Source: Verrucomicrobiota bacterium
GTDB lineage: Bacteria; Verrucomicrobiota; Verrucomicrobiia; Limisphaerales; Palsa-1400
Direction of reading: 5' to 3'
Assembly (NCBI GenBank): GCA_049513975.1
Contig: JBEKVM010000033.1
Location: 3,788-67,787 of the forward strand
Length of the DNA stretch: 64,000 nt
Shown here: in pieces, positions 1 through 64,000 of the stretch
How the letters are laid out: each line of letters begins with the position of its first letter
Numbering within the stretch: position 1 is the stretch's first letter
Position numbers and translations under genes: made by a program
Notes under the pieces: model-generated
Databases searched by the model: none
What the model saw: the letters and a program-made list of their open reading frames with translations, nothing else
What the model was told of the DNA's origin: nothing

Positions 1-589
<589 letters not shown>

Positions 590-770
590 AGCTTTTGCGT
601 GTTAATGTTTAGATTTCAGTTTTCGTTGCCGCATGGGCAATTTCACTGTCAACGACCCTTTAAAAATAGCAGACCTTCGCCCGAACACAAGGGCGGTGTT
701 TTCAGTCCGGCCCGGTCCGGCCGCCGCCGGGTATTGGGCATTACAAAAAAATCCGCATTTTTCCCTTGCA

Positions 771-802
771 CTGTTACCGGGTTAGTATTACCGTGGTAAC
801 TG
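771..802. promoter_or_regulatory. Imperfect 32-bp palindrome (CTGTTACC-N16-GGTAACTG) abutting the blaI-like start codon; candidate autoregulatory operator
   Basis: Read directly: ctgttaccgggttagtattaccgtggtaactg ends 2 nt before ATG 805. The outer 8-nt arms pair at 7 of 8 positions. BlaI/MecI/CopY repressors bind palindromes in their own promoters. Confidence 0.3.
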
Positions 803-804
803 TT

Positions 805-1191
805 ATGAGCAATCCAAGGATCCATCGCCTCGGCGATCTGCAGCTTAAAATTATGAAGGCGCTTTGGGACCGCCCCGAAGCCACCGTCTCCCAGGTCCAC
901 CAAACCGTCTCGCCCGACGGCGGCCTGGCCCACTCCACCATCGCCACCATGCTGCGCAAAATGGAGGCGCGCGGGCTGGTCAAACACCGCCTGCTGGACC
1001 GCAAGTTTCTCTACCGCGCCCAGGTGCAGGAGGAGGTGGTGGCGCGCAACATGTCCGAGCATTTCATCGAGGGCCTTTTCGAGGGCAGCCTCGCCGACAT
1101 GGTGGCCCACCTGCTCAAAACGCAGGACATCAGCCGGCAGGAGTTGGAGCGGCTGGAAAAACTTATCGCCGAACAAAAAAGGAAATTATGA
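805..1191 (+). CDS. BlaI/MecI/CopY-family winged-helix transcriptional repressor
   Basis: MSNPRIHRLGDLQLKIMKALWDRPEATVSQVHQTV...STIATMLRKMEARGLVKHRLLDRKFLYRAQV is the typical BlaI fold pattern. The internal ATG at 805 was chosen over the ORF-track start at 766. The stop overlaps the next gene start (ATGA at 1188). Confidence 0.85.
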   Translation: MSNPRIHRLGDLQLKIMKALWDRPEATVSQVHQTVSPDGGLAHSTIATMLRKMEARGLVKHRLLDRKFLYRAQVQEEVVARNMSEHFIEGLFEGSLADMVAHLLKTQDISRQELERLEKLIAEQKRKL

Positions 1192-4100
1192 TGACGCCCG
1201 ATTTGCAATTTTGGACGCGGCTCCTCGTCCACCTCGCGGTGGAGGCGGCTTGCGTGGTGGGGGTTGCATTGCTTCTGGACCGGCTGATCCGCGCGGCGTT
1301 TTGGCGGCGCGCCTTGTGGCAAAGCGCGGCCGTCTGTCTCTTGCTTTTGACCGCCTCCGAACTGAGCGGTTTTGGCCGCGGCCTGGCCTCTTTTCTCTTC
1401 GGCCACGCGCGCCCGGAACAAAAATTCGTGCTCCGGACCGGCCCCGTGGCAGCCGCGCCATCGCCATTGCCACCGCCACCGCCGCCGCGCTCCTTCTCGC
1501 CCGCTGCGGTCACCGTCCCATCGCCCGTGGTCAAACCTGAAATCGTCCGGCCTGTTTGGTGGCCCGGCCTGCTCTGGCTTGGGGGCGGTTTGGTCATTCT
1601 GGGCCGTGTGGCGGCGGCGCAGATTCTTTTCATTTCGCTTCGCCACCGCCGGCCCCAACTTGCCCACGGCGATTTGAACGACCGCGTCGCCGCCATCCTG
1701 CAACGACTGGCGGTGCGCCGAAAAATCGGCCTGCTCCAATCTCCCGGCCTGGCCGGCCCGATTGCCTTTGGCATTCTCCGGCCCAGCGTTGGTCTGCCGG
1801 TGGATTTCGCCGCCAAATTCAGCCGCGCCGAACAGGACGCCATGCTGGCGCATGAGCTGGCCCATTTGGCGTCGCACGATCCCCTCTGGTATCTGCTGGC
1901 GGACGTGAGCAGCGCGGCGTTGTGGTGGCATCCGCAAGCCTGGTGGGCGCGGCGGCGCCTCCATCGCGCCAGCGAACTGGCCGCGGACGAAGCCGCCCTG
2001 ATTTTCCCCGACGGCCCCGGTGCCCTGGCTGGATGCTTGGTGACCTTGGGCAAGCAAATGACCCAACTGCCCGGCGCCAGCAGGATGGGCGTCGAAGGCG
2101 GCGGTTTTCGTTCCAATCTGGCGGAGCGGGTGCAACGTCTGCTCCGCTTGGCGGACACGGCGCGGCAACCGTCCTATGGCTGGCGCGCTCAGGCCGCACG
2201 ATTTGGTGTCATCATCACTATTTCCGCCGCCGCCATTGGTCTGTCCGGCTGTCTGCAAAGCCGCGATGCCTTGAAGCAGCCGACTTTGCAGGCGAGCTTG
2301 AGTCAATCCTGGGACGCCTCGCCCGCCTCGACCGTCTGGCATTCCGCGCTTCCGGCTAAAAAACCAGAACCGCCGCCCGCGCCTATCCCGGCCGTTTTCC
2401 AGTCAGCCAAAGCTGATGACTCCGTGGCCGCAGAGACCGGCGGAATTTCCAACCCCCCCGCCACTAATTCCACTCCCAACCCAAGCGATGGCCGCCAAAC
2501 TATCGTTCGCAAACTACAGGACATCAAACTGGGCGCAGTGCCGGACGGTTTTGAACAAGGACTGCCTCTGAGTGAAGTGCTGAACATTTTGACCAAGCTC
2601 TCCAACTCAAAGGACGTTGACCAAATCGGCGTCAATTTCCTGTTCAATCCGCGCGCCGGCGGCAACACGGCAGGAGAGCTTATTGACCCGAGCACCATCA
2701 CCATAAGAATCACGCCGCCCCTCAAAAACGTGAACTTGTTGCAATTGTTGGACGCGATCCGCCAAATGGCCGATTCGCCCATTGACTTTTCGGTGGCCGA
2801 TTACGCCGTGTGGTTTTTCGTCAAACCCCCGGCGACCGCCGCGCTGGCAAGCAGGATTCAGCCCTTCACCATGCCCAGTCCTGGCACGACCCAGGGGTAC
2901 CAGGCTGTCATTGGCAGACTACAGAACCTCAGACTGAAGGAATTGCCGGACGGTTTTGAACAGGGCCTGCCGTTGAGTGAAGTGCTGAGAGCCTTGAACA
3001 AGTTCTCCATCTCCAATGACGTTGACCGCATCGGCGTCAATTTTTTGTTCAACCCGCGCGTCGGCGCCAACGCGGGAGGAGAGCTTATTGACCCCGGCAC
3101 CATCACCATAAAAATCACTCCGCCCCTCAAAAACGTAACCTTGTTGCAACTGTTGGACGCGATCCGCCAAGTGGCCGACCAGCCCATTGACTTTTCGGTG
3201 GCCGATTACGCCGTGTGGTTTTTCGTCAAACGGCCGGAGATGGCTGCGCAGCAAACGCGGATGTTTCATGTTGACCCCAAGGTTTTCGTAAGAGGAATGG
3301 AAGAAATGTCTCCGCAAATCCCCGCCGGTCAGGCCAATGCCGCAAGTGGCGGTCTTAACGGCGGCGGCGGGATTGGCGGAGGAATTGGAGGTATTGGAGG
3401 AGGTATTGGTACTGGGCCTGATACCAGCAGAACCAACTACACATTTAATGATAACTACCTGGTCACCCGATACTTCGGCAGCCAAGGCATTAACCTGACC
3501 AATAATGGCGCGTTCGCTTTTTTCAATCAACGTACCGGCGACATCCTGGTCCGGACCACGGCGCAGGATTTGGATAAACTGGAACGGGCCATAGAGTTGA
3601 TCAACAAGGTTCCGCCGCAAATCCAGATTGACATCAAATTCGCGTCGGTCCCACCGGGGGACACCAAAGGGCTTGGCTTTAGCCTTTATCTGGCAAACAC
3701 AACGATTACCAACGGAGCCAGTGCCACCGCCAGCACCGACCTGCCCGCCCTCACCGGTATCTTGACCGACCCGCAATTTCGCCTGGCCATCCAGACCATA
3801 GAACAACGGGACGGAGCGGATATCCTCTCCATGCCCAGAATAACCACCGAGAGCGGACGACAGGCGCATGTGGCCGTAACTGAGAGCCTGGATATTGTCA
3901 CCAACATCCCGTCAGGAAGAAATGCCGCCGCACCCGGCAACACCACCAACAAATTCGACGACGGCCCGGCCATAGACGTTATTCCCACCGTTTCAGGCAA
4001 TGGCTTTACCATCCAATTGGTCCTAAAGGCCTCCTTGCGGGAATTCCTCGGTTTCGATAAGGCAGCTCAATCCGCGCCCCAATCCAATGTGGTCCCCAGT

Positions 4101-4394
4101 CTGCAAACGGGTCTTCCCACCAACACCATGGGGCCAGTGCCCCGTTACCGCAGTTTTTCGGCGGCCACGACGATAAGTGTTTGGGATGGGCAGACCGTTG
4201 TCCTGGGGGGCCCCATGCAGGAAAGCGATGCCATCCAGAAGCGGTCCACGAACGCGCAGAGCCAGAACGTGATGGTCTTCATTACGGCGCGGATTATTGA
4301 TCCTGCCGGCAATCCGGTTCATACTGAAGAAGATATGCCGTTCGCCAAGAAGTCCGTCCCGCCGCAACCGCCGGCAACCGGCCAGCCAAAATAA
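1188..4394 (+). CDS. BlaR1-like M56 peptidase membrane sensor fused to two tandem STN-like periplasmic domains, a Gly-rich linker and a secretin-type C-terminal domain
   Basis: Starts MMTPDLQFWTRLLVHL, with TM helices and the HEXXH motif AHELAHLASHD. The C-terminal part (IQIDIKFASV...LTDPQFRLAIQTIEQRDGADILSMPRITTESGRQAHV...NVMVFITARII) looks like a GspD/PilQ secretin domain. It is translationally coupled to the blaI-like gene. The first 324 nt of ORF 864..4394 overlap blaI out of frame and were discarded. Confidence 0.75.
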   Translation: MMTPDLQFWTRLLVHLAVEAACVVGVALLLDRLIRAAFWRRALWQSAAVCLLLLTASELSGFGRGLASFLFGHARPEQKFVLRTGPVAAAPSPLPPPPPPRSFSPAAVTVPSPVVKPEIVRPVWWPGLLWLGGGLVILGRVAAAQILFISLRHRRPQLAHGDLNDRVAAILQRLAVRRKIGLLQSPGLAGPIAFGILRPSVGLPVDFAAKFSRAEQDAMLAHELAHLASHDPLWYLLADVSSAALWWHPQAWWARRRLHRASELAADEAALIFPDGPGALAGCLVTLGKQMTQLPGASRMGVEGGGFRSNLAERVQRLLRLADTARQPSYGWRAQAARFGVIITISAAAIGLSGCLQSRDALKQPTLQASLSQSWDASPASTVWHSALPAKKPEPPPAPIPAVFQSAKADDSVAAETGGISNPPATNSTPNPSDGRQTIVRKLQDIKLGAVPDGFEQGLPLSEVLNILTKLSNSKDVDQIGVNFLFNPRAGGNTAGELIDPSTITIRITPPLKNVNLLQLLDAIRQMADSPIDFSVADYAVWFFVKPPATAALASRIQPFTMPSPGTTQGYQAVIGRLQNLRLKELPDGFEQGLPLSEVLRALNKFSISNDVDRIGVNFLFNPRVGANAGGELIDPGTITIKITPPLKNVTLLQLLDAIRQVADQPIDFSVADYAVWFFVKRPEMAAQQTRMFHVDPKVFVRGMEEMSPQIPAGQANAASGGLNGGGGIGGGIGGIGGGIGTGPDTSRTNYTFNDNYLVTRYFGSQGINLTNNGAFAFFNQRTGDILVRTTAQDLDKLERAIELINKVPPQIQIDIKFASVPPGDTKGLGFSLYLANTTITNGASATASTDLPALTGILTDPQFRLAIQTIEQRDGADILSMPRITTESGRQAHVAVTESLDIVTNIPSGRNAAAPGNTTNKFDDGPAIDVIPTVSGNGFTIQLVLKASLREFLGFDKAAQSAPQSNVVPSLQTGLPTNTMGPVPRYRSFSAATTISVWDGQTVVLGGPMQESDAIQKRSTNAQSQNVMVFITARIIDPAGNPVHTEEDMPFAKKSVPPQPPATGQPK
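2490..3231 (+). repeat. Intragenic tandem duplication: two ~337-bp copies (2490..2826 and 2895..3231) encoding paralogous ~112-aa domains
   Basis: Copy 1 is GRQTIVRKLQDIKLGAVPDGFEQGLPLSEVLNILTKLSNSKDVDQIGVNFLFNPRAGGNTAGELIDPSTITIRITPPLKNVNLLQLLDAIRQMADSPIDFSVADYAVWFFVK. Copy 2 is GYQAVIGRLQNLRLKELPDGFEQGLPLSEVLRALNKFSISNDVDRIGVNFLFNPRVGANAGGELIDPGTITIKITPPLKNVTLLQLLDAIRQVADQPIDFSVADYAVWFFVK. Long identical DNA runs are visible. Confidence 0.9.
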
Positions 4395-4439
4395 AGCCTT
4401 GGCCTGATTAAATTGTCGTAGTGCCGGCGCTGCGCGCCG

Positions 4440-4625
4440 ATGGTCGAGCCACAGGCTCGACGCTACACCAGGTAATGCGACTGTCGTGGGTGGTAGGGCG
4501 GGCAGTCCTCTGCCCGCCGCACGACGGTAGTACGACGTTTGTTCCTCTGCCGATGCCCGACGGCGGGCATGCGCCTTCGCCAAGGCTATACGGCGCACGG
4601 GGCAGAGTGCCCGCCCTACATTTCC
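4440..4625. repeat. Cluster of REP-like GC-rich hairpin elements ending in CTACA (three copies, two in inverted orientation)
   Basis: 4444..4467 is tcgagcc-aca-ggctcga+cgctaca. 4493..4518 is gtagggcgggcagtcctctgcccgcc. 4599..4620 is ggggcagagtgcccgccctaca, the inverse of the previous copy. Related copies lie at 5278..5301, 24979..25010 and 58772..58797. Confidence 0.6.
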
Positions 4626-5030
4626 CGGCCCAACCGTCACTGACGCTTTATTAATTTCCGCATTTTCCCTTTGACAAAAGCGCGCTTAAAGCCTAATCTT
4701 TCCTACGTGAAAAGGACGGTCAATATGGAGTCGGTGAGCTTCAGTCCCGCGTTTGCATCGGGAACGATTCCATACATTACCAATTCACTGTACTTTATGG
4801 TTCCCGGCGCGTTTCCTGTCCTCCGTAGCTTTCAGCGAAGGAGGATGAGCCTTTTTACAGCTAATCAACTCAAGTGCCTGTCCATGAAGTGCTTGTGCCA
4901 AAAAATCAGCTTTTCCGGTCAAGCCCAGTCAAGCCCAATCAAGCCTAATCAAGGTGTTTTTTTGAACCACCCTGCCCCGCCAATCCGTCACTCCCATACT
5001 TTACCATTTCGCTTGGGTATTAGCAGAAGA

Positions 5031-5190
5031 GAACCACAGATGAACAGGTGATGAACACGGATTCAGTCGCACAGAAGAGCGGGTTTCTCCGGACGCTTTC
5101 CGGCCACAGGTCGGTGGTGCCAGCTTCGCACAGAAAAAAACCCATGACCGCCCTGCCCCATCCGTGTCTATCCGGGTCCATCCGTGGTTC
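5031..5190. repeat. MITE-like element: ~31-bp imperfect terminal inverted repeats flanking ~100 bp
   Basis: The left arm is gaaccacagatgaacaggtgatgaacacggat (5031..5062). The right arm is atccgtgtctatccgggtccatccgtggttc (5160..5190), and the two are largely reverse-complementary. No transposase gene is nearby. Confidence 0.45.
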
Positions 5191-5654
5191 CAATTGCATT
5201 GTTCCGGCTCAGTCTTTAGCCACTTCCCAGGCAAGGCTGCGCCGCCGCGGCCTCCAGGTCGGCGCCGCGAGCCGATTTCGAGCCGCAGGCTCGACACTAC
5301 AAAAAACCGTCAATTGGCGGAGGTGCGAGACAAAATTCTCCGTGGCGTTTGCATCTCCGGCGAGGAGGGTGAGGTTGGTTTATCGGTTCCTGGAAAACGG
5401 CGGGCGCGAGCGGGAAAGCGGCGCTGTCGCGCGCGCACTCCAAGACCTGGCGGAGGTTGGGCGGCGAGTCGTGCGCGCGAAGCGTCGTGGAGTGCGGAAC
5501 GCCAGTTCCGCTTTGGCCCAGACACAGGCGTTGTCGCCCAATTTGAAGCATTTTGTCTCTCACCCATTGGGCGGAAATCTGGCAATTTCAGATTGCGCAA
5601 CTGCGCCGTCTGGATAAACTGCCTGAACCCAAAAGCCATGAGGATTATCACTTT

Positions 5655-7022
5655 ATGAAGGATGCCATCAATCGCCGCTTGTTTTTGAAGCAGGCCGGGA
5701 CCGCCGGCCTGGGCCTCAGCGTGGCCGGTTATTTCGGCTCGTCGGCCGACACCCTGGCGCAGACCCCCGCCGCCATGAGACGCACCCTCGGGCCGAACGA
5801 TAAAATCACCGCCGCGGTCATCGGCACCAACGGCCGGGGCCTGGCCCATGTGGATTGTCTCCTCGCCCTGAAAGGGGTGGAAATCTCCCATATTTGCGAC
5901 GTGGACGACCGCGCGATCGCCAAGGGCCTGAGGGCCGCCGCCAAACTGCAGAAGACCGAGGCGAAAGGCACCAAGGATTTTAGGAAGCTGCTGGAAGACA
6001 AAACCATTGACGCCGTCACCATTGCCACGCCCGACCACTGGCACGCGCCCATGGCCATTCTGGCGTTGCAGGCCGGCAAACACGTCTATGTGGAAAAGCC
6101 GTGCAGCCACAACCCGCGCGAAGGGGAATTGCTGGTGGAAGCGGCGGCGAAAACCAAGTTTCTCTGCCAGATGGGCAGCCAGCGCCGCTCCTTTCCCAAC
6201 ACCCAGGCTGCCGTCCAGGCCATTCGCGACGGCATGATCGGCAAGGCCTACCTGGGCCGTTGCTGGTATGTCAACGACCGCAAATCCATCGGCCACGGCA
6301 AGCCCGCGCCGGTGCCGGAGTGGCTCGACTATGAATTGTGGCAGGGTCCCGCCTTGCGCCGTCCCTACATGAGCAACCTCATTCACTACAACTGGCACTG
6401 GTTTTGGAATTACGGCACGGGCGAGGCCCTCAACAACGGCACCCACGAAGTGGATGTCTGCCGCTGGGCCTTGGGCCTGGATTTTCCTTCCCGCGTCACC
6501 TCCAACGGCGGCCGTTACGCCTTTCAGGACGACTGGGAAACACCCGACACCCAGGTCATCAGTTGGGATTTCGCCGCGGGCAAAACCATGACGTGGGAAG
6601 GCCACAGTTGCAACAAGCAACCCATCGAAGGGCTGGAACGCGGGGTGGTCATCTACGGCACCGGCGGCTGGGCCTTGCTGGAGGGCGACAACTGCAAAAT
6701 AATGGACAACTCCCGCAAGCCGCTTCTCCAGCTTAATAGCGGCGTGGTGGCCGATCCCACCAACACCATCAGCGCCACCGGCGCCGACATGGACACCCTC
6801 CATTTCAAAAATTTTGTGGACGCCATCCGCCTGGGCACGCCGCTGACCGCCCCGGTCAGCGAAGGCCACAAGAGCGTGGCCATGCTGCAATTGGGCAACA
6901 TCGCCTGGCGCACCGGCCGCGCCCTCGACCTGGACAGCCGCAACGGCCACATCCAGAACGACGCCGAAGCCATGAAACTCTGGGGACGCGACTACGCGCC
7001 CGGTTGGGAACCCAAGGTTTGA
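5655..7022 (+). CDS. Gfo/Idh/MocA-family NAD(P)-dependent oxidoreductase with twin-arginine (Tat) signal
   Basis: MKDAINRRLFLKQAGTAGLGLSVAG is a Tat motif. Rossmann segment ITAAVIGTNGRG. The family-typical TPDHWHAPMAILALQAGKHVYVEKP is present. The internal ATG at 5655 was chosen. Confidence 0.85.
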   Translation: MKDAINRRLFLKQAGTAGLGLSVAGYFGSSADTLAQTPAAMRRTLGPNDKITAAVIGTNGRGLAHVDCLLALKGVEISHICDVDDRAIAKGLRAAAKLQKTEAKGTKDFRKLLEDKTIDAVTIATPDHWHAPMAILALQAGKHVYVEKPCSHNPREGELLVEAAAKTKFLCQMGSQRRSFPNTQAAVQAIRDGMIGKAYLGRCWYVNDRKSIGHGKPAPVPEWLDYELWQGPALRRPYMSNLIHYNWHWFWNYGTGEALNNGTHEVDVCRWALGLDFPSRVTSNGGRYAFQDDWETPDTQVISWDFAAGKTMTWEGHSCNKQPIEGLERGVVIYGTGGWALLEGDNCKIMDNSRKPLLQLNSGVVADPTNTISATGADMDTLHFKNFVDAIRLGTPLTAPVSEGHKSVAMLQLGNIAWRTGRALDLDSRNGHIQNDAEAMKLWGRDYAPGWEPKV

Positions 7023-7040
7023 CACCAATTCCCCCACCCT

Positions 7041-7088
7041 CTTAATCTTAATCCTAATCTTAATCCTAATCTTAATCTCATCCGATCC
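7041..7088 (+). repeat. Hexanucleotide array (CTTAAT/CCTAAT)n in intergenic DNA
   Basis: cttaatcttaatcctaatcttaatcctaatcttaatctcatccgatcc lies between the stop at 7022 and the start at 7123. The same family occurs at 15316..15400 and 33110..33160. Confidence 0.85.
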
Positions 7089-7122
7089 CAATGTTTGACA
7101 CCCATCAAACTCAAACCCCGCC

Positions 7123-7995
7123 ATGAAAACATTACGCCTTCTCGCCTGCCTTGCCCTGCTCGCCAGCCTCTCCCTGCTGCGCGCCGCCGACGCCACCTCG
7201 CCCACGGACGCCGAAAAACTGGGCTGGACCATGGCGATGCACTCCTACACTTTCCGCCTGTTCACCATCTTTGACGCCATAGACAAGACCGCCGCGCTGG
7301 GCATCAAACACATGAGCATTTCGGGTAGCGTCCTGCTGTCCGGCACCAACCCCGTCACCACGGTCAACGTGGCGGACAAGGACATGGAGGCGATCAAAGC
7401 GAAAATGCTTTCCGCCGGGATCAGTTGGCCCTTCGTCAACATTGGCGTGGTGCAACTGCCGCCCAATGAGGCGCAAAGCCGCAAGGTCTTTGAGTTTGCG
7501 CGCAAGTGGGAAATTCCCATCCTGGTGGCCGAGCCGAATCCCGATGCGCTGGATGTGGTGGAAAAGCTGTGCAAGGAATACAACATCAAAGTCGCCATCC
7601 ACGAGCATCGAAAACCCAATCAATACTGGGATCCCGCCTTCGTCCTGGCCGCCATCAAAGACCGCGGGCCGCTCATGGGCGCCTGCGCCGATGTGGGCCA
7701 TTGGGTTCGTTCCGGACTGGACCCGGTGGAATGCCTGAAGAAGCTCGACGGGCACATCCTGGCCGTTCATTTCAAGGACCTGGCGGAGAAGGACCCCAAC
7801 ACGCACGATGTCCCGTGGGGCACCGGCGTCTGCAATTCCAAGGGCCTGCTGGAAGAACTCAAGCGCCAGCAATTCCACGGCGCCATCTGCGTGGAATACG
7901 AATACCACTGGACAAACTCCAGCCCGGAGATCGCCCAGTCCCTGCAATTCTTCAACGCCACCTGCGCCCAACTGGCCGGGCCGCCGACCAAATGA
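7123..7995 (+). CDS. Secreted sugar-phosphate isomerase/epimerase (xylose-isomerase-like TIM barrel)
   Basis: Signal peptide MKTLRLLACLALLASLSLLRAADA. Family-typical segments are AIHEH, GACADVGHW, HFKD and CVEYEY. The stop overlaps the next start (ATGA 7992). Confidence 0.75.
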   Translation: MKTLRLLACLALLASLSLLRAADATSPTDAEKLGWTMAMHSYTFRLFTIFDAIDKTAALGIKHMSISGSVLLSGTNPVTTVNVADKDMEAIKAKMLSAGISWPFVNIGVVQLPPNEAQSRKVFEFARKWEIPILVAEPNPDALDVVEKLCKEYNIKVAIHEHRKPNQYWDPAFVLAAIKDRGPLMGACADVGHWVRSGLDPVECLKKLDGHILAVHFKDLAEKDPNTHDVPWGTGVCNSKGLLEELKRQQFHGAICVEYEYHWTNSSPEIAQSLQFFNATCAQLAGPPTK

Positions 7996-9359
7996 ATCAG
8001 TCCCTTTCCCGCCGCCGCTTTCTCAAAGTTTCCGCGCTGGCCGCCGGCGCGGCCGCCTGGCCCGGGCCGTCGCTCTTGCGGGCGCAGGCCGCACCCAAAC
8101 TCAACATCGCCATGATCGGCCTGGGCGGCCAGGGGCTTTCCCGGCTCAAGGAAGCCCTGCAATGCGGGGCCAACATCGTGGCCCTGTGCGATGTGGACGA
8201 GAAAATGATGGCGGAGGCGCGCCAGGCCACCGCCGCCACCCTGGGCAATCCCAACTCCTACGTTGACTTCCGCAAAATGCTGGAGTCTGAAAAAAGTCTT
8301 GACGGAGTCATTATCGCGACGCCGGACCACTGGCACGCGCCCGTCTGCCAGGCGGTCTTTGCCGCCGGCAAGCACATTTTTTGCGAAAAGCCCCTGGCCC
8401 ACGCCATTTCCGAAGTGCGCGATTTGCGCGAGCGGGCCGGCCGCTCCAAGGTGGCCACGCAAATGGGCAACCAGGGAAGCGCCACCGAGACCATGCGCCG
8501 CGGCATTGAATTGATTCAAGGCGGAGCCATCGGCCAAGTCCGCACTGTGCATGTCTGGGTGGCCAAGAGCGGCTCCTTCCAGCCCGGCCAGGCCGCCCCC
8601 ACCGGTGAAAACCCCGTGCCCGACGGGCTGCATTGGGACAATTGGATCGGCCCGGCCTCCTTCCATCCCTACAAAAAAACCATCTATCATCCCAAGGCCT
8701 GGCGGGCCTGGTATGATTTCGGCGGCGGCTCCATGGCGGACTGGGGCTGCCACGGCTTAAACCTCCCTTTCCGCGCGTTGAACCTGGGTTATCCAACAGA
8801 AATCGAAGCCGATGTCCAGGGCGAAATCTCCGCCAGCTATCCCCGGGGCGTGCGCATCCGCTTCGACTTCCCCGCGCGCGGCGCCTTGCCGGCGGCGACC
8901 CTTTGGTGGCATGACGGCGGGCGGCTGCCGCCGGCGGAGGTGATGCCCAGGACGCTCGCCGATTTCCTCGGAGAAATGCCGGATGCCGGCGTCTTAATTC
9001 TTGGTGACAAAGGCTTCACCTTTGGCGATCCTCATGCGGGAGCGCGCTTCATCCAGTTGCACGATGAAAAGGAAGTCTCGCGCATCACCAACCATCCCGC
9101 AACGGCCAGCATCCCCAAATCCCTGCCGCGGGTGCGGGGGCACATGCAGGAATGGCTGGCCGCCTGCCGGACCGGCGACACCGCCGCCCCCTACTCCAGT
9201 TTTGAACTCGCCGGGCAACTGACCGAAACCGTTCTCTCCGGCGTGGTCGCGCTCCGCGCCGGCAAAAAGCTGCAATGGGACGGCCCGGCAATGCGCGCCG
9301 TCAACGATCCCGAAGCCGCCCAATTCATCCAGGCCAAATACCGCGCCGGCTGGTTTTAG
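7992..9359 (+). CDS. Gfo/Idh/MocA-family oxidoreductase with Tat signal
   Basis: MNQSLSRRRFLKVSALAAGAAAWPG. LNIAMIGLGGQG. TPDHWHAPVCQAVFAAGKHIFCEKP. The ORF-track start at 7506 would overlap the preceding gene and was discarded. Confidence 0.85.
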   Translation: MNQSLSRRRFLKVSALAAGAAAWPGPSLLRAQAAPKLNIAMIGLGGQGLSRLKEALQCGANIVALCDVDEKMMAEARQATAATLGNPNSYVDFRKMLESEKSLDGVIIATPDHWHAPVCQAVFAAGKHIFCEKPLAHAISEVRDLRERAGRSKVATQMGNQGSATETMRRGIELIQGGAIGQVRTVHVWVAKSGSFQPGQAAPTGENPVPDGLHWDNWIGPASFHPYKKTIYHPKAWRAWYDFGGGSMADWGCHGLNLPFRALNLGYPTEIEADVQGEISASYPRGVRIRFDFPARGALPAATLWWHDGGRLPPAEVMPRTLADFLGEMPDAGVLILGDKGFTFGDPHAGARFIQLHDEKEVSRITNHPATASIPKSLPRVRGHMQEWLAACRTGDTAAPYSSFELAGQLTETVLSGVVALRAGKKLQWDGPAMRAVNDPEAAQFIQAKYRAGWF

Positions 9360-9476
9360 CTTCAGCCGCCGGCTTCAGCATTGGAGCAAGACAAATGAGA
9401 ACCAAGCCGGGAAAAGAATCAAAGTTACAGTGGCCCCTGTTATGCCGGTCTGCCCGAGTCCTAGCGTGGCTTTAAT

Positions 9477-9869
9477 ATGAAAAGTATAATGCGGATTATT
9501 GTCTTTAGTGGTTTATGTTTAAGTTGCAGTTGTGCCCGACTGCCAGTGAAGTCTAGTTCAGCGGAAACTTACTCTCTAAACGATGACCGAGTCCTTGTGG
9601 AGGCAGGAGGGCGTTGGCGCCCTATAGCTGCCTATGAACAAGAGGCTGAGACATTGATCAAGAATAAGCATCCTGACCTAAACTGGAGCGAACTAAAAGA
9701 GGCGCAAGCGTGGCTAAATCCGTTCGGTGCCACGAATTCGTTTATGTTCTCGTTTGACTTCGGCCTGGGCAAGAATAGCTATCTTGTCTATTTTGGGCGG
9801 GAAGGAGGGATAACGAATTTCGATGAAGGAATAGCAGTGAGCGGTTTTTCGCCACATGTCAACAAATAG
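9477..9869 (+). CDS. Hypothetical lipoprotein, AT-richer than its surroundings
   Basis: N-terminus MKSIMRIIVFSGLCLSCSC carries a lipobox-like signal. I recognise no family. The composition visibly differs from the neighbours. Confidence 0.5.
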   Translation: MKSIMRIIVFSGLCLSCSCARLPVKSSSAETYSLNDDRVLVEAGGRWRPIAAYEQEAETLIKNKHPDLNWSELKEAQAWLNPFGATNSFMFSFDFGLGKNSYLVYFGREGGITNFDEGIAVSGFSPHVNK

Positions 9870-9870
9870 T

Positions 9871-10275
9871 TCACTGCGGCGGTGCCACAACCGGGATGAG
9901 GCCGCGGCCATTGCGGCGATAGACCGCGAAATCCGTCCGGTCCAGCGTCAGCACAAGAACGTCGGTCATCAATTCGGTCATGCGGACAATGCAGGCGTCG
10001 GCCAAATCCATATCGCGGTCCGCGTATTTCTTGAGCAGCACCAACACACCGGCGGTTTGTTCCGACAGATCAAAGCTAAGAATGATTTCCCCGGCCTGAA
10101 TCATATCCACGATGGCGGCCGGCTGGCCCGTCATCGCGGCAGCTTCCGTCACCGCCTCCTCGCAGGAATAAAACGGCGGGCCGATGCGCTCCAAAGTGTC
10201 GCATGCCCACCGGTGGTGCTGGTCCCGGCGGTTGAGCGCGGCGATGAGCGGCCCTGCATCTAAAATGTGTCTCAT
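9871..10275 (-). CDS. vapC: PIN-domain toxin, VapC family
   Basis: MRHILDAGPLIAAL... has conserved acidic positions (ILDAG, CEEAVTE, MDLADA, DRTDF) spaced as in PIN domains. There is a 4-nt overlap with the upstream antitoxin gene. Confidence 0.75.
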   Translation of the reverse strand: MRHILDAGPLIAALNRRDQHHRWACDTLERIGPPFYSCEEAVTEAAAMTGQPAAIVDMIQAGEIILSFDLSEQTAGVLVLLKKYADRDMDLADACIVRMTELMTDVLVLTLDRTDFAVYRRNGRGLIPVVAPPQ

Positions 10276-10505
10276 GCCGGCTTTTTGTTCCAAGTCCGCC
10301 GGTAGGCTTTATTGGTGCTCAGATCGGAAGGTCCTCCCATCACGCCAAAGTATCGCCGCATTACCGGCAATCCGCCTTTTTGGCCCAGGCGCGCCTTCAG
10401 GGCCTGCCGCGCGATTTCGCCTTTGGCCAGGCCGCTCTCGCGCGCCTCCGTCTGCAAGGCGTCCGCCAGTTCTTTGCCCAGCCGGACAGTCAACGTTTCA
10501 TTCAT
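10272..10505 (-). CDS. vapB: Ribbon-helix-helix (CopG-like) antitoxin, VapB-type
   Basis: MNETLTVRLGKELADALQTEARESGLAKGEIARQALKARL is a typical RHH N-terminus. The internal ATG (10505) was chosen and the stop overlaps the vapC start. Confidence 0.7.
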   Translation of the reverse strand: MNETLTVRLGKELADALQTEARESGLAKGEIARQALKARLGQKGGLPVMRRYFGVMGGPSDLSTNKAYRRTWNKKPA

Positions 10506-10637
10506 TGACTTAGTATAATACAGCAGTGGCAACGAGGCAATACAGATTTTATTTGTTGTAGTCGCAGGGGTCAAACAATAGCTTCGCCCGATATGCGCTT
10601 GACTCATCCCGGAGAGGTCATCCACGGTGTTTTCCCA

Positions 10638-11873
10638 TCAGCGGCTTTCAAGCCGGTAAAAGCACTGCGTATTGGTCAGCGGGATGGTGACTTGGTACTG
10701 CAGAGTTGTGGTCGTGAGCGTGGCGTTGGCGGTCACGTTGGTCCAGTTCGCAGTGGCGAGATCGGAATTCTGCTGCAGCACCAGATTCGTTGCTGGCAAA
10801 GTCCAGGACAGCATCAAGTTGCCTCCGGTGAGGGTCGAGTTCAACCAAGGCGTGGGGCTGGAGGCCGAGAGATATACCTGGTTGGCCACACCCGCCAGCC
10901 TGCTGCCATCGGCCGAGGAAGCGACGGAACGCCAATAAAGATATGGCACACTACAGGGCGTCCAAGTGGCGCCAAAATCCGCCGAGGTATAGAGCGCGCC
11001 GTTGCCCGCCGCCACCAATTTGCTTCCGTCGGCCGAACTCGCCACGCTGTTCCAATACTCCGGCGGCGCACCGCCCGGCGCCCAGGTCAGCCCGGCATCC
11101 GTCGAAAGATAAACCAGCCCCGGTTCACTACCGGTGTTAGTATGAAAGGACGCCGCCACCAGCCTGCTCCCGTCAGCGGAGGAAGCAACCGAAAACCACT
11201 TCGCTGCGGGCGCGGTGGTCAACGTCCAGTTCATCCCCGCATTGGTGGATATGTAAACTGACCCGTCGGCAGGCACATTCTGGTAATCACCCGGTTGGGC
11301 CGCGACCATGCGTGTCCCGTCCGCCGACGAGGCCAGACTTGTCCAACCCCAAGCGGCAGTGGGCGCATCCGAGAGCCACCAGTTGACTCCTCCGTCGGGC
11401 GAGAAATATATGCCGCTGCCACTCCCGGCAATGGCCAGTTTGGTTCCATCAGCGGACGAAGTTACCGCATCCCAGGCAGTCCCCATCGGAGCGTTGTTGG
11501 AGACCCAGGTGACGCCGCCATCGGTTGAGGTGAAGACCAAGCCGTACGCCGAAACCGCTGCCAGCCGGGTGCCGTCGGCCGAGGAAGCAACCGATTGCCA
11601 GGTCGAGATTGGCGCGGTCGTATTCGTCCAGGTGGCCCCGGCATTGGTTGATACGTAGATGGGTGCAGCCGGGTTGATGTGACTCCATACAGGCTGGGCG
11701 GTTATCAATCCGGCTGCCGCCACTAACCGCGTTCCGTCCGCCGACGACGCAATGGACGACCAGTTGGTGAGGGGCGCGTTGGCAGCCGGTATCCAAGTCT
11801 GGGCAAAAATGGGATTAAGAGCGCCCACCAGGCCGGCCAAGATCGCCGCTAACAAGGAGCATTTCGAGTTCAT
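10638..11873 (-). CDS. Secreted BNR/Asp-box repeat beta-propeller protein
   Basis: A signal peptide is followed by 8 repeats of W-x-S-(V/I)-ASSADG-x-x-L-x-A alternating with Asp-boxes (STDGGVTW, SPDGGVNW, STNAGMNW, STDAGLTW, SADFGATW). Confidence 0.75.
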   Translation of the reverse strand: MNSKCSLLAAILAGLVGALNPIFAQTWIPAANAPLTNWSSIASSADGTRLVAAAGLITAQPVWSHINPAAPIYVSTNAGATWTNTTAPISTWQSVASSADGTRLAAVSAYGLVFTSTDGGVTWVSNNAPMGTAWDAVTSSADGTKLAIAGSGSGIYFSPDGGVNWWLSDAPTAAWGWTSLASSADGTRMVAAQPGDYQNVPADGSVYISTNAGMNWTLTTAPAAKWFSVASSADGSRLVAASFHTNTGSEPGLVYLSTDAGLTWAPGGAPPEYWNSVASSADGSKLVAAGNGALYTSADFGATWTPCSVPYLYWRSVASSADGSRLAGVANQVYLSASSPTPWLNSTLTGGNLMLSWTLPATNLVLQQNSDLATANWTNVTANATLTTTTLQYQVTIPLTNTQCFYRLESR

Positions 11874-12029
11874 GAAACAACCTTGATGGCAAATGCTAAT
11901 CCGCCGGGATTATCCTGTCAAAACCTTTTATCAATGGCCATCTCTATGAGGCCGCCGCCCGATGCGCCGGTTTGACATTTGGAATCTGAATCCCATCATG
12001 GGGCCGGTTTGCCGGCGGTTGCCGGTGGC

Positions 12030-13160
12030 ATGACCCATACCGAAAAATTGTTGTGTGATCTGATCGCGCTGCCCAGCGTGAACCCGGCGTTTTTGCCCGC
12101 CCGCGATCCGCGCGCCGGCGAAGGCCGGGTCGCTGCCTTTTTAGCGGCCACCGCCGCCCGGGCCGGATTGGAGACGCATTTTCAAAACGTCCAGCCGGGC
12201 CGTTCCAATTTGCTCGCCTCGCTTCACCCCACGGGCCAACCCCGCCACCGTCTCCTTCTGGCCCCGCACCTGGACACCGTGCCGGCAACGGCCGATGAAC
12301 AATATGTGCCGCGGCTGGCAGGCGGGCGGATTTACGGCCGGGGCGCCTGCGATACCAAAGGCTCCGTCGCGGCCATGCTCACCGCCTTGTGCCAACTGGC
12401 CAAACAAGGTCCGCGCCCGGCGGAAACGGAAATTGTTTTCGCCGGCCTGGTGGACGAGGAACATGGGCAAAGCGGCGCCCGCGCCCTGGCGTCCGGCGGC
12501 TGCAAAGCGGATTTGGCCATCGTGGGCGAGCCGACCCGGCTGCGCATCGTCACCGCCCACAAAGGCAGTCTCTGGCTGGAGCTGGCGACTCGGGGCAAAT
12601 CGGCCCACGGCGCCCGGCCCGAGCTGGGCCGCAACGCCGTCCATGAAATGGCGCAAGTGGTCTGCCTGCTGGAAGGCGATTATGCGCGGCGCCTGCGCCG
12701 CCGGAGGCATCCGGTGCTGGGTCACGCCACCGTCAACGTCGGAGTCATCGCGGGCGGGACGCAGCCCAACATTGTGCCCGCGGCCTGCCGGATCAGTGTG
12801 GACCGCCGCACCTTGCCGGGGGAAACGGAACAATCCGTGCGGGCGGAGATGATGGCCCTGTTTCGCAGCCGGAAACTGCGCGTCACCATTGCGGACCAAA
12901 AGCAGGCGGCCTGCCGGCCCCTGGAAACGGATTGCCGGCTGCCGCTGGTGCGTCAATTCTTTCGCCTGGCGGGCCAGAAGAAGGCGGCGGGGGTGGATTA
13001 TTTCTGCGACGCCGCGGTGCTGGCGCGGGCCGGGATTGCCAGCGTGGTGTTCGGGCCGGGGGACATCGCGCAGGCCCACACGGCGGAGGAGTGGATTGCG
13101 CGAAACTCCCTGGAGGCGGCGACGGCGCTGCTGGCAAAATTTTTGCGGTCGCTGCCGTAA
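12030..13160 (+). CDS. M20-family metallopeptidase (ArgE/DapE/ACY1-type deacylase)
   Basis: LIALPSVNP...LLLAPHLDTVP...GRGACDTKG...VDEEHGQSGA...HTAEEWI is the typical order of M20 metal-ligand motifs. The start is uncertain (ATG 12030 vs ORF-track 11979). Confidence 0.8.
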   Translation: MTHTEKLLCDLIALPSVNPAFLPARDPRAGEGRVAAFLAATAARAGLETHFQNVQPGRSNLLASLHPTGQPRHRLLLAPHLDTVPATADEQYVPRLAGGRIYGRGACDTKGSVAAMLTALCQLAKQGPRPAETEIVFAGLVDEEHGQSGARALASGGCKADLAIVGEPTRLRIVTAHKGSLWLELATRGKSAHGARPELGRNAVHEMAQVVCLLEGDYARRLRRRRHPVLGHATVNVGVIAGGTQPNIVPAACRISVDRRTLPGETEQSVRAEMMALFRSRKLRVTIADQKQAACRPLETDCRLPLVRQFFRLAGQKKAAGVDYFCDAAVLARAGIASVVFGPGDIAQAHTAEEWIARNSLEAATALLAKFLRSLP

Positions 13161-13165
13161 AACTG

Positions 13166-14479
13166 ATGAGTTCCCACAGCCAATCTTCCTTTTTCCGCCA
13201 AAGCGGGTGGATGGTGGTGTCCACCTTTGTCGGCGGCATTTTCATGGCCGGAGTTCAAATCGTGGCTCTGCATGGCCATGTCATGGAAGAATCCGATTGC
13301 AACACCTTTATTGCGCTGCTGCGGTTGCTCATGCTCTTCGGGGCGGTGCCTTCGGCGGCCTTGCAAACCATCTTTGCCCAGCAGGCCGCGGCGGCCTTGA
13401 CCGATGAAGCCAGGGGGGAATTGACCGCGTCGGTCCGCGCCCTGCTCCGGACCACTTTTATTTTTTGGCTGTGCGTGGCCGGCCTGGTCTTGATTCTTGC
13501 CCGGCCATTTTCCGCGGCCCTGGCTGTCAACGATCCGACGGCGGTGCGCGTCACCATGTTGGCCGTCCTCGCCGTCGTCTGGGGGCCGACTTTCAAAGGC
13601 TTGCTCCAGGGGCTGCACCGCTTTGGTCCCTTGGGCTCGCTCGCGACGCTCGAAGGCATGGTCCGGCTGGGAACCTTTATTTTGCTCGTCAAGTGGCTGC
13701 ACGGCGGAGCGGCCGGAGGGGTGTGGGCGGTATTCATCGCCCAATACCTGGTGCTTATCATCGCCGTCTGGCAGACCCGGGATGTCTGGAGCGCCAAAAT
13801 CCCGGCCGCCTTTGCGTGGAAACCCTGGCTCCGCTGGGGTGTGCCGCTCACCCTGGGCATGGGCGCCTATGTCTTCATGTCCATTCAAGTGGACAGTTTG
13901 TTTGTCAAAAGCGCCTTTCATAATTCCACCCACGTGCAGTTATACAATTGCGCGATGTTCATCGGATTCGCCATGACCCAGTTCATCGCCCCCATCACCG
14001 CCGTGATGTTCCCGACGATTGTCCGGAGTCTGGCCCTGTCCAGGAAGAGCGACGCCCTGGTCCTGACGCTGGCGGTGACGGGAGTTTTTGCCGGTCTGGC
14101 CGCGACGGCATGCACGCTGTTTCCCAAACTGCCTCTCGCCATTCTCTTTCCAGATAAAATCGGGGCGGCTGTTTTAGTGCCGTGGTACATCTGGGCGCTG
14201 GTTCCCCTCGCCCTGGCCTATCCGCTGATCCAGAACTTGCTCGCCCGCGGACGATTCGCCGCCACGCCCTGGCTCATTGCGGTCCCGATTCTTTACGTGC
14301 TGACCCTGATCGCCCTCAAGCCGTGGCTGGTGGCGATGCCGGACGACTTCAGCGCCTTCAAGGTCATCATCCAAATCATGGGCTGCTTCTGTCTTTTACT
14401 CTTTGGCGTGGCGGCCTGGTTCACCTGGCGCAAGCCGGCTAACGCAGTTTTGGATCCGGGTTCGGCGGCGGCGCGTTGA
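13166..14479 (+). CDS. Polysaccharide/oligosaccharide flippase (MOP/Wzx-like, multi-TM)
   Basis: Starts MSSHSQSSFFRQSGWMVVSTFVGGIFMAG and has about 12-14 hydrophobic helices throughout. It lies next to a GT2 gene. The ORF-track start at 12932 overlaps the previous gene. Confidence 0.7.
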   Translation: MSSHSQSSFFRQSGWMVVSTFVGGIFMAGVQIVALHGHVMEESDCNTFIALLRLLMLFGAVPSAALQTIFAQQAAAALTDEARGELTASVRALLRTTFIFWLCVAGLVLILARPFSAALAVNDPTAVRVTMLAVLAVVWGPTFKGLLQGLHRFGPLGSLATLEGMVRLGTFILLVKWLHGGAAGGVWAVFIAQYLVLIIAVWQTRDVWSAKIPAAFAWKPWLRWGVPLTLGMGAYVFMSIQVDSLFVKSAFHNSTHVQLYNCAMFIGFAMTQFIAPITAVMFPTIVRSLALSRKSDALVLTLAVTGVFAGLAATACTLFPKLPLAILFPDKIGAAVLVPWYIWALVPLALAYPLIQNLLARGRFAATPWLIAVPILYVLTLIALKPWLVAMPDDFSAFKVIIQIMGCFCLLLFGVAAWFTWRKPANAVLDPGSAAAR

Positions 14480-15257
14480 GTTTGCGATACAGCCAGTTTT
14501 CCACCGGGGCGAAAAGTTTCCGCAGCGGATTGAGCCGCGAATAAATCATCTTCAATCGAATCACCGACAGCAGCATCGTCAGCGAAGTCCGGCCCAGCGC
14601 CACCTTGGAGCCTACCTTGTCCGTCCACTCCGTCGGCACTTCCAAAACGGTGAAACCGGCCCGCTTGAGCAAGTAAAGAAGATTGATGTCAAAGGCCATG
14701 TCGGCAATGCAGAGGGAGGGATGGATTTTTTCCACGGCGGCGCGCCGCATCACCTTGGCCCCGCATTGCGTGTCGCGGATGTTCATGCCGAAAAAAAACT
14801 GCACGATGCGGTGAAAAACCCGGCTGGCAAATTGCCGCCGCCCCGTCTGCATCTGGTGCAGCACCGCCCCCGCCAGCCAGCGCGAACCAATCACGCAATC
14901 CGCCCCGGGCGTGTGGCGGATCAGGTCCAGAAACGCGGGCGGGGCCGTGGCCCCGTCGGCATCCACGTACCCGATCAAATCGGCCCGCGGAGCCAGGCGC
15001 AACCCCTCGATCAGCGCTCCCCCTTTGCCAATGGGCGCGGGAAATTCCAGCGCGCTGACTTCGGGAAATTCCGCCCCCACCCGCCGCACCACGCCCAAAG
15101 TATTGTCCCGGCAGCCGTTGAGCACCACCACCAGTTGGAACTTGCCCTGATAATTGTTGCGGAAATACTCCGCGTAGCCGCGCAAAACCGGTTCGATCCG
15201 ATCCTCCTCGTTGTAAGCAGGTATCAGCAACAACACACTGGGATGACCCTCGGCCAC
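14439..15257 (-). CDS. Family-2 glycosyltransferase (polyprenol-phosphate sugar transferase-like)
   Basis: VLLLIPAYNEEDRIEPVL...VVVLNGCRDNT...YVDADGAT (DXD region) is a GT2 signature. Confidence 0.85.
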   Translation of the reverse strand: MAEGHPSVLLLIPAYNEEDRIEPVLRGYAEYFRNNYQGKFQLVVVLNGCRDNTLGVVRRVGAEFPEVSALEFPAPIGKGGALIEGLRLAPRADLIGYVDADGATAPPAFLDLIRHTPGADCVIGSRWLAGAVLHQMQTGRRQFASRVFHRIVQFFFGMNIRDTQCGAKVMRRAAVEKIHPSLCIADMAFDINLLYLLKRAGFTVLEVPTEWTDKVGSKVALGRTSLTMLLSVIRLKMIYSRLNPLRKLFAPVENWLYRKLNAPPPNPDPKLR

Positions 15258-15315
15258 AGGCGGAGTATTTACCCAATCCGCCCCGCCATGTCGAGGGGAG
15301 AGTTTGCCCGTCTCT

Positions 15316-15400
15316 CTTAAACTTAATCTTAATCTCCTTCATTTCACAGAGAGGATTAAGATTAGGATTAGGATTAAGATTAAGAGCAGGATTAGGATGG
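15316..15400. repeat. Hexanucleotide array in inverted configuration (CTTAAT units facing ATTAAG/ATTAGG units), capable of a hairpin
   Basis: cttaaacttaatcttaatctcc-ttcatttcacagag-aggattaagattaggattaggattaagattaagagcaggattaggatgg lies in the divergent intergenic region between 15257 (-) and 15454 (+). Confidence 0.85.
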
Positions 15401-15453
15401 AAACCCTGCCGTTTGCCGCTTGCCAGCGGCGGGCGGGCGTTTAACCTTGCCCG

Positions 15454-16245
15454 GTGAACCTTCTTTTCATTGGCGACATCGTGGGCGAACCGGGGCGGCG
15501 CGCCGTCAAACAGCTCTTGCCCAAATTGCGCGCGGACCACCGGCTGGACATGGTGGTGGCCAATGGCGAAAATGCCGCCGGCGGCGCGGGCATCACCGTC
15601 AACACCGCCAACGAAATTTTCGGCGCCGGCGTGGACATCATGACCACCGGGGACCATCTGTGGGATCAAAAGGAAGTGGCCATTCTGCTGCAAACCGAAC
15701 CGCGTTTCTTGCGCCCGCTCAATTATCCGCCCGGCGTCATGGGCCAGGGCAGCACAATTTGGCATTCCGAAAAGCTCCCCCCCGTCGCCGTGCTCAACTT
15801 GCAGGGCCGCACCTTCATGCCCCCGCTGGACAATCCGTTTCTCTGCGGCAAGACCGAGGCGGAACATCTGCGCAAAATCACCCATATTATTTTTGTGGAC
15901 ATGCACGCCGAGGCGACCTCTGAAAAAATCGCCCTGGCCCGCATGCTGGACGGCCGGGTCAGCGCCGTGGTGGGAACCCACACCCATGTGCAAACCGCCG
16001 ACGAGCAAATTTTCCCCGGCGGCACCGCCTATCTGAGCGACGCCGGTTTCACCGGCCCGCATGAAAGCGTTCTCGGCCGCGAAATCGAGCCGATCATCGA
16101 GCGCTTCCGCGCCAACACCCCGCAAAAATTCGACGTGGCCAAAGGCCGCATCCTCCTGCAAGGCGCGCTGATTGAAATTGATGCCATCACCGGCCGGGCC
16201 TTGAGCATCCGCCGCATTTCCGAGCCGCTGCCTGACCATGCCTAA
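15454..16245 (+). CDS. ymdB: YmdB-like (TIGR00282-type) metallophosphoesterase
   Basis: GTG start. LLFIGDIVGEPGRRAVKQLLPKLRADHRLDMVVANGENAAGGAGIT...VDMHAEATSEK...GTHTHVQTADE are the calcineurin-like motifs in YmdB order. Confidence 0.85.
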   Translation: MNLLFIGDIVGEPGRRAVKQLLPKLRADHRLDMVVANGENAAGGAGITVNTANEIFGAGVDIMTTGDHLWDQKEVAILLQTEPRFLRPLNYPPGVMGQGSTIWHSEKLPPVAVLNLQGRTFMPPLDNPFLCGKTEAEHLRKITHIIFVDMHAEATSEKIALARMLDGRVSAVVGTHTHVQTADEQIFPGGTAYLSDAGFTGPHESVLGREIEPIIERFRANTPQKFDVAKGRILLQGALIEIDAITGRALSIRRISEPLPDHA

Positions 16246-17641
16246 ACAATCTTCACAATGGGATTTTGGCGGAGAACTCTTTCCTCCAGAAGCGACGCGG
16301 CGCGTGTTCTCCGTCAGCGAGCTGACGGCGGACATCCGGCGCGCGCTGGAAAAACAAGTCGGCCAGATTTGGGTCACGGGCGAAATCACCAATTTCCGCC
16401 AGCAAATGTCCGGGCACATTTATTTCACCCTCAAAGACGCGAGCGCGCAGTTGGGCTGCGTTCTTTTTCGCAGCGACGCGGTGGCCAATCGCGGCGCGCT
16501 GGCCGATGGACGCAAGGTGGTTCTCAAGGGCGACATCACCGTCTATGAACCGCGCGGACAGTATCAATTGCAGGTGCTGGCCATCGAACTGCAGGGCGTC
16601 GGCGCGCTCCAGGCCGCGTTTGAAAAACTGAAAGAAAAGCTCGGCGCGGAAGGGCTTTTTGCCCCGGACCGAAAACGTCCCCTCCCCCGCTTTCCGCAGC
16701 GCATCGGCCTGGTCACGTCTCCCACCGGCGCGGCCATTCGCGATATTTTGCATGTGATGCAACGGCGCAATCCGACGGTCGAAATCATTCTGGCCCCGTG
16801 CGCCGTGCAGGGCGCGGGCGCGGCGGCGGAAATCGCCGCGGCCATTGCCCTGCTCAACGAATGGTCGCAAAAATCCCCCGCGCCGCTGGACTTGATTCTG
16901 GTCACGCGCGGCGGCGGCAGCCTGGAAGACCTTTGGGCCTTCAACGAGGAAGCGGTGGCCCGCGCCATTTTCCATTCCGCCCTGCCGGTGGTGTCGGCGG
17001 TCGGCCATGAAATTGATTTCACCATCAGCGATTTCGTGGCGGATTTGCGCGCCGCCACGCCGAGCGCGGCGGCGGAAGTTTTGACCGAGGGCGTTTTTGC
17101 CGGCGCGCGCCGGGTGGCGCAAGTTCCGGCGCAACTGGGCGAAAGGGTGAGACGCCGCCTCCTGGGCGAGCGCCGCCACTTTGAGCAATTGACCCGCCGC
17201 CTCCAAACCGTCCATCCGCGCCGCCAACTGCATGAGCGCCGCCAGCAGGCGGACGAATTGCAACTGGCCGTTTCGCGCTGCGCGCGGCGTCAACTGCAAA
17301 AACTGCGCCAGGCCTGGCAAACCCGGCGCGAGCGGCTGGCCCGCCTCCGTCCCGGCCGGATGCTGGCGCTGCGCCGTGAATGGCTCCAGGGCCGGCAACG
17401 CCGCCTGGGCGGGCAGGCGCTGCTGCTTTTGCAAAATCTGCGCCAGCGCGCCGCCGCGCTCGCCGCCCGCCTGCAACTGCTCGGCCCGGAGCAGGTGCTG
17501 GCCCGCGGCTACTCCATCACCTTGGACGCCGCCACCGGCCGCATCCTCCGCGCCGCCGCCGAAACCGCCCCCGGCCAAAAGTTGAAGACGCGGCTGAAAA
17601 CCGGGGAAGTGAGCAGCACAGTGAACGGCAAGTCTCAATAG
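16238..17641 (+). CDS. xseA: Exodeoxyribonuclease VII large subunit
   Basis: VFSVSELTADIRRALEKQVGQIWVTGEITNFRQQMSGHIYFTLKD (OB fold) is followed by RIGLVTSPTGAAIRDIL, ILVTRGGGSLEDLWAFNEE and a C-terminal coiled coil. Confidence 0.9.
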   Translation: MPKQSSQWDFGGELFPPEATRRVFSVSELTADIRRALEKQVGQIWVTGEITNFRQQMSGHIYFTLKDASAQLGCVLFRSDAVANRGALADGRKVVLKGDITVYEPRGQYQLQVLAIELQGVGALQAAFEKLKEKLGAEGLFAPDRKRPLPRFPQRIGLVTSPTGAAIRDILHVMQRRNPTVEIILAPCAVQGAGAAAEIAAAIALLNEWSQKSPAPLDLILVTRGGGSLEDLWAFNEEAVARAIFHSALPVVSAVGHEIDFTISDFVADLRAATPSAAAEVLTEGVFAGARRVAQVPAQLGERVRRRLLGERRHFEQLTRRLQTVHPRRQLHERRQQADELQLAVSRCARRQLQKLRQAWQTRRERLARLRPGRMLALRREWLQGRQRRLGGQALLLLQNLRQRAAALAARLQLLGPEQVLARGYSITLDAATGRILRAAAETAPGQKLKTRLKTGEVSSTVNGKSQ

Positions 17642-17693
17642 ACCTCCCCCGCGCGGCAAAAAGCGAACACGAGAATGCCCCGGAACCGGACTC

Positions 17694-17745
17694 AAAATTA
17701 AAACTGTTTTTCTGGCCGCATTCGCGTTCTACTGAGGAGGTGAGA
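17694..17745 (+). repeat. ~50-bp dispersed intergenic element with core AAWWAATTAAAACTGTTYTTYC (copies also at 21832..21880 and 22385..22430)
   Basis: Copies 2 and 3 share cgaaataattaaaactgtt exactly. Copies 1 and 3 also share the tail attcgYgYtctRYtgagg. All three are on the + strand in intergenic DNA. Confidence 0.7.
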
Positions 17746-17791
17746 GATGGCATTCTGCTTCCGAAAAACCAAAGCTTGATCCGCCCCCGCG

Positions 17792-20700
17792 ATGTTCTTC
17801 GACTATAACCCGAATTCGATAGGTGCTCTGATCGGCCGATTGGTGGCTGACCTTTTGTTTTTGCTCGGCGCATTGCTCGGCGCGTTGAAGTGCCTGGCCA
17901 TTTCGCGCCGCCCGGCGGCCAATGCGCCGTGCGTGTTGTCGCTCGCCCTGTTTTTGATGGTCTTTCCGATCGGGATAGCGGCCAACGAGCTTTTCCATTT
18001 CAACCTTGCCTCTCCGTTATTCCTCCTCGTCACCTCAGTTTTGAAATGGGGAATTGCCGCTGTAGCCATCATTCTGGCCATAGTTGGTTTGGTGCAGTAC
18101 GCTCATGCAAACGGGCGATTTACCCAAGGACGCCCTCAAGCGGTTTGGGCAATCGTCTGGAGCAGTCTGGCCATGTTGGTCGGGATGGTCGTCTATGTTA
18201 GCCCGCATCCGCCATTACAGCAACCCTCCAAAGGTCAGACCATCAGTTTCTACTATTTGAATTTCAGGTTTGCCGCGCCCGGCCGTCCCTGGGTGCAGGC
18301 CAACGCCAAAGCCATCAACCCCGACGCCTCCCTCGCCTTTACGCGCGGGTATCCGGAAACATGGTTTGCCATCACCGCTGAATCACTTGCCAATAGAACG
18401 ACTTCGTCCGAAGACCTGGCCGACTTGGCCCGTGCCCGGATGCAGAGCCTGGCGGAGTCTTACCATCCCGGAGAAGAATTACCGCGGAAATACGAACGAT
18501 TGAGCGGTGTGGAAGTTCACACCGAATGCACCATTCAAAACCGGCCAGTTCTTTACGTGCAATGGTTTTGCGCGACCAACGGCTGGGCCTATCAATTGAC
18601 GACTTGGGGGCGATTAACCCAGCGCCGGGAGGTGCTGAACGCGGCGCAGGATATGATCAGCCGTTTTGAGTTGGTGGATTACCAGCTCCACCCGCCCCCG
18701 GCAGAGGGAAGCCTGACGAAAGATTTTACGTCAACCAATTTTGGCTACCGGGTTCATTGCGCCAATTCCGGCTGGCGCGCCTGGCCGAAATTGGACACCG
18801 ATTCTGCATTGGCCTCCTTTGGCATGTTGCACGGGCAGGATGCCGCGCTGACGGTTACCGCCGTATCCTTGTTTGATCTGATGCCCGAGCCGGAGGCGGT
18901 TTATCGCGGTCTTTTCGCCGCGGCCAACGGCGCGGATGCGCTGCAGAACTCCCGCAAAATTCACGAGCAAACGCTGGACGGCGTCGAAGCAACCTTCACG
19001 CGAAACGCCACGGGAACAAAAGAATACACCTATCGTTTAAAAGCGTTGCAAGGCGGCGGATGCGCTTACTTGGTGCAGGCCTGGGTCGAATCCAAAAATC
19101 CGCGCCGGGACGCCGTTCTGGATGAAGCGATGTCACGGGTGGAGTTTTTGCAGCGCCCCCTTTCGCCCCCGGATCCGGTCAGGCTCAGCCCACGGGAAAT
19201 CCGCGCCCAACGCCTCGCCATCAACAGCATCGGGCTGGCTTACTACAACGCCGAGAGATATGGCGAGAGCGCGCGCTTTTTTAAGCAGGCCGTGGCCCTG
19301 GATGGCCTGCATACCAACATGGCTTTTCTGGAGAATTTGACCCTGGCCTACAAACAATCCGGCAATTATGCCGCCGCCCTGGAGGAGCTGGAACTGCACC
19401 CCCAATATGTGGATTCCCAACCGAAACTGGCCGCCAATCGCGCCTTCCTGCAAGGCCGCCTCGGCCGGATGGATGCGGCGTTGACGAACTACGAAAAACT
19501 TTTCTCCGCGGGCTTCAATGACGCCGATCATTTCAGCGAATACATCAGTCTGCTCTCCCAGGAGAACCAGACCGACAAGGCTCTGGCCGCCATCGAATCG
19601 CGTTTGCGGAAGGAAGACTCCGCCGACCTCCGCCTGCTCCAGGCCGCCTTGCTCAAACGGACCAAAAAGTTCGACCAGGCCATCGTCCTGTTGCGGGCGC
19701 AGCACGAAAAAAACCCCTTCCACGCCGGCCTGGCCTTGTCCCTAGGCGACGCTTTGATCCAAGCCGGACGGCCGAGCGAGGCCCTGCCTTTGAGCGAGGA
19801 GATGATCCGGCAATCCGGGTCTTCGGCGGCCGCGTGGTCGTTGAAAGGCCGGGCGCAGTTTGGCTTGAAATGGTACCGGGAAGCCAGGGAGTCCTTTGAA
19901 CATACCCTCAAAGAGGCGCCCTCGGACACCGGGGCGCGCCAGTATCTCCAGGTTATTGCCGGGCTGCTCGGCGAAGGCTCCAATGTCGCCATTCAAGAGC
20001 CGCTTGATCCCGTCGCGCTGCCGCGCGAACTCACCAACGACCCGCCCGCTCCGTCCGCCGATTTTGCCCGCGACGAAGGGGCGTATTACACCCGCGTCAT
20101 CACGGCCGTCTCCTATCAGCAGGGCCGGGAATATAAAAGAACTGATTATTTCCTGGCCCACGTTCTCTCCCCAACGGGAGTCTCCGCCTTCAGCACCTTT
20201 CAAGCCTCCTTCAGCCCTTTGAATGAAGAGGTCTATGTCAATGAGGTTGCGGTCAAAGATTCCGCCGGCAATCCCGTCAGCACCGGCAGAACCGGGGATT
20301 ATTACGTCCTGGATGACCGCTCCAGTTCGTCGGCGAACAATCAGAAAGTATTGAACATCCCCGTGGCCGGCCTGCAGCCGGGATTCAATCTCACCGTGAC
20401 CATCACGCGCCGCGCCTTGGGGCAGTTGAAGGAATTTGCTTTTTTGCCCTGCCCTTTTTCCAGCAGTTTTCCCGTTCAGGAACGGGCCTTGTATTACGCC
20501 GGCGACACCAATGCCGTCCGCTTTGCCAGTTCGAGCAACCTCGTGCCGGAAAGGGTGGATCATGGCTTGCTCTGGCGGCAGGCGGAGCCGCCGGTCAGCC
20601 GGTGGGAACCGCTCCGGCCGGCCACCGACGACTATGTGCCGATGGTTTGGCTGAACGACGCCCGGGCCGGCTGGCCCGAACTGGTGACAAACTACCTGGC

Positions 20701-21835
20701 CGCCATTCAGGACCGCCTGGAACTGCCCGCGGCACAAACCGAGCTGGCGCAGCAACTCGCGGCGCGCGGCGCCACCGTCCGGCAAAAAATTGCGGCCATC
20801 GCCGATGACATCCAAACCAATTACACCTATAAAGCCATTGAATTTGGCCGGCGCGCCCGCAACCCCCAAACCCTGGCCGAGGTGGTGCGCAACAAATTCG
20901 GCGATTGCAAGGACCATGCCGCCCTGGCCATGCAGATGCTCAAAGCCGCCGGCATCCCGTCTTTTCTGGCCCTGCTCAACACCGCCGCCCCGGTGCGGCC
21001 GGACCTGCCTTCCTTGGACCAATTCGATCACATGATCCTCTGCATCCCCCAGCCGGGCGCCGATGTCTTCCTGGATTGCACTGTCAAGTCGTTTGATCTC
21101 AGCGCCGGCTGTTATGGGCTGGCGGGCCGGGAGGCGTTGATTCTGGACGGCGACCATCCGCATTTTGAAAGAATTCCGGCCTACCCCGCCAACGGCAGCG
21201 TTATCCACATGAACAGGTCCGTGGAGCTGACCAATAATACCGACGCGCTCATCCGGGAAACGGTCACCTTTCACGGGCTGCACGCCGGCCTCTACCGCGC
21301 CTACTTCCGCGCCATCCCCGCCGCCAGCCGCCGCACTTATGTCGTCAATCTCTTTGTCGGCGTTTCCGAACAACTTCAGAATTTTAAAATTGACGGATTG
21401 GACGACCCTCACGCTCCCCTGCTGGTGGAACTGACCTATCTGGCCCGCGGCCGGTTTCATGCCTTTGAAAAGGAGATCGGCGGCAGTGTGCCGCTGTATT
21501 TTGAGCGGTCTGTTCTGCTCGATCAATCCGTCGAAAAACGAACCACCCCCTTTGAAATCTCCATCCCTCTGACCCTTGAAGGCGCCACCGACATCCGCTG
21601 TCCTCTCCTCTTCATCGCCACACCGCTTCCCAACCCCGCGCCCAAGGTCGAAAACCAATTCGTGGCCGGCCAGTTGTCCTCCACCGCCGATGCCGCGGGC
21701 TGCCATCTCCGCTTTCACCTTTACGAACCGGCCGGACGATTCGCTCCAGAACAGTATCCGTCTCACAACCAGGCCATGCAACAAGCCGTGGACATGCTGG
21801 CCCCACGAATTGTCTTCGCCAAAAAGGCGAAATAA
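17792..21835 (+). CDS. Large membrane-anchored TPR protein with DUF3857-like and transglutaminase-like cysteine-protease core domains
   Basis: N-terminal TM helices, then TPR-like repeats in the region 19.1-19.9 kb. The transglutaminase core is FGDCKDHAALAMQMLKAAGIPSFLALL...FDHMIL. Confidence 0.8.
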   Translation: MFFDYNPNSIGALIGRLVADLLFLLGALLGALKCLAISRRPAANAPCVLSLALFLMVFPIGIAANELFHFNLASPLFLLVTSVLKWGIAAVAIILAIVGLVQYAHANGRFTQGRPQAVWAIVWSSLAMLVGMVVYVSPHPPLQQPSKGQTISFYYLNFRFAAPGRPWVQANAKAINPDASLAFTRGYPETWFAITAESLANRTTSSEDLADLARARMQSLAESYHPGEELPRKYERLSGVEVHTECTIQNRPVLYVQWFCATNGWAYQLTTWGRLTQRREVLNAAQDMISRFELVDYQLHPPPAEGSLTKDFTSTNFGYRVHCANSGWRAWPKLDTDSALASFGMLHGQDAALTVTAVSLFDLMPEPEAVYRGLFAAANGADALQNSRKIHEQTLDGVEATFTRNATGTKEYTYRLKALQGGGCAYLVQAWVESKNPRRDAVLDEAMSRVEFLQRPLSPPDPVRLSPREIRAQRLAINSIGLAYYNAERYGESARFFKQAVALDGLHTNMAFLENLTLAYKQSGNYAAALEELELHPQYVDSQPKLAANRAFLQGRLGRMDAALTNYEKLFSAGFNDADHFSEYISLLSQENQTDKALAAIESRLRKEDSADLRLLQAALLKRTKKFDQAIVLLRAQHEKNPFHAGLALSLGDALIQAGRPSEALPLSEEMIRQSGSSAAAWSLKGRAQFGLKWYREARESFEHTLKEAPSDTGARQYLQVIAGLLGEGSNVAIQEPLDPVALPRELTNDPPAPSADFARDEGAYYTRVITAVSYQQGREYKRTDYFLAHVLSPTGVSAFSTFQASFSPLNEEVYVNEVAVKDSAGNPVSTGRTGDYYVLDDRSSSSANNQKVLNIPVAGLQPGFNLTVTITRRALGQLKEFAFLPCPFSSSFPVQERALYYAGDTNAVRFASSSNLVPERVDHGLLWRQAEPPVSRWEPLRPATDDYVPMVWLNDARAGWPELVTNYLAAIQDRLELPAAQTELAQQLAARGATVRQKIAAIADDIQTNYTYKAIEFGRRARNPQTLAEVVRNKFGDCKDHAALAMQMLKAAGIPSFLALLNTAAPVRPDLPSLDQFDHMILCIPQPGADVFLDCTVKSFDLSAGCYGLAGREALILDGDHPHFERIPAYPANGSVIHMNRSVELTNNTDALIRETVTFHGLHAGLYRAYFRAIPAASRRTYVVNLFVGVSEQLQNFKIDGLDDPHAPLLVELTYLARGRFHAFEKEIGGSVPLYFERSVLLDQSVEKRTTPFEISIPLTLEGATDIRCPLLFIATPLPNPAPKVENQFVAGQLSSTADAAGCHLRFHLYEPAGRFAPEQYPSHNQAMQQAVDMLAPRIVFAKKAK

Positions 21836-21897
21836 TTAAAACTGTTCTTCCTGGAACGAACGGATGGAAGGAGGCAACGGAGGGAATAAAAAATCAT

Positions 21898-22293
21898 CTA
21901 CGGCAAGAACTCGCACTGGCACATGGCGGCCCCGGCGACAATTGTTGGAGTGGCCACAAACCGATGGCCGATGTGGTCCACCATGACCCCAAACCCCTCC
22001 AAAGTTCTCACCCCGAGCAAGGTCATGTCGCCGGGTTCCGCAAAGACCACCTCATCGTTGGTTTCGTAGCCCTCGGCGCTGAGGATGGCGTAGCCAATCT
22101 CCCGCTCGACCTTCTGCTGCGGGGCCATGGCAAATATCCGCTTCCGGCGCGGGGTGATGCCGGCGCCTTTCAAAACCTCGGCTAGAACCCAAGTCAGTTC
22201 CGAGCCGGTGTCCACCACAGCCTCCAACGGCTTGGTGGCCAATTCCTGGCGCTTGGGATTGCGCGCGATGACATTGACTTTGAACATGCTCAT
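21898..22293 (-). CDS. Stand-alone retropepsin-like (clan AA) aspartic protease
   Basis: MSMFKVNVIARNPKRQELATKPLEAVVDTGSELTWV carries the D-T-G-S active-site motif, followed by the family-typical LLGVRTLEGFG. The internal ATG at 22293 was chosen. Confidence 0.6.
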   Translation of the reverse strand: MSMFKVNVIARNPKRQELATKPLEAVVDTGSELTWVLAEVLKGAGITPRRKRIFAMAPQQKVEREIGYAILSAEGYETNDEVVFAEPGDMTLLGVRTLEGFGVMVDHIGHRFVATPTIVAGAAMCQCEFLP

Positions 22294-22430
22294 GGTTGTA
22301 AGACTACCCCATTCTCCCGCCCTGGCGAGCCGGGAAGACCATCTCGGCGAACAACCAAAACCTGGTTTTTGCGGTCGCCACGAAATAATTAAAACTGTTT
22401 TTTCAGCGAAATTCGTGCTCTGTTGAGGGC

Positions 22431-23054
22431 ATGGATTCGCCTTCACGAATTGGAAAAGCGCCCCACAACCAGGGCGGCTTTTCCCTGGTCGAACTCCTCT
22501 GCGTCCTGGTCATCCTCATCATCCTGGCCACCATGTTGGACAGCCGTTTGTCCGTCTCCCGCCGCCGCACCGCCCGGGAATTGTGCCGCAAGAATCTTCA
22601 GACCATCTATCTGGCAATGACCCTCTACGCCGATGATAATCATGGAACCTTTCCCTTCCTGAAAGAGGCCGCGATTTCAGCAGGGCCGCTCAGCCTGCTC
22701 GTGCCCCGCGGCACCACCGAAACCGCCATCTTCATCTGCCCCGGCAGCCGCGACAAGCCGCTGCCCGAGGGCGAATCCTTCGCCAAACGCCGCATCAGTT
22801 ACGCCTATTACATGGGCCGCTCCACCAGCCACAGCGCCGACGAAGTCATCCTGTCGGACTGGCAGGTCAACAACCTGCCCAAAACCAAAGGCCAGCCCCT
22901 CTTTTCCCCCGACGGCAAAAAACCGGCCAACAACCACGACAAGGACGGCGGCAATCTTCTTCTTGGCAACGGCGAGGCCCTCAGTTCCGGCGCCAACGCG
23001 CCGCGGGACTTGCCCGTTCCGCCAGGCGTCACCCTCTTGAATCCCCTGCCATGA
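22431..23054 (+). CDS. Prepilin-type N-terminal cleavage/methylation domain protein (H-X9-DG / DUF1559-like pseudopilin)
   Basis: QGGFSLVELLCVLVILIILATML is the class-III signal. The C-terminal NHDKDGGNLLLGNGEA resembles the H-X9-DG motif common in PVC bacteria. Confidence 0.8.
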   Translation: MDSPSRIGKAPHNQGGFSLVELLCVLVILIILATMLDSRLSVSRRRTARELCRKNLQTIYLAMTLYADDNHGTFPFLKEAAISAGPLSLLVPRGTTETAIFICPGSRDKPLPEGESFAKRRISYAYYMGRSTSHSADEVILSDWQVNNLPKTKGQPLFSPDGKKPANNHDKDGGNLLLGNGEALSSGANAPRDLPVPPGVTLLNPLP

Positions 23055-24958
23055 ACATCAAAATTGAATGTGGGTGCGGGACCCGTTACTCATTCGAAGT
23101 TGAGCCGTGCAACGGCCGGATGCCCTGGGCGGTGGAGTGCCCCGCCTGCCACGCCGACGGCACCGCGGCTGCCAACCAAATCATCGCCAAAAGGTGCTCC
23201 GCCGTTCCGCCGGACGCCCCGCGCCTGCGCCTCCACGAGACACCTTCCGAAAACCCGCCGTCCGCCGCTCCGGCGCCGGAACCGCCCGCCGCGCCAAAAC
23301 TCGATCTCGCCGGGTTCAAAGCCCAAAAACGCCGTGCCGAACAACGCGCCCATCGCAAAGGCGCGCGGCTCATCGTCGGACTGGTGATCCTCCTGGCCGC
23401 CGGCCTCGGCGCCTGGGCCTGGTATTCATTGGCCGGCTCCAAACCGCATCTGGCCGCCACCCTCAAATTGCCCGGCGGCACCCCAGCTCAGATCCAGTTC
23501 CTCGGACCCGGCAAAATTCTCATCGCCACGGCCAATGAAGCCAGCTTGCGCGATCTCTCCCTGGAAAAAGTCCTTTGGTCCGCCAGGCTGTCCGACGCCG
23601 CCTCCCCCTTGGGCGCGCCGCCGGTTTTTGCCGACCATGACAAACTCTGGATTTGCCTGGGAGATCAGGTGAAATGTTTGGACGAAGCCACCGGCACCGT
23701 GAAACAAACCATCCCCATCGCCGGCCGCTTCGTCAGCTTTACCCCCGCCGACACCAGCCTCCTCGTCGTCTCCGCCCCGGACGAGACGCGGCGCATTGCC
23801 CTTCACATCGAACTGGCCACCGGCGCGGTTTCCACCCAGGAAATCACCGTCCCGCGCAAGGAAAAACAGACCCTGCCCAACGATCTGCCGCCCAACGTGC
23901 TGCCCACCGCCGCCGTCTTGACGGCCCAAATTCTGGAGGAGCAAAAATTCAACAAACCGCTCAACGCCATGAGCAGCGAGTTTTTTGCCGCGGGAAAAAA
24001 CCTCGTCGAGCTGCGCGTCAAATTGCTCGAAGCCAAAGTCTCCTACGTCCAAAGCATCAAGCCCCGCGGCCCGCCGCAGCTCAACGGCCAAACCACCGCC
24101 GGGTCCAGCGCCGGCGTGATTGGCGAGGAAATTTTCAACGACCTCAAGCGCAGCGAGACCGGCGGGGTGCGTCCGGTGGACGAGAGCCGTTATGAAGTGC
24201 GCCTGCGCCGCTGGATCGAATCAGAGCCGGTGGAATGGAAGGGCGAAGTCACCGGCGCGCCCTCCTTCTTTCCCCTCTCCACCGTGGACCTGCTGGTGGC
24301 GGGCCAGACTCTGGCCGTTTTCGACAAACAGAACCAAAAGCTCTTCGACAGCAAACTCAGCTACCCGGTCAGCGAACGCTTCACCACCGGCGATTTGGCC
24401 GGTCGCCTTCTGCCCGCCGCTGAACGCACAAACACCCTTTACTTCTTTGATCAGGGCGTTCTCACCGCCTTCTCCCTGCCGGACGGCGGGGTGCGCTGGC
24501 GTCTGCCCAGTTTTGGCATCAGCGCCATCCAGTTCGACGGCCAGGGCATGCTCTACGTGGATTCCACCGCCGCCGGCCCGGACGACATCAAGTATGCGGA
24601 TACCATCAGCTTTGAAAAAATCCCTTCTGTTCTCCTCAAGGTGGATCCGGCCTCCGGTAAAATCCTGTGGAAGGCCGAACAACGCGGCGAACGCACCATA
24701 GTCTCCGGCAAATTTCTCTACTCCGAGAGCGTGCAGCAGGGCGGCGCCGGCCTCGCCGCCGCCCTGGGCGACGCCCTCAACCAGCCGCCCGGCGAAGGCC
24801 CCGTCTATTTTCGTCTTTACAGAATGGACCCCGCCACCGGCGAGGCCCTCTGGAGCCTCTACCGCGAGCAACGCCCCCGCAATCTGGCCATCGGGGGCAA
24901 CCGCATCCTCCTCCGTTTCGGCGACGACCTGGAACTCTTCAAATTCCTCGTCTTTTAG
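23051..24958 (+). CDS. Zinc-ribbon / single-TM / PQQ-like (BamB-like) beta-propeller protein
   Basis: MNIKIECGCGTRYSFEVEPCNGRMPWAVECPACHADG has CxC...CxxC. The TM segment is LIVGLVILLAAGLGAWAWYSL. Repeated G-x-hydrophobic-W blades follow (DGGVRWRL, SGKILWKAE, TGEALWSLY). There is an ATGA overlap with the pseudopilin gene. Confidence 0.7.
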   Translation: MNIKIECGCGTRYSFEVEPCNGRMPWAVECPACHADGTAAANQIIAKRCSAVPPDAPRLRLHETPSENPPSAAPAPEPPAAPKLDLAGFKAQKRRAEQRAHRKGARLIVGLVILLAAGLGAWAWYSLAGSKPHLAATLKLPGGTPAQIQFLGPGKILIATANEASLRDLSLEKVLWSARLSDAASPLGAPPVFADHDKLWICLGDQVKCLDEATGTVKQTIPIAGRFVSFTPADTSLLVVSAPDETRRIALHIELATGAVSTQEITVPRKEKQTLPNDLPPNVLPTAAVLTAQILEEQKFNKPLNAMSSEFFAAGKNLVELRVKLLEAKVSYVQSIKPRGPPQLNGQTTAGSSAGVIGEEIFNDLKRSETGGVRPVDESRYEVRLRRWIESEPVEWKGEVTGAPSFFPLSTVDLLVAGQTLAVFDKQNQKLFDSKLSYPVSERFTTGDLAGRLLPAAERTNTLYFFDQGVLTAFSLPDGGVRWRLPSFGISAIQFDGQGMLYVDSTAAGPDDIKYADTISFEKIPSVLLKVDPASGKILWKAEQRGERTIVSGKFLYSESVQQGGAGLAAALGDALNQPPGEGPVYFRLYRMDPATGEALWSLYREQRPRNLAIGGNRILLRFGDDLELFKFLVF

Positions 24959-25164
24959 CTTTGGGAGAGCCGGCAACGGTAGGGCGAGACTCCGTCGAGC
25001 CCCGACTCGATTTCGGGGAATGCCGATGCTGCGTAGAACATGAACAAGACAATAGTACGGCTTGACCCTTGCGACGGTCTGTCAGTTCAAATCCGCCCCG
25101 CATTGTACAAATCAATGGCGGAGTTGTTTTTATCAATTTGACCGCCGATGAGCAGGCTGCCAAA

Positions 25165-25869
25165 ATGGAAGGCGTGAGTTCAGGCGTGATACCCGAAGCA
25201 GCCCTGTTGTCAAAAAATGCCCTGGACAAGCCGCGCGTGCCGGTGTGGCTGAAGTGGGCCTACACCGCCTTCATGCTGGTGCTGGTGCCGGTTTACTGGG
25301 TGAACTATGGACCGGCCAATTTTATCTACTTCTGTGACGCGTCCTTGTTCCTGACCTTGTTCGCCGTTTGGACGGATAACGCGCTGCCGGCTTCCATGGC
25401 AGCGGTTGGGATTCTCGTTCCGCAGTTCTTCTGGTGCGTGGACTTTGGCGCGGAGTTGGTGGGTTCGCACCTGACCGGCATGACCGGCTACATGTTCGAC
25501 GCGCAGCTCTCTCTTTTCCTGCGCGGGCTTTCGCTGTTTCACGGCTGGCTTCCCTTCCTGCTCTGCTACCTGGTTTTCCGCCTGGGCTATGACCGGCGCG
25601 CCTTGAAGGCGTGGACCGCGCTGGCTTGCGCATTGTGCCTCATCGCCTTTTTCCTGCTGCCGCCGGCGGGCGCAACCCAGGCGGACCCGAAATGGCCGCG
25701 CAATATAAACTACGTCTTTGGCCTCGATGACGCCCATCCGCAGAAGTGGATGCCGCCGGGCCTGTATCTTGTCGTCTGGTTTCTGGCTTTGTTCACGCTG
25801 GCCTACGTGCCAACCCATCTGGCGCTTACCAAACTGACCGCCGCACGCGCCACCCGGCTCCCATCATGA
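25165..25869 (+). CDS. Hypothetical polytopic membrane protein
   Basis: About 6 hydrophobic helices (WLKWAYTAFMLVLVPVYWV, LFLTLFAVW, ...). The stop overlaps the next gene start (ATGA 25866). The start is uncertain (ATG 25165 vs TTG 25069). Confidence 0.55.
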   Translation: MEGVSSGVIPEAALLSKNALDKPRVPVWLKWAYTAFMLVLVPVYWVNYGPANFIYFCDASLFLTLFAVWTDNALPASMAAVGILVPQFFWCVDFGAELVGSHLTGMTGYMFDAQLSLFLRGLSLFHGWLPFLLCYLVFRLGYDRRALKAWTALACALCLIAFFLLPPAGATQADPKWPRNINYVFGLDDAHPQKWMPPGLYLVVWFLALFTLAYVPTHLALTKLTAARATRLPS

Positions 25870-28800
25870 AACCGGACACCGACCTGGCGCCGGAGAACCG
25901 GCAGCGCGGCTTCTGGGCGCTCATCGTCACGCAATTCCAGGGCGCATTCAGCGACAACGTCCTGAAAAACCTCGTCATTTTCATGATTATCGGCCTGAAT
26001 GTGTCGCTCGCCGAAAAGCACAAGATTGGCGAGCTTGTCGGCGCGCTGTTCTCCTTGCCTTTCATTGTGTTTTCCATGGCCGGCGGCTTCCTCGCCGATC
26101 GTTTCAGCAAGCGGACGATCTCCGTCGGCGTCAAAAACTTTGAAGTATTTGTGATGCTGCTCGCGCTGGCGGGTTTCGCGCGGCAGCAGCACCTCTTAAA
26201 CGCCGGCGTGCCGGCATCCCTGCAAACCTGCTGGCCGTTGCTCGGCTGTGTCTTTTTGATGGGCGTCCACAGCGCGTTTTTCGGCCCGTCCAAATACGGC
26301 CTGCTGCCGGAACTGCTGCCCGAACGCCAGCTCTCGTGGGGCAACGGCGTGCTGGAACTCGGCACCTTCATGGCCATCATTTTGGGCACGGTCGCGGCGG
26401 CGTTCATGGCCGGGGGTTTTCGCGGCGAGCAATGGATGTCCGGCGTCATCCTCATCGCCCTCGCGCTGTTTGGATTTGCCACCAGCCTCGCCATCTCGCG
26501 CGTGCCGGCGGCGAACCCGCGGAAAAAATTCAGCGCGAATTTCCCCGGCGAAGTGTGGGCGCAAATCCGCCTCTGGCGCCAGGATCGTCCGCTGTTCCTC
26601 GCCGCCGTTGGCAACACCTACTTCAACTTCCTCGGCGCGCTCTTGCTGCTGAATTTGTTTTTCTACGGCGCGGACGTGCTGCATGTGGACGAAACCAAAA
26701 TCGGTTTCCTCAACGTCGCCCTCGCGCTCGGCATCGGCCTGGGCAGCGTGGCGGCGGGATATTTGTCCGGCAGCAAAATCGAATACGGCCTCGTGCCGCT
26801 CGGCGCGCTGGGCCTTTCCGTCTTCTCCGCCTCGCTGGCGCAAGACAATTTGTCCGTGAACGCCGCGCTGGTGCGGCTCGCCCTGCTCGGCTTCGCGGGC
26901 GGGTTCTTCATCGTCCCCATCTCGGCGCTGCTCCAACACCGCCCGGACAAAACGGCCAAGGGCGAAACGCTCGCGGCGGCGAACCTGCTTTCGTTCGTCG
27001 GGATTTTTCTCGCGTCGGGCGTCCATTGGCTTCTGGCGCAGGCGATGCAACTGAATCCGCGCCAGATTTTTCTCGTCGGCGGCGCGCTCACGCTCGTCAG
27101 CGCCATTTACGTTTTGTGGCTCCTGCCCGATGCGGTGCTCCGGTTTGGTCTCTGGCTGCTCACCCGCACGCTTTACCGGGTGCGCGTGCTCGGCCGCGAG
27201 AATATTCCCGAGAAAGGCGGCGCGCTGTTTGTCTGCAATCACGTTTCCTTCGTGGACGCGCTCCTGCTCATCGCTTCCACGGACCGGCGCGTGCGGTTTG
27301 TGATGTTTGCCGGGATTTACGAGTTGCCCTGGGTGAAGCCGTTCGCCCGCATCCTCGGAGCCATTCCCATCTCCTCGGCGCAGCGGCCGCGCGACCTGCT
27401 CAAAGCGCTGCAAACGGCCAGCGAGGCCATTCGCGCCGACGACGTGGTTTGCATTTTCGCCGAGGGTCAAATCACGCGGATCGGGCAGTTGTTGCCCTTT
27501 CGCCGCGGGTTGGAGAAGATCATGCAGGACGTGGAGGCGCCCATCGTGCCCGTCGCGCTGGACGGCGTGTGGGGCAGCATCTTCAGTTTCGAGAAGCGGC
27601 GTTTCGTTTGGAAGTGGCCGCGGCGCATTCCGTATCCGGTCACCGTGAGCTTCGGTCCGCCCATGCCGCCGCGCGCCACGGCGTCCGAGGTGCGCCAGGC
27701 CGTGCAGGAATTGCTGGCCTCGGCGTGGGGTCATCGCCGCGGGCGGATGCACCCGCTGCAGCGCGCCTTTGTGCTCTCGGCGCGGCGGCATCCTTTCCGC
27801 TTTGCCATGGCCGACTCGCAGTCGCCGAAGGTGAGCTTTGGTTCGGCGCTGGTCAAAGCGGTCTTTCTGGCGCGGCGATTGAAAATGGTCTGGGCCGGGC
27901 AGGAAAAGGTCGGGCTGCTCCTGCCGCCCTCGGTGCCGGGCGCGCTGGCGAATTTTGCGGCGATGTTGTCCGGCAAAGTGCCGGTGAACCTGAACTACAC
28001 GCTCTCGGAGCAAGCCCTGGCTTCCTGCATCCGCCAGTGCGATATCAAAACCGTCGTGACCTCGAAAGCGTTTCTTGAAAAGGTGAAGCTCACCGTGCCG
28101 TGCGAGACGGTTTATCTCGAGGAACGCGCGGCGCGTCCGGGTCCGGGTGAAAAACTCGCGGCGTTTTTCATGGCTTGGCTGTTGCCCGCGGGCTGGTTGG
28201 AGCGGGCGTTGGGGCGCGCGAAGAAAGTGGAGCTGGACGATTTGGCGACGGTCATTTTTTCCAGCGGCAGCACGGGCGAGCCGAAGGGTGTCATGCTGAG
28301 CCACTACAACATCGGTTCGAACATCGAGCAAATGGAGCAAGTGTTCAGCCTGGACGGACGGGATCGTTTCCTGGGCGTCCTGCCGTTTTTCCATTCCTTC
28401 GGTTTCACCGGCACACTCTGCCTGCCGGTGGTGCTGGGGGTGGGCGCGGTCTATCACCCCAGTCCGCTTGATGCCAGGGCGATTGGCCCGCTGGTCTGCG
28501 ATTACAAAGTGACCTTTCTCCTCGCCACGCCGACGTTTCTGCAACTTTACATGCGCGGCTGCACGCCGGAGCAGTTCGGCAGCGTTCGTGTCGTGGCGGT
28601 GAGCGCGGAAAAGCTGCCCGAACGGCTGGCCTCAGCGTTCGAGGAACAGTTCGGCGTCCGGCCCTTCGAGGCCTACGGCTGCACCGAGTGCGCCCCGGCG
28701 GTGGCGGTCAATACGCATGATTTTCGCTCGGCCGGTTTCCGCCAGGTTGGGGTCAAGCGCGGCAGGATTGGCCATCCGTTGCCCGGCATTTGCGTGCGCA

Positions 28801-29333
28801 TCGTGGACGCGGAGACGCGGCAACCCGTGCCGCTGGGCCAACCGGGCCTGCTGCTCGTGCGCGGCCCGAATGTGATGCGGGGTTATCTCGGCCGCCCCGA
28901 CAAGACCGCGGAAGTGCTGCGCGATGGCTGGTATGTCACCGGCGACATCGCCGCGCTGGACGAGGACGGTTTCCTCCAGATCACCGATCGCCTGAGCCGC
29001 TTCAGCAAAATCGGCGGTGAGATGGTCCCGCATATTCGCGTCGAGGAAAAACTGCACGAACTGGCCGGAGCGACGGAACAATGGTTTGTCGTGGCCGGCG
29101 TGCCCGACGAAAAGAAAGGGGAGCGGCTGGTGGTGTTGCACAAGCTGACGGCAGCCCAATGGACGGAGCTTTGCCCCAAGCTGCCGCAACTGGATCTGCC
29201 CAATCTCTGGAAGCCGCGCCCCGACCAGTTCTATCACCTGGAGGCCTTGCCCATCCTCGGCACCGGCAAATTGGACCTGCGCAAGATTCGCGAACTGGCG
29301 GCGCAGTTCTCCAAAGGAGAATCGGGCAAATGA
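25866..29333 (+). CDS. Triple-fusion lysophospholipid transporter (LplT-like MFS) / PlsC-type acyltransferase / acyl-ACP synthetase (Aas-like)
   Basis: The N-terminal ~420 aa have about 12 TM helices (MFS). The acyltransferase HX4D block is CNHVSFVDALLL. The AMP-binding motifs are IFSSGSTGEPKG, YGCTE and TGDIAALDEDGFLQITDR. Confidence 0.85.
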   Translation: MKPDTDLAPENRQRGFWALIVTQFQGAFSDNVLKNLVIFMIIGLNVSLAEKHKIGELVGALFSLPFIVFSMAGGFLADRFSKRTISVGVKNFEVFVMLLALAGFARQQHLLNAGVPASLQTCWPLLGCVFLMGVHSAFFGPSKYGLLPELLPERQLSWGNGVLELGTFMAIILGTVAAAFMAGGFRGEQWMSGVILIALALFGFATSLAISRVPAANPRKKFSANFPGEVWAQIRLWRQDRPLFLAAVGNTYFNFLGALLLLNLFFYGADVLHVDETKIGFLNVALALGIGLGSVAAGYLSGSKIEYGLVPLGALGLSVFSASLAQDNLSVNAALVRLALLGFAGGFFIVPISALLQHRPDKTAKGETLAAANLLSFVGIFLASGVHWLLAQAMQLNPRQIFLVGGALTLVSAIYVLWLLPDAVLRFGLWLLTRTLYRVRVLGRENIPEKGGALFVCNHVSFVDALLLIASTDRRVRFVMFAGIYELPWVKPFARILGAIPISSAQRPRDLLKALQTASEAIRADDVVCIFAEGQITRIGQLLPFRRGLEKIMQDVEAPIVPVALDGVWGSIFSFEKRRFVWKWPRRIPYPVTVSFGPPMPPRATASEVRQAVQELLASAWGHRRGRMHPLQRAFVLSARRHPFRFAMADSQSPKVSFGSALVKAVFLARRLKMVWAGQEKVGLLLPPSVPGALANFAAMLSGKVPVNLNYTLSEQALASCIRQCDIKTVVTSKAFLEKVKLTVPCETVYLEERAARPGPGEKLAAFFMAWLLPAGWLERALGRAKKVELDDLATVIFSSGSTGEPKGVMLSHYNIGSNIEQMEQVFSLDGRDRFLGVLPFFHSFGFTGTLCLPVVLGVGAVYHPSPLDARAIGPLVCDYKVTFLLATPTFLQLYMRGCTPEQFGSVRVVAVSAEKLPERLASAFEEQFGVRPFEAYGCTECAPAVAVNTHDFRSAGFRQVGVKRGRIGHPLPGICVRIVDAETRQPVPLGQPGLLLVRGPNVMRGYLGRPDKTAEVLRDGWYVTGDIAALDEDGFLQITDRLSRFSKIGGEMVPHIRVEEKLHELAGATEQWFVVAGVPDEKKGERLVVLHKLTAAQWTELCPKLPQLDLPNLWKPRPDQFYHLEALPILGTGKLDLRKIRELAAQFSKGESGK

Positions 29334-29358
29334 ACCGCCCGCGGATCGCCTCCTAGTC

Positions 29359-30561
29359 ATGCAAAACGTCGTCATTGCCAAAACCTATCGCTTTGTGCCG
29401 CCGCGCTTCAGCCCGTTCTGGTGGCGGATCATCCAGTGGTATCTGCCCGCGTTTCTTCGAAAGAGTTTCGGCATCACTTCGTGGAAATGCGTGGGGGCGG
29501 AGCGCCTGGCCGATTCTCTGAATGCCGGCTGCGGCGTGTTGCTGGCCTCAAACCACTGCCGGCCCTCTGATCCCGCGGTTTTGGGGCTGCTGGCGCGCGA
29601 AGTCGGCCGGCCATTTCATGTCATGGCCAGTTGGCATCTCTTCATGCAAAGCCGCGCGCAGTCTTTCCTCTTGCCCCGCCTCGGGGGATTTAGTGTTTAC
29701 CGGGAAGGATTGGATCGTGAATCGCTCAAATGCGCCACGCGCATTCTGGCCGAGACCCGCTTTCCCCTGGTCGTTTTTCCAGAAGGCTTCGTCACCCGCA
29801 ATAACGACCGCCTGATGAACCTGATGGAGGGGGTGGCGTTTCTGGCGCGTGCGGCGGCCAAACAACGGGGCGCTTCTCCGCAGCCTGGCAAGGTCGTGAT
29901 GCATCCGGTTTTTGTCCGCTACTTTTTCGAAGGCGACCTCGGAGCAACCATTGCGCCGGTCTTGCAGGAAATCGAAGCTCGTCTGTCCTGGCAGCCGCAG
30001 AGTCATCTGCCCTTGCGCGAACGGATTGTCAAAGCCGGACACGCTTTGCTGGCGCTCAAGGAAATGGAATACCTCGGCGCGACCCAATCCGGCGCACTGA
30101 GGGAACGGCTCGCCCATCTGCTGGATCATCTGCTGCAACCGCTCGAGCAGGAATGGACCGGAGGACGCCGCGAGCCTGATCCGATGACGCGGATCAAGCG
30201 TCTGCGCACGGCCATCCTGCCCGACATGGTTCATGGCGAACTCACCGAGGAAGAGCGCGCGCGCCGGTGGCGGCAGTTGGCGGACTTGTATTTCGCCCAG
30301 CAACTGCATTGTTACTCGGGTGATTACCTCGCCGATGCCCCAACGCCCGAGCGCCTGCTGGAAACCGTGGAACGTTACGAGGAAGATCTGACCGATGCCG
30401 CCCGCCCCCATCCGCCGCTTCATGCCGTCATCTCCGTCGGCCAAGCCATCGAAGCAACGCCGGCACGGGATCGCAGTGCCGACAATGACCCCATTTCCAA
30501 CGAACTCCGGCGGCAGCTCGAAATCATGCTTGAGGAAAGCAAAACCCAGAGGCGCGCCTGA
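29359..30561 (+). CDS. PlsC-family (1-acyl-sn-glycerol-3-phosphate-type) acyltransferase with long C-terminal extension
   Basis: HX4D motif SNHCRPSDPAV, plus the FPEG block (VVFPEGFVTRNN). Confidence 0.65.
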   Translation: MQNVVIAKTYRFVPPRFSPFWWRIIQWYLPAFLRKSFGITSWKCVGAERLADSLNAGCGVLLASNHCRPSDPAVLGLLAREVGRPFHVMASWHLFMQSRAQSFLLPRLGGFSVYREGLDRESLKCATRILAETRFPLVVFPEGFVTRNNDRLMNLMEGVAFLARAAAKQRGASPQPGKVVMHPVFVRYFFEGDLGATIAPVLQEIEARLSWQPQSHLPLRERIVKAGHALLALKEMEYLGATQSGALRERLAHLLDHLLQPLEQEWTGGRREPDPMTRIKRLRTAILPDMVHGELTEEERARRWRQLADLYFAQQLHCYSGDYLADAPTPERLLETVERYEEDLTDAARPHPPLHAVISVGQAIEATPARDRSADNDPISNELRRQLEIMLEESKTQRRA

Positions 30562-30579
30562 CGCCTGAAAGCCGACACC

Positions 30580-31236
30580 ATGGCACCTATCCTTGCAGGG
30601 TTGCACTGGCCCGCCATTGGCCTTCGCGCTGGCGTCGTCGCCGGAGCCCTCGTCCTCTGGTTCTGGACCCAGTCGCTGATCGCGCGCAAGTCCGCGCCGA
30701 AGGAGGGCATCGGCGATGTCGTCCATGATCTGACGGCGCGCTGGAACCGCTACTTCTCCACCCATGATCGCGCCGCCAACGCGGCCCTCATCATCAGTTC
30801 GGGCTTCATTGATCTGTTTGGCCTCTCGCTCATCGGTGCGGCCATCTTCGGCTCCACCTTTGCGCCCTTTCTGGCCATCCTCATCCTTTTCGGTTTGCGG
30901 CAACTCTGCCAGGGCCTCTGCACCCTGCCGCCGCCACCCGGCATGATCTGGCGAAACCCGGGGTTCCCTGCGCTGCTCGTGACTTACTCGGTGGGCAATG
31001 ACTTCTTCTTCTCCGGCCACACCGCGGTGGCCGTGCTCGGAGCCATTGAGGCGGCCTGTTTCGGTCCGGCGTGGCTTGGGGCCGTCGCGGCGTCCATTGC
31101 GCTGGGAGAAATGCTCCTCGTGCTGGTGTTGCGGGCGCACTACACGATGGATGTCGTGGCAGGGGCGTTGGCGGCGTTCCTCGCTGCGGAGGCGGCCGGA
31201 AGATTGTCACCCGCGGTGGATGCGTGGTTGCGCTAA
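30580..31236 (+). CDS. PAP2_C / sphingomyelin-synthase-like membrane phosphotransferase
   Basis: GNDFFFSGHTAVAV and RAHYTMDVVAGALAAF match the SGHT and HYTxDV catalytic motifs of the SMS/PAP2_C family, set in a multi-TM context. Confidence 0.6.
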   Translation: MAPILAGLHWPAIGLRAGVVAGALVLWFWTQSLIARKSAPKEGIGDVVHDLTARWNRYFSTHDRAANAALIISSGFIDLFGLSLIGAAIFGSTFAPFLAILILFGLRQLCQGLCTLPPPPGMIWRNPGFPALLVTYSVGNDFFFSGHTAVAVLGAIEAACFGPAWLGAVAASIALGEMLLVLVLRAHYTMDVVAGALAAFLAAEAAGRLSPAVDAWLR

Positions 31237-31323
31237 ATTTATCGGCGCTAAATTTATTCGCTGGCGTAGGGCCGGAAGTACTGGCAGATTGACGGCAGTC
31301 GCAACCAGTGATTCACATACAAT

Positions 31324-31743
31324 ATGCAAACAAATATCGAGACCGAGGACGCCATCGTGCAAAAGACCCGCGAACTGTGCGAGACCATCGTGCAGCAACC
31401 CCAATTCCACAGCATCCGCCAGCGGGTGGAAGCCTTCCTGGCCGATCCCGAAGCCCAGTCCCAATACGAGTGCCTGAGCGATCTGGGCCAGCAGCTTCAC
31501 AATAAACAACACGAGGGCCTGACCCTCACCAGCGCGGAAATCGCCGCCTTTGACCGCCAGCGCGAAACCTTTACCGCCAATCCGGTGGCCAGGGATTTTG
31601 TCGAGGCGCAGGAGGAAATGCACCGGCTCCAGCAGCAGATCACCAAATACGTCAGCAAGACCCTCGAACTGGGCGCGGTGCCCTCGGCCGAAGACCTGGC
31701 CGGCGACGGCTCCTGCGGCAGCGGCTGCGGCTGTCACCACTAA
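31324..31743 (+). CDS. YlbF/YmcA-like helical regulator with Cys/His-rich C-terminal tail
   Basis: The all-helical pattern AIVQKTRELCETIVQQPQFHSIRQRVEAFLADPEAQSQYE...NPVARDFVEAQEEMHRLQQQI is followed by the tail GSCGSGCGCHH. Confidence 0.55.
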   Translation: MQTNIETEDAIVQKTRELCETIVQQPQFHSIRQRVEAFLADPEAQSQYECLSDLGQQLHNKQHEGLTLTSAEIAAFDRQRETFTANPVARDFVEAQEEMHRLQQQITKYVSKTLELGAVPSAEDLAGDGSCGSGCGCHH

Positions 31744-31745
31744 TT

Positions 31746-33096
31746 TTGAGCCAGCCGGACATCCAGGAAAAGTTCTTGCAGTCCGCCGCCCGGCACGGCT
31801 ACGCCACCGCCCCGGTCAAAACGACCCGCCTGCCGCCGGGCATTCCTTACATCGTCATCAGCGAGGCGGCGGAACGGTTCAGCTTTTACGGCATGAACGC
31901 CATTCTGACCGCGTTCATGGCCGGACAGGTCTTTGACGATCGAACGCATCGGACTCTCCCCCTATTCGGGTTGTTGGACACCCACGGAAAACCGGCCCCG
32001 ATGTCGGACTCGCACGCGACCGCCGCGTATCATTTTTTTGTCTTCGGGACCTATTTCATGTCGTTTTTGGGGGCGATCATTTCCGACGGTTTTTTTGGGA
32101 AGTTCCAGACGGTCATGGTCCTCTCCGTTGTGTATTGTTTGGGTCATTTTGCGCTGGCGTTGAACGCGACCCGCTTGGGATTGTTCATCGGTCTGGCGCT
32201 GATCGCTTTGGGCGCGGGCGGCATCAAGCCCTGCGTCTCCTCCAACGTGGGGGACCAATTTGGGGCCAGCAACCAACATCTCATGTCGCGGGTATTCGGC
32301 TGGTTTTATTTCGCCATCAATTTTGGCGGAACGTTTTCCCAGTTGTTGATTCCTTTCCTGCTCGTGACTTATGGCCCTCATCTGGCGTTTGCCGTTCCGG
32401 GGATCTTGATGTTGATGGCAACGATTATTTTCTGGAGCGGACGCCGGAAGTTTGTTCATGTGCCGCCCAGCGGCAAAACCGTTCTGACCGAAGCGTTAAG
32501 CCCGGCTGGCTTGGGCATTGTCCTCCGGTTGTCCGGGCTTTACGTCTTTTTCATCGTCTTCTGGGCGCTCTACTACCAGAGTTCGTCCGCCTGGGTCCTA
32601 CAGGCCGGCCGGATGGACCTGCACTGGCTCGGGCGGGACTGGATTCCTTCGCAGTTGCAGGCCATCAACTCGATCCTGATCCTGCTTTTCATTCCGCTCT
32701 TTTCCTACGTGATTTACCCGGTGGTCAACCGCTTCTTCGCCCTCACGCCTCTGCGCAAAATCTCCATCGGCTTCTTTCTCATGGTGCCCGCCTTTATGAT
32801 TACCCTCGGAAGTCATGGTCTCCATCACCGGACTTGAGTTCTCCTACGCCCAGGCGCCCAAAAAAATGAAGTCCTTTGTCATGGCGTTGTTTTTCTGCCC
32901 GTTCGCCCTGGGCAATCTTTTCACCGCCGCCGTCAACGAGTTGAACGAACACAACGGGCGGCTCGTTTTTTCCTATGTGGACTACTACGTTTTCTACACT
33001 TGTTTGATGCTGACGGCGTCTGTCTTGTTTATCTTCGTCGTCCGCAAATTTAAATCCCATACCTTCCTCCAGAATGAATCCCCCGCCCCGGCGTAA
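31746..33096 (+). pseudogene. POT/PTR2-family proton-dependent oligopeptide transporter split by a frameshift near 32800-32812
   Basis: Fragment 1 (31746..32837) carries the PTR2 signature ERFSFYGMNAIL. Fragment 2 (32815..33096, +1 frame) begins MVSITGLEFSYAQAPKKMKS, which is the conserved continuation. The frames join if one base is restored in ctcgga|agtc. Confidence 0.75.
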
Positions 33097-33109
33097 CCGG
33101 CTTATGGTT

Positions 33110-33160
33110 GATCTTAATCCTAATCTTAATCCTAATCTCAATCTCAATCTCTCCTAATCG
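33110..33160 (+). repeat. Hexanucleotide array (CTTAAT/CCTAAT/CTCAAT)n upstream of hisD
   Basis: gatcttaatcctaatcttaatcctaatctcaatctcaatctctcctaatcg. It has the same unit and orientation as 7041..7088. Confidence 0.85.
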
Positions 33161-33211
33161 AGTTGCGCTGCCTTTGACTTTCGCGCGCCCTTCCTCTAAC
33201 TTGGCGGCCTC

Positions 33212-34510
33212 ATGAATGTCCTGCTCCTCAAGGCCCCGGATTTCAGCGATCAATGCCGCCGCCTGATCGCTTCCTCCAGCTTGTTTGATCCGGTCATCGA
33301 GCAGCGCTCCCGCGAAATCATTCAGGCCGTGCGCGAACGCGGCGACGCCGCCCTCAGCGAGTTTGCCCGGCGCTTCGACGGCGCGACCCTGGAACCGGAC
33401 CAATTCGCCGTGTCGCACTCCGAATTGATGGCCGCTTCCTTGCGCGCGGATGAATCGCTGCGCGCGGCGGTGGCGGAAGCGTCCGCCAACATCGAGGCCT
33501 TCGCCAAACGGTCCCTGCGCCGGGGCTGGTCCATGCGCAACTCGCACGGCGCGACGGTGGGCGAAAAGTTTGATCCCTTTTTTCGCGTCGGGATTTACAT
33601 CCCGGGCGGCATGGCCCCGCTGGTTTCGACGGCGCTGATGACCATTCTGCTGGCGCGCGTGGCCGGTTGCCGCCAGATCGTCGTCTGCACACCGTGCGAT
33701 CGCCACGGGCAATTGAACCCCGCCCTGCTCTACGCCGCCCGCCGCGCCGGGGCGACGGAAATTTACCGCATCGGTGGCGTGCAAGCCATCGCCGCCCTGG
33801 CCCTGGGAACGAAAACCATCCACCCTGTGCAGAAGATTTTCGGGCCGGGCAACGCCTACGTCGTGGCGGCCAAGCGCCTGCTTTACGGTTACGCGGCCAT
33901 GGATCTGCTGCCGGGGCCGAGCGAGTTGCTCGTGCTGGCGGATGACACGGCCAAGGCCGCCTTCGTCGCCGCCGATTTGCTGGCGCAGGCCGAACACGGA
34001 TCGGGGCACGAGCGGGTCTGGCTGGTGACCCCTTCGCTCGAGTTGTTGCGCGCCGTGCAAAAGGAAATCGCCCGCCAATTGCCCGGGCTGGCGCGGCGCC
34101 AACTCATTGAACGCGCCCTGCGCAACAACGGCTGGCTCATCCAGGTCGCCGGCCTCGCGCAGGGGGTGGAGCTGGCCAACCGTCTCGCGCCGGAGCATTT
34201 GGAAATCATCTGCCGTCACGGCGCGGATTTGGCGGCGAAAATCACGACGGCGGGGGCGATTTTTCTGGGTGGCGATTCGCCCACCGTGCTGGGCGATTAT
34301 GTGGCCGGCCCCAGCCACACCTTGCCGGCCGGCGGGACGGGCGCGTCCTTCGCCGGCTTGACCGTGGACCAATTTCAACGGCGCACCAGCCTGGTCGAAT
34401 ACAAAAAACCCGCCCTGAAAAAAGCGCTGAAAACCGTCCAAAAATTCGCCCAATTGGAAGGATTGGACGCGCACGGACGCTCCGCCGAAATTCGTTTTCG
34501 GAAACGATAA
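33212..34510 (+). CDS. hisD: Histidinol dehydrogenase
   Basis: The length (432 aa) fits, as do the motifs GIYIPGG, IYRIGGVQAIAALALGT, GPGNAYVVAAKR, AGPSELLVLAD, LAQAEHG and GDYVAGPSHTLP. Confidence 0.92.
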   Translation: MNVLLLKAPDFSDQCRRLIASSSLFDPVIEQRSREIIQAVRERGDAALSEFARRFDGATLEPDQFAVSHSELMAASLRADESLRAAVAEASANIEAFAKRSLRRGWSMRNSHGATVGEKFDPFFRVGIYIPGGMAPLVSTALMTILLARVAGCRQIVVCTPCDRHGQLNPALLYAARRAGATEIYRIGGVQAIAALALGTKTIHPVQKIFGPGNAYVVAAKRLLYGYAAMDLLPGPSELLVLADDTAKAAFVAADLLAQAEHGSGHERVWLVTPSLELLRAVQKEIARQLPGLARRQLIERALRNNGWLIQVAGLAQGVELANRLAPEHLEIICRHGADLAAKITTAGAIFLGGDSPTVLGDYVAGPSHTLPAGGTGASFAGLTVDQFQRRTSLVEYKKPALKKALKTVQKFAQLEGLDAHGRSAEIRFRKR

Positions 34511-34528
34511 TTCATCGGACCCGCTCCC

Positions 34529-35653
34529 ATGGACACCCCTTCCCGCAGTCAACAATCGTATGTCCGGCCCATCGTGCGCCGTCTCCGTGCCTACGTTCCG
34601 GGTGAACAGCCCAGGATCCAGGGCCTGGTCAAACTCAACACCAACGAGAACCCTTATCCGCCTTCCCCCAAAGTGCTCCGCGCCATCAAGTCCGCTGCGG
34701 ACGCACGGCTGCGCCTCTATCCCAATCCGACCGCGGAACCCCTGCGCGCGAAACTGGCGGCGTTGCACCATTGCCGGCCGGCGAACCTCATCGTGGGCAA
34801 CGGCTCCGATGAATTGCTCGCCCTGGCCACCCGCGCCTTTGTCGAGCCGGAAAGCGCCTGCCCGCCCAACCCGCGGTCACGGGCGGTGGTTCAATTTTTT
34901 ACGCCCAGCTACTCCCTCTATCCGGTGTTGGCGGACATCGCCGGCGCGCGCCGCAATCCGGTCCCGCTCGCGGCGGATTTCGGGCTTCCGCCGATAGCCG
35001 AACTGACGGCGGGCCGGTGGGATTTCCAGGCCGCGCTCACTTTCATCACCACGCCCAATGCGCCCAGCGGACGCGGGTACGCCACGGCGGAACTGGAAAA
35101 ACTGTGCCGCGCCCAACGCGGCGTGGTCGTTTTGGACGAAGCCTATGTGGATTTTGCCAAAGAAAATGCGCTCGCGCTGGCCTTGCGCCATCCGCACGTC
35201 CTCGTGGCCCGGACCTTTTCCAAGGCCTACTCGCTCTGCTTCCAGCGCATCGGTTATTTCGTGGGCCACCCGGACTTGATCGCCGCGCTTCAGAAAATCC
35301 GGGACAGCTATAATGTGAACGGCCTGGGCCAGATTGCCGCGCTGGCCACGCTTTCGGAGCTGCCGTACTACCGGCGCGGTTTCAAGCGCATCATCGCCAC
35401 GCGCCAACGCCTGGCGGAGGATCTGGTCAAATTGGAATTCGCCGTCCTTCCGAGCCAGACCAATTTCATTTTCGCGCGCCCGCCAAAATTCCCCGCCGAA
35501 GCCTGGCTGCAAAAACTGCGCCAGCGCAAAGTCCTGGTCCGCTGGTTCGATTACCCCGAAACAAAAGATTTTCTGCGCATCACCATCGGCACCGGGGCGG
35601 AGGCCGAAGCACTCCTGCTCGCGGCCCGGTCGGTGCTGCGCTGCACAATATAA
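34529..35653 (+). CDS. hisC: Histidinol-phosphate aminotransferase
   Basis: VKLNTNENPYPPSP, GNGSDELL, VVLDEAYVDF and the PLP-lysine block TFSKAYSLCFQRIGY. Confidence 0.9.
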   Translation: MDTPSRSQQSYVRPIVRRLRAYVPGEQPRIQGLVKLNTNENPYPPSPKVLRAIKSAADARLRLYPNPTAEPLRAKLAALHHCRPANLIVGNGSDELLALATRAFVEPESACPPNPRSRAVVQFFTPSYSLYPVLADIAGARRNPVPLAADFGLPPIAELTAGRWDFQAALTFITTPNAPSGRGYATAELEKLCRAQRGVVVLDEAYVDFAKENALALALRHPHVLVARTFSKAYSLCFQRIGYFVGHPDLIAALQKIRDSYNVNGLGQIAALATLSELPYYRRGFKRIIATRQRLAEDLVKLEFAVLPSQTNFIFARPPKFPAEAWLQKLRQRKVLVRWFDYPETKDFLRITIGTGAEAEALLLAARSVLRCTI

Positions 35654-35667
35654 CCTTTTCGATAATC

Positions 35668-36003
35668 ATGTCCGAACACCGATCCATTTCACTCTCTATC
35701 AAGAGGTGTTTCCCATTTTTCGCATTGATGTTATTGACGCTCTCCGCTTGCGAGACACAAAGGGAAAGGGTAGAAAGGACACAGGTAATCATACAAGGAA
35801 TTGATTGCGTGACGGTAGCGTGGGTAAATTCTGCCGAAAGATGTCAGATTGTGGGTGAAAGTCTCTCTGAAATAGGCATTTCGAGCGCGACTGAAGGGAG
35901 TATGGTTTATGCTGTTGAGGTTCCAAAGGCTGACTACGTTCGGGCAATCTGGAAACTCAAACACGAACCCAAGCTCAAAGGGAAATGGATCCGCTTTATT
36001 TAA
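35668..36003 (+). CDS. Hypothetical small lipoprotein, AT-richer than its surroundings
   Basis: Lipobox FFALMLLTLSAC. I recognise no family. The composition differs from the neighbours. Confidence 0.45.
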   Translation: MSEHRSISLSIKRCFPFFALMLLTLSACETQRERVERTQVIIQGIDCVTVAWVNSAERCQIVGESLSEIGISSATEGSMVYAVEVPKADYVRAIWKLKHEPKLKGKWIRFI

Positions 36004-37445
36004 TCCGCATAACCAAAGGCCCGGCAGTAGGGAGCGAGGGCGGACTTGAGCGGCTCCAGCGCCTCCGCGTAATGTTCCCAGCGCCGCACGGCGCGCTGAT
36101 AGACCGGCTGGGTCACGTCGTGGTAGGTCGGCGCAAAAACGAATTTTTGCCGCGCCGTCTCGTAATACTTCGCCTGGGACTCATGCCACGGCACTCCGAG
36201 GAAATCCGTCAGCCGCCGTCCCTCGCCTTCCAGATTATTGACAATATCTTCATAGCGCGTTTCCATCCACCCGAAGCCGCCCACCTCGCGCAGGCGCAGC
36301 CAGGCATCCATGCAGTCGGAATAGAATTTGGCCGTCCTGCCGAGACTGAGAAAATTGGCGTTCACCGCGGTCAGGGTGAGATTCTGAAAGAAGCAACTGA
36401 TAACGACGTCCCGCGGATCGCGCAAGGTGATGATTATTTTCGAGGCGGGAAAAAGGCGCAGCCAGACATGGAGCGAGCCGGTCAGGGAGGGATTTTTGTC
36501 CAGCAGCAACCTGCCGCCCGGCCCTTCCTCCATTTGGCGCAGCAGACTTTTGCAGTAGCGCCCGATCAAAGCGGCTCGCGCGGACGAACCCAGCGCGTTC
36601 AGGGATTTCAAGGTCAGGGCCCTGGCCGGCGGCATGGGCGCCAGCTTGTTCAACACCTCCTGCGCGAAGGATTCCGGTTCGTCAAAAACAAGAATCTGCG
36701 GGTGCGCGCCCAGCACTTGTTCAATCAAAGTCGTGCCGCTGCGGGGCGGGCCGCCCAGAAAAGCCAGCGGATGCGCGCAGGGGGCGGTGTCCGCTTCCTC
36801 GCGCCAGCGCCGGAGGCTCTCCGGTGTCAGCGCCGCCAGCAGCCCGCGCCGCGCGCCGGCCATCTTGTCGTACATCTTTTCCAGCGAGGGCGTGTCCGCC
36901 ATTTGCCGCACGAGCGCCTTCGAGTCGCGCAGAAAACGCATTGCTTCCGCGTATTGCCCGGTTGAGTCCAGCACGACGCCGAGCAGATGGCTGGCCGAAA
37001 TTTTTACATTCGGGTCCGGCGGATTGTTTTTCAGCAAATCGCGCAAGGCCGTCTCCGCTTCCCCGTTGCGGCCCTGGCGATGCCAGAGAAAAGCGCGGAA
37101 ATAGAGCGCCTGGGCGTCATGCGGATGCCGCCTCAGGCAGCCCTCGACACACTCCCGCGCTTCGTCCAGCCGCCGGTCCCTTTCCAACCACGCCGCCCAA
37201 CTGAGGCAGGCATGAACCGAGGAAGGATCCGCCGCTGCAGCCTGGGCAAAGCAGGCGGAGGCCTCGTCCAGGCGGCGCAGCCGATGGTATTGTTGACCGA
37301 TGGAAACGAGCAAATCGGCATCGGCGGCGGCCAAGGCCGCGGCCCGCCCGCAGGCCTGCCGCGCCAGGGCGAAATCCAGTTCCCCCGCGGCCGCGATGCC
37401 CAACTCCATCCACAAGCCGGCCACGCCCGGGAATTGTTTGACCAA
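36000..37445 (-). CDS. TPR-repeat sulfotransferase (start uncertain; reading frame continues upstream through an in-frame TAG)
   Basis: TPR repeats in the N-terminal half. The sulfotransferase PAPS-binding loop is GGPPRSGTTLIEQVL, followed by RDPRDVVISCF. The ORF-track start is a TTG immediately after a TAG. Confidence 0.75.
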   Translation of the reverse strand: MVKQFPGVAGLWMELGIAAAGELDFALARQACGRAAALAAADADLLVSIGQQYHRLRRLDEASACFAQAAAADPSSVHACLSWAAWLERDRRLDEARECVEGCLRRHPHDAQALYFRAFLWHRQGRNGEAETALRDLLKNNPPDPNVKISASHLLGVVLDSTGQYAEAMRFLRDSKALVRQMADTPSLEKMYDKMAGARRGLLAALTPESLRRWREEADTAPCAHPLAFLGGPPRSGTTLIEQVLGAHPQILVFDEPESFAQEVLNKLAPMPPARALTLKSLNALGSSARAALIGRYCKSLLRQMEEGPGGRLLLDKNPSLTGSLHVWLRLFPASKIIITLRDPRDVVISCFFQNLTLTAVNANFLSLGRTAKFYSDCMDAWLRLREVGGFGWMETRYEDIVNNLEGEGRRLTDFLGVPWHESQAKYYETARQKFVFAPTYHDVTQPVYQRAVRRWEHYAEALEPLKSALAPYCRAFGYAD

Positions 37446-37752
37446 GTTGCGCTAACTGTTCAAGGCGAGGGCGTGGCGGCCCTGGATCAGATGTTGTTGC
37501 GCGGCGTGCCAGGAAGCCACGACATGGGGCTGGCGCTGCAATTTTGCCAGATCATCTTGCGGGCCGCCGTTGACGCTTTCTGTCATGCGAAGCTGTCGTT
37601 TTGGAGACTTGTAAGGTTTGCCCCTGTGGCGGTCAAGGGAAAGCGTCGCGCTCCCTGTTGTATTTCCCTTGAATTGGAAAGGCAGCGGGATCAAGATCAG
37701 GGCGGTGGGGATGAGGTTGGTGTTCCCGTCACCCGATGAAATTATGCCAAAG

Positions 37753-38142
37753 ATGAAAAAGACTTTTATTCTCCTCGTGTTGCCGCTGGCGCTGGCCGGC
37801 TGCAGTTCTTCCATCATCAATTTGACTCCAAGCCGCCTGGCCCGAAACAGTGATGGCACTTACCATGTGGAAGCGGCCTGGCGGACCACCGAACAAACCA
37901 TCCGCCCGGAGAGCCTCAAGCCTTGGGTGGTGGTGGGCTTCGAGAAATACGAGATGAGCCCGGAGTTGGTGGTGAAGGATCGCTGGGAGACGTTTGTGCC
38001 GGTGCCGGCGGACCAGAAACTGATACATTACCGGTTCCAATTCGATTTCTCCCGAAACGCGATTTCCGCGGCAGTGGAAGACAGCAAGATGTCGCCGGAA
38101 TTCACCCTGGAGATTGCGGACAAGGCGTCCGGGGGAAAATAG
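37753..38142 (+). CDS. Hypothetical lipoprotein
   Basis: MKKTFILLVLPLALAGCSSS is a canonical lipobox. An alternative ATG lies at 37744. Confidence 0.6.
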   Translation: MKKTFILLVLPLALAGCSSSIINLTPSRLARNSDGTYHVEAAWRTTEQTIRPESLKPWVVVGFEKYEMSPELVVKDRWETFVPVPADQKLIHYRFQFDFSRNAISAAVEDSKMSPEFTLEIADKASGGK

Positions 38143-38224
38143 GCAAGGGCGGAGAAGCGCCAAGCGGAGGAGTGAACGCCCCGCCGTGGATGCCGAAAGA
38201 AGGAATGCTGACCCGCGCCCCCGG

Positions 38225-39409
38225 TCATTTGGTGTTTTCCCAAGCGGCTTCGAATAACCGGGCAAAATCGGCGGCGGCGACGGGGCGCGGATTAAAGGCG
38301 GCGGTCCACTGTCGGGCGGCTTCACGCGCCAACACGGGGATGCTGGAATGGGTTACGCCGCATTGGGAGAGGGAGCGCGGCAGGCCGGCCAGGTCGAGCA
38401 AAGATTCCAGTTTTTCCGCCAGGTGATCGGCGTTGGACGAATCCAGGCTGGCATAGAGACGGGCGGCGGCGGGGTTGCGGCCGTTGAAACGCAGGACGTG
38501 CGGCAGCATCAGGCCGATGGCCTGGCCATGCACGATGTTGAAATGAGCGGACAGTGGGTTGGCCGCCGCATGGGCCGCGCCCAACATGCTGTTCTCAATG
38601 GCCAGACCGGCCAGGGCCGCGCCGAGCAACATGCCGGCGCGCGCCTCCAAATCATCCGGCCGTTTGAGCATGCGCGGGAAATGGGACCAGCAGAGGCGGA
38701 AGGCCTGGCGTGAATAGGCCAGGGAAATGGGATTGCGCGGTCTGGTCACGGCCGTTTCCAAGGCGTGGCTGAGGGCGTCAATGCCGGTGCAGGCCGCGAC
38801 GCGGGGCGGTTGGGAAAGGGTCAGGAGAGGATCGAGAATGGCGATGCGGGCGGCGGCTTTGGGATCGCCGCAGGCCATTTTTTGATGGGTGGTTTCATCG
38901 GCAATCAGGGCGAAGGACTGGCACTCGCTGCCGGTGCCGGCGGTGGTCGGAATCGCGATCAAGGGAAGCATCGCCCGGGCCGCCTTGCCCACACCCCGAT
39001 AGTCCTGCATGCGACCGCCGTTGGTGAGGAGGAAATTGCAGCCCTTGGCGGTGTCAAGGCTGCTGCCCCCGCCCAATCCGACGAAACCGTCTATGGCGGC
39101 GGCGCGGGCGACAGAGAGACAGACGCCCACGTCGCGGGTGGATGGGTTCTCCCGCACTTTGTCGAACAAGACTGTTTGCACGCGCGCCCCCTGCAAGGAG
39201 CGGCGGACCCGCTCCGCATGACCGGCGGCGACGACGCCGGCGTCGGTGACCAGAAGGACTTTTTTGACGCCGATTTGGCGGGCCAGTTCGCCCGCCCGTT
39301 CGGCCATGTTGTTCCCGAAGACGATGCGCGTGCGGGGTTGGTGATCGAAGGGGGCGAAGACGGCGCTGTCCGCGAGCCGATCCAGGAGTTTGGCGGGCCG
39401 GCGGTTCAT
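38225..39409 (-). CDS. Iron-containing (group III) alcohol dehydrogenase
   Basis: LLVTD...VGLGGGSSLDTAKG...IAIPTTAGTGSE...HALSHALE...HG are the Fe-ADH motifs in the expected order. The start overlaps the upstream stop (ATGA). Confidence 0.85.
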   Translation of the reverse strand: MNRRPAKLLDRLADSAVFAPFDHQPRTRIVFGNNMAERAGELARQIGVKKVLLVTDAGVVAAGHAERVRRSLQGARVQTVLFDKVRENPSTRDVGVCLSVARAAAIDGFVGLGGGSSLDTAKGCNFLLTNGGRMQDYRGVGKAARAMLPLIAIPTTAGTGSECQSFALIADETTHQKMACGDPKAAARIAILDPLLTLSQPPRVAACTGIDALSHALETAVTRPRNPISLAYSRQAFRLCWSHFPRMLKRPDDLEARAGMLLGAALAGLAIENSMLGAAHAAANPLSAHFNIVHGQAIGLMLPHVLRFNGRNPAAARLYASLDSSNADHLAEKLESLLDLAGLPRSLSQCGVTHSSIPVLAREAARQWTAAFNPRPVAAADFARLFEAAWENTK

Positions 39410-40836
39410 GCGGCGATGTCCAGGGAGCGCCGTTTGTAGAGGAAATCAAACAAGTTGCCTTCGTGCGGCTGGTCCCAGGAGATGTTCAGGGTGGAGATCG
39501 GGCCAAGGTTGAGCCGTTCGATGAGGGGCGACTCCAAAAGTTGTTCGATGAAGGCCGGGTCTTTGGTAATGGCGGTGACCGCGAGGGACGGCCCGATTTG
39601 CCGGAGCATTTCCGCCTGGGGAACGGGGACGACGCTGGCGTACGGGCAGAGGAATTCGCGGTTGGCCAGGGGATGGGCGAAAGAATCGCAGAGCACGATC
39701 GTGGGCCGCAAATAGGTTCCGCCTTCGAACTGGACTTTGCGCGGGCCGGCGCGAAAGGCGGCGGTTATGTCGCTCGCGCCGGACGTTTTCAAACCTTCCT
39801 CGATGCTGGCATCAATAGACTCAGCCATTTTCGGATTGGCGAAGCCGGCCAGCCGGGCCTGGTCGTCGCTGCAAGAGCAAGGCGCAACGGGCCCGAGCTT
39901 TTCCGCCAGGGCGCGGGCGATTTCCGCGGCATGGCGCGGGACAACGACCGCGGACACGTTGATGCAACTCCGTCCGCCGTTGTCGGAAATGGTGGAGACG
40001 ATGAGATCAATGAAGTCGGGCCAGCGCTCGATTTCGTCCTCGCCAATCAGAACTTTGCTGCAGCCCGGCCCGTGAATTTGAATGGCGGGATTGCCGGCGT
40101 AAGCCGCCGTGGTGCTGCTGTCACCGAAAAGAAGGGCGCGTCCGCAGCCCCGCAAAATTTCGGCGGCGCCTTCGTGATCGGTGGGGTAGAAGCCAAACGC
40201 CTCCACCGGACAACCGGCCGCGACAAAGGCCTGGATGAGGCGGAAAGGCGTCCACGGCTCCTCGCGGCCCGGTTTGATGACCACGGGGATTTTCAGCGGG
40301 ATGGCGGGCAGCCAGAGCGAGTTGACGGCGGGGGAATTGCTGGGCATGACCAGGCCGAGGCACTGGCTGGCCGGGTAAAAACTGAGGCGCGCGCCGAATT
40401 GCTCGCGCACGGCGCCGTCGAGCACGGCCGGATCCAGCCCGCGGGTCAAACCGTTGAGGACGGTTTTCATGTTGACAAGCACGCCGTGAATTTTCGCCAT
40501 GTTGCGGCGCACCATGACCTGGGGCAAACCGCTCGTGGCGGAGAGTGTCTCGATGTATTGCTGCGGGGACTGGGTTTCGCCCTGGCCGCCCAGCGGGAGC
40601 GAGCCGTGGAGAAATTGCGCCGCCGCCTTGGCGCAAATTTCGAGGAGTTGCGTCACGGAAAAATTTTTCAGCGCGGCGCGCGATTCGGAGAATTTCCCCA
40701 AATCCTTGCGGATGATTCCGGCGTTGACCTGACTGACGGTGGCGAGGACGGCGCCGGTGCGGCAGTCGGTGACATTCGACTTATCAAGACTTTCATAAGG
40801 GCGTCCGCGGCGAAGAACTGGGATGTGGGAGGGCAT
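39406..40836 (-). CDS. Aldehyde-dehydrogenase-superfamily protein, possibly LuxC-like acyl reductase
   Basis: About 476 aa with an ALDH-like layout. The candidate catalytic Cys sits in DNGGRSCINVSAVVV. The internal ATG at 40836 was chosen. Confidence 0.65.
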   Translation of the reverse strand: MPSHIPVLRRGRPYESLDKSNVTDCRTGAVLATVSQVNAGIIRKDLGKFSESRAALKNFSVTQLLEICAKAAAQFLHGSLPLGGQGETQSPQQYIETLSATSGLPQVMVRRNMAKIHGVLVNMKTVLNGLTRGLDPAVLDGAVREQFGARLSFYPASQCLGLVMPSNSPAVNSLWLPAIPLKIPVVIKPGREEPWTPFRLIQAFVAAGCPVEAFGFYPTDHEGAAEILRGCGRALLFGDSSTTAAYAGNPAIQIHGPGCSKVLIGEDEIERWPDFIDLIVSTISDNGGRSCINVSAVVVPRHAAEIARALAEKLGPVAPCSCSDDQARLAGFANPKMAESIDASIEEGLKTSGASDITAAFRAGPRKVQFEGGTYLRPTIVLCDSFAHPLANREFLCPYASVVPVPQAEMLRQIGPSLAVTAITKDPAFIEQLLESPLIERLNLGPISTLNISWDQPHEGNLFDFLYKRRSLDIAA

Positions 40837-40852
40837 GGAGAATGGGAGTTTT

Positions 40853-41932
40853 CTAATAAACTCCTTCCACGATGTTTTTCTCCATGGCGCCGAAGGGACG
40901 CACTTCGGCCACGCCATCCCAGGCATAAGGCGGGCGCGGTTCGCGCCGCAACGCCTCGTCGCGCTCCAGAAAACGCGGCATGAAAAATTCACGCGTCAAG
41001 GTGGTCAGCTCGACGCGGCCCCATTGTCCATACGGAACGGCTTGAGCGGTCTCCTCGGAATTGACCACGCGCAAAACGGCGCGCGGCTGCGGAGCATAAT
41101 AGGTAATGGAAAAATTGTCTTCCGGGCGCAGCGGCGCGCTGGCGGCCAAACCCATCAGGGTGTTGCCATAAGTCGGATAAAAACCGATGCGGTTTTCCAA
41201 AACTTCCTCCACCAGGTAACGGACGTATTGGGGAGCCATGCTGGTGCCGCCGCAAAAAACACCGCGAATGCCGGCTTCCCACAAATCAATCTTCTCGCCG
41301 ATGGCCTCAAGCAATTTGGGCGTGGTGAAAAGCCCGCTGACTTTGCGGTGTTTCAAAATCATGACCGCCTGGTCCACGATGTGTTCCATGTAGGCGCGGG
41401 CCGCGTCGAATTTCTTTTCGCCAAGCACCTTCTTGACCCAGCGCGGGTCGAGGTCAATAAAATAGCAGGAACTGCCCCGGAAATTGGCCAGGTGCTCGAT
41501 GGCCAGGCGCAGGCGGCGCGGCCCGGTCGGGCCGGCCATCAGCCAGGCGCCGCCGCGGGGGAAATGGGCGTCGGAGATTTTGCCGGAGAATTCCTCGTAA
41601 TCCACCTTGTAGTCGTCCCAGCCGATGCGTTGTTTGGGCATGCCGGTGGTGCCGCCGGTTTCAAAAATGTTGAAGGGGCGGCCCTGGAATTTTTTGGGCA
41701 CCCAGACTTCGGGCTGCAAATCGCGCAACCATTCGTCCTGGAAATGGGGAAAGCGCTGCAGATCGGCGAAACCTTTGATCTCGGCGGCGGCATTCCAGCC
41801 GGACTTCTTTGCCCAATCAAGCCAGAAGGGGCAGCCGGTGTCGGACGAGAAATGCCACCGCATGATGTCACGGACGTGGGCGTCGAGCGCTTCGCGGGCG
41901 GCTTGGACGGCGGTTGAATCAACGGGAGGCAT
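40853..41932 (-). CDS. Adenylate-forming enzyme of the PaaK / F390-synthetase / LuxE-like group
   Basis: The P-loop-like adenylation motif FETGGTTGMPK is at ~residue 93. The protein is 359 aa, short for a canonical PaaK and close to LuxE size. Confidence 0.65.
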   Translation of the reverse strand: MPPVDSTAVQAAREALDAHVRDIMRWHFSSDTGCPFWLDWAKKSGWNAAAEIKGFADLQRFPHFQDEWLRDLQPEVWVPKKFQGRPFNIFETGGTTGMPKQRIGWDDYKVDYEEFSGKISDAHFPRGGAWLMAGPTGPRRLRLAIEHLANFRGSSCYFIDLDPRWVKKVLGEKKFDAARAYMEHIVDQAVMILKHRKVSGLFTTPKLLEAIGEKIDLWEAGIRGVFCGGTSMAPQYVRYLVEEVLENRIGFYPTYGNTLMGLAASAPLRPEDNFSITYYAPQPRAVLRVVNSEETAQAVPYGQWGRVELTTLTREFFMPRFLERDEALRREPRPPYAWDGVAEVRPFGAMEKNIVEGVY

Positions 41933-41940
41933 GGTTTAAA

Positions 41941-43521
41941 TCAAGTGGCAGTGGGGAAAGCGGTGGTGGCAAAGTATTTATCAATGGTGGCCCGGGCGGG
42001 CGGACGGGTGGCCAGCGAAAAAAAGAGCACGCACAGGATGGAGCCGAGGACCATCGGGACGACGGTCATGTAACCGTTGCAAAAAGCCACGTCGCCCGTG
42101 GGATTGAGGAAAAAGACCTTCAGGGCATCCTTGCCCGCGCCGATCTGCCAGAGAACGTCCCCGGCTTTGTGACCGGATTGCATGAGGGCGGTCCAAACCA
42201 GGAAGGCGGCGACGAACAAAGTGGCGGCGAGCGCGCCCCACTTGGTGCTGCGTTTCCAGAACAGGGCCGCCACCATGACGGGGGACAGGGCCGCGAAACC
42301 GGAAAAGGCGTACCGGACCGCGATTTCAAAAATTCCCTGTTTCTCCTTGAGCCGCAGCGCCACCAAATAGGCAATCAACGTGACGACGACGATAAAGCCG
42401 CGCGCAAAATGAACGGCGCGGTGTTCGCCGAATCTTTCCCTCCCGCCGTAATGGGCGAACACGTCCTTGGTGAACATGGTGCTCATGGCCAGGACCTGGT
42501 GGGCGTCGGAACCCATCACCGCCGAAATGATGCCCGCTCCCAGGATTCCCGCCAGCCAGGCCGGGGAGTAATCGTGGAGCAAACGCAGCAGCACCCCGTC
42601 GGGGTCCTGTATTTTGCCCAGGGCGGCGAATCCCATCACGCCGAGAAAAACGCAGGGCAGCCAGATCACCATGATGGCGATGGGATAGGCGATGACGGTG
42701 CGCTTGAACGCGGTGACGCGGCGGGCGGAAAAGCACATCATGGCCATGTGGGGAAACATGATGGAAGAGAGTGGAATCAACGTGTAGCTCCAAAAAACCT
42801 GGGGCGGCATCTTCTCGCGCGTGACGAGGAACCGGCTCTTTTCATCCCCCGCCAGCTTGCCGATGTAGTCGCTAAATCCCAGAGGCAGGGCATGGCTGAT
42901 GACAGCCACCGCGACCAAACCAAAGAGGAGGAAAAGGATGGTTTGAAAAATGTTGACCCAGACCGTGCCCCGCATTCCGCCGAAAAAAACATTGGCCGTC
43001 ACCACCACCGCCACCGTGGCGCAGCCGAGGGGGTAGGAAATGAGCGAGTCATGGGTTTCGGGGTTGACCGAGATGTCGTGGAGAACGGTGCCTCCACCCA
43101 TAATACTGATGATCATGTAGGGAACAAGCATGGCCGCGCTCAACGCAAATATGGCGGTGCCGATGTGGTTGCATTCCCAGCGGTCGCGGAAAAAGGAAAC
43201 CTGGGTTTGGTGGCCGAATTTTTTGCCCAGCGCCCACAGCCTCGTGCCGATGAAAAAAATGGTCAGCGGAATGACAAGGCAGGAGGAGGAGGCCATCATC
43301 CCATAGATGCCGATGCCCCGCCGGTAGGCCTGCCCCGAACTGCCGAGAATGGCAAAGGCGGTCATGTTGGTGGCGAAGAAGGAGAGAAAAAAGACCATCG
43401 AGCCGATGGACCGGCTGGCCAGGAAAAAATCCTCGGTGTTGTCCTTGCCGCGTTTGTAGGCGATGCTGCCGATGAAGGCAATGACCGCCAGGTAAGCGAA
43501 GATGACGATGACCGGGATCAT
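41941..43521 (-). CDS. Sodium:solute symporter (SSS family)
   Basis: MIPVIVIFAYLAVIAFIGSIAYKRGKDNTEDFFLASRSIG is the typical SSS N-terminus, followed by ~13 TM helices. The internal ATG at 43521 was chosen. Confidence 0.85.
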   Translation of the reverse strand: MIPVIVIFAYLAVIAFIGSIAYKRGKDNTEDFFLASRSIGSMVFFLSFFATNMTAFAILGSSGQAYRRGIGIYGMMASSSCLVIPLTIFFIGTRLWALGKKFGHQTQVSFFRDRWECNHIGTAIFALSAAMLVPYMIISIMGGGTVLHDISVNPETHDSLISYPLGCATVAVVVTANVFFGGMRGTVWVNIFQTILFLLFGLVAVAVISHALPLGFSDYIGKLAGDEKSRFLVTREKMPPQVFWSYTLIPLSSIMFPHMAMMCFSARRVTAFKRTVIAYPIAIMVIWLPCVFLGVMGFAALGKIQDPDGVLLRLLHDYSPAWLAGILGAGIISAVMGSDAHQVLAMSTMFTKDVFAHYGGRERFGEHRAVHFARGFIVVVTLIAYLVALRLKEKQGIFEIAVRYAFSGFAALSPVMVAALFWKRSTKWGALAATLFVAAFLVWTALMQSGHKAGDVLWQIGAGKDALKVFFLNPTGDVAFCNGYMTVVPMVLGSILCVLFFSLATRPPARATIDKYFATTAFPTAT

Positions 43522-43760
43522 GAACCAGTGCCGGAGTCTTTGTCCGCGCCCCTGTCTTCTTCCGCTTCCAGATGTTTTGGCCAGGCGAACTTGACCAGCA
43601 CCGCCATCAGGCCGGCGCAGACCACCGAGTAGCCGGCGTGGTAGGCCAAGCCAGCCGGGAGAAAGCCGCAGACCAGCGGTTCGGCTTTGTTCCAATTCCA
43701 CAGGTCCTGGTGCGCCCCATAGACCAGCGCGATAAGGAGGAACAAGAGGAATTTCTTCAT
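43518..43760 (-). CDS. Small two-TM membrane protein (DUF3311-like partner of SSS transporters)
   Basis: 80 aa, MKKFLLFLLIALVYGA...LAYHAGYSVVCAGLMAVLV. ATGA overlaps occur on both sides. Confidence 0.55.
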   Translation of the reverse strand: MKKFLLFLLIALVYGAHQDLWNWNKAEPLVCGFLPAGLAYHAGYSVVCAGLMAVLVKFAWPKHLEAEEDRGADKDSGTGS

Positions 43761-45430
43761 TTGTTGGCGGGGTTCAAATCAAGGTTCATGGCCGGTTTCT
43801 GATCGCTGAGGAACGGGGTCTTGTCGTGGTTGTAGAAGGCGAAAAGGTGGGTGTTGGAATGGACGTAGAGGACGCCGTCGGCCACGATGGGAGTGGAATA
43901 GACGGGGGCGCCGAGGTTGACCTGGCTCAGGATTTTCATTTCCTTGCTGGCGGCAAACACGACAAAGTCCCCGTCCTCATCCCCGCAATAAACCTTGCCG
44001 TCGGCCACCAAAGTGGATCCCCACATGTGCGATTTCATGTCATGCCGCCAATTAAGCCGGCCAGTCTCGGCGTCGAAGCAATAGACGAAGCCGGAAAAAT
44101 CGCCCGCGAACAACAGCCCGTCGGGGGTGATGCCGACGGTGGAAAGACTGCGGTGGATTTTGTCGTAGCTCCAGATCTTCGCCGTTTTGGTGACGTCGCC
44201 GGTCTGGGTGGCGTCAATACAGGAGATGTTGCCGATGCCTTCGCCGTGCTCGGGGTCCTGGCCGACGCAGACGTAAATGCGGTTATGCCAGAAGACCGGG
44301 GTGGCGTTGATTTCGCTGGGGCCGTCCGGGGCCGGGTATTTATGGACCGGATCGTTGGCGCGGCGTTCGGGGGGATTGCAGTCGAACCACCAGACTTTTT
44401 TCATGTAATCGGTGTCTTTGTCCTCGAAACGATTGACGGGGGGGCCGGGGACGACAGGGACGATGGGCGCGCCGGTGCCTTTCTCGGGCGTGGCGTTGAA
44501 GGCGTAGCAGATGCCGTCGCCGCCGCCGAAGAAAATCAATTGTCTGCCGTTGACCAGGCCGGTGGAGGGGGAAGTCCATTGGCCGTGGAAAATGCGCGGG
44601 CCGATGCCGGCATTGTCTTCCGCCACCAGCTTGCCGGTCTTTTTGTTGATGACGATGTAGCTGGGAGAGAAGGGCGAGGGAATGTTCACATGGCCCCAAT
44701 CCTGGCCGTTGGAGGTGCAGGCATAAATGTTGTCGCCGACGATGAGCAGCGAACAATTGGAGGCGTTGTGGGGAAAGACGCCCAATTCATCCATCATATC
44801 GTAGCGCCAGATGATGTCGGCGTCGTGCGGGCCGATTTTGGCCGGCGGGTTGCCCGGCCCGGCCACGTATTGGGCTTCCTCGGTGAAAGGGCCTTCATTT
44901 TTGCCGGGAACCATGCCGTCGGTGCTCAGGCAGATGACTTCGCAACGGCTGGTGACCAGATAAACGCGGTTTCCCTCCACGCAGGGCGAGGAAAGGAGGC
45001 CCAGATTTTCCCAGTCATTGACCTTGCCGGAGGCGAGCTTGGGCACGACCAACTGCCAGAGAAACTCGCCGGTCTTTTCATCGAAACACATGAGGATGCT
45101 GCGGTCGCCCTGGTGCTGCGGGTCGCGCGGATTTTCGTTGTTGGTCCCTATGAAAACTTTGCCGCCGGACACCACCACGTTGCCGTAACTCTGCGAACCG
45201 ACCTTGGCGATCCACTTGACGTTGGGGAGGTTGTTGGTCTCGATCTCCTCGGTGCCGGGCTTGAACTTGACACTGGCGTGGTTAGTGCTGGCGAAGTGGT
45301 CGGGCAGGCCGGTTTCCGGGGTGTACATGTTGCGGCCCGGATCGTTGCCGCCCCAGCGGGGCCAATCGGCCGCCGAGCAGACCAGGCCGCAAAGGGCCAA
45401 GGTCGCGGAGAGAGTTGACAGTCTTTTCAT
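43757..45430 (-). CDS. Secreted PQQ-like / BamB-like beta-propeller repeat protein
   Basis: The signal peptide MKRLSTLSATLALCGLVCSAADWPRWGG is followed by repeated blades with G-x-x-x-W (TGEFLWQL, TGRLNWRH). Confidence 0.75.
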   Translation of the reverse strand: MKRLSTLSATLALCGLVCSAADWPRWGGNDPGRNMYTPETGLPDHFASTNHASVKFKPGTEEIETNNLPNVKWIAKVGSQSYGNVVVSGGKVFIGTNNENPRDPQHQGDRSILMCFDEKTGEFLWQLVVPKLASGKVNDWENLGLLSSPCVEGNRVYLVTSRCEVICLSTDGMVPGKNEGPFTEEAQYVAGPGNPPAKIGPHDADIIWRYDMMDELGVFPHNASNCSLLIVGDNIYACTSNGQDWGHVNIPSPFSPSYIVINKKTGKLVAEDNAGIGPRIFHGQWTSPSTGLVNGRQLIFFGGGDGICYAFNATPEKGTGAPIVPVVPGPPVNRFEDKDTDYMKKVWWFDCNPPERRANDPVHKYPAPDGPSEINATPVFWHNRIYVCVGQDPEHGEGIGNISCIDATQTGDVTKTAKIWSYDKIHRSLSTVGITPDGLLFAGDFSGFVYCFDAETGRLNWRHDMKSHMWGSTLVADGKVYCGDEDGDFVVFAASKEMKILSQVNLGAPVYSTPIVADGVLYVHSNTHLFAFYNHDKTPFLSDQKPAMNLDLNPANK

Positions 45431-45457
45431 GTGTTTTGTGGGTCCTTTAAAATAACG

Positions 45458-47797
45458 TCAGTTGGCGGTGACGGCGATGTTGTCAATAAAAACGCGCTGG
45501 GCTTGCGGCGAAAATCCAAACAGACCGGGGCAGCCGTTGGCGTTGACGTGCTTGAGGGCAACTTCGCCCGTCCATTTGTCCGGCTCGGGGTCGCCCTTTT
45601 TCCAGGCTTTGGCGCGGACGATGCCCGAGCCGTCGCCCGCGGCATCCACGCGCGTTTTGAGATGGTACCAGGCGTTCGGCTCCCAGGCGAAGGGCGTCTC
45701 CACCCCGGGCACGGCTTGGCTGAGCAATTCCTGATTGGAGGTGATTTCCAATTTCTTTTCATTGCCTTTGAGCATGATGAGGTAACGCTGGTTGATCAGC
45801 CCGACATCCGACATTTTGCGTTTGTTCCCCTCGCTCATGACGTCGGCTTCGATGGTGTAATTCTTCAGCCCGGGCTGGCCCATAAAAACCATGGCCCGCT
45901 GGAAAAACGGGTTGTCAATCGTCTTGACAAGACAGTTGTTGCCGTCCTTTTCCCGCACCTCAAATTTGAAGCGGGCCCCGATCCAAGGCAGGGGCGGATA
46001 GGCGAATTTGGTGGGCGGCTCCAGGGCATTGGTGGTGGTCTCGGACAAGGTCATCTCGTCAAAATTCTCCCGGATCGGCAGGCCCGGCAAAACGCGCCCG
46101 CGGATGGCGCCCGACAGATCCCCCATCCTGGCCATGAAGGCCCCGGCGGAGGGAATTTTGTCGGGAGCGGCGATCAACTCCCCCTGCTCGTTGAACGTGG
46201 CTTTCATCACCGACTTCACCTTCGCCGTCGGCGGCACATAGGAAGCCCATTCGATTCTTTGCGGGTCGCCGATGTTTTCCACCGTCAAACCGTTGGCGTC
46301 CAGGGAACGGATGCGCAAGCTGGCGATGCCATCGGGTTGCATGAGGATTTCGGAGGGAATGGCTTGCAAGCGCGTGGCGGGGCCGGCCGCGGGCCATTTT
46401 TCCCCGACGCTGGGTTCGGATGGGGACTCGGGGGCTTTGGCCGGCCCGAAACAATAAATTTTCCGGGTCGTTTGCATGTAGATTCGGCCGCGGTAAGCAG
46501 TGGGCGTGCCGTAGCAGCGTCCGTCGAGCACCATTTGCGAGATGATTTTGCCTTGCGCGTCGTCCGGCACGATGACGTAGAGGATGCCATGTCCGCCGGT
46601 GGCGCTCTCCTCGCCCACGGCGGCGGAAGTGCCGGGGGCATTCAAAATCGGGGTGTAAATGCGGCCGTCGGCATAAAGCGGGGAGGAATTGCGCTGTTCG
46701 TTGCCCAGTTTCAATTTCCACAAGACGTTGCCGGTCGAGGCGTCCACATCCACCAGGTCGCCCACTTCGCTGGTCACAAAAACGCGGTCTCCCACCAGGA
46801 TGGGCGAACTGGCGGAGGTGCGAATTTCATTGTTCCACAGTTCCACCTGGGCGCGCGCCACGATCACCGGGTCGGTGAAATTGGTCGGCGAGACGTGGGG
46901 AATTTTCAGCGCGACCATCTGGCCCGGCTCGTAAGGAGTGCCGTAGATGGCGATGATTTTCTCGTTGTTCTGGAGCAGCAGCGAGGAGTTGATGCCGGCT
47001 TTGAAAAGTGGGACGCGGAAAATCGGATCGCCGGTGCGGGCATTGGCGCAGATCACCGCGCCGTCTCCGGTGGCCGCGTACAAAACCCGCCTGCCATCCA
47101 GCCAGGCGAGGATGGGATGCGAGTAGGAATTGTCCTTGGGGCGGTCGCCGGGGCTGGAGGTCCAGACCAGTTCCCCGGTTTCTTTGTCAAAGGCATAGAA
47201 CCGGTCCGAGGCCGGGCCGTTCCCGCCCCAGTTGGCCGTGATGCCGCGCGTGATGACCAAATCCTGATCCACCACCGGCGAGGCGGTCCGCCCGTTGGGG
47301 AAAGTCAGCCGCCCGAATTCCTCCATCATGGAATGTTCCCACAGTTTTTTGCCGTCGGCGGTGTAACCGGCGAAAATCCCCTGAGTATCCTGGATATAAA
47401 CGTTGCCTGTCTCGGGATCAATGGCCGGGCTGGAAGTGGCGTAGCGCAGGTAAATGGTGTCGCTCAGAAAATCCGCGTAGAGGTGTTGCCAGAGGAGTTT
47501 CCCCGTTTCCGCGTCAAAACAGGAAACGCCCTCGTCCAAGTCCGGCCCTTCGCCCAGGTAACCCATGATATAAAGCTTGCCGTTGGCGATGACCGGCGTT
47601 GACATGCCGGGAAAGTCCACCGTCCAGAGCGTGTCTTTGGCGTCGAGCACGGCGGGGAGATTTCTTTCGGGCGAGTTGCCGTTTTGATTTGGCCCGCGCC
47701 AACTGAGCCAGCCGTCGGCGGCGGGCAGGGAGCCGGGCCAAAGCAGGGCCAAGCCCGCAACGCCGGTGACAAATGAGATTTTAACATTCATAAACAA
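45458..47797 (-). CDS. Secreted PQQ-like beta-propeller protein with C-terminal DUF1080/LamG-like domain
   Basis: Signal peptide, then DGWLSWRGPNQNG, with blades TGKLLWQH, GKKLWEH, TGELVWTS and TGNVLWKL. The C-terminal ~200 aa (KFEVREKDGNNCL...FIDNIAVTAN) resemble a concanavalin-like domain. Confidence 0.75.
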   Translation of the reverse strand: MFMNVKISFVTGVAGLALLWPGSLPAADGWLSWRGPNQNGNSPERNLPAVLDAKDTLWTVDFPGMSTPVIANGKLYIMGYLGEGPDLDEGVSCFDAETGKLLWQHLYADFLSDTIYLRYATSSPAIDPETGNVYIQDTQGIFAGYTADGKKLWEHSMMEEFGRLTFPNGRTASPVVDQDLVITRGITANWGGNGPASDRFYAFDKETGELVWTSSPGDRPKDNSYSHPILAWLDGRRVLYAATGDGAVICANARTGDPIFRVPLFKAGINSSLLLQNNEKIIAIYGTPYEPGQMVALKIPHVSPTNFTDPVIVARAQVELWNNEIRTSASSPILVGDRVFVTSEVGDLVDVDASTGNVLWKLKLGNEQRNSSPLYADGRIYTPILNAPGTSAAVGEESATGGHGILYVIVPDDAQGKIISQMVLDGRCYGTPTAYRGRIYMQTTRKIYCFGPAKAPESPSEPSVGEKWPAAGPATRLQAIPSEILMQPDGIASLRIRSLDANGLTVENIGDPQRIEWASYVPPTAKVKSVMKATFNEQGELIAAPDKIPSAGAFMARMGDLSGAIRGRVLPGLPIRENFDEMTLSETTTNALEPPTKFAYPPLPWIGARFKFEVREKDGNNCLVKTIDNPFFQRAMVFMGQPGLKNYTIEADVMSEGNKRKMSDVGLINQRYLIMLKGNEKKLEITSNQELLSQAVPGVETPFAWEPNAWYHLKTRVDAAGDGSGIVRAKAWKKGDPEPDKWTGEVALKHVNANGCPGLFGFSPQAQRVFIDNIAVTAN

Positions 47798-47892
47798 CTG
47801 CCGGGCCGGACGGCTTGCGACTGCCGCGCCCGGCTTGGGCGACCATCATGGTCTTTCTGCGGCCCGGCGAATATTCCGCAACTCCGCCGGAC

Positions 47893-47921
47893 TTGCAACT
47901 AATACTTATACGTATTATTAT
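47893..47921 (+). promoter_or_regulatory. Sigma-70-like promoter TTGCAA-N17-TATTAT overlapping inverted repeat TAATAC-N6-GTATTA; candidate MarR operator
   Basis: Read directly: ttgcaactaatacttatacgtattattat, 15 nt upstream of the marR ATG 47936. The region is AT-rich in a GC-rich context and lies between divergent genes. Confidence 0.35.
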
Positions 47922-47935
47922 TTCATCCAGCGCAG

Positions 47936-48442
47936 ATGGCAAGTCCCAAATTAAAATGCAGTTCCCTGCCGATTGACGCGCCCGCGCGCCGGCGTCTGCC
48001 GATTCTTCTCCGGCACGCCTGGTTCAGCCTGAACCAGGCTTTTCGCCGGCGCATCGCCCACACGGGGGTCACGCCGGACCAGTTCACCACCCTGCGGACG
48101 CTACAGGAGAACAGAGCGCGGCCACCGACGCAGAGCCAGTTGACGCGCCTGCTGGCCAGCGATCCCAACACCATCGCCTCCTTGCTGGAACGCATGGCGG
48201 GGGCGGGGTGGATCGCGCGGACGCGCCACGAACAGGACCGGCGCGCCTGGCGGATTTCACTCTTGCCGGAGGGCCGGAAGAAATATCTGGAAGTGCGGCA
48301 AATTGCTGTGGAGTTGCAAACCGAGTTAATGGCCGGATGGCCGGAGCGCCGGCGCGAGGAGTTTCTGGAAAACCTGCAATCCCTGGCCGACCGCTGCCGG
48401 GAGGCCGAGGAGGCCCCGAAAAAACGGGAGCCAAAAAAATAA
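47936..48442 (+). CDS. MarR-family transcriptional regulator
   Basis: GVTPDQFTTLRTLQENRARPPTQSQLTRLLASDPNTIASLLERMAGAGWIARTRHEQDRRAWRISLLPEG is a winged HTH of MarR type. Confidence 0.85.
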   Translation: MASPKLKCSSLPIDAPARRRLPILLRHAWFSLNQAFRRRIAHTGVTPDQFTTLRTLQENRARPPTQSQLTRLLASDPNTIASLLERMAGAGWIARTRHEQDRRAWRISLLPEGRKKYLEVRQIAVELQTELMAGWPERRREEFLENLQSLADRCREAEEAPKKREPKK

Positions 48443-48483
48443 GGTTGCGATTGTTCCCGGCCGCTGCCGTCGCCGTCGGCACA

Positions 48484-49713
48484 TCAATTCCTCTTTACGT
48501 CCAAACAAACCAGGTCGCCTTTGTTATTGCGGCAATAAATGCGGCCATTGGCCAGGGTGGGTGCGGTCCAGCAACTGGCGCCGATGACCTGGGCGCGGGA
48601 AATGGGGGCGAATGATTCGGGCGAAACCTCGCCGACCACCAGTTCGCCCTTGTCGCTCAACATGATGATTTTGTGATCCGCCACGATGAATCCGCCGCCG
48701 CCCAACCCCGGGAAACTCCATTTTTGCGCGCCCGTGGCGAATTCCAGGCATCGCAAAGTGACCGAGCCGAAATTGACCGAGCCGGCCACGCCATATAAAT
48801 AGCCGTCAATAAGAACGGATGCATTGACGTGGTTGGCAAAACTTCGGTTGGCCCACACTTGCGTGGTGTTCGTGCCATCCAAGCGCGCCATGACCCCGCC
48901 TTGGTTGTAGGCGGCGGAGACAAAAAAGTCGTTGTTGGAAACAACCACGTCGGCGATGTTGAGCTGGTCCTGGGTTTTAAACGGAAAACTCCAGATTTGT
49001 TTGCCTGATTTTGTCTCCACTCCATAAGCGGTGTCCGCCGAAAGTATGGCCACGGCGGGCGTGCCGTTGAACGAACAGGGAACCGGCGTGGAATAACCCG
49101 CCACCGCCTTGTTTGAATTCCAGACGACTTTGCCGCTCGCTTTGTCCACGGCCGTGCCGAAACCGCCCACATCCAGCACCAGCAAATTATCCTGCACCAG
49201 GGCCGACGTGGCGAATCCCCATTTTGGCCTGGCCGCGCCCAGGTCTCCGGCAAGGTTGTTGGACCAGACCACGGCGCCGCTTTGCGTTTCCAAGGCATAC
49301 AGGCAGCCGTCTCCGCTCATCAGATAAACCCGGTTGCCGTCAATGGTGGCCGAACCGCTCGTGCCGCCCAGTCCCTTGGGACCATTATAGACGGAATACA
49401 GATCGCTGGCGTAGGAAAACTTCCAGAGATTGCTGCCCGTCTCCGCGTCGAAACAATAAAGTGTCGCGGTGGCATCGTTGTTTCCGCTGGCGTAAGCCCG
49501 ACCCTGGGCGACGGTGATGGAGGCATAGCCAACGCCCAGCGAAGCTTTCCATAGTGGTTTGGGTCCTTCCTCCGGCCATTTGACCAGCCATCCCGTCTCC
49601 AACGAAATGCCGTTGTGATTCGGGCCGCGGAAGTTAGGCCAATCCGCCGCGTGGGCGGTGGCGCAAAACAGGCCGGCGCCCAGGGTCAGGGCCAGCGGGA
49701 AAGTTTTGTTCAT
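48484..49713 (-). CDS. Secreted PQQ-like / BamB-like beta-propeller repeat protein
   Basis: MNKTFPLALTLGAGLFCATAHAADWPNFRGPNHNG, with blades TGSNLWKF, SGAVVWSN, SGKVVWNS, SGKQIWSF and TGAQKWSF. The internal ATG at 49713 was chosen. Confidence 0.75.
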   Translation of the reverse strand: MNKTFPLALTLGAGLFCATAHAADWPNFRGPNHNGISLETGWLVKWPEEGPKPLWKASLGVGYASITVAQGRAYASGNNDATATLYCFDAETGSNLWKFSYASDLYSVYNGPKGLGGTSGSATIDGNRVYLMSGDGCLYALETQSGAVVWSNNLAGDLGAARPKWGFATSALVQDNLLVLDVGGFGTAVDKASGKVVWNSNKAVAGYSTPVPCSFNGTPAVAILSADTAYGVETKSGKQIWSFPFKTQDQLNIADVVVSNNDFFVSAAYNQGGVMARLDGTNTTQVWANRSFANHVNASVLIDGYLYGVAGSVNFGSVTLRCLEFATGAQKWSFPGLGGGGFIVADHKIIMLSDKGELVVGEVSPESFAPISRAQVIGASCWTAPTLANGRIYCRNNKGDLVCLDVKRN

Positions 49714-49893
49714 GCGGGAAGGCTGGCAACAACCAGGGGCAATGTCAATCCGGCGGCATTCCGCCATGACCTCCCGGCTCCTGGCTGAATAATAGTGATG
49801 ACTGTGCCTGCTCCGCGTGCTCATCGCGGGCGGGGTTCGCGGCGAGCGGGGCCACTCTGGCTTTGTTATCCACCAAAAGGGCAATAAACCGCA

Positions 49894-49948
49894 TATTCCG
49901 ATATTCCGATTTTAATTCCGATTTTGCTTGCGTTTAGCACGGAATTCC
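49894..49948 (+). promoter_or_regulatory. Three direct ATTCCGAT repeats plus one inverted CGGAAT/GGAATTCC copy upstream of the first gene of the gvp regulatory operon
   Basis: atattccgatattccgattttaattccgattttgcttgcgtttagcacggaattcc, AT-rich, ending 11 nt before ATG 49959. Confidence 0.35.
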
Positions 49949-49958
49949 TCTATGGTGC

Positions 49959-50669
49959 ATGGTTGGCATGGGCAATGGTGCGCAAATGGAAGGGAACCGC
50001 AGGGCGGGTTTACCTTCAGTGGGTTCGTCCGAGTCGGTGGATTCGAACGTGTCAGGGCGGCGTTTAATTCACATCCCCGTGATTCACAGCCGGGCGGAGA
50101 TGGGCAGCTTCAGTCCAACCATCCAAGCGATCACCGTGCAGAAGCTGGGAAGCAAAGGGTGGGAGCGCAACGTGAACTTGATAGACGGCGTCTGGACGCA
50201 AATTGAGCAGGCGATTGACCGTTGCGACCTGCCCTACGAGAAAGTGCGCCTCTATCAGGATGGCTTGCCGGTGTGCGGGCGGGAACTGGAGATTGTCTCG
50301 GAACTGGCCAAGGCCGGCAGCCGCAACCACCAACTGCTCCTGCGCTTGAGGGAACGGGGCGCCACCCTGATGGGCACCGAATCGGCCGACCTGCTGGTTC
50401 AGGAGTATCATCTGATCAAACAAACCCTGGCGGCCAACGGCCCGGGGCACGCGGCGCGCCGGCAGGCCCGCCAGCAGGAGAGCAGCGGTTGCTTGCTCAA
50501 ACGGCGCGACCAAGCCATCGCGGCGCGGATCAACCACACCCTGTGCCGGGGTGAAATCGGCCTGTTGTTTTTGGGAATGTTGCACTCGCTGGAGGCCTGG
50601 CTGGCTGACGATATCCAGGTCACCCATCCCCTTTTTCCGCCGTCTCCGGGAGGACACCCATGCCCATGA
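49959..50669 (+). CDS. Hypothetical protein, first gene of the gvp-associated regulatory operon
   Basis: 236-aa ORF. I recognise no family. The stop TGA 50667..50669 overlaps ATG 50666 of the NtrC-like gene. Confidence 0.5.
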   Translation: MVGMGNGAQMEGNRRAGLPSVGSSESVDSNVSGRRLIHIPVIHSRAEMGSFSPTIQAITVQKLGSKGWERNVNLIDGVWTQIEQAIDRCDLPYEKVRLYQDGLPVCGRELEIVSELAKAGSRNHQLLLRLRERGATLMGTESADLLVQEYHLIKQTLAANGPGHAARRQARQQESSGCLLKRRDQAIAARINHTLCRGEIGLLFLGMLHSLEAWLADDIQVTHPLFPPSPGGHPCP

Positions 50670-52084
50670 GCAAAGGAAAAAGCCGGGTCCTGATCGTGGA
50701 CGACGAGGAGGCCATCTGCAAGTTGATCTCCCACTTGTTGGAGCAGGAGGGTTTTGTCCCACTGGTGGCGCTGGACGGCAAATCGGCGCTGCAACAACTT
50801 CGCAGCGCGTCGCCGGACATGATGATTGTGGACCTGAAGTTGCCGGACTTTGACGGGCTGGAAATTCTGCGGCAGGCCAAGGCCCTGGATGAGGATCTGC
50901 CGGTGGTGATTTTGACCGCCCATGCCAGAGTCCACGGGGCGGTGGAGGCGATGCGCGCGGACGCCTTCGATTATCTGGCCAAACCTTACGACCATCAGGA
51001 ACTGCTGCGGGTGGTCCACCGCGCCCTGGCCCAACGGCAACTGAGCCTCAAGATCAAGCAACTGGCCGGTCAGACCAGCCCCAGCCATGATCTGACGGAA
51101 ATCATGGGGCCCAGCGAGGCGATCGGACGCCTGATTGGCGACCTGAACTGCGTGGCCAAATCCAACTTCAGCGTCGTCATCATCGGGGAAACCGGCTCGG
51201 GCAAGGAAGTGGTGGCGCAAGCCATTCACGCCAGCGGCCCGCGGGCCAAAAACCCGTTTGTGCCGGTGGATACGGGCGCGATTCCCGACACGCTTTTTGA
51301 GGCGGAATTGTTCGGGCACGAAAAGGGGGCGTTCACGGGCGCGGCCGGTCGCAAGCCGGGCCGCTTTGAACAGGCCAACGGGGGCACGCTCTTCCTGGAT
51401 GAGATTTTGAACATGCCGCTGACCGCGCAGGCCAAAGTGCTCAGGGCGCTGCAAGAAAAGTCCTTTTGCCGGGTCGGGGGCACCCAGCCGATCAAGATTG
51501 ACGTCCGGGTGCTGGCGGCGGCCAACCAGGATTTGGATGCGGCCGTGGCGGCAGGGCGGTTGCGGGCCGACTTGTTCTACCGTTTGAACGAGTTCACGCT
51601 GCGGATTCCGCCGTTGCGCCAGCGCAAGGAGGACTTGCTCTACCTGGCCAAGCGGTTCCTGGATTTGACCAACCAGGAATTGAAAAAAACGGTCCCCGGC
51701 TTTTCCGAGCCAGCCATGCGGGCGCTGCTGGATCACCCGTGGCCGGGGAATGTCCGCCAACTGCGCTCGACCATCCGGCGGGCGGTGCTCCTGGCCGGCG
51801 AGTTGGTGACCGAACAGGATCTGGATATTTTCCAGGACAACCATGAGGCATGGCGGCGCGCGGCCACCCCCGCCAAGGCGCCAGGCGCGTCCCCCCCCGC
51901 GCTTTCGCTCAAGGAAATCGTGGCGCAAAGCAGGACGGTCGTGGAGCGCGAAGTCTTGTTGCGAACTTTGCGTCAAACCGGGGGCAACAAAGCCAGGGCC
52001 GCCCGCCTCCTGCAAGTGGACTACAAGACGATTCAGTCGAAAATCAAACACTATGGGATCAGCCCCAACAAGGAAACATTATGA
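50660..52084 (+). CDS. Sigma-54-dependent response regulator (NtrC family: REC + AAA+ + Fis-type HTH); GvrA-like
   Basis: REC domain RVLIVDDEEAI...MMIVDLKLPDFDG. Walker A GETGSGKE. The sigma-54 contact loop is EKGAFTGA. Walker B LFLDEI. HTH GGNKARAARLLQVDYKTIQSKIKHYGI. An alternative start lies at 50666. Confidence 0.9.
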   Translation: MPMSKGKSRVLIVDDEEAICKLISHLLEQEGFVPLVALDGKSALQQLRSASPDMMIVDLKLPDFDGLEILRQAKALDEDLPVVILTAHARVHGAVEAMRADAFDYLAKPYDHQELLRVVHRALAQRQLSLKIKQLAGQTSPSHDLTEIMGPSEAIGRLIGDLNCVAKSNFSVVIIGETGSGKEVVAQAIHASGPRAKNPFVPVDTGAIPDTLFEAELFGHEKGAFTGAAGRKPGRFEQANGGTLFLDEILNMPLTAQAKVLRALQEKSFCRVGGTQPIKIDVRVLAAANQDLDAAVAAGRLRADLFYRLNEFTLRIPPLRQRKEDLLYLAKRFLDLTNQELKKTVPGFSEPAMRALLDHPWPGNVRQLRSTIRRAVLLAGELVTEQDLDIFQDNHEAWRRAATPAKAPGASPPALSLKEIVAQSRTVVEREVLLRTLRQTGGNKARAARLLQVDYKTIQSKIKHYGISPNKETL

Positions 52085-52602
52085 AGAAAAAGACCACGGA
52101 TAAAAACGAACCCGCGGGCCAAGCCGGCGGCAGTGTCGGCGGCATCCTCTCGGGATTAACCGGTTTGGTGGAAAAGCTCAACGAATTGGCGGAAACGGGC
52201 GGCGAACTGCGGCGCGGCGGCGAGATTCACGGCGCCGGCAAGGGCCTTAAAGGCATCTACGGCTTTACCGTCAAGGTCGGCTTGGGCGACCAGGCGGCGC
52301 GCGTCGAACCGTTCGGCAACATTCACACCGACAAAACAACCGGCCAGGCGGTGGTGGAGGAAATCCGGGAACCGGTGGTGGACCTGTTCGAGGAGAAGAA
52401 CCACCTCCTGATTGTGGCGGAGATGCCGGGGATCGGGGCCGCGGACGTGCGGCTCGAGGTCAAGGACGACGTGCTCACGATGACGGCGGCCAAAGGCGAT
52501 AAAAAGTACCGCAAAGAGGTGCTCTTGCCCGGCAGTTACCCCAAAGAAAAAATGGTCCTCTCCTGCAACAACGGAGTGCTGGAAATCAAGTGCGTCAAAT
52601 GA
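52081..52602 (+). CDS. Hsp20/alpha-crystallin-family small heat-shock protein with Gly-rich N-terminal extension
   Basis: ACD core VDLFEEKNHLLIVAEMPGIGAADVRLEVKDDVLTMTAAKGDKKYRKEVLLPG...NNGVLEIK. ATGA overlap with the NtrC-like gene. Confidence 0.8.
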   Translation: MKKKTTDKNEPAGQAGGSVGGILSGLTGLVEKLNELAETGGELRRGGEIHGAGKGLKGIYGFTVKVGLGDQAARVEPFGNIHTDKTTGQAVVEEIREPVVDLFEEKNHLLIVAEMPGIGAADVRLEVKDDVLTMTAAKGDKKYRKEVLLPGSYPKEKMVLSCNNGVLEIKCVK

Positions 52603-52616
52603 AGGGAGTCTGACCT

Positions 52617-54767
52617 ATGGACAAAACGGAATCCGCGCAACTCAAACTCAAAGTGACCGAGGCCATCGGCAAAGACGTCGGCCGGGCTTTGGCCCGCATC
52701 GGGCCGGAAGATTTGGAGCGGCTGGGGGCCGCCACCGGAGACACCGTCGAAGTCGCCGGCAAACGCGCCACCGTCTGCAAAGTGATGCCGGCCTACAAGG
52801 AACTGCGCGGCCAATCCCGCGTGCAACTCGACGGCCTGACCCGCGAGAACGCCGGCGCCGCCCTCGATGAGTTTGTCCAGGTGCGGAAGATTACCGTGCG
52901 TCCGGCCCAGCGCGTCGGCCTGGCCCCGCTGACCATTGCCCCCGACGGCCGGGACCTGCAATACATCGGCAGCCTGTTGGACGGCTTGCCCGTGCAGGCC
53001 GGGGACCGGATTCGGGCGGCCTTGTTTGGCAGCCGTTCCGCTGATTTCAAGGTGGAAAACACCCTGCCGCGCGGGCCGGTCCTGATTAATCCAACGACCG
53101 ACCTGGTCATCGGCAAAGCGGAGGTCAAGGAGCGCGCCCGCCTGGCAGTGCCCTATGAGGACATCGGCGGCCTCAAGCCGCAACTGCACCGCATCCGGGA
53201 GATGATTGAACTGCCGCTGCGTTATCCGGAGATCTTCGAGCGCCTGGGCATAGACGCGCCCAAAGGCGTGCTCTTGCACGGTCCGCCCGGTTGCGGCAAG
53301 ACGCTCATCGCCCGCGCCATCGCCCATGAAACCGAGGCCCAATTCTTTGCCGTGAGCGGGCCGGAGATCATCCACAAATTCTACGGCGAGAGCGAGGCCC
53401 ATTTGCGCAAGGTCTTCGACGAGGCGACGCGGCAGGGGCCGAGCATCATTTTTCTGGATGAGATAGACGCCATTGCGCCGCGGCGCGAGCAGGTCGCCGG
53501 GGAGGTGGAAAAGCGGGTCGTCGCCCAACTGCTGGCGCTGATGGACGGGTTGAACCAGCGGCAGAATGTCATTGTCATCGGCGCCACCAACATTCCCAAC
53601 GCCTTGGACCCGGCCTTGCGGCGTCCCGGCCGATTTGACCGGGAAATCGCGATTCCGATTCCGGATCGCCGCGGGCGGCTGGACATCCTGGAAATCCACA
53701 GCCGGGGCATGCCCTTGCAGCCGGATGTGGACATGAACCGCCTGGCGGAAATCACGCATGGTTTTGTCGGCGCGGACCTGGAGGCGCTCTGCCGGGAGGC
53801 GGCGATGATTTGCCTGCGGGACATCCTGGCCGACCTGGATTTTTCCCTGGCGAAAATCCCTTACGAGCGTCTGGCCAAACTGGAAGTGCGCCTGGACCAT
53901 TTCCTGACGGCGTTGCGCGAGGTGGAGCCGTCCGCCATCCGGGAGGTGTTTGTCGAAGTGCCCAATGTGCGGTGGAGCGACGTCGGCGGGCTGGCCCCGC
54001 TCAAAGAACGGCTGGTCGAAGCCGTCGAGTGGCCCTTGCGTTACGCCGCGCTCTTTGCGCAAGCGGGCGTCCGCCCGCCCAAGGGCATCCTCCTGTGCGG
54101 TCCCCCGGGCTGCGGCAAGACGCTTTTGGCCAAAGCCATCGCCACCGAAAGCCAGGTCAATTTCATTTCGGTCAAAGGTCCGGCCCTGCTCTCCAAATAT
54201 GTCGGGGAATCGGAGAGGCAGGTGCGCGACATTTTTCGCAAGGCCCGCCAGGCGGCGCCCTGCATCATCTTCTTTGACGAACTGGACGCGGTGATGCCGG
54301 CCCGGGGCGGCGCGGCTTCGGACACGCCGGTGAGCGACCGGGTGCTGAGCCAGTTTCTGGCGGAGTTGGACGGGATCGAAGAACTCAAAGGCGTTTTGGT
54401 GCTGGGCGCCACCAACCGGCTGGATCGTCTGGATCCGGCGGTGCTCCGGCCCGGCCGTTTTGACGAAGTCGTGGAAATCCCGCTCGCGGAGGAACCGGAG
54501 CGGCGCGAGATCTTTGAAGTCCATCTGCGCGGCAAGCCGCTGGCGCGCAACGTCAGAATCAGCGAGCTGGCGGCCAGGAGCGGGGGCTTTAGCGGCGCGC
54601 AAATCGCCTCCGTCTGCAACCGCGCCGCGCTCCGGGCGGTGCGCCGCGCCGTCGCGCTGGCCGAAGGACCGGACACCGCCAAACCCCCGCTGGCAACCCC
54701 GGCCAAGGCGCTCATCGAGCCGGATGACTTGGCGGCCGCGCTGGCGGAAGTTTCTCCCAAGCCATGA
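52617..54767 (+). CDS. Cdc48/VCP-type AAA+ ATPase with N-domain and two AAA modules
   Basis: The N-domain pattern VTEAIGKDVGRALARIGPEDLERLGAATGDTVEVAG is followed by D1 (GPPGCGKTLIARAIAHE, IIFLDEIDAIAP) and D2 (GPPGCGKTLLAKAIATE, IIFFDELDAV). Confidence 0.9.
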   Translation: MDKTESAQLKLKVTEAIGKDVGRALARIGPEDLERLGAATGDTVEVAGKRATVCKVMPAYKELRGQSRVQLDGLTRENAGAALDEFVQVRKITVRPAQRVGLAPLTIAPDGRDLQYIGSLLDGLPVQAGDRIRAALFGSRSADFKVENTLPRGPVLINPTTDLVIGKAEVKERARLAVPYEDIGGLKPQLHRIREMIELPLRYPEIFERLGIDAPKGVLLHGPPGCGKTLIARAIAHETEAQFFAVSGPEIIHKFYGESEAHLRKVFDEATRQGPSIIFLDEIDAIAPRREQVAGEVEKRVVAQLLALMDGLNQRQNVIVIGATNIPNALDPALRRPGRFDREIAIPIPDRRGRLDILEIHSRGMPLQPDVDMNRLAEITHGFVGADLEALCREAAMICLRDILADLDFSLAKIPYERLAKLEVRLDHFLTALREVEPSAIREVFVEVPNVRWSDVGGLAPLKERLVEAVEWPLRYAALFAQAGVRPPKGILLCGPPGCGKTLLAKAIATESQVNFISVKGPALLSKYVGESERQVRDIFRKARQAAPCIIFFDELDAVMPARGGAASDTPVSDRVLSQFLAELDGIEELKGVLVLGATNRLDRLDPAVLRPGRFDEVVEIPLAEEPERREIFEVHLRGKPLARNVRISELAARSGGFSGAQIASVCNRAALRAVRRAVALAEGPDTAKPPLATPAKALIEPDDLAAALAEVSPKP

Positions 54768-55651
54768 ACGCATATTGCAATGAGGTGTTCTACGTTTACG
54801 GGTTCACCCAGGCTGGCCTCGTGCCGGAAGCCGCGGACGCGGCCATCTCTGAAGCGGGGGTTGGCGCCGGCGTTTTCAGCGGCGGCTTGGAGGAACCGCA
54901 CCCTCCATTTTTCCGGCGCAGCGGCCGAGTGGCTGCGGTCGTGAGCCGGGTTTCGCCATCTGAATTCTGCGGTCCAACAGGTGAAAAGAATCTGCAAGAC
55001 GTGGCGTGGCTGGCCCCGCGGGCCTGCCGGCACCAGGCCGTCCTGGAGCAGCTCATGCGCCTGGGCGCGGTGTTGCCGGCGCGGTTCGGGACGCTCTTTT
55101 CCTCGACGGCAAGCCTGGAAAGTTTTATGGGGCGACACGGAGCCGCCATAGGCCGGTTTCTGGAGCGCGTGAGGGGCCAGGAAGAATGGGCGGTGAAGGG
55201 CTTCCTCGACCCCCAGGCGCGCGCGGAGGCGGAATGGCTGGCAGGCCGCCGTGCAGAGCAGCCAGGCCCGTCAGGTTCGTCGCCCGGTCTGGCCTACTTG
55301 CAGGAACAAAGCCTGCGCATCCAGGCCCGGGAGGCCCTGGACGAACGGCTCGCCGGGGTCTGCGGCGACCTCTTGCTCGAGTTGAACCCACTGGCCTCTG
55401 AAATTGTCCCGCGCCGGATTTTGGCCCAGGAAACGTCGGACGCGGCGCGAGAGATGGTGCTCAATTGGGCTTTGCTCTTGCCGTCGGCGGCGGTGGCGGA
55501 TTTTCGCGGCCGGATCGAGCACGCCAACGCGGAACAAAATCGCGGCGGCCTGGCCTTCGAAGTGTCCGGTCCCTGGCCTCCCTACAGTTTCTGTCCGGTC
55601 CTGGAAGCGGAGGCGGCGCGGGAAGAGGCCCTAATGGAGGTAAAACCATGA
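54764..55651 (+). CDS. gvpF: Gas vesicle protein GvpF/GvpL family
   Basis: VFYVYGFTQAG...GRVAAVVSRV...VAWLAPRACRHQAVLEQLMRLGAVLPARFGTLF...EEWAVKGF...GPWPPYSF is the GvpF/L pattern. ATGA overlaps occur at both ends. Confidence 0.85.
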   Translation: MNAYCNEVFYVYGFTQAGLVPEAADAAISEAGVGAGVFSGGLEEPHPPFFRRSGRVAAVVSRVSPSEFCGPTGEKNLQDVAWLAPRACRHQAVLEQLMRLGAVLPARFGTLFSSTASLESFMGRHGAAIGRFLERVRGQEEWAVKGFLDPQARAEAEWLAGRRAEQPGPSGSSPGLAYLQEQSLRIQAREALDERLAGVCGDLLLELNPLASEIVPRRILAQETSDAAREMVLNWALLLPSAAVADFRGRIEHANAEQNRGGLAFEVSGPWPPYSFCPVLEAEAAREEALMEVKP

Positions 55652-57114
55652 GCGCAGATCGTGCGGAGGCGAAGGGCGATGACAGTCTTTACGAAATGCT
55701 GTTGAATGCGATTCCTTCGTCGGTGTTGCTGGTCGGGCGGGATTTGCGCATCACCCTGGCCAACCGGAATTTTTTGGAAAGAAGCCGGCGCACCAGGGAA
55801 GAGACGCTGGACCGGCGATTGCCGGAAGTCTTTCCGCCTGCGATTTTGGATCACACCGAGATTGTTCGGCGCATTCAAAGCGTTTTCGACACCAACAAAC
55901 CAACCACCGGCGAAAGAATCAGCTACCGCGCCCCGGGCGGGCTGATGCGCATTTACTACTACCGCGTCCTCCCCCTGCCCGACCGGGACAATGTGGAGTT
56001 TGCCATCCTGGTGATGGAGGACGTGACGGAACGGGAGCGTTTGAGCGAGGACATCCGCCGCATGGAGCGCCACCTCAGGATCGTGGTGGAGAGCACCAGC
56101 GAAATCATTCTTTCCACCGACACCGAGGGCCGGATTCTCAGTTGGAACCAATCCGCCGAGCAGATTTCCGGCTACACCCCGCAGGAAGTGGAAGGCAGGC
56201 ACTTTTGGGCGTTTTGCGCCCCGGAGCATCAGGCCGGCGTGCGCCGCTCGTTTTCCGAATGGGAAGCGGGCAAAACCCCGCAAAGGCTGGAATGGAATTT
56301 GGTGAGCAAAAGCGCCAAAGCGGTTCCGCTTTCCTGGATCTTTTCCCCCATGATGGACGACCAGGGCCAAACCATCGGCATTGTCGCCGTCGGGCGCAAC
56401 CTGGCGGAAAGCCGCAAGCTGGAAGCCCAACTGCTCCAGGCCCAAAAGCTGGCCGCCCTGGGGGTGATGGCCGGCGGCATTGCCCATGAGTTGCGCAATC
56501 CTCTGGCCATCTGTTCCTCCGCCGCCCAGTTCCTCATGCAGGAGGAAATCACCCCCCAGTTCCGCCGCGAGTGCGCCCAAAAAATGCAACAGGGAATGCA
56601 ACGGGCCTCCGGCATCATTGATCACCTCCTCAAATTCACCCGCCCTTCGCAGCGCGGGGATCGCGTCAAGCTGGACCTCCTGGCCGTCCTCAAAGAAACC
56701 CTGGCCTTGGTGGCCGACCAGGCCAAAATTCAAAACATAGACGTGATCGCTCAACTGCCTGATGCGCCACCCTTCGTTCAGGGCGACGCGCACCTGCTGC
56801 AACAGGTCTTCATGAACCTGTTTTTGAACGCCATCCACGCCATGCCCACCGGCGGCCAACTCAGGGTCCTCGTCGCAACCGCCCCCCATCAGGTTTCTGT
56901 CCAGGTGGCCGACACCGGCCACGGCATCGCCGCGGCGGACCTGGCAAACATCTTTGATCCGTTCTGGTCCGAGTCCAACGGCAGAAAAGGCACCGGCTTG
57001 GGCCTGCCCCTTTGCTACGCCATTGTCCAACAGCACGCCGGCTCCATTGAGGTGGAAAGTGCGCCGGGACAAGGCAGCGTCTTCACCGTGCGCTTGGGCC
57101 TGAGCCAGAACTGA
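55648..57114 (+). CDS. Cytoplasmic PAS-PAS histidine kinase; GvrB-like
   Basis: No TM segment. There are two PAS-like regions. H-box HELRNPLAICSSA, N-box QQVFMNLFLNAIHAM, G1 DTGHGI, G2 GTGLGLPLC. Confidence 0.9.
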   Translation: MSADRAEAKGDDSLYEMLLNAIPSSVLLVGRDLRITLANRNFLERSRRTREETLDRRLPEVFPPAILDHTEIVRRIQSVFDTNKPTTGERISYRAPGGLMRIYYYRVLPLPDRDNVEFAILVMEDVTERERLSEDIRRMERHLRIVVESTSEIILSTDTEGRILSWNQSAEQISGYTPQEVEGRHFWAFCAPEHQAGVRRSFSEWEAGKTPQRLEWNLVSKSAKAVPLSWIFSPMMDDQGQTIGIVAVGRNLAESRKLEAQLLQAQKLAALGVMAGGIAHELRNPLAICSSAAQFLMQEEITPQFRRECAQKMQQGMQRASGIIDHLLKFTRPSQRGDRVKLDLLAVLKETLALVADQAKIQNIDVIAQLPDAPPFVQGDAHLLQQVFMNLFLNAIHAMPTGGQLRVLVATAPHQVSVQVADTGHGIAAADLANIFDPFWSESNGRKGTGLGLPLCYAIVQQHAGSIEVESAPGQGSVFTVRLGLSQN

Positions 57115-57130
57115 TCCCTCAACCGGTGCG

Positions 57131-57598
57131 ATGAACCACGAATACCTCATTGTGGATGACGAGCCGGACCTCTGCTGGGCCTTGGAGAATCTTTTGTCCT
57201 CCAAAGGGCTGCCTTGTCAAAAAGCCCAGACCGCCCAGGCGGCTCTGGACTTGATGAAGGCTCACCGCTTCCAACTGGCCTTCCTCGATGTCACCCTGCC
57301 GGATATGAACGGACTGGAGTTGGCCAGGCGTTTGCGCAATTTGGACCCCTTTCTGCGCGTCGTCATCGTCTCCGGTTACCTTTCCAAGGAAGCGGCGGCC
57401 ATGGCCCAGGCCCAGGCCGAAGGACTGATTTGCGCCTGCATCAACAAGCCTTTCCTGCATGAAGAAATCCTCCGCGTCATCCAGGATTTGGCGCCGGCGG
57501 ACCGGGCGCGGCGGGGAGGAATCGCCCCGCCACTAGGGAGCGCCGGCCAGGGAACTAATTCCCCAAAGGTTCCCGGGCGGCCCGTTGCTCAATCTTAA
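57131..57598 (+). CDS. Single-domain CheY-like response regulator; GvrC-like
   Basis: YLIVDDEPDL...AFLDVTLPDMNG...VVIVSG...INKPF is the REC domain. The last ~25 codons read through the conserved upstream-activator block of the gvpA promoter. Confidence 0.85.
   Translation: MNHEYLIVDDEPDLCWALENLLSSKGLPCQKAQTAQAALDLMKAHRFQLAFLDVTLPDMNGLELARRLRNLDPFLRVVIVSGYLSKEAAAMAQAQAEGLICACINKPFLHEEILRVIQDLAPADRARRGGIAPPLGSAGQGTNSPKVPGRPVAQS
57521..57567 (+). promoter_or_regulatory. Candidate enhancer/UAS for the NtrC-like activator (47-bp block containing AGGGAA-N4-TTCCCC), copy A
   Basis: 41 of 47 nt are identical to 60955..61001. The inverted repeat centre lies ~106 bp upstream of the -24 element at 57662. 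Confidence 0.6.
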
Positions 57599-57660
57599 AA
57601 CCGCCGGCCAGCCCGGTGCCGGCGGCGGCAAGGCCATCGGGCCGCCTCCTCCCCAAGCCC

Positions 57661-57676
57661 TGGCATGACTTATGCA
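57661..57676 (+). promoter_or_regulatory. Sigma-54 (-24/-12) promoter of gvpA: TGGCATGACTTATGCA
   Basis: GG (57662-3) and GC (57674-5) are separated by exactly 10 nt, matching the TGGCAC-N5-TTGCW consensus. It lies 77 nt upstream of the gvpA ATG. A paralogous copy lies before gvpN. Confidence 0.7.
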
Positions 57677-57752
57677 CCAGTTCGCGGCGAGAACGATTCC
57701 AGGTGTTCTGGAAGGATCATGAGTAAGGGAAACATTAAAAACAAAAACGAAT

Positions 57753-57971
57753 ATGGCAAAAGTCACAAAATCAACAGACTCCTCGAGTCTGGCAGAAGTG
57801 GTGGATCGAATTCTTGACAAGGGCATCGTCATTGATGTTTGGGCCAAGGTTTCACTGGTCGGAATCGAACTGGTTTCCATTGAAGCCCGCGTCGTCATCG
57901 CTTCAGTCGAGACCTACTTGAAGTACGCCGAGGCCATCGGCCTGACGGCGACCGCGGCAGCCCCCGCCTAA
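57753..57971 (+). CDS. gvpA: Gas vesicle structural protein GvpA
   Basis: [64 protein letters not shown] is an almost canonical GvpA sequence (72 aa). Confidence 0.95.
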
Positions 57972-57996
57972 ACCGGGAGGGGCCAGCCGGCGTCGG

Positions 57997-58021
57997 GCGG
58001 GGAATGGAATCCATTCTCCGC
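57997..58021 (+). terminator. 11-bp stem / 3-nt loop hairpin just downstream of gvpA (no U-tract); candidate attenuator or mRNA-stabilising structure
   Basis: gcggggaatgg-aat-ccattctccgc forms 10 Watson-Crick pairs plus one G-U. Confidence 0.35.
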
Positions 58022-58070
58022 CTGACCCAACGGCGCCACCAGAAATCCTCAAACCAGGAAAGGTTTTTCC

Positions 58071-58478
58071 ATGAGCAGTAATTTATCCAATGACATGACG
58101 CGGTTGTGCGGCCAGATCGCCGCCTGGCGCAGCATCCGCGCGGATTTGATGAGCAACCTCGCGGAGACCCGCGCGCAAACGCAGGCGGCGGTCAGCCAGA
58201 TGCTGGCCGGCTTCGGCGAGGCCCGATCCGAAATGGCCCAACAAACCAAGGTCGAACTGGGCGGATTTGTCGGCCGCGTCAAGGAAGCGGTGACCGGGCT
58301 GCGGCAAACCGTCGCCCAGTTGCAGGATGACTTCAGGGAGGACCTCGCGGGCGCCCACCGGGCCTGGCATGGCGCCAGCGCCGGGCCTGGGTCCGCGCCA
58401 ACCGCCGCAAAGCCGTCCTTTCGGGCCGAGGAACCCTCCGGCGAGCTGGCCCCCAAAGCGAGAAAGAAGAAACGGTAG
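58071..58478 (+). CDS. Hypothetical coiled-coil protein immediately downstream of gvpA; candidate GvpC-like shell-associated protein
   Basis: 135 aa, predicted helical, Arg/Gln/Ala-rich (IRADLMSNLAETRAQTQAAVSQMLAGFGEARSEMAQQTKVELGGFVGRVKEAVTGLRQTVAQLQDDF), with a basic tail KARKKKR. Position is the main argument for the call. Confidence 0.45.
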   Translation: MSSNLSNDMTRLCGQIAAWRSIRADLMSNLAETRAQTQAAVSQMLAGFGEARSEMAQQTKVELGGFVGRVKEAVTGLRQTVAQLQDDFREDLAGAHRAWHGASAGPGSAPTAAKPSFRAEEPSGELAPKARKKKR

Positions 58479-58488
58479 GACCAGCGGG

Positions 58489-58519
58489 AAACGGTGGGAC
58501 CCGCGCGTCGCCACCGTTT
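58489..58519 (+). terminator. Hairpin aaacggtgg-N13-ccaccgttt after the coiled-coil gene; possible terminator
   Basis: A perfect 9-bp stem followed by atccagacatttt. The U-tract is weak. Confidence 0.3.
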
Positions 58520-58552
58520 ATCCAGACATTTTGGCCTCAATGACCGGCTTCT

Positions 58553-58642
58553 ATGGGTAGCATGGGTGGCATGGGTGGCATGGGTGGCATGGGTAGCATG
58601 GGTGGCAAGGGTTGCATGGGTGGCAAGGGTGGCATGGGTGGG
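58553..58642 (+). repeat. Tandem array of ten 9-bp units (consensus ATGGGTGGC)
   Basis: atgggtagc atgggtggc x3 atgggtagc atgggtggc aagggttgc atgggtggc aagggtggc atgggtggg. The + strand is G-rich, and the array is in frame with a possible 42-codon ORF 58553..58681 (MGS MGG MGG ...). Confidence 0.9.
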
Positions 58643-58729
58643 CGCCGCACCACAGCGGCAAAGGGACTAATCGGTCATTGAGGCCGTTCTCACCAGGAGC
58701 GATTGGCCGCCCAACCGATGAGACACCTG

Positions 58730-58823
58730 ATACCGTTTCCAGTTCGTAACTGCACTATTGCCAAGGCGATTGGCGGCGGTCGCAGACCGCCGCTACAGTG
58801 CAAAAGCAAAGTGGAAACGGTAT
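58730..58823. repeat. 94-nt structured element: perfect 12-bp inverted repeat (ataccgtttcca / tggaaacggtat) enclosing a REP-type hairpin
   Basis: Read directly. The inner hairpin is gcggcggt-cgcag-accgccgc followed by tacag, belonging to the REP family at 4444, 5278 and 24979. Confidence 0.55.
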
Positions 58824-59022
58824 GACTCCATTCTGTAAACAAGAGCTTGGCGGCCGAGCAAGAACTCAATGAAGAAAACCTGGGGCAAAAACGTTTCATT
58901 TCTTGACACACCCCTGGATCCCCCGCCCTTTCATTATCAATGAGGAGGCGGCCTCTGAATAATGTTCGTCACCGCGCTCCTGATTCGTTCCTTTGCCAAA
59001 TGCGTTCCTGCCAGACTCAGAT

Positions 59023-59040
59023 GATTGTCATCTGACAATC
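59023..59040. promoter_or_regulatory. Perfect 18-bp palindrome GATTGTCA-TC-TGACAATC; candidate operator
   Basis: Read directly in the AT-rich spacer ~200 bp upstream of the phosphoesterase gene. Confidence 0.35.
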
Positions 59041-59082
59041 TGGCATTTTCATTTAAGCCGTTTCCAATTGCACTTTCAGGAC

Positions 59083-59100
59083 CTGTCACCGGGCTGTAAC
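59083..59100 (+). promoter_or_regulatory. Pho-box-like direct repeat CTGTCAC-N4-CTGTAAC
   Basis: The 11-bp periodicity and sequence match the enterobacterial PhoB box CTGTCAT-N4-CTGTCAC. It lies ~140 bp upstream of a phosphoesterase gene. Transferability of this consensus to this phylum is unknown. Confidence 0.3.
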
Positions 59101-59241
59101 TCGACCGCCATTTCCGTGACCGAATTATTACAATCGTCACGTTGACCCGCGCGGAACGGGTGTGGTTAAGTGGGCGCGCTTATACGGCAAGTTAATGGCC
59201 AGTATAAGAAAACAAAATTGCACATGAGAAAAGAGTTACCT

Positions 59242-60825
59242 ATGAAGACAAAAATGCACATCAATCGGCTAAACAGCACAAACAGCACAAACAGCACAGT
59301 GAGAGTCTCCGGTCGGCGTCCCGGCAGGCTCGGGCGCAAAACCGCGCTGATCGGCGCCACCGCAACGGCCCTTCTGCTCGCCGCCCATCTGGCCCGGGCG
59401 GGCGATGACCGTGACCGGACGCAAGCAGGCGCCATCTTCGTGATCGCTCTGGAGAATCACAACTTGACCCAGCCCACCCCGGCTTCCAGTCCGCAGCAAA
59501 TTCTCGGCAATCCGGCTGCTCCCTTTATCAACAGCCTCATGACGCCGGGCAATGCGAATGCGGCGCAGGTTTCGTATGCCGCGGCCTACTACAACGACGG
59601 CATCGGCGTCCATCCCTCCGAGCCTAACTATGTCTGGGCCGAAGCCGGGACGGATTTTGGGTTTCACTCCGATGCCGACCCCAGCCCCGCCAATGGCAAC
59701 AAGTTCTATGATAACTCACCCCATCTCATCAGCCATTTGACTGCAAATGGCAACACCTTGATGTTTTGGCATCGTAACGATTCACCTCATCTCACCGGGC
59801 AATTGAACGCGGCCGGCATCCCGTGGAAAAACTACCAGGAAGACGTTGAACTGAGCGCAAGCCCGACTAACAGCGCCTCGGGCACCGGCGGCCCGGTCAA
59901 TCCCTACAACGGCACCACCCAATATAATTACGCCGTCAAACACAACCCCATGGCCTTCTTCAGCGACAGCGCCCTCCTGAATGTCTATCCGCTCGCCCAG
60001 CTCTTCCTGGACCTCGACGCCGGCGCGGTCGGGCGCTACAACTGGATCACGCCCGATCAATATAACGAAGCCCATAGCGCGCTCAACGGCGGCTTCACCT
60101 ATCAGGGCATCCATTATACCGGCGACCAGTCCGCCATTGCCGCAGCCGACAACTTCCTCGCCACCGTCGTCCCGCAAATCATGGCGTCGAAGGCCTACCT
60201 GGACAATGGGGTCATTATCCTTTGGTGGGATGAAACTGAAGGCGGTGACAGCACCGCCTTCACCCTTCCTGAGATCATTATCTCGCCTCTGGCCAAGGGC
60301 AACGCCTACGCCAGCACCGTGCCCATGAACCATTCCTCCGACCTCAAAACCATGGAGGAGATTTTCGGCCTGCCAGCGGTCAACAATCCCATCCCGCTGA
60401 CTGAGACCAACGCCGGCGGCGATTTCAACTACGTCGCTACCGTCAATGACCTGAGCGACCTGTTCCTGCCCGGGACGATCCCCGCTCCTCTGAACTTGGC
60501 GGTGACGGGCGACAGTTTCGTGATGGACCGCCATACGGGACAGGTTTCGCAGAGGGTGCTTATCACCAACAACGGCGACACTCCGGCCCACGCCCCCTTG
60601 TTCCTCGTGCTGGACAGCCTCAGCGCCAATGCCACGCTGCTCAATTCGGACGGAACGACGGCGCTTCTTGCCCCCCTCGGCAGCCCCTATGTCAGAGTTC
60701 ACCTCGGCGACCACGACGTCCTGCGTCCCCATGATACCGCAAGGGTGACGTTGGAGTTCCTCGACCCGAGCGGCGATGCCATAGCGTACAACGCGCGCGT
60801 GCTTAATGTCACGCCGGCGCCTTGA
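59242..60825 (+). CDS. Secreted phosphoesterase-family protein (phospholipase C / acid phosphatase AcpA-like)
   Basis: FVIALENHN...GVHPSEPNYVWAEAGT...VKHNPMAFF...WWDETEGGD are the phosphoesterase-family blocks. The N-terminus carries an NST x3 repeat (9-bp aacagcaca x3 at 59272..59298). The start is uncertain (59224 or 59242). Confidence 0.75.
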   Translation: MKTKMHINRLNSTNSTNSTVRVSGRRPGRLGRKTALIGATATALLLAAHLARAGDDRDRTQAGAIFVIALENHNLTQPTPASSPQQILGNPAAPFINSLMTPGNANAAQVSYAAAYYNDGIGVHPSEPNYVWAEAGTDFGFHSDADPSPANGNKFYDNSPHLISHLTANGNTLMFWHRNDSPHLTGQLNAAGIPWKNYQEDVELSASPTNSASGTGGPVNPYNGTTQYNYAVKHNPMAFFSDSALLNVYPLAQLFLDLDAGAVGRYNWITPDQYNEAHSALNGGFTYQGIHYTGDQSAIAAADNFLATVVPQIMASKAYLDNGVIILWWDETEGGDSTAFTLPEIIISPLAKGNAYASTVPMNHSSDLKTMEEIFGLPAVNNPIPLTETNAGGDFNYVATVNDLSDLFLPGTIPAPLNLAVTGDSFVMDRHTGQVSQRVLITNNGDTPAHAPLFLVLDSLSANATLLNSDGTTALLAPLGSPYVRVHLGDHDVLRPHDTARVTLEFLDPSGDAIAYNARVLNVTPAP

Positions 60826-60954
60826 GCCGGTCGCCTTGCCAGGACTTGGGCGATATTGTCGGGATTCTTCACGGGGGCCGGCCTTGAGCCGGCCCCCCTT
60901 TGCTTTTTCGCCGGACTGTTAACCCCCCCTGACAACTCCGGGGAACCGGGGAGG

Positions 60955-61001
60955 ATCGTCCCGCCAATAGGGAGCGCGGGCCAGGGAACCCATTCCCTAA
61001 A
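60955..61001 (+). promoter_or_regulatory. Candidate enhancer/UAS for the NtrC-like activator (AGGGAA-N4-TTCCCT), copy B
   Basis: 41/47 identity with 57521..57567. The inverted repeat centre lies ~103 bp upstream of the -24 element at 61093. Confidence 0.6.
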
Positions 61002-61091
61002 TCCTGCCGGCAGGCCGTCTCCGAATCCAAAAAACGGGGGCAACGCCCGGTGAACAGGACGGCCAGCTCACGGCGGCAACTGCTGCCCGCG

Positions 61092-61107
61092 CATGGCATG
61101 GCTTATG
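61092..61107 (+). promoter_or_regulatory. Sigma-54 (-24/-12) promoter of the gvpN operon: TGGCATGGCTTATGCA
   Basis: GG (61093-4) and GC (61105-6) are separated by 10 nt. The 63 nt from here to ATGAG (61154+) are ~90% identical to the gvpA promoter/leader. Confidence 0.7.
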
Positions 61108-61189
61108 CAGAAGTTCCCGGCGAGAACGATTCCAAGTGTTCTGGAAGGATCATGAGCGGGCAAAACAATGATAACAATTGCGTTTCGGC

Positions 61190-62233
61190 ATGAATGTTCG
61201 TAACTCCAAAGCGCCCGGAAGCGAAAGGGCGGAAACCGCCTCCGACACCTTTTTGCCCGAACCCAGCAATGGATTTGTCACGACGCCCTTTGTGGAGCAG
61301 ATCGCCAGGCGGGCCTTGACCTATTTGCAGGCCGGCTATCCCATCCATTTCGCCGGCGCCGCCGGCACCGGCAAGACCACCGTGGCCTTTCATGTCGCCG
61401 CGCAACTGGGCCGGCCCGTCTCGCTCATCCACGGGGACGATGACTTCGGCAGTTCGGACCTCGTCGGGCAGGACAGCGGCTACCGCAAGCACAAGGTCAT
61501 TGACAACTACATCCATTCGGTGGTCAAAACCGAGGAGGAGATGAAATCCCTCTGGCTGGAGAACCGCCTCACCACCGCCTGCCAGGACGGGGACACGCTG
61601 ATCTACGACGAATTCAACCGCTCGCGGCCTGAAGCCAACAATCCCTTCTTGAGCATTTTTTCCGAACGGATCCTCAACCTCCCCAAGCTGCGCCGCTCCG
61701 GCGGCGGCTACTTGCACGTGCATCCGCAATTCCACGCCATTTTCACCTCCAATCCGGAAGAATACGCGGGCGTCCATAAGACCCAGGACGCTTTGATGGA
61801 CCGCTTGATTACCATTCAACTGGAACACTACGACCGGGAGACGGAGATTGAGATCACCATTGCCCGCTCCGGCATCGGCCGGGCCGACGCCGAAATCATC
61901 GTGGACCTGGTGCGCCAGCTCCGGCGCGTCGGCGTGAGCAACAGCCGCCCGACCATCCGCGCCTGCATCGCCATCGCCCGCGTCCTGACTTTGCGCGGCG
62001 TGCATGCCCAGCCGGAGGATTCCATTTTCCAATGGGCCTGCCGGGATGTCCTCAGTTCGGAAACGGCCAAGGTGACTCGCGACGGCCGCTCCATCATGCC
62101 CCAGAAGGTGGAGGAAGCGTTGCTCGCCGGGCTGCGCGCCAACGCCCCCGCCATCCCGCCCATTTCCACCGGCCCGCGCCCGCGCCAGGCCACCAAGAAA
62201 GGAAACGGCGAATGCCTCCTCCAACACGAATGA
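61190..62233 (+). CDS. gvpN: Gas vesicle AAA+ ATPase GvpN
   Basis: FVEQIARRALTYLQAGYPIHFAGAAGTGKTTVAFHVAAQLGRP (Walker A), LIYDEFNRS (Walker B) and MDRLITI match the GvpN/CbbQ-like layout. ATG 61190 was preferred over TTG 61178. Confidence 0.9.
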   Translation: MNVRNSKAPGSERAETASDTFLPEPSNGFVTTPFVEQIARRALTYLQAGYPIHFAGAAGTGKTTVAFHVAAQLGRPVSLIHGDDDFGSSDLVGQDSGYRKHKVIDNYIHSVVKTEEEMKSLWLENRLTTACQDGDTLIYDEFNRSRPEANNPFLSIFSERILNLPKLRRSGGGYLHVHPQFHAIFTSNPEEYAGVHKTQDALMDRLITIQLEHYDRETEIEITIARSGIGRADAEIIVDLVRQLRRVGVSNSRPTIRACIAIARVLTLRGVHAQPEDSIFQWACRDVLSSETAKVTRDGRSIMPQKVEEALLAGLRANAPAIPPISTGPRPRQATKKGNGECLLQHE

Positions 62234-62547
62234 TTCGCGGCGTCAAAGACATCCGCACCCGTTCCGGCACGCCGGACCAGGTGATCGTCCCTTACAAGGC
62301 CTACATGGCCATCACCGCCCTGGAGATGGAAAAATTCCGGCGCGAAACGGAACGCGACAATCTCAGGCTCCGCTTGGACAACGTCAACACCCGCCTCCAG
62401 ACGGTGGCCTCGGAAAAAGCCGCCCTGTTGCAGCGCCTGGGCAAGGAAGCGCCCGACCGGCCCGCCCGGCGGCCGATCAAATCCTCCCGGCCAATCCGGG
62501 ATGGCTCCGCGGCGGGCCATGCCGGCGGATTCAAATTCCAGTATTGA
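62212..62547 (+). CDS. Small coiled-coil gas-vesicle accessory protein, possibly GvpV-like
   Basis: MPPPTRMIRGVKDIRTRSGTPDQVIVPYKAYMAITALEMEKFRRETERDNLRLRLDNVNTRLQ. The start overlaps the gvpN 3' end by 22 nt. Its position after gvpN matches gvpV in some clusters. The family call is from memory only. Confidence 0.45.
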   Translation: MPPPTRMIRGVKDIRTRSGTPDQVIVPYKAYMAITALEMEKFRRETERDNLRLRLDNVNTRLQTVASEKAALLQRLGKEAPDRPARRPIKSSRPIRDGSAAGHAGGFKFQY

Positions 62548-62571
62548 CCCTTTCGCCACGGAGTCAGAGCT

Positions 62572-63351
62572 ATGAACACGACTTCCGAATCCGGCCCGCC
62601 CCAAAGCGGAGAATACCTGTATGCCATCGCCGCCCTCGGCAAGGACCGCAGCTACGATGTGGCGGGCATTGACGGCGCCGCCGTGTATAGTGTCCACCAG
62701 GGCCGCGTGGCGGCGGTCGTGAGCGATTGCGCCCGCCAAAAACTGCGCCCGGAACGCGCCCACTTGGCGGCGCACAAAGAAGTCCTCGAGCGGCTGATGC
62801 TGGACAGCACAATCCTGCCGATGGCCTTCGGCACTATTGCCGGCGATGTGAAAGCGGTCCGGCGGCTGCTGGCGCTCAACCAGGAAGTCATTTTGGAACA
62901 ACTGGAGCGCGTCGCCGGCAAGGTCGAGATGGGCCTGCGCGTGAAGTGGGATGTGCCCAATATCTTCGAGTATTTCATTGATATTCACCCCGAACTGCGC
63001 GTCTTGCGCGACCGTTTGCTGGGCAACCAGCGCGAACCCCGCCAGGAGGACCGGATCGAACTGGGGCAACTGTTCGACCGCATCCTCAACGAGGACCGCG
63101 AAGCCCATTCTGAGAAGCTGGAGGAGGCGCTGGCGCCCTGTTGCGCCGAAATCAAGCGGTCGCCGCTGCGCAATGTCAACGAGGTGGCCAATCTCAATTG
63201 CCTGGCCGGACGCAACGAGCAAATGCAACTGGAAGGGGCGGTTTTCCAGGCCGCCCACCTGTTTGACAACAACTACGCCTTCGATCTGAACGGGCCGTGG
63301 GCGCCGCACAATTTCGTCGAGATGGACCTCAAACTCAACGGCCAAACGTGA
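62572..63351 (+). CDS. gvpF: Gas vesicle protein GvpF/GvpL family (second paralogue)
   Basis: YLYAIAAL...GRVAAVVSDC...LAAHKEVLERLMLDSTILPMAFGTI...EMGLRVKW...LNGPWAPHNF. Confidence 0.9.
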   Translation: MNTTSESGPPQSGEYLYAIAALGKDRSYDVAGIDGAAVYSVHQGRVAAVVSDCARQKLRPERAHLAAHKEVLERLMLDSTILPMAFGTIAGDVKAVRRLLALNQEVILEQLERVAGKVEMGLRVKWDVPNIFEYFIDIHPELRVLRDRLLGNQREPRQEDRIELGQLFDRILNEDREAHSEKLEEALAPCCAEIKRSPLRNVNEVANLNCLAGRNEQMQLEGAVFQAAHLFDNNYAFDLNGPWAPHNFVEMDLKLNGQT

Positions 63352-63364
63352 AGCGGTTTACCCC

Positions 63365-63622
63365 ATGTTCCTCCTGGACAAACTCCTTTTCTTTCCTGTC
63401 GGCGCCACCGTTTGGGCGGCCCGCCAGGTCCATCACGCCATCCAACAAGAACGAGCGGCGGAACCGGAGCGCATTACCGCCGACTTGAGCGAGCTTTACA
63501 TGATGCTGGAAACAGGCCGGCTTGCCGAAGCCGAATTTAACGCTCGCGAGAAAGAGCTGCTCGACCGGTTGGACTTGATTCAGGAGCGGGAAAAGGACTC
63601 CAACCGGACGAGTTCCAGATGA
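63365..63622 (+). CDS. gvpG: Gas vesicle protein GvpG
   Basis: MFLLDKLLFFPVGATVWAARQVHHAIQQE...ITADLSELYMMLETGRLAEAEFNAREKELLDRL is the typical GvpG sequence. Confidence 0.85.
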   Translation: MFLLDKLLFFPVGATVWAARQVHHAIQQERAAEPERITADLSELYMMLETGRLAEAEFNAREKELLDRLDLIQEREKDSNRTSSR

Positions 63623-64000
63623 GCGCGCCGACACCATCCTTCCTGGCGGACCAAGGGCTCAGACTCCTGCTCTTCGGCGGCAAGGGCGGAGTGGGAAAAA
63701 CCTCTTGTGCCACGGCGACCGCGCTGCAACTGGCCAGAGACTCTCCCGAAGCCGCCTTTCTTCTGGTATCCACGGATCCGGCCCACTCGGTGATGGACAG
63801 CCTGGCCGGAGCCATGCCGCCGCCCAACTTGCAGGTCACCGAACTGGACGCCCAGGCCTGCCTGGCCGCCTTCAAAGCCCGGCACGGCTCCAAGCTCTGC
63901 GCCATTGCCTCGCGGGGGACCTTTCTCGACCACTCCGACATCAGCCACTTTCTGGCTCTTTCCCTTCCGGGGTTGGACGAACTGATGGCTTCGCTGGAAA
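63619..64000 (+). CDS. ArsA/GET3-family P-loop ATPase (5' part; continues past the right window edge)
   Basis: MSAPTPSFLADQGLRLLLFGGKGGVGKTSCATATALQLA...LLVSTDPAHS is the deviant Walker A plus DPAHS motif of ArsA/Get3. ATGA overlap with gvpG. It is absent from the ORF track because no stop lies in the window. Confidence 0.8.
   Translation, partial: MSAPTPSFLADQGLRLLLFGGKGGVGKTSCATATALQLARDSPEAAFLLVSTDPAHSVMDSLAGAMPPPNLQVTELDAQACLAAFKARHGSKLCAIASRGTFLDHSDISHFLALSLPGLDELMASLE

Follow-up and report, generated by a model that had tools for sequence, protein, structure and literature searches.

An apparently intact gas-vesicle gene cluster of the Serratia gvr type with an inserted phosphoesterase gene and a duplicated control region, in a probable Verrucomicrobiota genome

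Extent and identity of the cluster

The 3' part of the window (the whole 64,000-nucleotide stretch of DNA that was analysed), together with the adjoining part of its contig, very probably holds a complete and apparently intact gene cluster for gas vesicles, the buoyancy organelles, of the proteobacterial 'gvr' (Serratia) type, predicted from sequence to form three transcription units on the plus strand. This type of cluster, which joins regulators to chaperones, is already known from Serratia and is found widely across many phyla; the cluster is unusual only in the insertion of a foreign gene and a copy of the promoter behind it. Every core gene could be assigned by Pfam and NCBIfam profile HMMs, which supports the naming of GvpA, GvpN, two GvpF/L proteins, GvpG and an ArsA-type ATPase in a preliminary description, as well as its NtrC-type activator, PAS kinase, CheY protein, Cdc48 ATPase and small heat-shock protein (the last matching Pfam GvpH). 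All genes are intact reading frames that keep their catalytic motifs, with no damage to the GAFTGA motif, receiver aspartates, H-box, Walker motifs or aromatic pore loops. Seven stop/start overlaps are preserved: four ATGA overlaps claimed previously (at 50666, 52081, 54764 and 55648), which are exact, two others at 62230 and 63619, and the overlap ATGCGTGA between arsA and the next gene; the proposed translational coupling of regulators and assembly factors is supported. The contig (JGI 3300037843 Ga0427918_0000587, locus L001) extends beyond the window and holds the remaining gvp genes, encoding ArsA (648 amino acids), a Gas_vesicle+GvpK fusion (209 amino acids) and a GvpJ-like protein (110 amino acids), where the cluster stops; the gvpJ/K-type genes therefore do lie past 64 kb, as had been presumed, with GvpJ/S and GvpK fused in one protein and GvpJ encoded separately. 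The same arrangement was found in four separate metagenome assemblies (L001-L004) with 97-100% protein identity.

The host is probably a member of the Verrucomicrobiota from peat. This placement is based on genes within the cluster, and the cluster is liable to be transferred. Among named relatives the best are MAGs of Verrucomicrobiota, which makes the previously suggested PVC-like background plausible, but such a background is not rare in public data, and no paper was found that treats a gas-vesicle cluster in it. One homologue of the first protein of the cluster, with 79% identity, carries the label Terracidiphilus. The rpoN gene is not among the ten largest other open reading frames of the window.

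The regulator and chaperone operon

The first unit (49959-57598), predicted to be hyp236-gvrA-gvpH-gvpZ-gvpF-gvrB-gvrC, probably starts from a sigma-70-like promoter that a promoter scan placed at 49766-49793, and its genes would be tightly coupled through ATGA overlaps. The first gene (49959..50669) encodes a conserved 236-aa protein, hyp236, whose homologues lie upstream of the NtrC and GvpH genes in 54 of 80 loci. The protein of the window has no Pfam or NCBIfam match, 19 of 30 homologues match PF01963 weakly (best E 1.5e-5), and its AF2 model (pLDDT 79.8) gave nothing significant in Foldseek, the top TM-score of 0.36 being to ChaN (2g5g); it is a distant candidate for a TraB/PrgY/GumN-like protein. 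An ATGA overlap ties hyp236 to gvrA (50666..52084), which encodes an NtrC-type sigma-54 enhancer-binding response regulator (REC, Sigma54_activat with 216 bits, AAA_lid_14 and HTH_8) with GAFTGA at residue 223, the Walker A motif GETGSGKE and the receiver aspartate in DLKLPD. The small heat-shock (alpha-crystallin) protein encoded by gvpH (52081..52602) belongs to the GvpH family (27.1 bits against a Pfam cut-off of 22 bits; HSP20, 24.8 bits), and its gene adjoins that of Cdc48 in 69 of 80 loci.

The next gene, gvpZ (52617..54767), encodes a double-ring AAA+ ATPase of the CDC48/VAT type (TIGR01243, 875 bits against a cut-off of 803 bits) with CDC48_N, CDC48_2 and two AAA domains recognized by HMM, two sets of Walker A and B motifs, and the pore loops KFYG and KYVG. 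The nearest solved structure is VAT of Thermoplasma (5g4f, 706 bits); inspection of the C-terminus found no HbYX motif. The primers used to delete gvpZ of Serratia encode the peptide VRWEDVG, a motif of the Cdc48 D1/D2 linker, and a C-terminus that resembles those of gas-vesicle-linked Cdc48 proteins. Serratia GvpZ therefore appears to be a Cdc48-type ATPase, an equation with the Cdc48 of the window that rests on primer-encoded peptides.

Embedded in the operon and overlapping the genes on both sides, with an ATGA overlap to gvpZ, is a gvpF paralogue of the F2/F3 type (54764..55651; GvpL_GvpF PF06386, 170 bits). It is followed by gvrB (55648..57114), encoding a PAS-PAS histidine kinase (PAS_4, PAS_9, HisKA and HATPase_c; H-box HELRNPL) that opens straight into PAS and so appears from its sequence to be soluble, with no membrane anchor, and by gvrC (57131..57598), encoding a single-domain CheY-like receiver (Response_reg alone) with its aspartate in DVTLPD. 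GvrB may sense an intracellular cue and phosphorylate the receiver of GvrA, with GvrC also taking part; GvrA would then activate sigma-54 RNA polymerase after binding to a GGGAA-N4-TTCCC palindrome that lies about 110 nt upstream.

Because Cdc48, small heat-shock proteins and two-component systems are generic parts of stress responses and regulation, the NtrC/sHSP/Cdc48/kinase/CheY genes might be a separate stress-response module whose only connection to the gvp genes is proximity, and in a close relative (L089, with a Cdc48 of 94% identity) the regulator operon occurs with no gvpA operon within 7 kb. That reading is very unlikely: the embedded GvpF gene overlaps both of its neighbours, the small heat-shock protein matches GvpH, the homologous operon of Serratia controls gvpA1, and gvp genes adjoin 78 of the best 80 Cdc48 relatives from more than 15 phyla, many of these loci keeping the whole order. 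The arrangement in L089 shows that the two halves of a gas-vesicle cluster can separate.

The gvpA unit and its control cassettes

The second unit, gvpA and the 135-aa gene behind it, would be transcribed from control cassette 1 (57550..57752), which consists of a palindrome GGGAACTAATTCCC (57550-57563), a sigma-54 -24/-12 site TGGCATGACTTATGCA (57661-57676) and a leader that includes TTCCAG-N5-CTGGAA, and which is kept upstream of gvpA in two relatives (L090 and L091). Control cassette 2 (60984..61189), a duplicate of cassette 1 with a palindrome GGGAACCCATTCCC (60984-60997), a sigma-54 site TGGCATGGCTTATGCA (61094-61109) and a leader, lies ahead of gvpN; an 84-nt direct repeat with 85% identity (57661-57744 and 61094-61177) has one copy in each cassette. 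These are the only two GGGAA-N4-TTCCC palindromes in 64 kb (shuffle mean 0.22), and the combination of palindrome, sigma-54 site and leader is kept across five aligned regions. The sigma-54 consensus is not enriched across the window (8 matches, 5.25 expected), so the promoter call is based on position, duplication and conservation. Across the loci compared, a sigma-54-like site within 150 nt upstream of gvpA is present in 20 of 31 with an NtrC gene versus 3 of 16 without one (Fisher p = 0.005, uncorrected for phylogeny), at -66 to -119 relative to gvpA.

The product of gvpA (57753..57971; NF006874, 131 bits) is 86-95% identical to GvpA of many phyla. Behind the gene lies a 16-bp hairpin of very high stability (approximately 57992-58027, -49 kcal/mol; z = -4.2, with none of 200 shuffles equally stable), the stem of which is kept in L090, and then, in the position of gvpC, the gene of a helical 135-aa protein, h135 (58071..58478). 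Homologues of h135 come after gvpA in 22 of 80 loci, at times in tandem. The protein matches no gas-vesicle family in Pfam or NCBIfam and has a weak apolipoprotein-like match alone; despite its position it is not GvpC by sequence. This gene and the 105-aa gene at 62230-62547, which is GvpV, are two small genes that had been left unnamed.

Insertion of a phosphoesterase gene

A non-gvp insertion between gvpA and gvpN had been noted and is real. It is a lineage-specific cassette (58690..60968), located between the gvpA-proximal genes (gvpA and h135) and gvpN, that contains a sigma-70-like promoter (58934-58963), the gene of a secreted phosphoesterase (Pfam PF04185, 59242-60825) and a strong terminator of its own (60873-60897). 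No homologue of the phosphoesterase occurs in 80 other loci. A 91%-identical relative (L090) is without it, its h135 and gvpN genes being 180 nt apart with no sigma-54 site ahead of gvpN. The phosphoesterase cassette with a second gvpA control region behind the inserted gene is thus specific to this lineage, and cassette 2 probably restores expression of the gvpN operon.

The window was assembled from a metagenome, and a repeat like the 84-nt duplication can lead an assembler to build a chimeric contig. That the insertion and the second promoter are artefacts of this kind is the least probable reading considered, because the phosphoesterase lies between h135 and gvpN in four independent JGI assemblies and the cassette copies, being just 85% identical, are too divergent for collapse or mis-joining. 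It is slightly easier to imagine, although still improbable, that the insertion broke a gvpA-gvpN operon and left a decaying remnant that no longer makes gas vesicles: a strong terminator now separates gvpA and h135 from gvpN, and in the close relative L089 the halves are unlinked and the NtrC gene is split. The cluster of the window nevertheless has every reading frame intact with its catalytic motifs and all seven overlaps, gvpN is preceded by a control cassette copied in full, and four separate metagenomes agree in the arrangement, all of which argues against decay.

The gvpN unit and an ArsA/Get3-type ATPase

The third unit, gvpN-gvpV-gvpF-gvpG-arsA-gvpJ/S::gvpK-gvpJ, would be transcribed from cassette 2. 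It begins with gvpN (61190..62233; AAA+, TIGR02640, 345 bits), overlapped by ATGA with gvpV (62230..62547, 105 amino acids), which is identified by its position after gvpN, as in Serratia, and its C-terminus: the family ends in GF[KR]I[KR]Y and a gvpV primer of Serratia encodes LRIKY-stop, so that this link too is based on primer-encoded peptides. An F1-type gvpF (62572..63351; PF06386, 209 bits) and gvpG (63365..63622; PF05120, 57.7 bits) precede the gene of a two-domain ArsA/Get3-type ATPase (63619..64000, cut by the window end; ArsA_ATPase, TIGR00345 with 352 bits), 3' of which, outside the window, are the gvpJ/S-gvpK fusion and gvpJ. The ATPase carries a pair of GKGGVGKT P-loops together with one CxxC per half (conserved in 18 and 17 of 20 homologues), scores 141 bits with the ArsA equivalog model (cut-off 650), and has as nearest solved structures ARSA1 of Chlamydomonas and archaeal Get3; by sequence it is closer to Get3/ARSA1 than to ArsA of E. 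coli. The accessory proteins may constitute a proteostasis set that serves the very hydrophobic GvpA-family proteins. GvpH would be the holdase of this set, GvpZ, which resembles Cdc48/VAT, its unfoldase, and the Get3-like ArsA its carrier of hydrophobic clients.

Comparison with known systems

GvpZ shares with the archaeal VAT/Cdc48 unfoldases an N domain, D1 and D2 rings and aromatic pore loops in both, VAT being its top PDB match; unlike them, it has no C-terminal HbYX for docking to the 20S proteasome, is found in a bacterial host and belongs to a clade bound to gas-vesicle loci. Two-domain ArsA homologues encoded with Hsp20 in gas-vesicle clusters were described by Castillo & Saier (2010, PMC2963123), who proposed an unspecified energising role. 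Their internally duplicated ATPase of about 640 amino acids, beside gvpF/G/J/K and Hsp20 with no ars genes, corresponds to that of the window, which differs from their account in scoring closer to the tail-anchor chaperones Get3/ARSA1 than to E. coli ArsA and in retaining a Get3-like CxxC in both halves. Haloarchaeal clusters (gvpACNO/gvpDEFGHIJKLM) share the core of gvpA, F/L, G, H, J, K and N, but are regulated by GvpD/GvpE rather than sigma-54/NtrC and contain neither Cdc48 nor ArsA.

The cluster and both operons of Serratia, as given in PMC4982088 and PMC9501494, are collinear in gene order. Shared are the regulator trio (NtrC-like GvrA, PAS kinase GvrB, CheY-like GvrC) in matching order, which bears out the proposed embedded circuit of the gvrA/B/C type; gvpH-gvpZ-gvpF sandwiched among the regulators; a gvpA preceded by a sigma-54 site; the order gvpN-gvpV-gvpF-gvpG, then a GvpA-like gene, gvpK and a second GvpA-like gene; and ATGA-type overlaps, which for gvpF2/F3 and gvpZ/gvpF2 of Serratia can be read from the primers. 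Coupling to Cdc48 and a small heat-shock protein, earlier taken for an undescribed architecture, is not new: gvrA-gvpH-gvpZ-gvpF2/3-gvrB-gvrC of Serratia has equal order, the same order occurs in Desulfobacterota, Acidobacteriota, Lentisphaerota, Planctomycetota, Chromatiaceae and others, and ArsA with Hsp20 was published in 2010. In Serratia, GvrA, GvrB and GvrC are each required for expression of gvpA1, a gene with a sigma-54 promoter, and vesicles still form when gvpH or gvpZ is deleted, so the chaperone genes are accessory.

The full order is also found in Desulfobaccales and Verrucomicrobiota relatives. The order with the gvr operon first, as here, was reported for Psychromonas ingrahamii and Desulfomonile tiedjei (Tashiro 2016). 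Together with MAG loci of Desulfobaccales, Acidobacteriota and Lentisphaerota (L007, L034, L039, L072 and L083), the clusters of these two species have an order identical to that of the window, the MAG loci sharing hyp-gvrA-gvpH-cdc48-gvpF-gvrB-gvrC-gvpA-...-gvpN-gvpV-gvpF-gvpG-arsA-gvpK/J, with 70-77% identity in Cdc48 and 90-95% in GvpA; all of these lack the phosphoesterase, and in most of them Cdc48 is followed by two GvpF genes and gvpK is, in most, separate from the GvpA-like gene. Compared to Serratia, the cluster of the window has no evident link to quorum sensing, no recognized gvpX or gvpY, and a gene 3' of gvpA that does not encode GvpC; it has the regulator operon first on the same strand, one GvpF in place of F2 and F3, ArsA/Get3 in the place of gvpW, a fusion of the A2-like gene with gvpK, and the phosphoesterase insertion with its second sigma-54 cassette.

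Gene content and completeness of the gas-vesicle locus

The plus-strand open reading frames between 49.9 and 64.0 kb were translated and scanned against Pfam and NCBIfam, and nearly all of the assignments in the preliminary description (GvpA, GvpN, two GvpF/L proteins, GvpG and an ArsA-type ATPase) were upheld by these profiles. The first gene, hyp236 (49959-50669), is followed on the same strand by genes for an NtrC-type activator (50666-52084; REC, Sigma54_activat, AAA lid and HTH_8 domains), a small heat-shock protein (52081-52602; Pfam GvpH at 27.1 bits with a threshold of 22, and also HSP20), a CDC48 family ATPase (52617-54767; TIGR01243 at 875 bits with a cut-off of 803), a GvpF/L protein (54764-55651; PF06386), a PAS-PAS histidine kinase (55648-57114; PAS_4, PAS_9, HisKA and HATPase_c) and a lone receiver (57131-57598; Response_reg only). 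Next come gvpA (57753-57971; NF006874 at 131 bits with a cut-off of 100, and PF00741), a 135-aa gene, h135 (58071-58478), and, beyond an insertion, gvpN (61190-62233; TIGR02640 at 345 bits with a cut-off of 267), a 105-aa gene (62230-62547), a second gvpF/L (62572-63351; PF06386), gvpG (63365-63622; PF05120) and an ArsA/Get3-type ATPase gene (ArsA_ATPase) that begins at 63619 and is cut by the window end. The ATGA motifs previously noticed at 50666, 52081, 54764 and 55648 are exact stop/start overlaps, and two more join gvpN to the 105-aa gene at 62230 and gvpG to arsA at 63619. The activator has an intact GAFTGA motif, receiver aspartate and Fis-type helix-turn-helix, the H-box of the kinase is also intact, and the PAS kinase and single receiver share one operon with the activator; these three genes correspond to gvrB, gvrC and gvrA, respectively, in the Serratia nomenclature.

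The gvpJ/K/S-type genes that had been predicted to lie beyond 64 kb were found on the 85-kb source contig (JGI 3300037843 Ga0427918_0000587), which was retrieved by an identity look-up with the second GvpF and whose arrangement is repeated in three other assemblies. There, the first gene after gvpG encodes a two-domain ArsA of 648 aa that runs past the window end; its stop codon is overlapped by the start ATG of a 209-aa fusion of a Gas_vesicle domain (PF00741) to GvpK (PF05121), followed by a GvpJ-like protein of 110 aa (PF00741) and then by unrelated genes (GH116, Memo/AMMECR1, spermine synthase). With GvpA, F/L, G and N in the window and J/K-type genes on the source contig, the core gas-vesicle gene set is therefore complete. 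The GvpA-like::GvpK fusion was also found in six comparison loci (L013, L026, L041, L079, L090 and L091), which belong to Verrucomicrobiota relatives and a few members of other phyla (Thermoleophilia, Desulfovibrionaceae, Terriglobia); most loci have separate genes. In the numbering of L001, the locus taken from the source contig, four tandem copies of a unit of about 23 nt (CAGACCAGAGCATTTTCAGCAAG) occupy 14230-14330; they separate the gvp cluster from GH116 and fall outside the window, at about 66.8 kb of the contig.

Insertion between gvpA and gvpN and duplication of a predicted sigma-54 control cassette

The non-gvp insertion that had been noticed between gvpA and gvpN carries a gene for a PF04185 phosphoesterase of 527 aa (59242-60825) with a signal-peptide-like N-terminus, of which tblastn found no homologue in the best 80 other Cdc48 loci. 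In the relative L090, whose Cdc48 is 91% identical, gvpA, h135 and gvpN are present with a gap of 180 nt between h135 and gvpN, and there is no phosphoesterase. The inserted segment spans approximately 58690-60968 and contains a sigma-70-like promoter (58934-58963). It also contains a terminator-like hairpin (60873-60897) in which ten G-C pairs are followed by a T-rich tail, and no other such hairpin in the region is as strong.

A scan of the whole window for the sigma-54 consensus with a threshold of at least 10 of 12 positions found only two sites on the plus strand: TGGCATGACTTATGCA at 57661 and TGGCATGGCTTATGCA at 61094, which precede the ATG codons of gvpA and gvpN by 92 and 96 nt, respectively. 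Each of them opens one copy of an 84-nt direct repeat (85% identity), and about 110 nt upstream of each is the palindrome GGGAA-N4-TTCCC (57550 and 60984), which occurs nowhere else in the 64 kb, where shuffles predict 0.22 occurrences. When the two window regions were aligned with the sequences upstream of gvpA in L090 and another relative, L091, conservation extended to this palindrome, to the -24/-12 elements and to a leader (57677-57752 and 61110-61189 in the window) that contains a second palindrome, TTCCAG-N5-CTGGAA, and then GGA-rich sequence (CTGGAAGGATCATGAG). A hairpin in the leader RNA is not supported, because the predicted stability of the leader palindrome is no better than that of shuffled sequences (z about 0). 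The conserved leader could serve as a site recognised in the DNA or as a GGA target of the CsrA/RsmA type. An Rfam scan of the window gave no match. The window as a whole shows no enrichment of the bare sigma-54 consensus (8 matches versus 5.25 expected), and the matches on the minus strand at 17295, 17430 and 35508 are in coding-like sequence (CTGGCGCAGTTTTTGCAG) and were taken as chance. Among the comparison loci, a sigma-54-like site within 150 nt upstream of gvpA (seen at -66 to -119) accompanies an NtrC gene in 20 of 31 cases, versus 3 of 16 loci that lack the gene (Fisher p 0.005, a statistic that ignores relatedness and truncated loci).

The simplest reading of these comparisons is that the insertion came first and a copy of the cassette followed: an ancestral transcript from gvpA through gvpN would have been severed by the inserted segment and its terminator, and the copied enhancer-promoter-leader cassette would now drive the gvpN operon, with GGGAA-N4-TTCCC as a candidate GvrA binding site. 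There is no sigma-54 site before gvpN in L090. Thus read, the locus would offer a clean natural example of a split operon that survived, and the duplication points to a candidate GvrA binding site that is directly testable. A third copy of the cassette is found in L090 (21750-21977) immediately after the gas-vesicle cluster, before a gene of 2925 aa with Ig/cadherin/MBG repeats, which suggests that the GvrA regulon may reach beyond the gvp genes.

Two other elements lie between gvpA and the inserted segment. Directly 3' of the gvpA stop codon is a very stable 16-bp hairpin (57992-58027), the stem of which is kept in L090; the intergenic segment folds at -49 kcal/mol (z = -4.2, with none of 200 shuffles as stable). 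The hairpin has no T-tract and may stabilise or attenuate the transcript and thereby set the ratio of gvpA to downstream transcript. After h135, a perfect 14-bp inverted repeat (GGCCTCAATGACCG / CGGTCATTGAGGCC; 58533-58685), also kept in L090, encloses a tandem array (58553-58648) in which a 9-bp unit (ATGGGTGGC) is repeated about ten times and which L090 does not have; as RNA, this element is about as stable as shuffled sequence (z = -0.55).

Distribution, host and mobility

The closest protein relatives of the Cdc48 (75-95% identity) are from Verrucomicrobiota MAGs, and relatives at approximately 77% identity are already deltaproteobacterial. When one genome per species was scanned with Cdc48 and the best 80 loci (57-92% identity) were taken, these belonged to Verrucomicrobiota, Desulfobacterota, Acidobacteriota, Calditrichota, Thermoleophilia, Rokubacteria, Lentisphaerota, Sumerlaeota, Planctomycetota, Chromatiaceae, Parachlamydiaceae, Chloroflexota and Firmicutes, among others; Serratia was not included in these best 80. 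In tblastn searches of these loci with all 17 cluster proteins, gvp genes adjoined Cdc48 in 78 of the 80, the two exceptions being short contigs; GvpH was found beside Cdc48 in 69 loci and a homologue of hyp236 in 54. Many loci, among them L007, L034, L039, L072 and L083, show the order in full, and the gene calls of L007 were checked with Pfam. Given the recurring order and the 78 loci with gvp genes, the combination of Cdc48, small heat-shock protein and NtrC circuit belongs to the normal make-up of a cluster type with a wide distribution and is no peculiarity of this genome. The suggestion that the coupling to Cdc48 and a small heat-shock protein is an undescribed architecture must be abandoned, since this order is widespread and collinear with that of Serratia, and the linkage of ArsA and Hsp20 to gvp genes has been known since 2010 (Castillo & Saier 2010). 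A literature search on gas vesicles and Cdc48 found no paper on bacterial clusters.

The host is probably a member of Verrucomicrobiota, judging from a set of named relatives that come from cluster genes only: the best species-representative match for Cdc48 is the Verrucomicrobiota bacterium SPRUCE 585 MAG (92%), and the NCBI-named relatives at 79-84% are Verrucomicrobia MAGs. The upstream 50 kb is PVC-like in its gene content, with an M56 peptidase-secretin fusion, TPR/transglutaminase and sulfotransferase genes, and several PQQ-type propellers. The fusion (864-4394, plus strand) is a 1176-aa open reading frame in which, unusually, an M56 peptidase domain of the BlaR1 type is paired with a secretin domain at the C-terminus, and three consecutive PQQ/BamB-like beta-propellers of 557, 779 and 466 aa (43757-49884, minus strand) lie directly upstream of the gas-vesicle locus and divergent from it.

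The cluster genes are clearly mobile: Cdc48 is 77% identical between phyla, one homologue of hyp236 (79% identity) is labelled Terracidiphilus, and the regulator operon of the close relative L089 has other flanks. L089 (ENA ERZ25039540 contig_7199, 1.44 Mb; Cdc48 94% identical) has only the regulator/chaperone operon (7365-14862), with 89% nucleotide identity to 50003-57481 of the window; its NtrC gene is split into two open reading frames, an IS110 transposase and a large LVIVD protein are encoded downstream, and no gvpA operon was found within 7 kb of the regulator operon.

Predicted functions of the accessory proteins

The Cdc48 (PF02359, PF02933 and two PF00004 domains) has two intact sets of Walker A/B motifs and intact aromatic pore loops (KFYG, KYVG). 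Its closest solved relative is VAT of Thermoplasma and it has no C-terminal HbYX motif, so we infer that it acts as a stand-alone unfoldase rather than as a proteasome partner. The ArsA scores below the ArsA equivalog model (TIGR04291; 141 bits versus 650) but above the GET3/ArsA/TRC40 subfamily model (TIGR00345; 352 bits versus 135), the solved proteins that it matches best are Chlamydomonas ARSA1 and archaeal Get3, with E. coli ArsA behind them, and no ars genes are near it in the contig neighbourhood. Each half of the protein has a CxxC pair (kept in 18 of 20 and 17 of 20 homologues), like the zinc site of Get3. The product of hyp236 has 2044 homologues, all unnamed, of which 19 of 30 match PF01963 (TraB_PrgY_gumN) weakly, whereas the window protein itself has no match; a Foldseek search with an AF2 model of the 236-aa protein (pLDDT 79.8) gave no significant match, only sub-threshold resemblance to ChaN and RRSP.

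In Serratia, gvpH and gvpZ, the latter being the Cdc48 gene as identified below, are dispensable, yet both matter in E. coli. These observations, together with the features of the accessory proteins, lead us to infer that Cdc48, GvpH, ArsA and the first gene product constitute a helper set that would keep hydrophobic shell proteins soluble and recycle misassembled ones. Such genes affect the vesicle yield of clusters that are transferred to E. coli to serve as acoustic reporter genes (PMC10344784), and to read GvpZ as a Cdc48/VAT-type unfoldase and the cluster ArsA as a Get3-like chaperone gives both proteins testable roles. Neither the identity of GvpZ as a Cdc48 nor the Cdc48/GvpH/ArsA/TraB-like set as a system was found in searchable papers. 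A broader joint reading, which we offer tentatively and consider somewhat more likely to fail than to hold as a whole, is that GvpZ represents a gas-vesicle-dedicated clade of Cdc48/VAT unfoldases that forms, with GvpH (a small heat-shock protein), the Get3-like two-domain ArsA and the TraB-like protein, a proteostasis/insertion system for the hydrophobic shell proteins of the GvpA family that is conserved across more than 15 bacterial phyla, accompanied by a portable palindrome/sigma-54/leader cassette that was copied here to rescue the gvpN operon after the insertion and in L090 stands also before the adhesin-like gene. If so, the latter copy would tie buoyancy control to surface properties.

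Comparison with the gas-vesicle cluster of Serratia

In Serratia, there is a sigma-54 site upstream of gvpA1, the expression of which needs GvrA, GvrB and GvrC; the gvr operon comes first in Psychromonas ingrahamii and Desulfomonile tiedjei (Tashiro et al. 2016, PMC4982088). The function of GvpZ is given as unknown in that paper. Both Serratia operons are collinear with the order hyp-NtrC-GvpH-Cdc48-GvpF-kinase-CheY, then gvpA-...-gvpN-x-gvpF-gvpG-...-(A-like+K)-(A-like), of the locus described here, in agreement with its earlier recognition as a gas-vesicle cluster with a gvrA/B/C-type circuit, and in both cases gvpH-gvpZ-gvpF sits between gvrA and gvrB.

Serratia GvpZ and GvpV were compared not as full proteins but through the coding sequence contained in the primers of Table S3 (PMC4982088). 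The peptide encoded by primer gvpZ_3F is VRWEDVG, a motif that in these Cdc48s marks the D1/D2 linker (VRWSDVGG at aa 461 of the window protein and VRWEDVGG in nine fetched loci), and the 20 nt of the primer have 2 mismatches to the homologous site of a Halochromatium locus (L063). Primers gvpZ_3R and gvpF2F give the end of Serratia gvpZ as ...AEMFGDDA-stop with an ATGA overlap onto gvpF2, and this end resembles the ...QEMLGKDDTA of a Desulfobaccales Cdc48 (L007). Primer gvpV_3F encodes ...LRIKY-stop, and the family of the 105-aa gene, which follows gvpN as gvpV does in Serratia, ends in GF[KR]I[KR]Y. Because these primer-encoded peptides match, the Cdc48 is read as a probable GvpZ and the 105-aa gene product as a probable GvpV. 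When a Cdc48 from Pseudomonadota (L058) was used as the query of a second protein search, Rhodoferax, Nitrotoga and Litorivivens were among the matches listed but Serratia was not, and the supplements of Hurt 2023 contain no gvpZ annotation.

The product of h135 was considered as a candidate GvpC and rejected, having no match to PF01304 and termini unlike those encoded by the Serratia gvpC primers. No candidates for gvpX or gvpY were found in the cluster, and ArsA stands here in the position of gvpW in Serratia; GvpC, gvpW, gvpX and gvpY are reported to be non-essential or variable.

Thus the earlier interpretation stands as to what the locus is but not as to its main novelty, the order being that of a known and widespread cluster type. 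For gas-vesicle biology, the locus thus mainly confirms what was known, and it adds Verrucomicrobiota-like peat bacteria to the hosts of the Serratia-type cluster, a module of regulators, chaperone-like genes and gvp genes that has been transferred widely. The locus is a further member of this family, distinguished by lineage-specific features: the inserted phosphoesterase gene, the duplicated sigma-54 control cassette that probably rescues the gvpN operon, the single GvpF in the regulator operon, and the A-like/GvpK fusion, though the last is common to the Verrucomicrobiota relatives and a few other loci.

Follow-up and report, generated by a model that had tools for sequence, protein, structure and literature searches.

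The gas-vesicle genes gvpA and gvpN of an uncultured Verrucomicrobiota bacterium, as found in a 64,000-nucleotide stretch of its DNA (the window), are each preceded by a copy of one and the same module, which consists of a palindrome block, a sigma-54 type promoter and a leader. Judging from the sequence, both copies are most probably enhancer-dependent sigma-54 modules, activated by a GvrA-like protein, and the module would have been duplicated to restart transcription after an insertion.

The window belongs to a metagenome contig of 85 kb from JGI, and the sequences closest to it come from verrucomicrobial MAGs, several of which carry peat, bog or lake names. All of the listed cluster genes, from 50660 to gvpG, are on the plus strand. 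The first of these (50660-52084) encodes an NtrC-family sigma-54 activator resembling GvrA, in which Pfam identifies the domains Response_reg, Sigma54_activat (E 4e-64) and HTH_8; this is the NtrC-like, GAFTGA-containing activator that the original prediction had placed about 6 kb upstream. The GAFTGA sequence is at 51326, and the helix-turn-helix (HTH) is of the Fis type, with a segment, NKA.AARLL.(I/V)DYKT, that is conserved across phyla. The activator gene is followed by those for GvpH/Hsp20 (52084-52602), a CDC48-type AAA protein (52617-54767), GvpF/L (54764-55651), a GvrB-like PAS histidine kinase (55648-57114; PAS_4, PAS_9, HisKA and HATPase_c; gene call in L071) and a GvrC-like single-domain response regulator (57131-57598; Response_reg at residues 6-117). 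The gas vesicle structural protein GvpA (72 aa; Pfam Gas_vesicle, E 1.5e-15) is encoded at 57753-57971. Just 3' of its gene there is a very stable, conserved stem-loop (57992..58026; -32.8 kcal/mol, z -5.4) with compensatory changes in 6 of 14 pairs among 14 sequences, which is likely the 3' end, a stabiliser or an attenuator of the gvpA transcript. Further downstream are a gene for a 135-aa protein in the gvpC position (58071-58478), an inserted gene of the phosphoesterase family (59242-60825; PF04185, E 8.5e-15) and, at 60873-60897, a strong intrinsic terminator of 10 G-C pairs with a T-rich tail. The first gene of the downstream gvp unit is gvpN (61190-62233), whose product is an AAA+ protein with an AAA_5 match and is 93% identical to GvpN of L001-L003; a 105-aa ORF, then gvpF and gvpG, follow from 62230. 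The resulting order, namely activator, GvpH, CDC48-type AAA protein (GvpZ), GvpF, kinase and receiver beside gvpA, a gvpC-like gene, gvpN and, at the end, gvpF and gvpG, is found in about 40 loci from several phyla.

Copy A of the module begins with a candidate activator-site block of 47 nt (57521..57567, plus strand), which includes the half-site TAGGGAG (57534-57540) and the palindrome AGGGAACTAATTCCCC, i.e., AGGGAAC-TA-ATTCCCC, at 57549-57564, centred about 130 nt upstream of the predicted start. A spacer of 93 nt (57568..57660), with a small A/T-rich island at 57590-57602, separates this block from the sigma-54 type -24/-12 element of gvpA, TGGCATGACTTATGCA, at 57661..57676; its GG (57662-63) and GC (57674-75) are 10 nt apart. 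The conserved leader block, from +1 to +38 (57686..57723), holds the inverted repeat TTCCAG-GTGTT-CTGGAA at 57697-57713. In copy B, on the same strand, the candidate activator-site block is at 60955..61001, with its half-site TAGGGAG at 60968-60974 and its palindrome AGGGAACCCATTCCCT at 60983-60998; the -24/-12 element of gvpN, TGGCATGGCTTATGCA, is at 61094..61109 and the leader block at 61119..61156. The predicted transcription starts, some 12 nt downstream of the GC, are at about 57687 (+/-2) for copy A and about 61120 for copy B.

Alignment of the two copies confirms the original description of a promoter and of a 47-bp block with the inverted repeat AGGGAA-N4-TTCCCC, both in sequence and in coordinates, as well as their recurrence before gvpN. 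The upstream blocks are identical at 41/47 positions, and promoter plus leader (57661-57723 versus 61094-61156) at 58/63, where about 57/63 had been estimated; within the latter, the -24/-12 16-mers agree at 15/16 positions. Measured between the first bases of palindrome and promoter, the spacing is 112 nt for copy A and 111 nt for copy B. Two parts of that description need qualification. The DNA between the blocks has indeed diverged (49/93, or 53% identity), but some sub-blocks of the spacer are common to relatives. Similarly, the promoter and the first 45 transcribed nucleotides, previously taken as one block, are conserved, but as two elements, of which the leader from +1 to +38 is the best conserved piece (37/38 between copies); the remainder of the leader up to the ATG is identical at only 16/37 positions. 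Degenerate 38-nt patterns of the upstream block and of the leader each find the two module copies and no other site in the 64 kb, against a chance expectation of 0.

Taken alone, the resemblance of these elements to a -24/-12 promoter is at chance level in the 64-kb window. Both 57661-57676 and 61094-61109 have two mismatches to TGGCAC-N5-TTGCW; their GG and GC are intact, and the -12 region reads TATGCA instead of TTGCA. With up to two mismatches allowed, the window contains 31 matches to this consensus, versus 39.7 expected. The case therefore rests on duplication, position and conservation. Across 16 of 16 aligned module copies, TGGCA and GC are invariant. A search with GvpN yielded 68 loci, 57 of which were usable for a scan upstream of the first gvpA. 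In 38 of these 57 loci, the pattern TGGYAY-N7-GC precedes the start codon of the first gvpA by 65-135 nt, in most cases by about 90 nt; given a background of 0.5% per search interval, the binomial probability of this count is about 4e-73.

The presence of this pattern tracks linked genes for an NtrC-like activator, a kinase and a response regulator: it was found in 36 of 43 loci with gvr-type regulator genes versus 2 of 14 without (Fisher 5e-6). The loci that bear it belong to Verrucomicrobiota, Syntrophales and other deltaproteobacteria, Geobacteraceae, Desulfobacterium N47, Nitrospinia and Burkholderiales, while those of cyanobacteria, the Bacillus group and Isosphaeraceae have neither the activator nor the element. 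A cultured example is the plasmid of Methylocella tundrae T4, where TGGCTCCGTTCTTGCA lies 96 nt upstream of gvpA; besides gvpA, this plasmid carries genes for a sigma-54 regulator, GvpF, a kinase and a receiver protein. Thus, despite the chance-level match within the window, the comparison with other genomes makes the -24/-12 element convincing. The original reading of a sigma-54 promoter with an enhancer is supported, in that each of its predictions that could be tested was borne out.

A crude consensus scan from 57000 to 61400 gave no sigma-70-like site near gvpA or gvpN. This genome presumably contains rpoN; six-frame translations of the window and of the locus stretches searched, which are small parts of the respective genomes (64-85 kb for this one), showed no RpoN box. 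Other sigma-54 promoters in the window were considered as an indirect sign of rpoN; the best matches, at 17295, 17430 and 35508, are inside long ORFs and resemble coding sequence. A scan for the promoter of the regulator operon gave no decisive candidate.

The upstream block is conserved beyond the window: the consensus TAGGGAG.GC.GGC(C/T)AGGGAAC..ATTCCCTAAA is kept in 17 module copies from 11 verrucomicrobial genomes. In 16 of these 17 copies the palindrome, (T/C)AGGGAAC-NN-ATTCCCTA, is found 108-115 nt upstream of the promoter; in the remaining one, L005C, the distance is 79 nt, and it is 69 nt in two further metagenome loci of one species. More broadly, of the 37 loci with the promoter, 22 also have a GGAR-N4-YTCC dyad at a distance of 98-155 nt on its upstream side (7.6e-32). 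Several deltaproteobacterial loci have two dyads of the GGAA-N4-TTCC type exactly 22 nt apart, i.e., about two helical turns, as would be expected if two activator dimers were bound to the same face of the DNA. The conserved palindrome lies within the range of about 80-150 bp upstream in which the activator site of a sigma-54 promoter is sought, and binding of the activator there is our prediction.

Further features of the upstream region were considered. Co-variation of the activator HTH with the upstream motif is uninformative, because the HTH is nearly invariant across lineages; this near-invariance fits a site shared between lineages. The observed spacings (108-115, 79 and 69 nt) would allow helical phasing. 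However, a slack of 7 nt makes this argument weak, and three loci deviate by 32-42 nt. As to DNA bending, inspection by eye of the spacer gave no consensus for an IHF-like or A-tract site; its A/T island is deleted in L075/L077 and in L005C and is thus not essential.

The upstream block of copy A immediately follows the receiver gene. In this genome it is overrun by the receiver ORF (57131-57598), whose tail is extended because a stop codon was lost in this lineage; in relatives, these ORFs stop at 122-127 aa. It could be that the promoter depends on sigma-54 but that the palindrome is bound by some other protein or serves the end of the upstream operon, with the cluster's activator binding elsewhere or acting from solution. 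A related palindrome is indeed found within the post-gvpA stem-loop of L003 and L005, and some related loci with the same HTH have no GGAA-N4-TTCC arrangement. We nevertheless consider this explanation unlikely. Copy B and the extra copies in L003, L005 and L010 are not beside a receiver gene, and yet their block is the same distance away from the promoter. In addition, the position at about -130, the dyad symmetry and the 22-nt tandem palindromes of deltaproteobacteria fit sites of the NtrC type, and the motif co-occurs with orthologous activators across phyla.

The duplication can be placed relative to an insertion. Compared with L001, L003, L004 and L007, the window contains about 2.46 kb of additional DNA (about 58702-61163), comprising an unassigned stretch, the phosphoesterase gene, the terminator and copy B, which begins about 55 nt after that terminator; the ancestral sequence 5' of gvpN resumes at 61164. 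The phosphoesterase gene was found in the window and in L002 only. Just three genomes, namely those of the window, L002 and L010, have a palindrome plus -24/-12 element no more than 300 nt from gvpN, and in these gvpA and gvpN are more than 3 kb apart. The other ten genomes have none there: in nine of them the distance between the two genes is about 0.8-0.9 kb, and the tenth is L009, for which the count covers just the stretch upstream of gvpN.

Both the window and L002 carry copies A and B, and their spacers group by orthology: identity is 74% between A copies and 79% between B copies, versus 53-65% between paralogues. By comparison, identity is equally high in every pairing, whether paralogous or orthologous: 83-89% in the upstream block, 94-100% in the 16-mer and 82-97% in the leader from +1 to +38. 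Thus, the duplication predates the split between the window and L002, and the three blocks are under constraint. These data bear directly on the notion that the copies are mere remains of a recent segmental duplication, with the conserved blocks as chance islands devoid of a regulatory role. The two copies do lie 3.4 kb apart in one genome, and duplications do occur in this region, since L010 has gvpA-p135-kinase twice. However, among 16-17 copies (11 genomes) the three blocks are kept and the spacer and the distal leader are not, and the A-A/B-B grouping of the spacers denotes a duplication old enough for neutral sites to have reached 53% identity. We give this notion next to no credence.

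The L010 copy before gvpN has L010-specific bases in common with the gvpA copies of the same locus, which suggests an independent duplication. L003 and L005 have an extra copy downstream of the cluster, before a poorly assembled non-gvp region with fragmented ORFs. A third copy was also looked for in the genome of the window, and the 10 kb that adjoin the window contain none. Most simply, these patterns would mean that the module is copied each time the operon is interrupted or a new unit recruited.

The leader part of the conserved promoter-leader block is not explained by sigma-54 binding. Its GTTCTGG is almost invariant among the aligned module copies, and its distance to the -12 region is nearly fixed. 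It is retained in L003C and L005C although the start codon is far away; thus, it behaves as a promoter-proximal unit, rather than as an element of translation initiation. An upstream ORF starting at GGAAGGAtcATG (57719; 61152, where it ends as ATGA at the gvpN start) was also considered and rejected, as this ATG is not conserved, being replaced by AAG in L001, CTG in L002A, ATA in L003 and ATC in L002B. A metagenome scan for promoter plus leader retrieved three further gvpA loci only, and no new gene context.

Because the leader, with its 6-bp inverted repeat, is the piece most alike in the two copies, and because another palindrome, CAGGCATGCCTG, occupies the corresponding place in deltaproteobacterial relatives, the conserved unit might be thought to be mainly a transcribed RNA element, with transcription from a promoter of another type and an incidental -24/-12 element. 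The folding data do not favor this idea. In the test for a paired leader, 88% of cells pair, with 0 double changes, and shuffled sequences score just as high. Neither the hairpin TTCCAG/CTGGAA nor an extended stem of 11 pairs shows covariation; the z-scores of the folding energy, +0.3 and +0.9, are unremarkable, the stem is interrupted in copy B, and a comparison with Rfam gave no match. That is, the leader has neither the compensatory changes nor the unusual stability of a structured cis-regulatory RNA. Moreover, TGGCA and GC are invariant upstream of it, and the scan for sigma-70-like sites gave none. We thus regard a primarily RNA-based unit as very improbable. The leader itself could be a promoter-proximal operator for a second regulator, or a 5'-end RNA element recognised by its sequence. 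In Serratia, SmaR is a second regulator that acts at gvpA1 (PMC4982088).

Our proposed mechanism is as follows. The sigma-54 RNA polymerase would wait as a closed complex on TGGCAT-N5-TATGCA, while the activator encoded at 50660-52084, which we infer to be the binding partner of the upstream block, would occupy the palindrome and the half-site TAGGGAG 14 nt upstream of it, in a site whose centre is at about -130 bp. The adjacent PAS histidine kinase presumably phosphorylates the receiver domain of the activator, and the single-domain receiver protein may act as a partner or phosphate sink in this putative phosphorelay. The DNA would then loop, and the activator would open the promoter with ATP and its GAFTGA loop. 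Copy A is predicted to start the gvpA transcript near 57687, and copy B to provide a renewed start near 61120 for gvpN and the gvp genes beyond it; both units would thus answer to the same activator.

Two groups of known systems are informative for comparison. The NtrC-dependent promoters of the glnAp2 type in enterobacteria have dyad activator sites about 100-140 bp upstream of the -24/-12 element, and NtrC itself consists of a receiver, an AAA+ domain and a Fis-type HTH. The window has a comparable dyad upstream of its -24/-12 elements, along with an activator of the same domain composition, and deltaproteobacterial relatives likewise have tandem sites about two helical turns apart. The differences are that the core of the site is GGAA-N4-TTCC, that the verrucomicrobial copies have one palindrome and a half-site 14 nt upstream of it instead of two full dyads, and that their spacer has no recognised IHF-like consensus, its A/T island being dispensable. 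The gvp clusters of haloarchaea have multiple internal promoters activated by GvpE; these are of the archaeal TATA/BRE type, respond to another family of activator and are not copies of one another. Common to both would be the presence of several promoters in one cluster under one cluster-encoded activator, but those of the window are sigma-54 type copies of a single module.

The closest parallel is Serratia sp. ATCC 39006. There, the start of gvpA1 was mapped by 5'-RACE, with a sigma-54 consensus upstream (Tashiro et al. 2016, PMC4982088), and gvpA1 transcription requires each of GvrA, GvrB and GvrC (PMC4982088). According to a thesis cited in PMC11778176, gas vesicles and expression of the gvpA1 operon are both lost upon mutation of rpoN. 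The gvrA operon of Serratia has the order activator, GvpH, CDC48-type AAA protein, GvpF, kinase and receiver (PMC4982088). As in Serratia, gvpA of the window heads a structural operon behind a -24/-12 element, an NtrC-like activator is encoded in the cluster, and the regulator operon has the same gene order, a likeness that is based on domains and gene order. In contrast to Serratia, the window derives from an uncultured member of the Verrucomicrobiota from peat, known here from sequence alone; its regulator genes are directly upstream of gvpA on the same strand; and its module is duplicated before gvpN. The candidate activator site of the window was defined by comparison, whereas the Serratia accounts (PMC4982088, PMC11778176) mention no upstream activator site or enhancer.

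Sigma-54/GvrA control of gvpA is already published for Serratia (PMC4982088, PMC11778176). Because this control logic is on record, the window is a further example in a different phylum, and the mechanism is an expected one. By comparison with these two accounts, what appear to be new are the activator-site motif across phyla, the repeated duplication of the whole module, and the leader block.

A bolder interpretation, which we put forward tentatively and consider possible but doubtful, is that the module is a portable cassette of three parts, namely an activator site, a sigma-54 promoter and a leader with its own trans partner, that has been copied repeatedly. If so, new units would be wired into the gas-vesicle regulon by copying, as before gvpN in the window, L002 and L010 and before non-gvp genes in L003 and L005; GvrA-type activators would share a so far undescribed cross-phylum operator, the GGAA-N4-TTCC dyad, and the block from +1 to +38 would be a new operator or RNA control site.

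With this analysis, gas-vesicle control of the sigma-54/GvrA type, established in one enterobacterium, extends to uncultured Verrucomicrobiota; the comparison adds Syntrophales, Geobacteraceae, Nitrospinia, Burkholderiales and Methylocella. The analysis also provides a candidate binding site, i.e., GGAA-N4-TTCC dyads about 110-150 bp upstream of the -24/-12 element, which is usable for regulon prediction. Finally, an operon broken by inserted DNA may be repaired by copying a whole enhancer-promoter unit, a possibility of practical use to those who transplant gas-vesicle clusters as acoustic reporters.

In the window, the control region of gvpA overlaps a coding sequence. The ORF of the receiver protein, a single-domain response regulator encoded upstream of gvpA (57131-57598, forward strand), is 155 aa long. 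An ancestral TGA has here become CGG, and as a result the ORF runs on through the upstream activator site. Its length varies among the relatives' gvp loci: it is 122-127 aa in L003, L004, L005, L011 and L075, whereas L002 and L076 have an ORF of 178 aa that extends into the promoter.

The module, i.e., the activator-site block with its palindrome, the sigma-54 element and the conserved leader, also differs among verrucomicrobial relatives. One relative (L075, 2215-2268; L077, 7952-8005) has a gvpA module without the A/T-rich island of the spacer, in which the palindrome is just 69 nt from the promoter, as opposed to ~111 nt elsewhere. An additional copy of the whole module is found downstream of the gvp cluster in L003 (15443-15654) and in L005 (~15490-15700, with a spacer 33 nt shorter), in both cases preceding a region of fragmented ORFs (Ig-like, glycine-rich). 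No such extra copy downstream of the gvp cluster was found in L071, the window's own contig.

Deltaproteobacterial and Nitrospinia relatives carry a pair of GGAA-N4-TTCC dyads, with a spacing of exactly 22 nt, 5′ of the sigma-54 element and upstream of the first gvpA (L020, L022, L034, L035, L038, L042 and L049). The deltaproteobacterial loci with paired dyads also contain a CAGGCATGCCTG-type palindrome shortly 3′ of the -12 element. The upstream-site dyad GGAA-N4-TTCC is also resembled by the apical part of a stem-loop 3′ of gvpA, which reads GGAATGGAATCC in the window and GGAATTGATTCC in L003 and L005.

Near-consensus sigma-54-like strings (TGGCGCAGNTTTTGCA) occur on the reverse strand at 17295-17310, 17430-17445 and 35508-35523. 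They lie within long ORFs and would be translated as Leu-Ala-Gln-Phe/Ile-Leu-Gln, so that they are most likely coding coincidences.

The DNA inserted between gvpA and gvpN carries a phosphoesterase-family gene (59242-60825, forward strand; PF04185, E 8.5e-15). Of 68 loci, just two have this gene, the window and L002. The N-terminus of the encoded protein is signal-peptide-like. The longer ORF from 59170 (551 aa) gave no Pfam match; thus, the choice of start codon matters for this gene. Downstream of the gvpC-position gene and ahead of the inserted DNA lies a tandem 9-nt repeat (58535-58657, forward strand; ~11 copies of ATGGGTGGC), found in part in relatives. Beyond the window, four tandem copies of a ~23-nt unit, AGCAGACCAGAGCATTTTCAGCA, separate the last gvp gene from a GH116 glycosidase gene (L071 ~14240-14330; ~66.8 kb in window numbering).

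A 236-aa ORF (49959-50669, forward strand), matched by neither Pfam nor NCBIfam, shares its last 10 nt with the beginning of the activator gene. The regulator operon may start with this ORF.

Immediately 3′ of the gvpA stop codon is a very stable stem-loop (57992-58026, forward strand; folding energy -32.8 kcal/mol, z -5.4) that lacks a U-tract. Its conservation extends across 14 verrucomicrobial sequences, with compensatory changes at 6 of its 14 pairs. This element is likely to be a 3′ stabiliser or an attenuator of the gvpA transcript.
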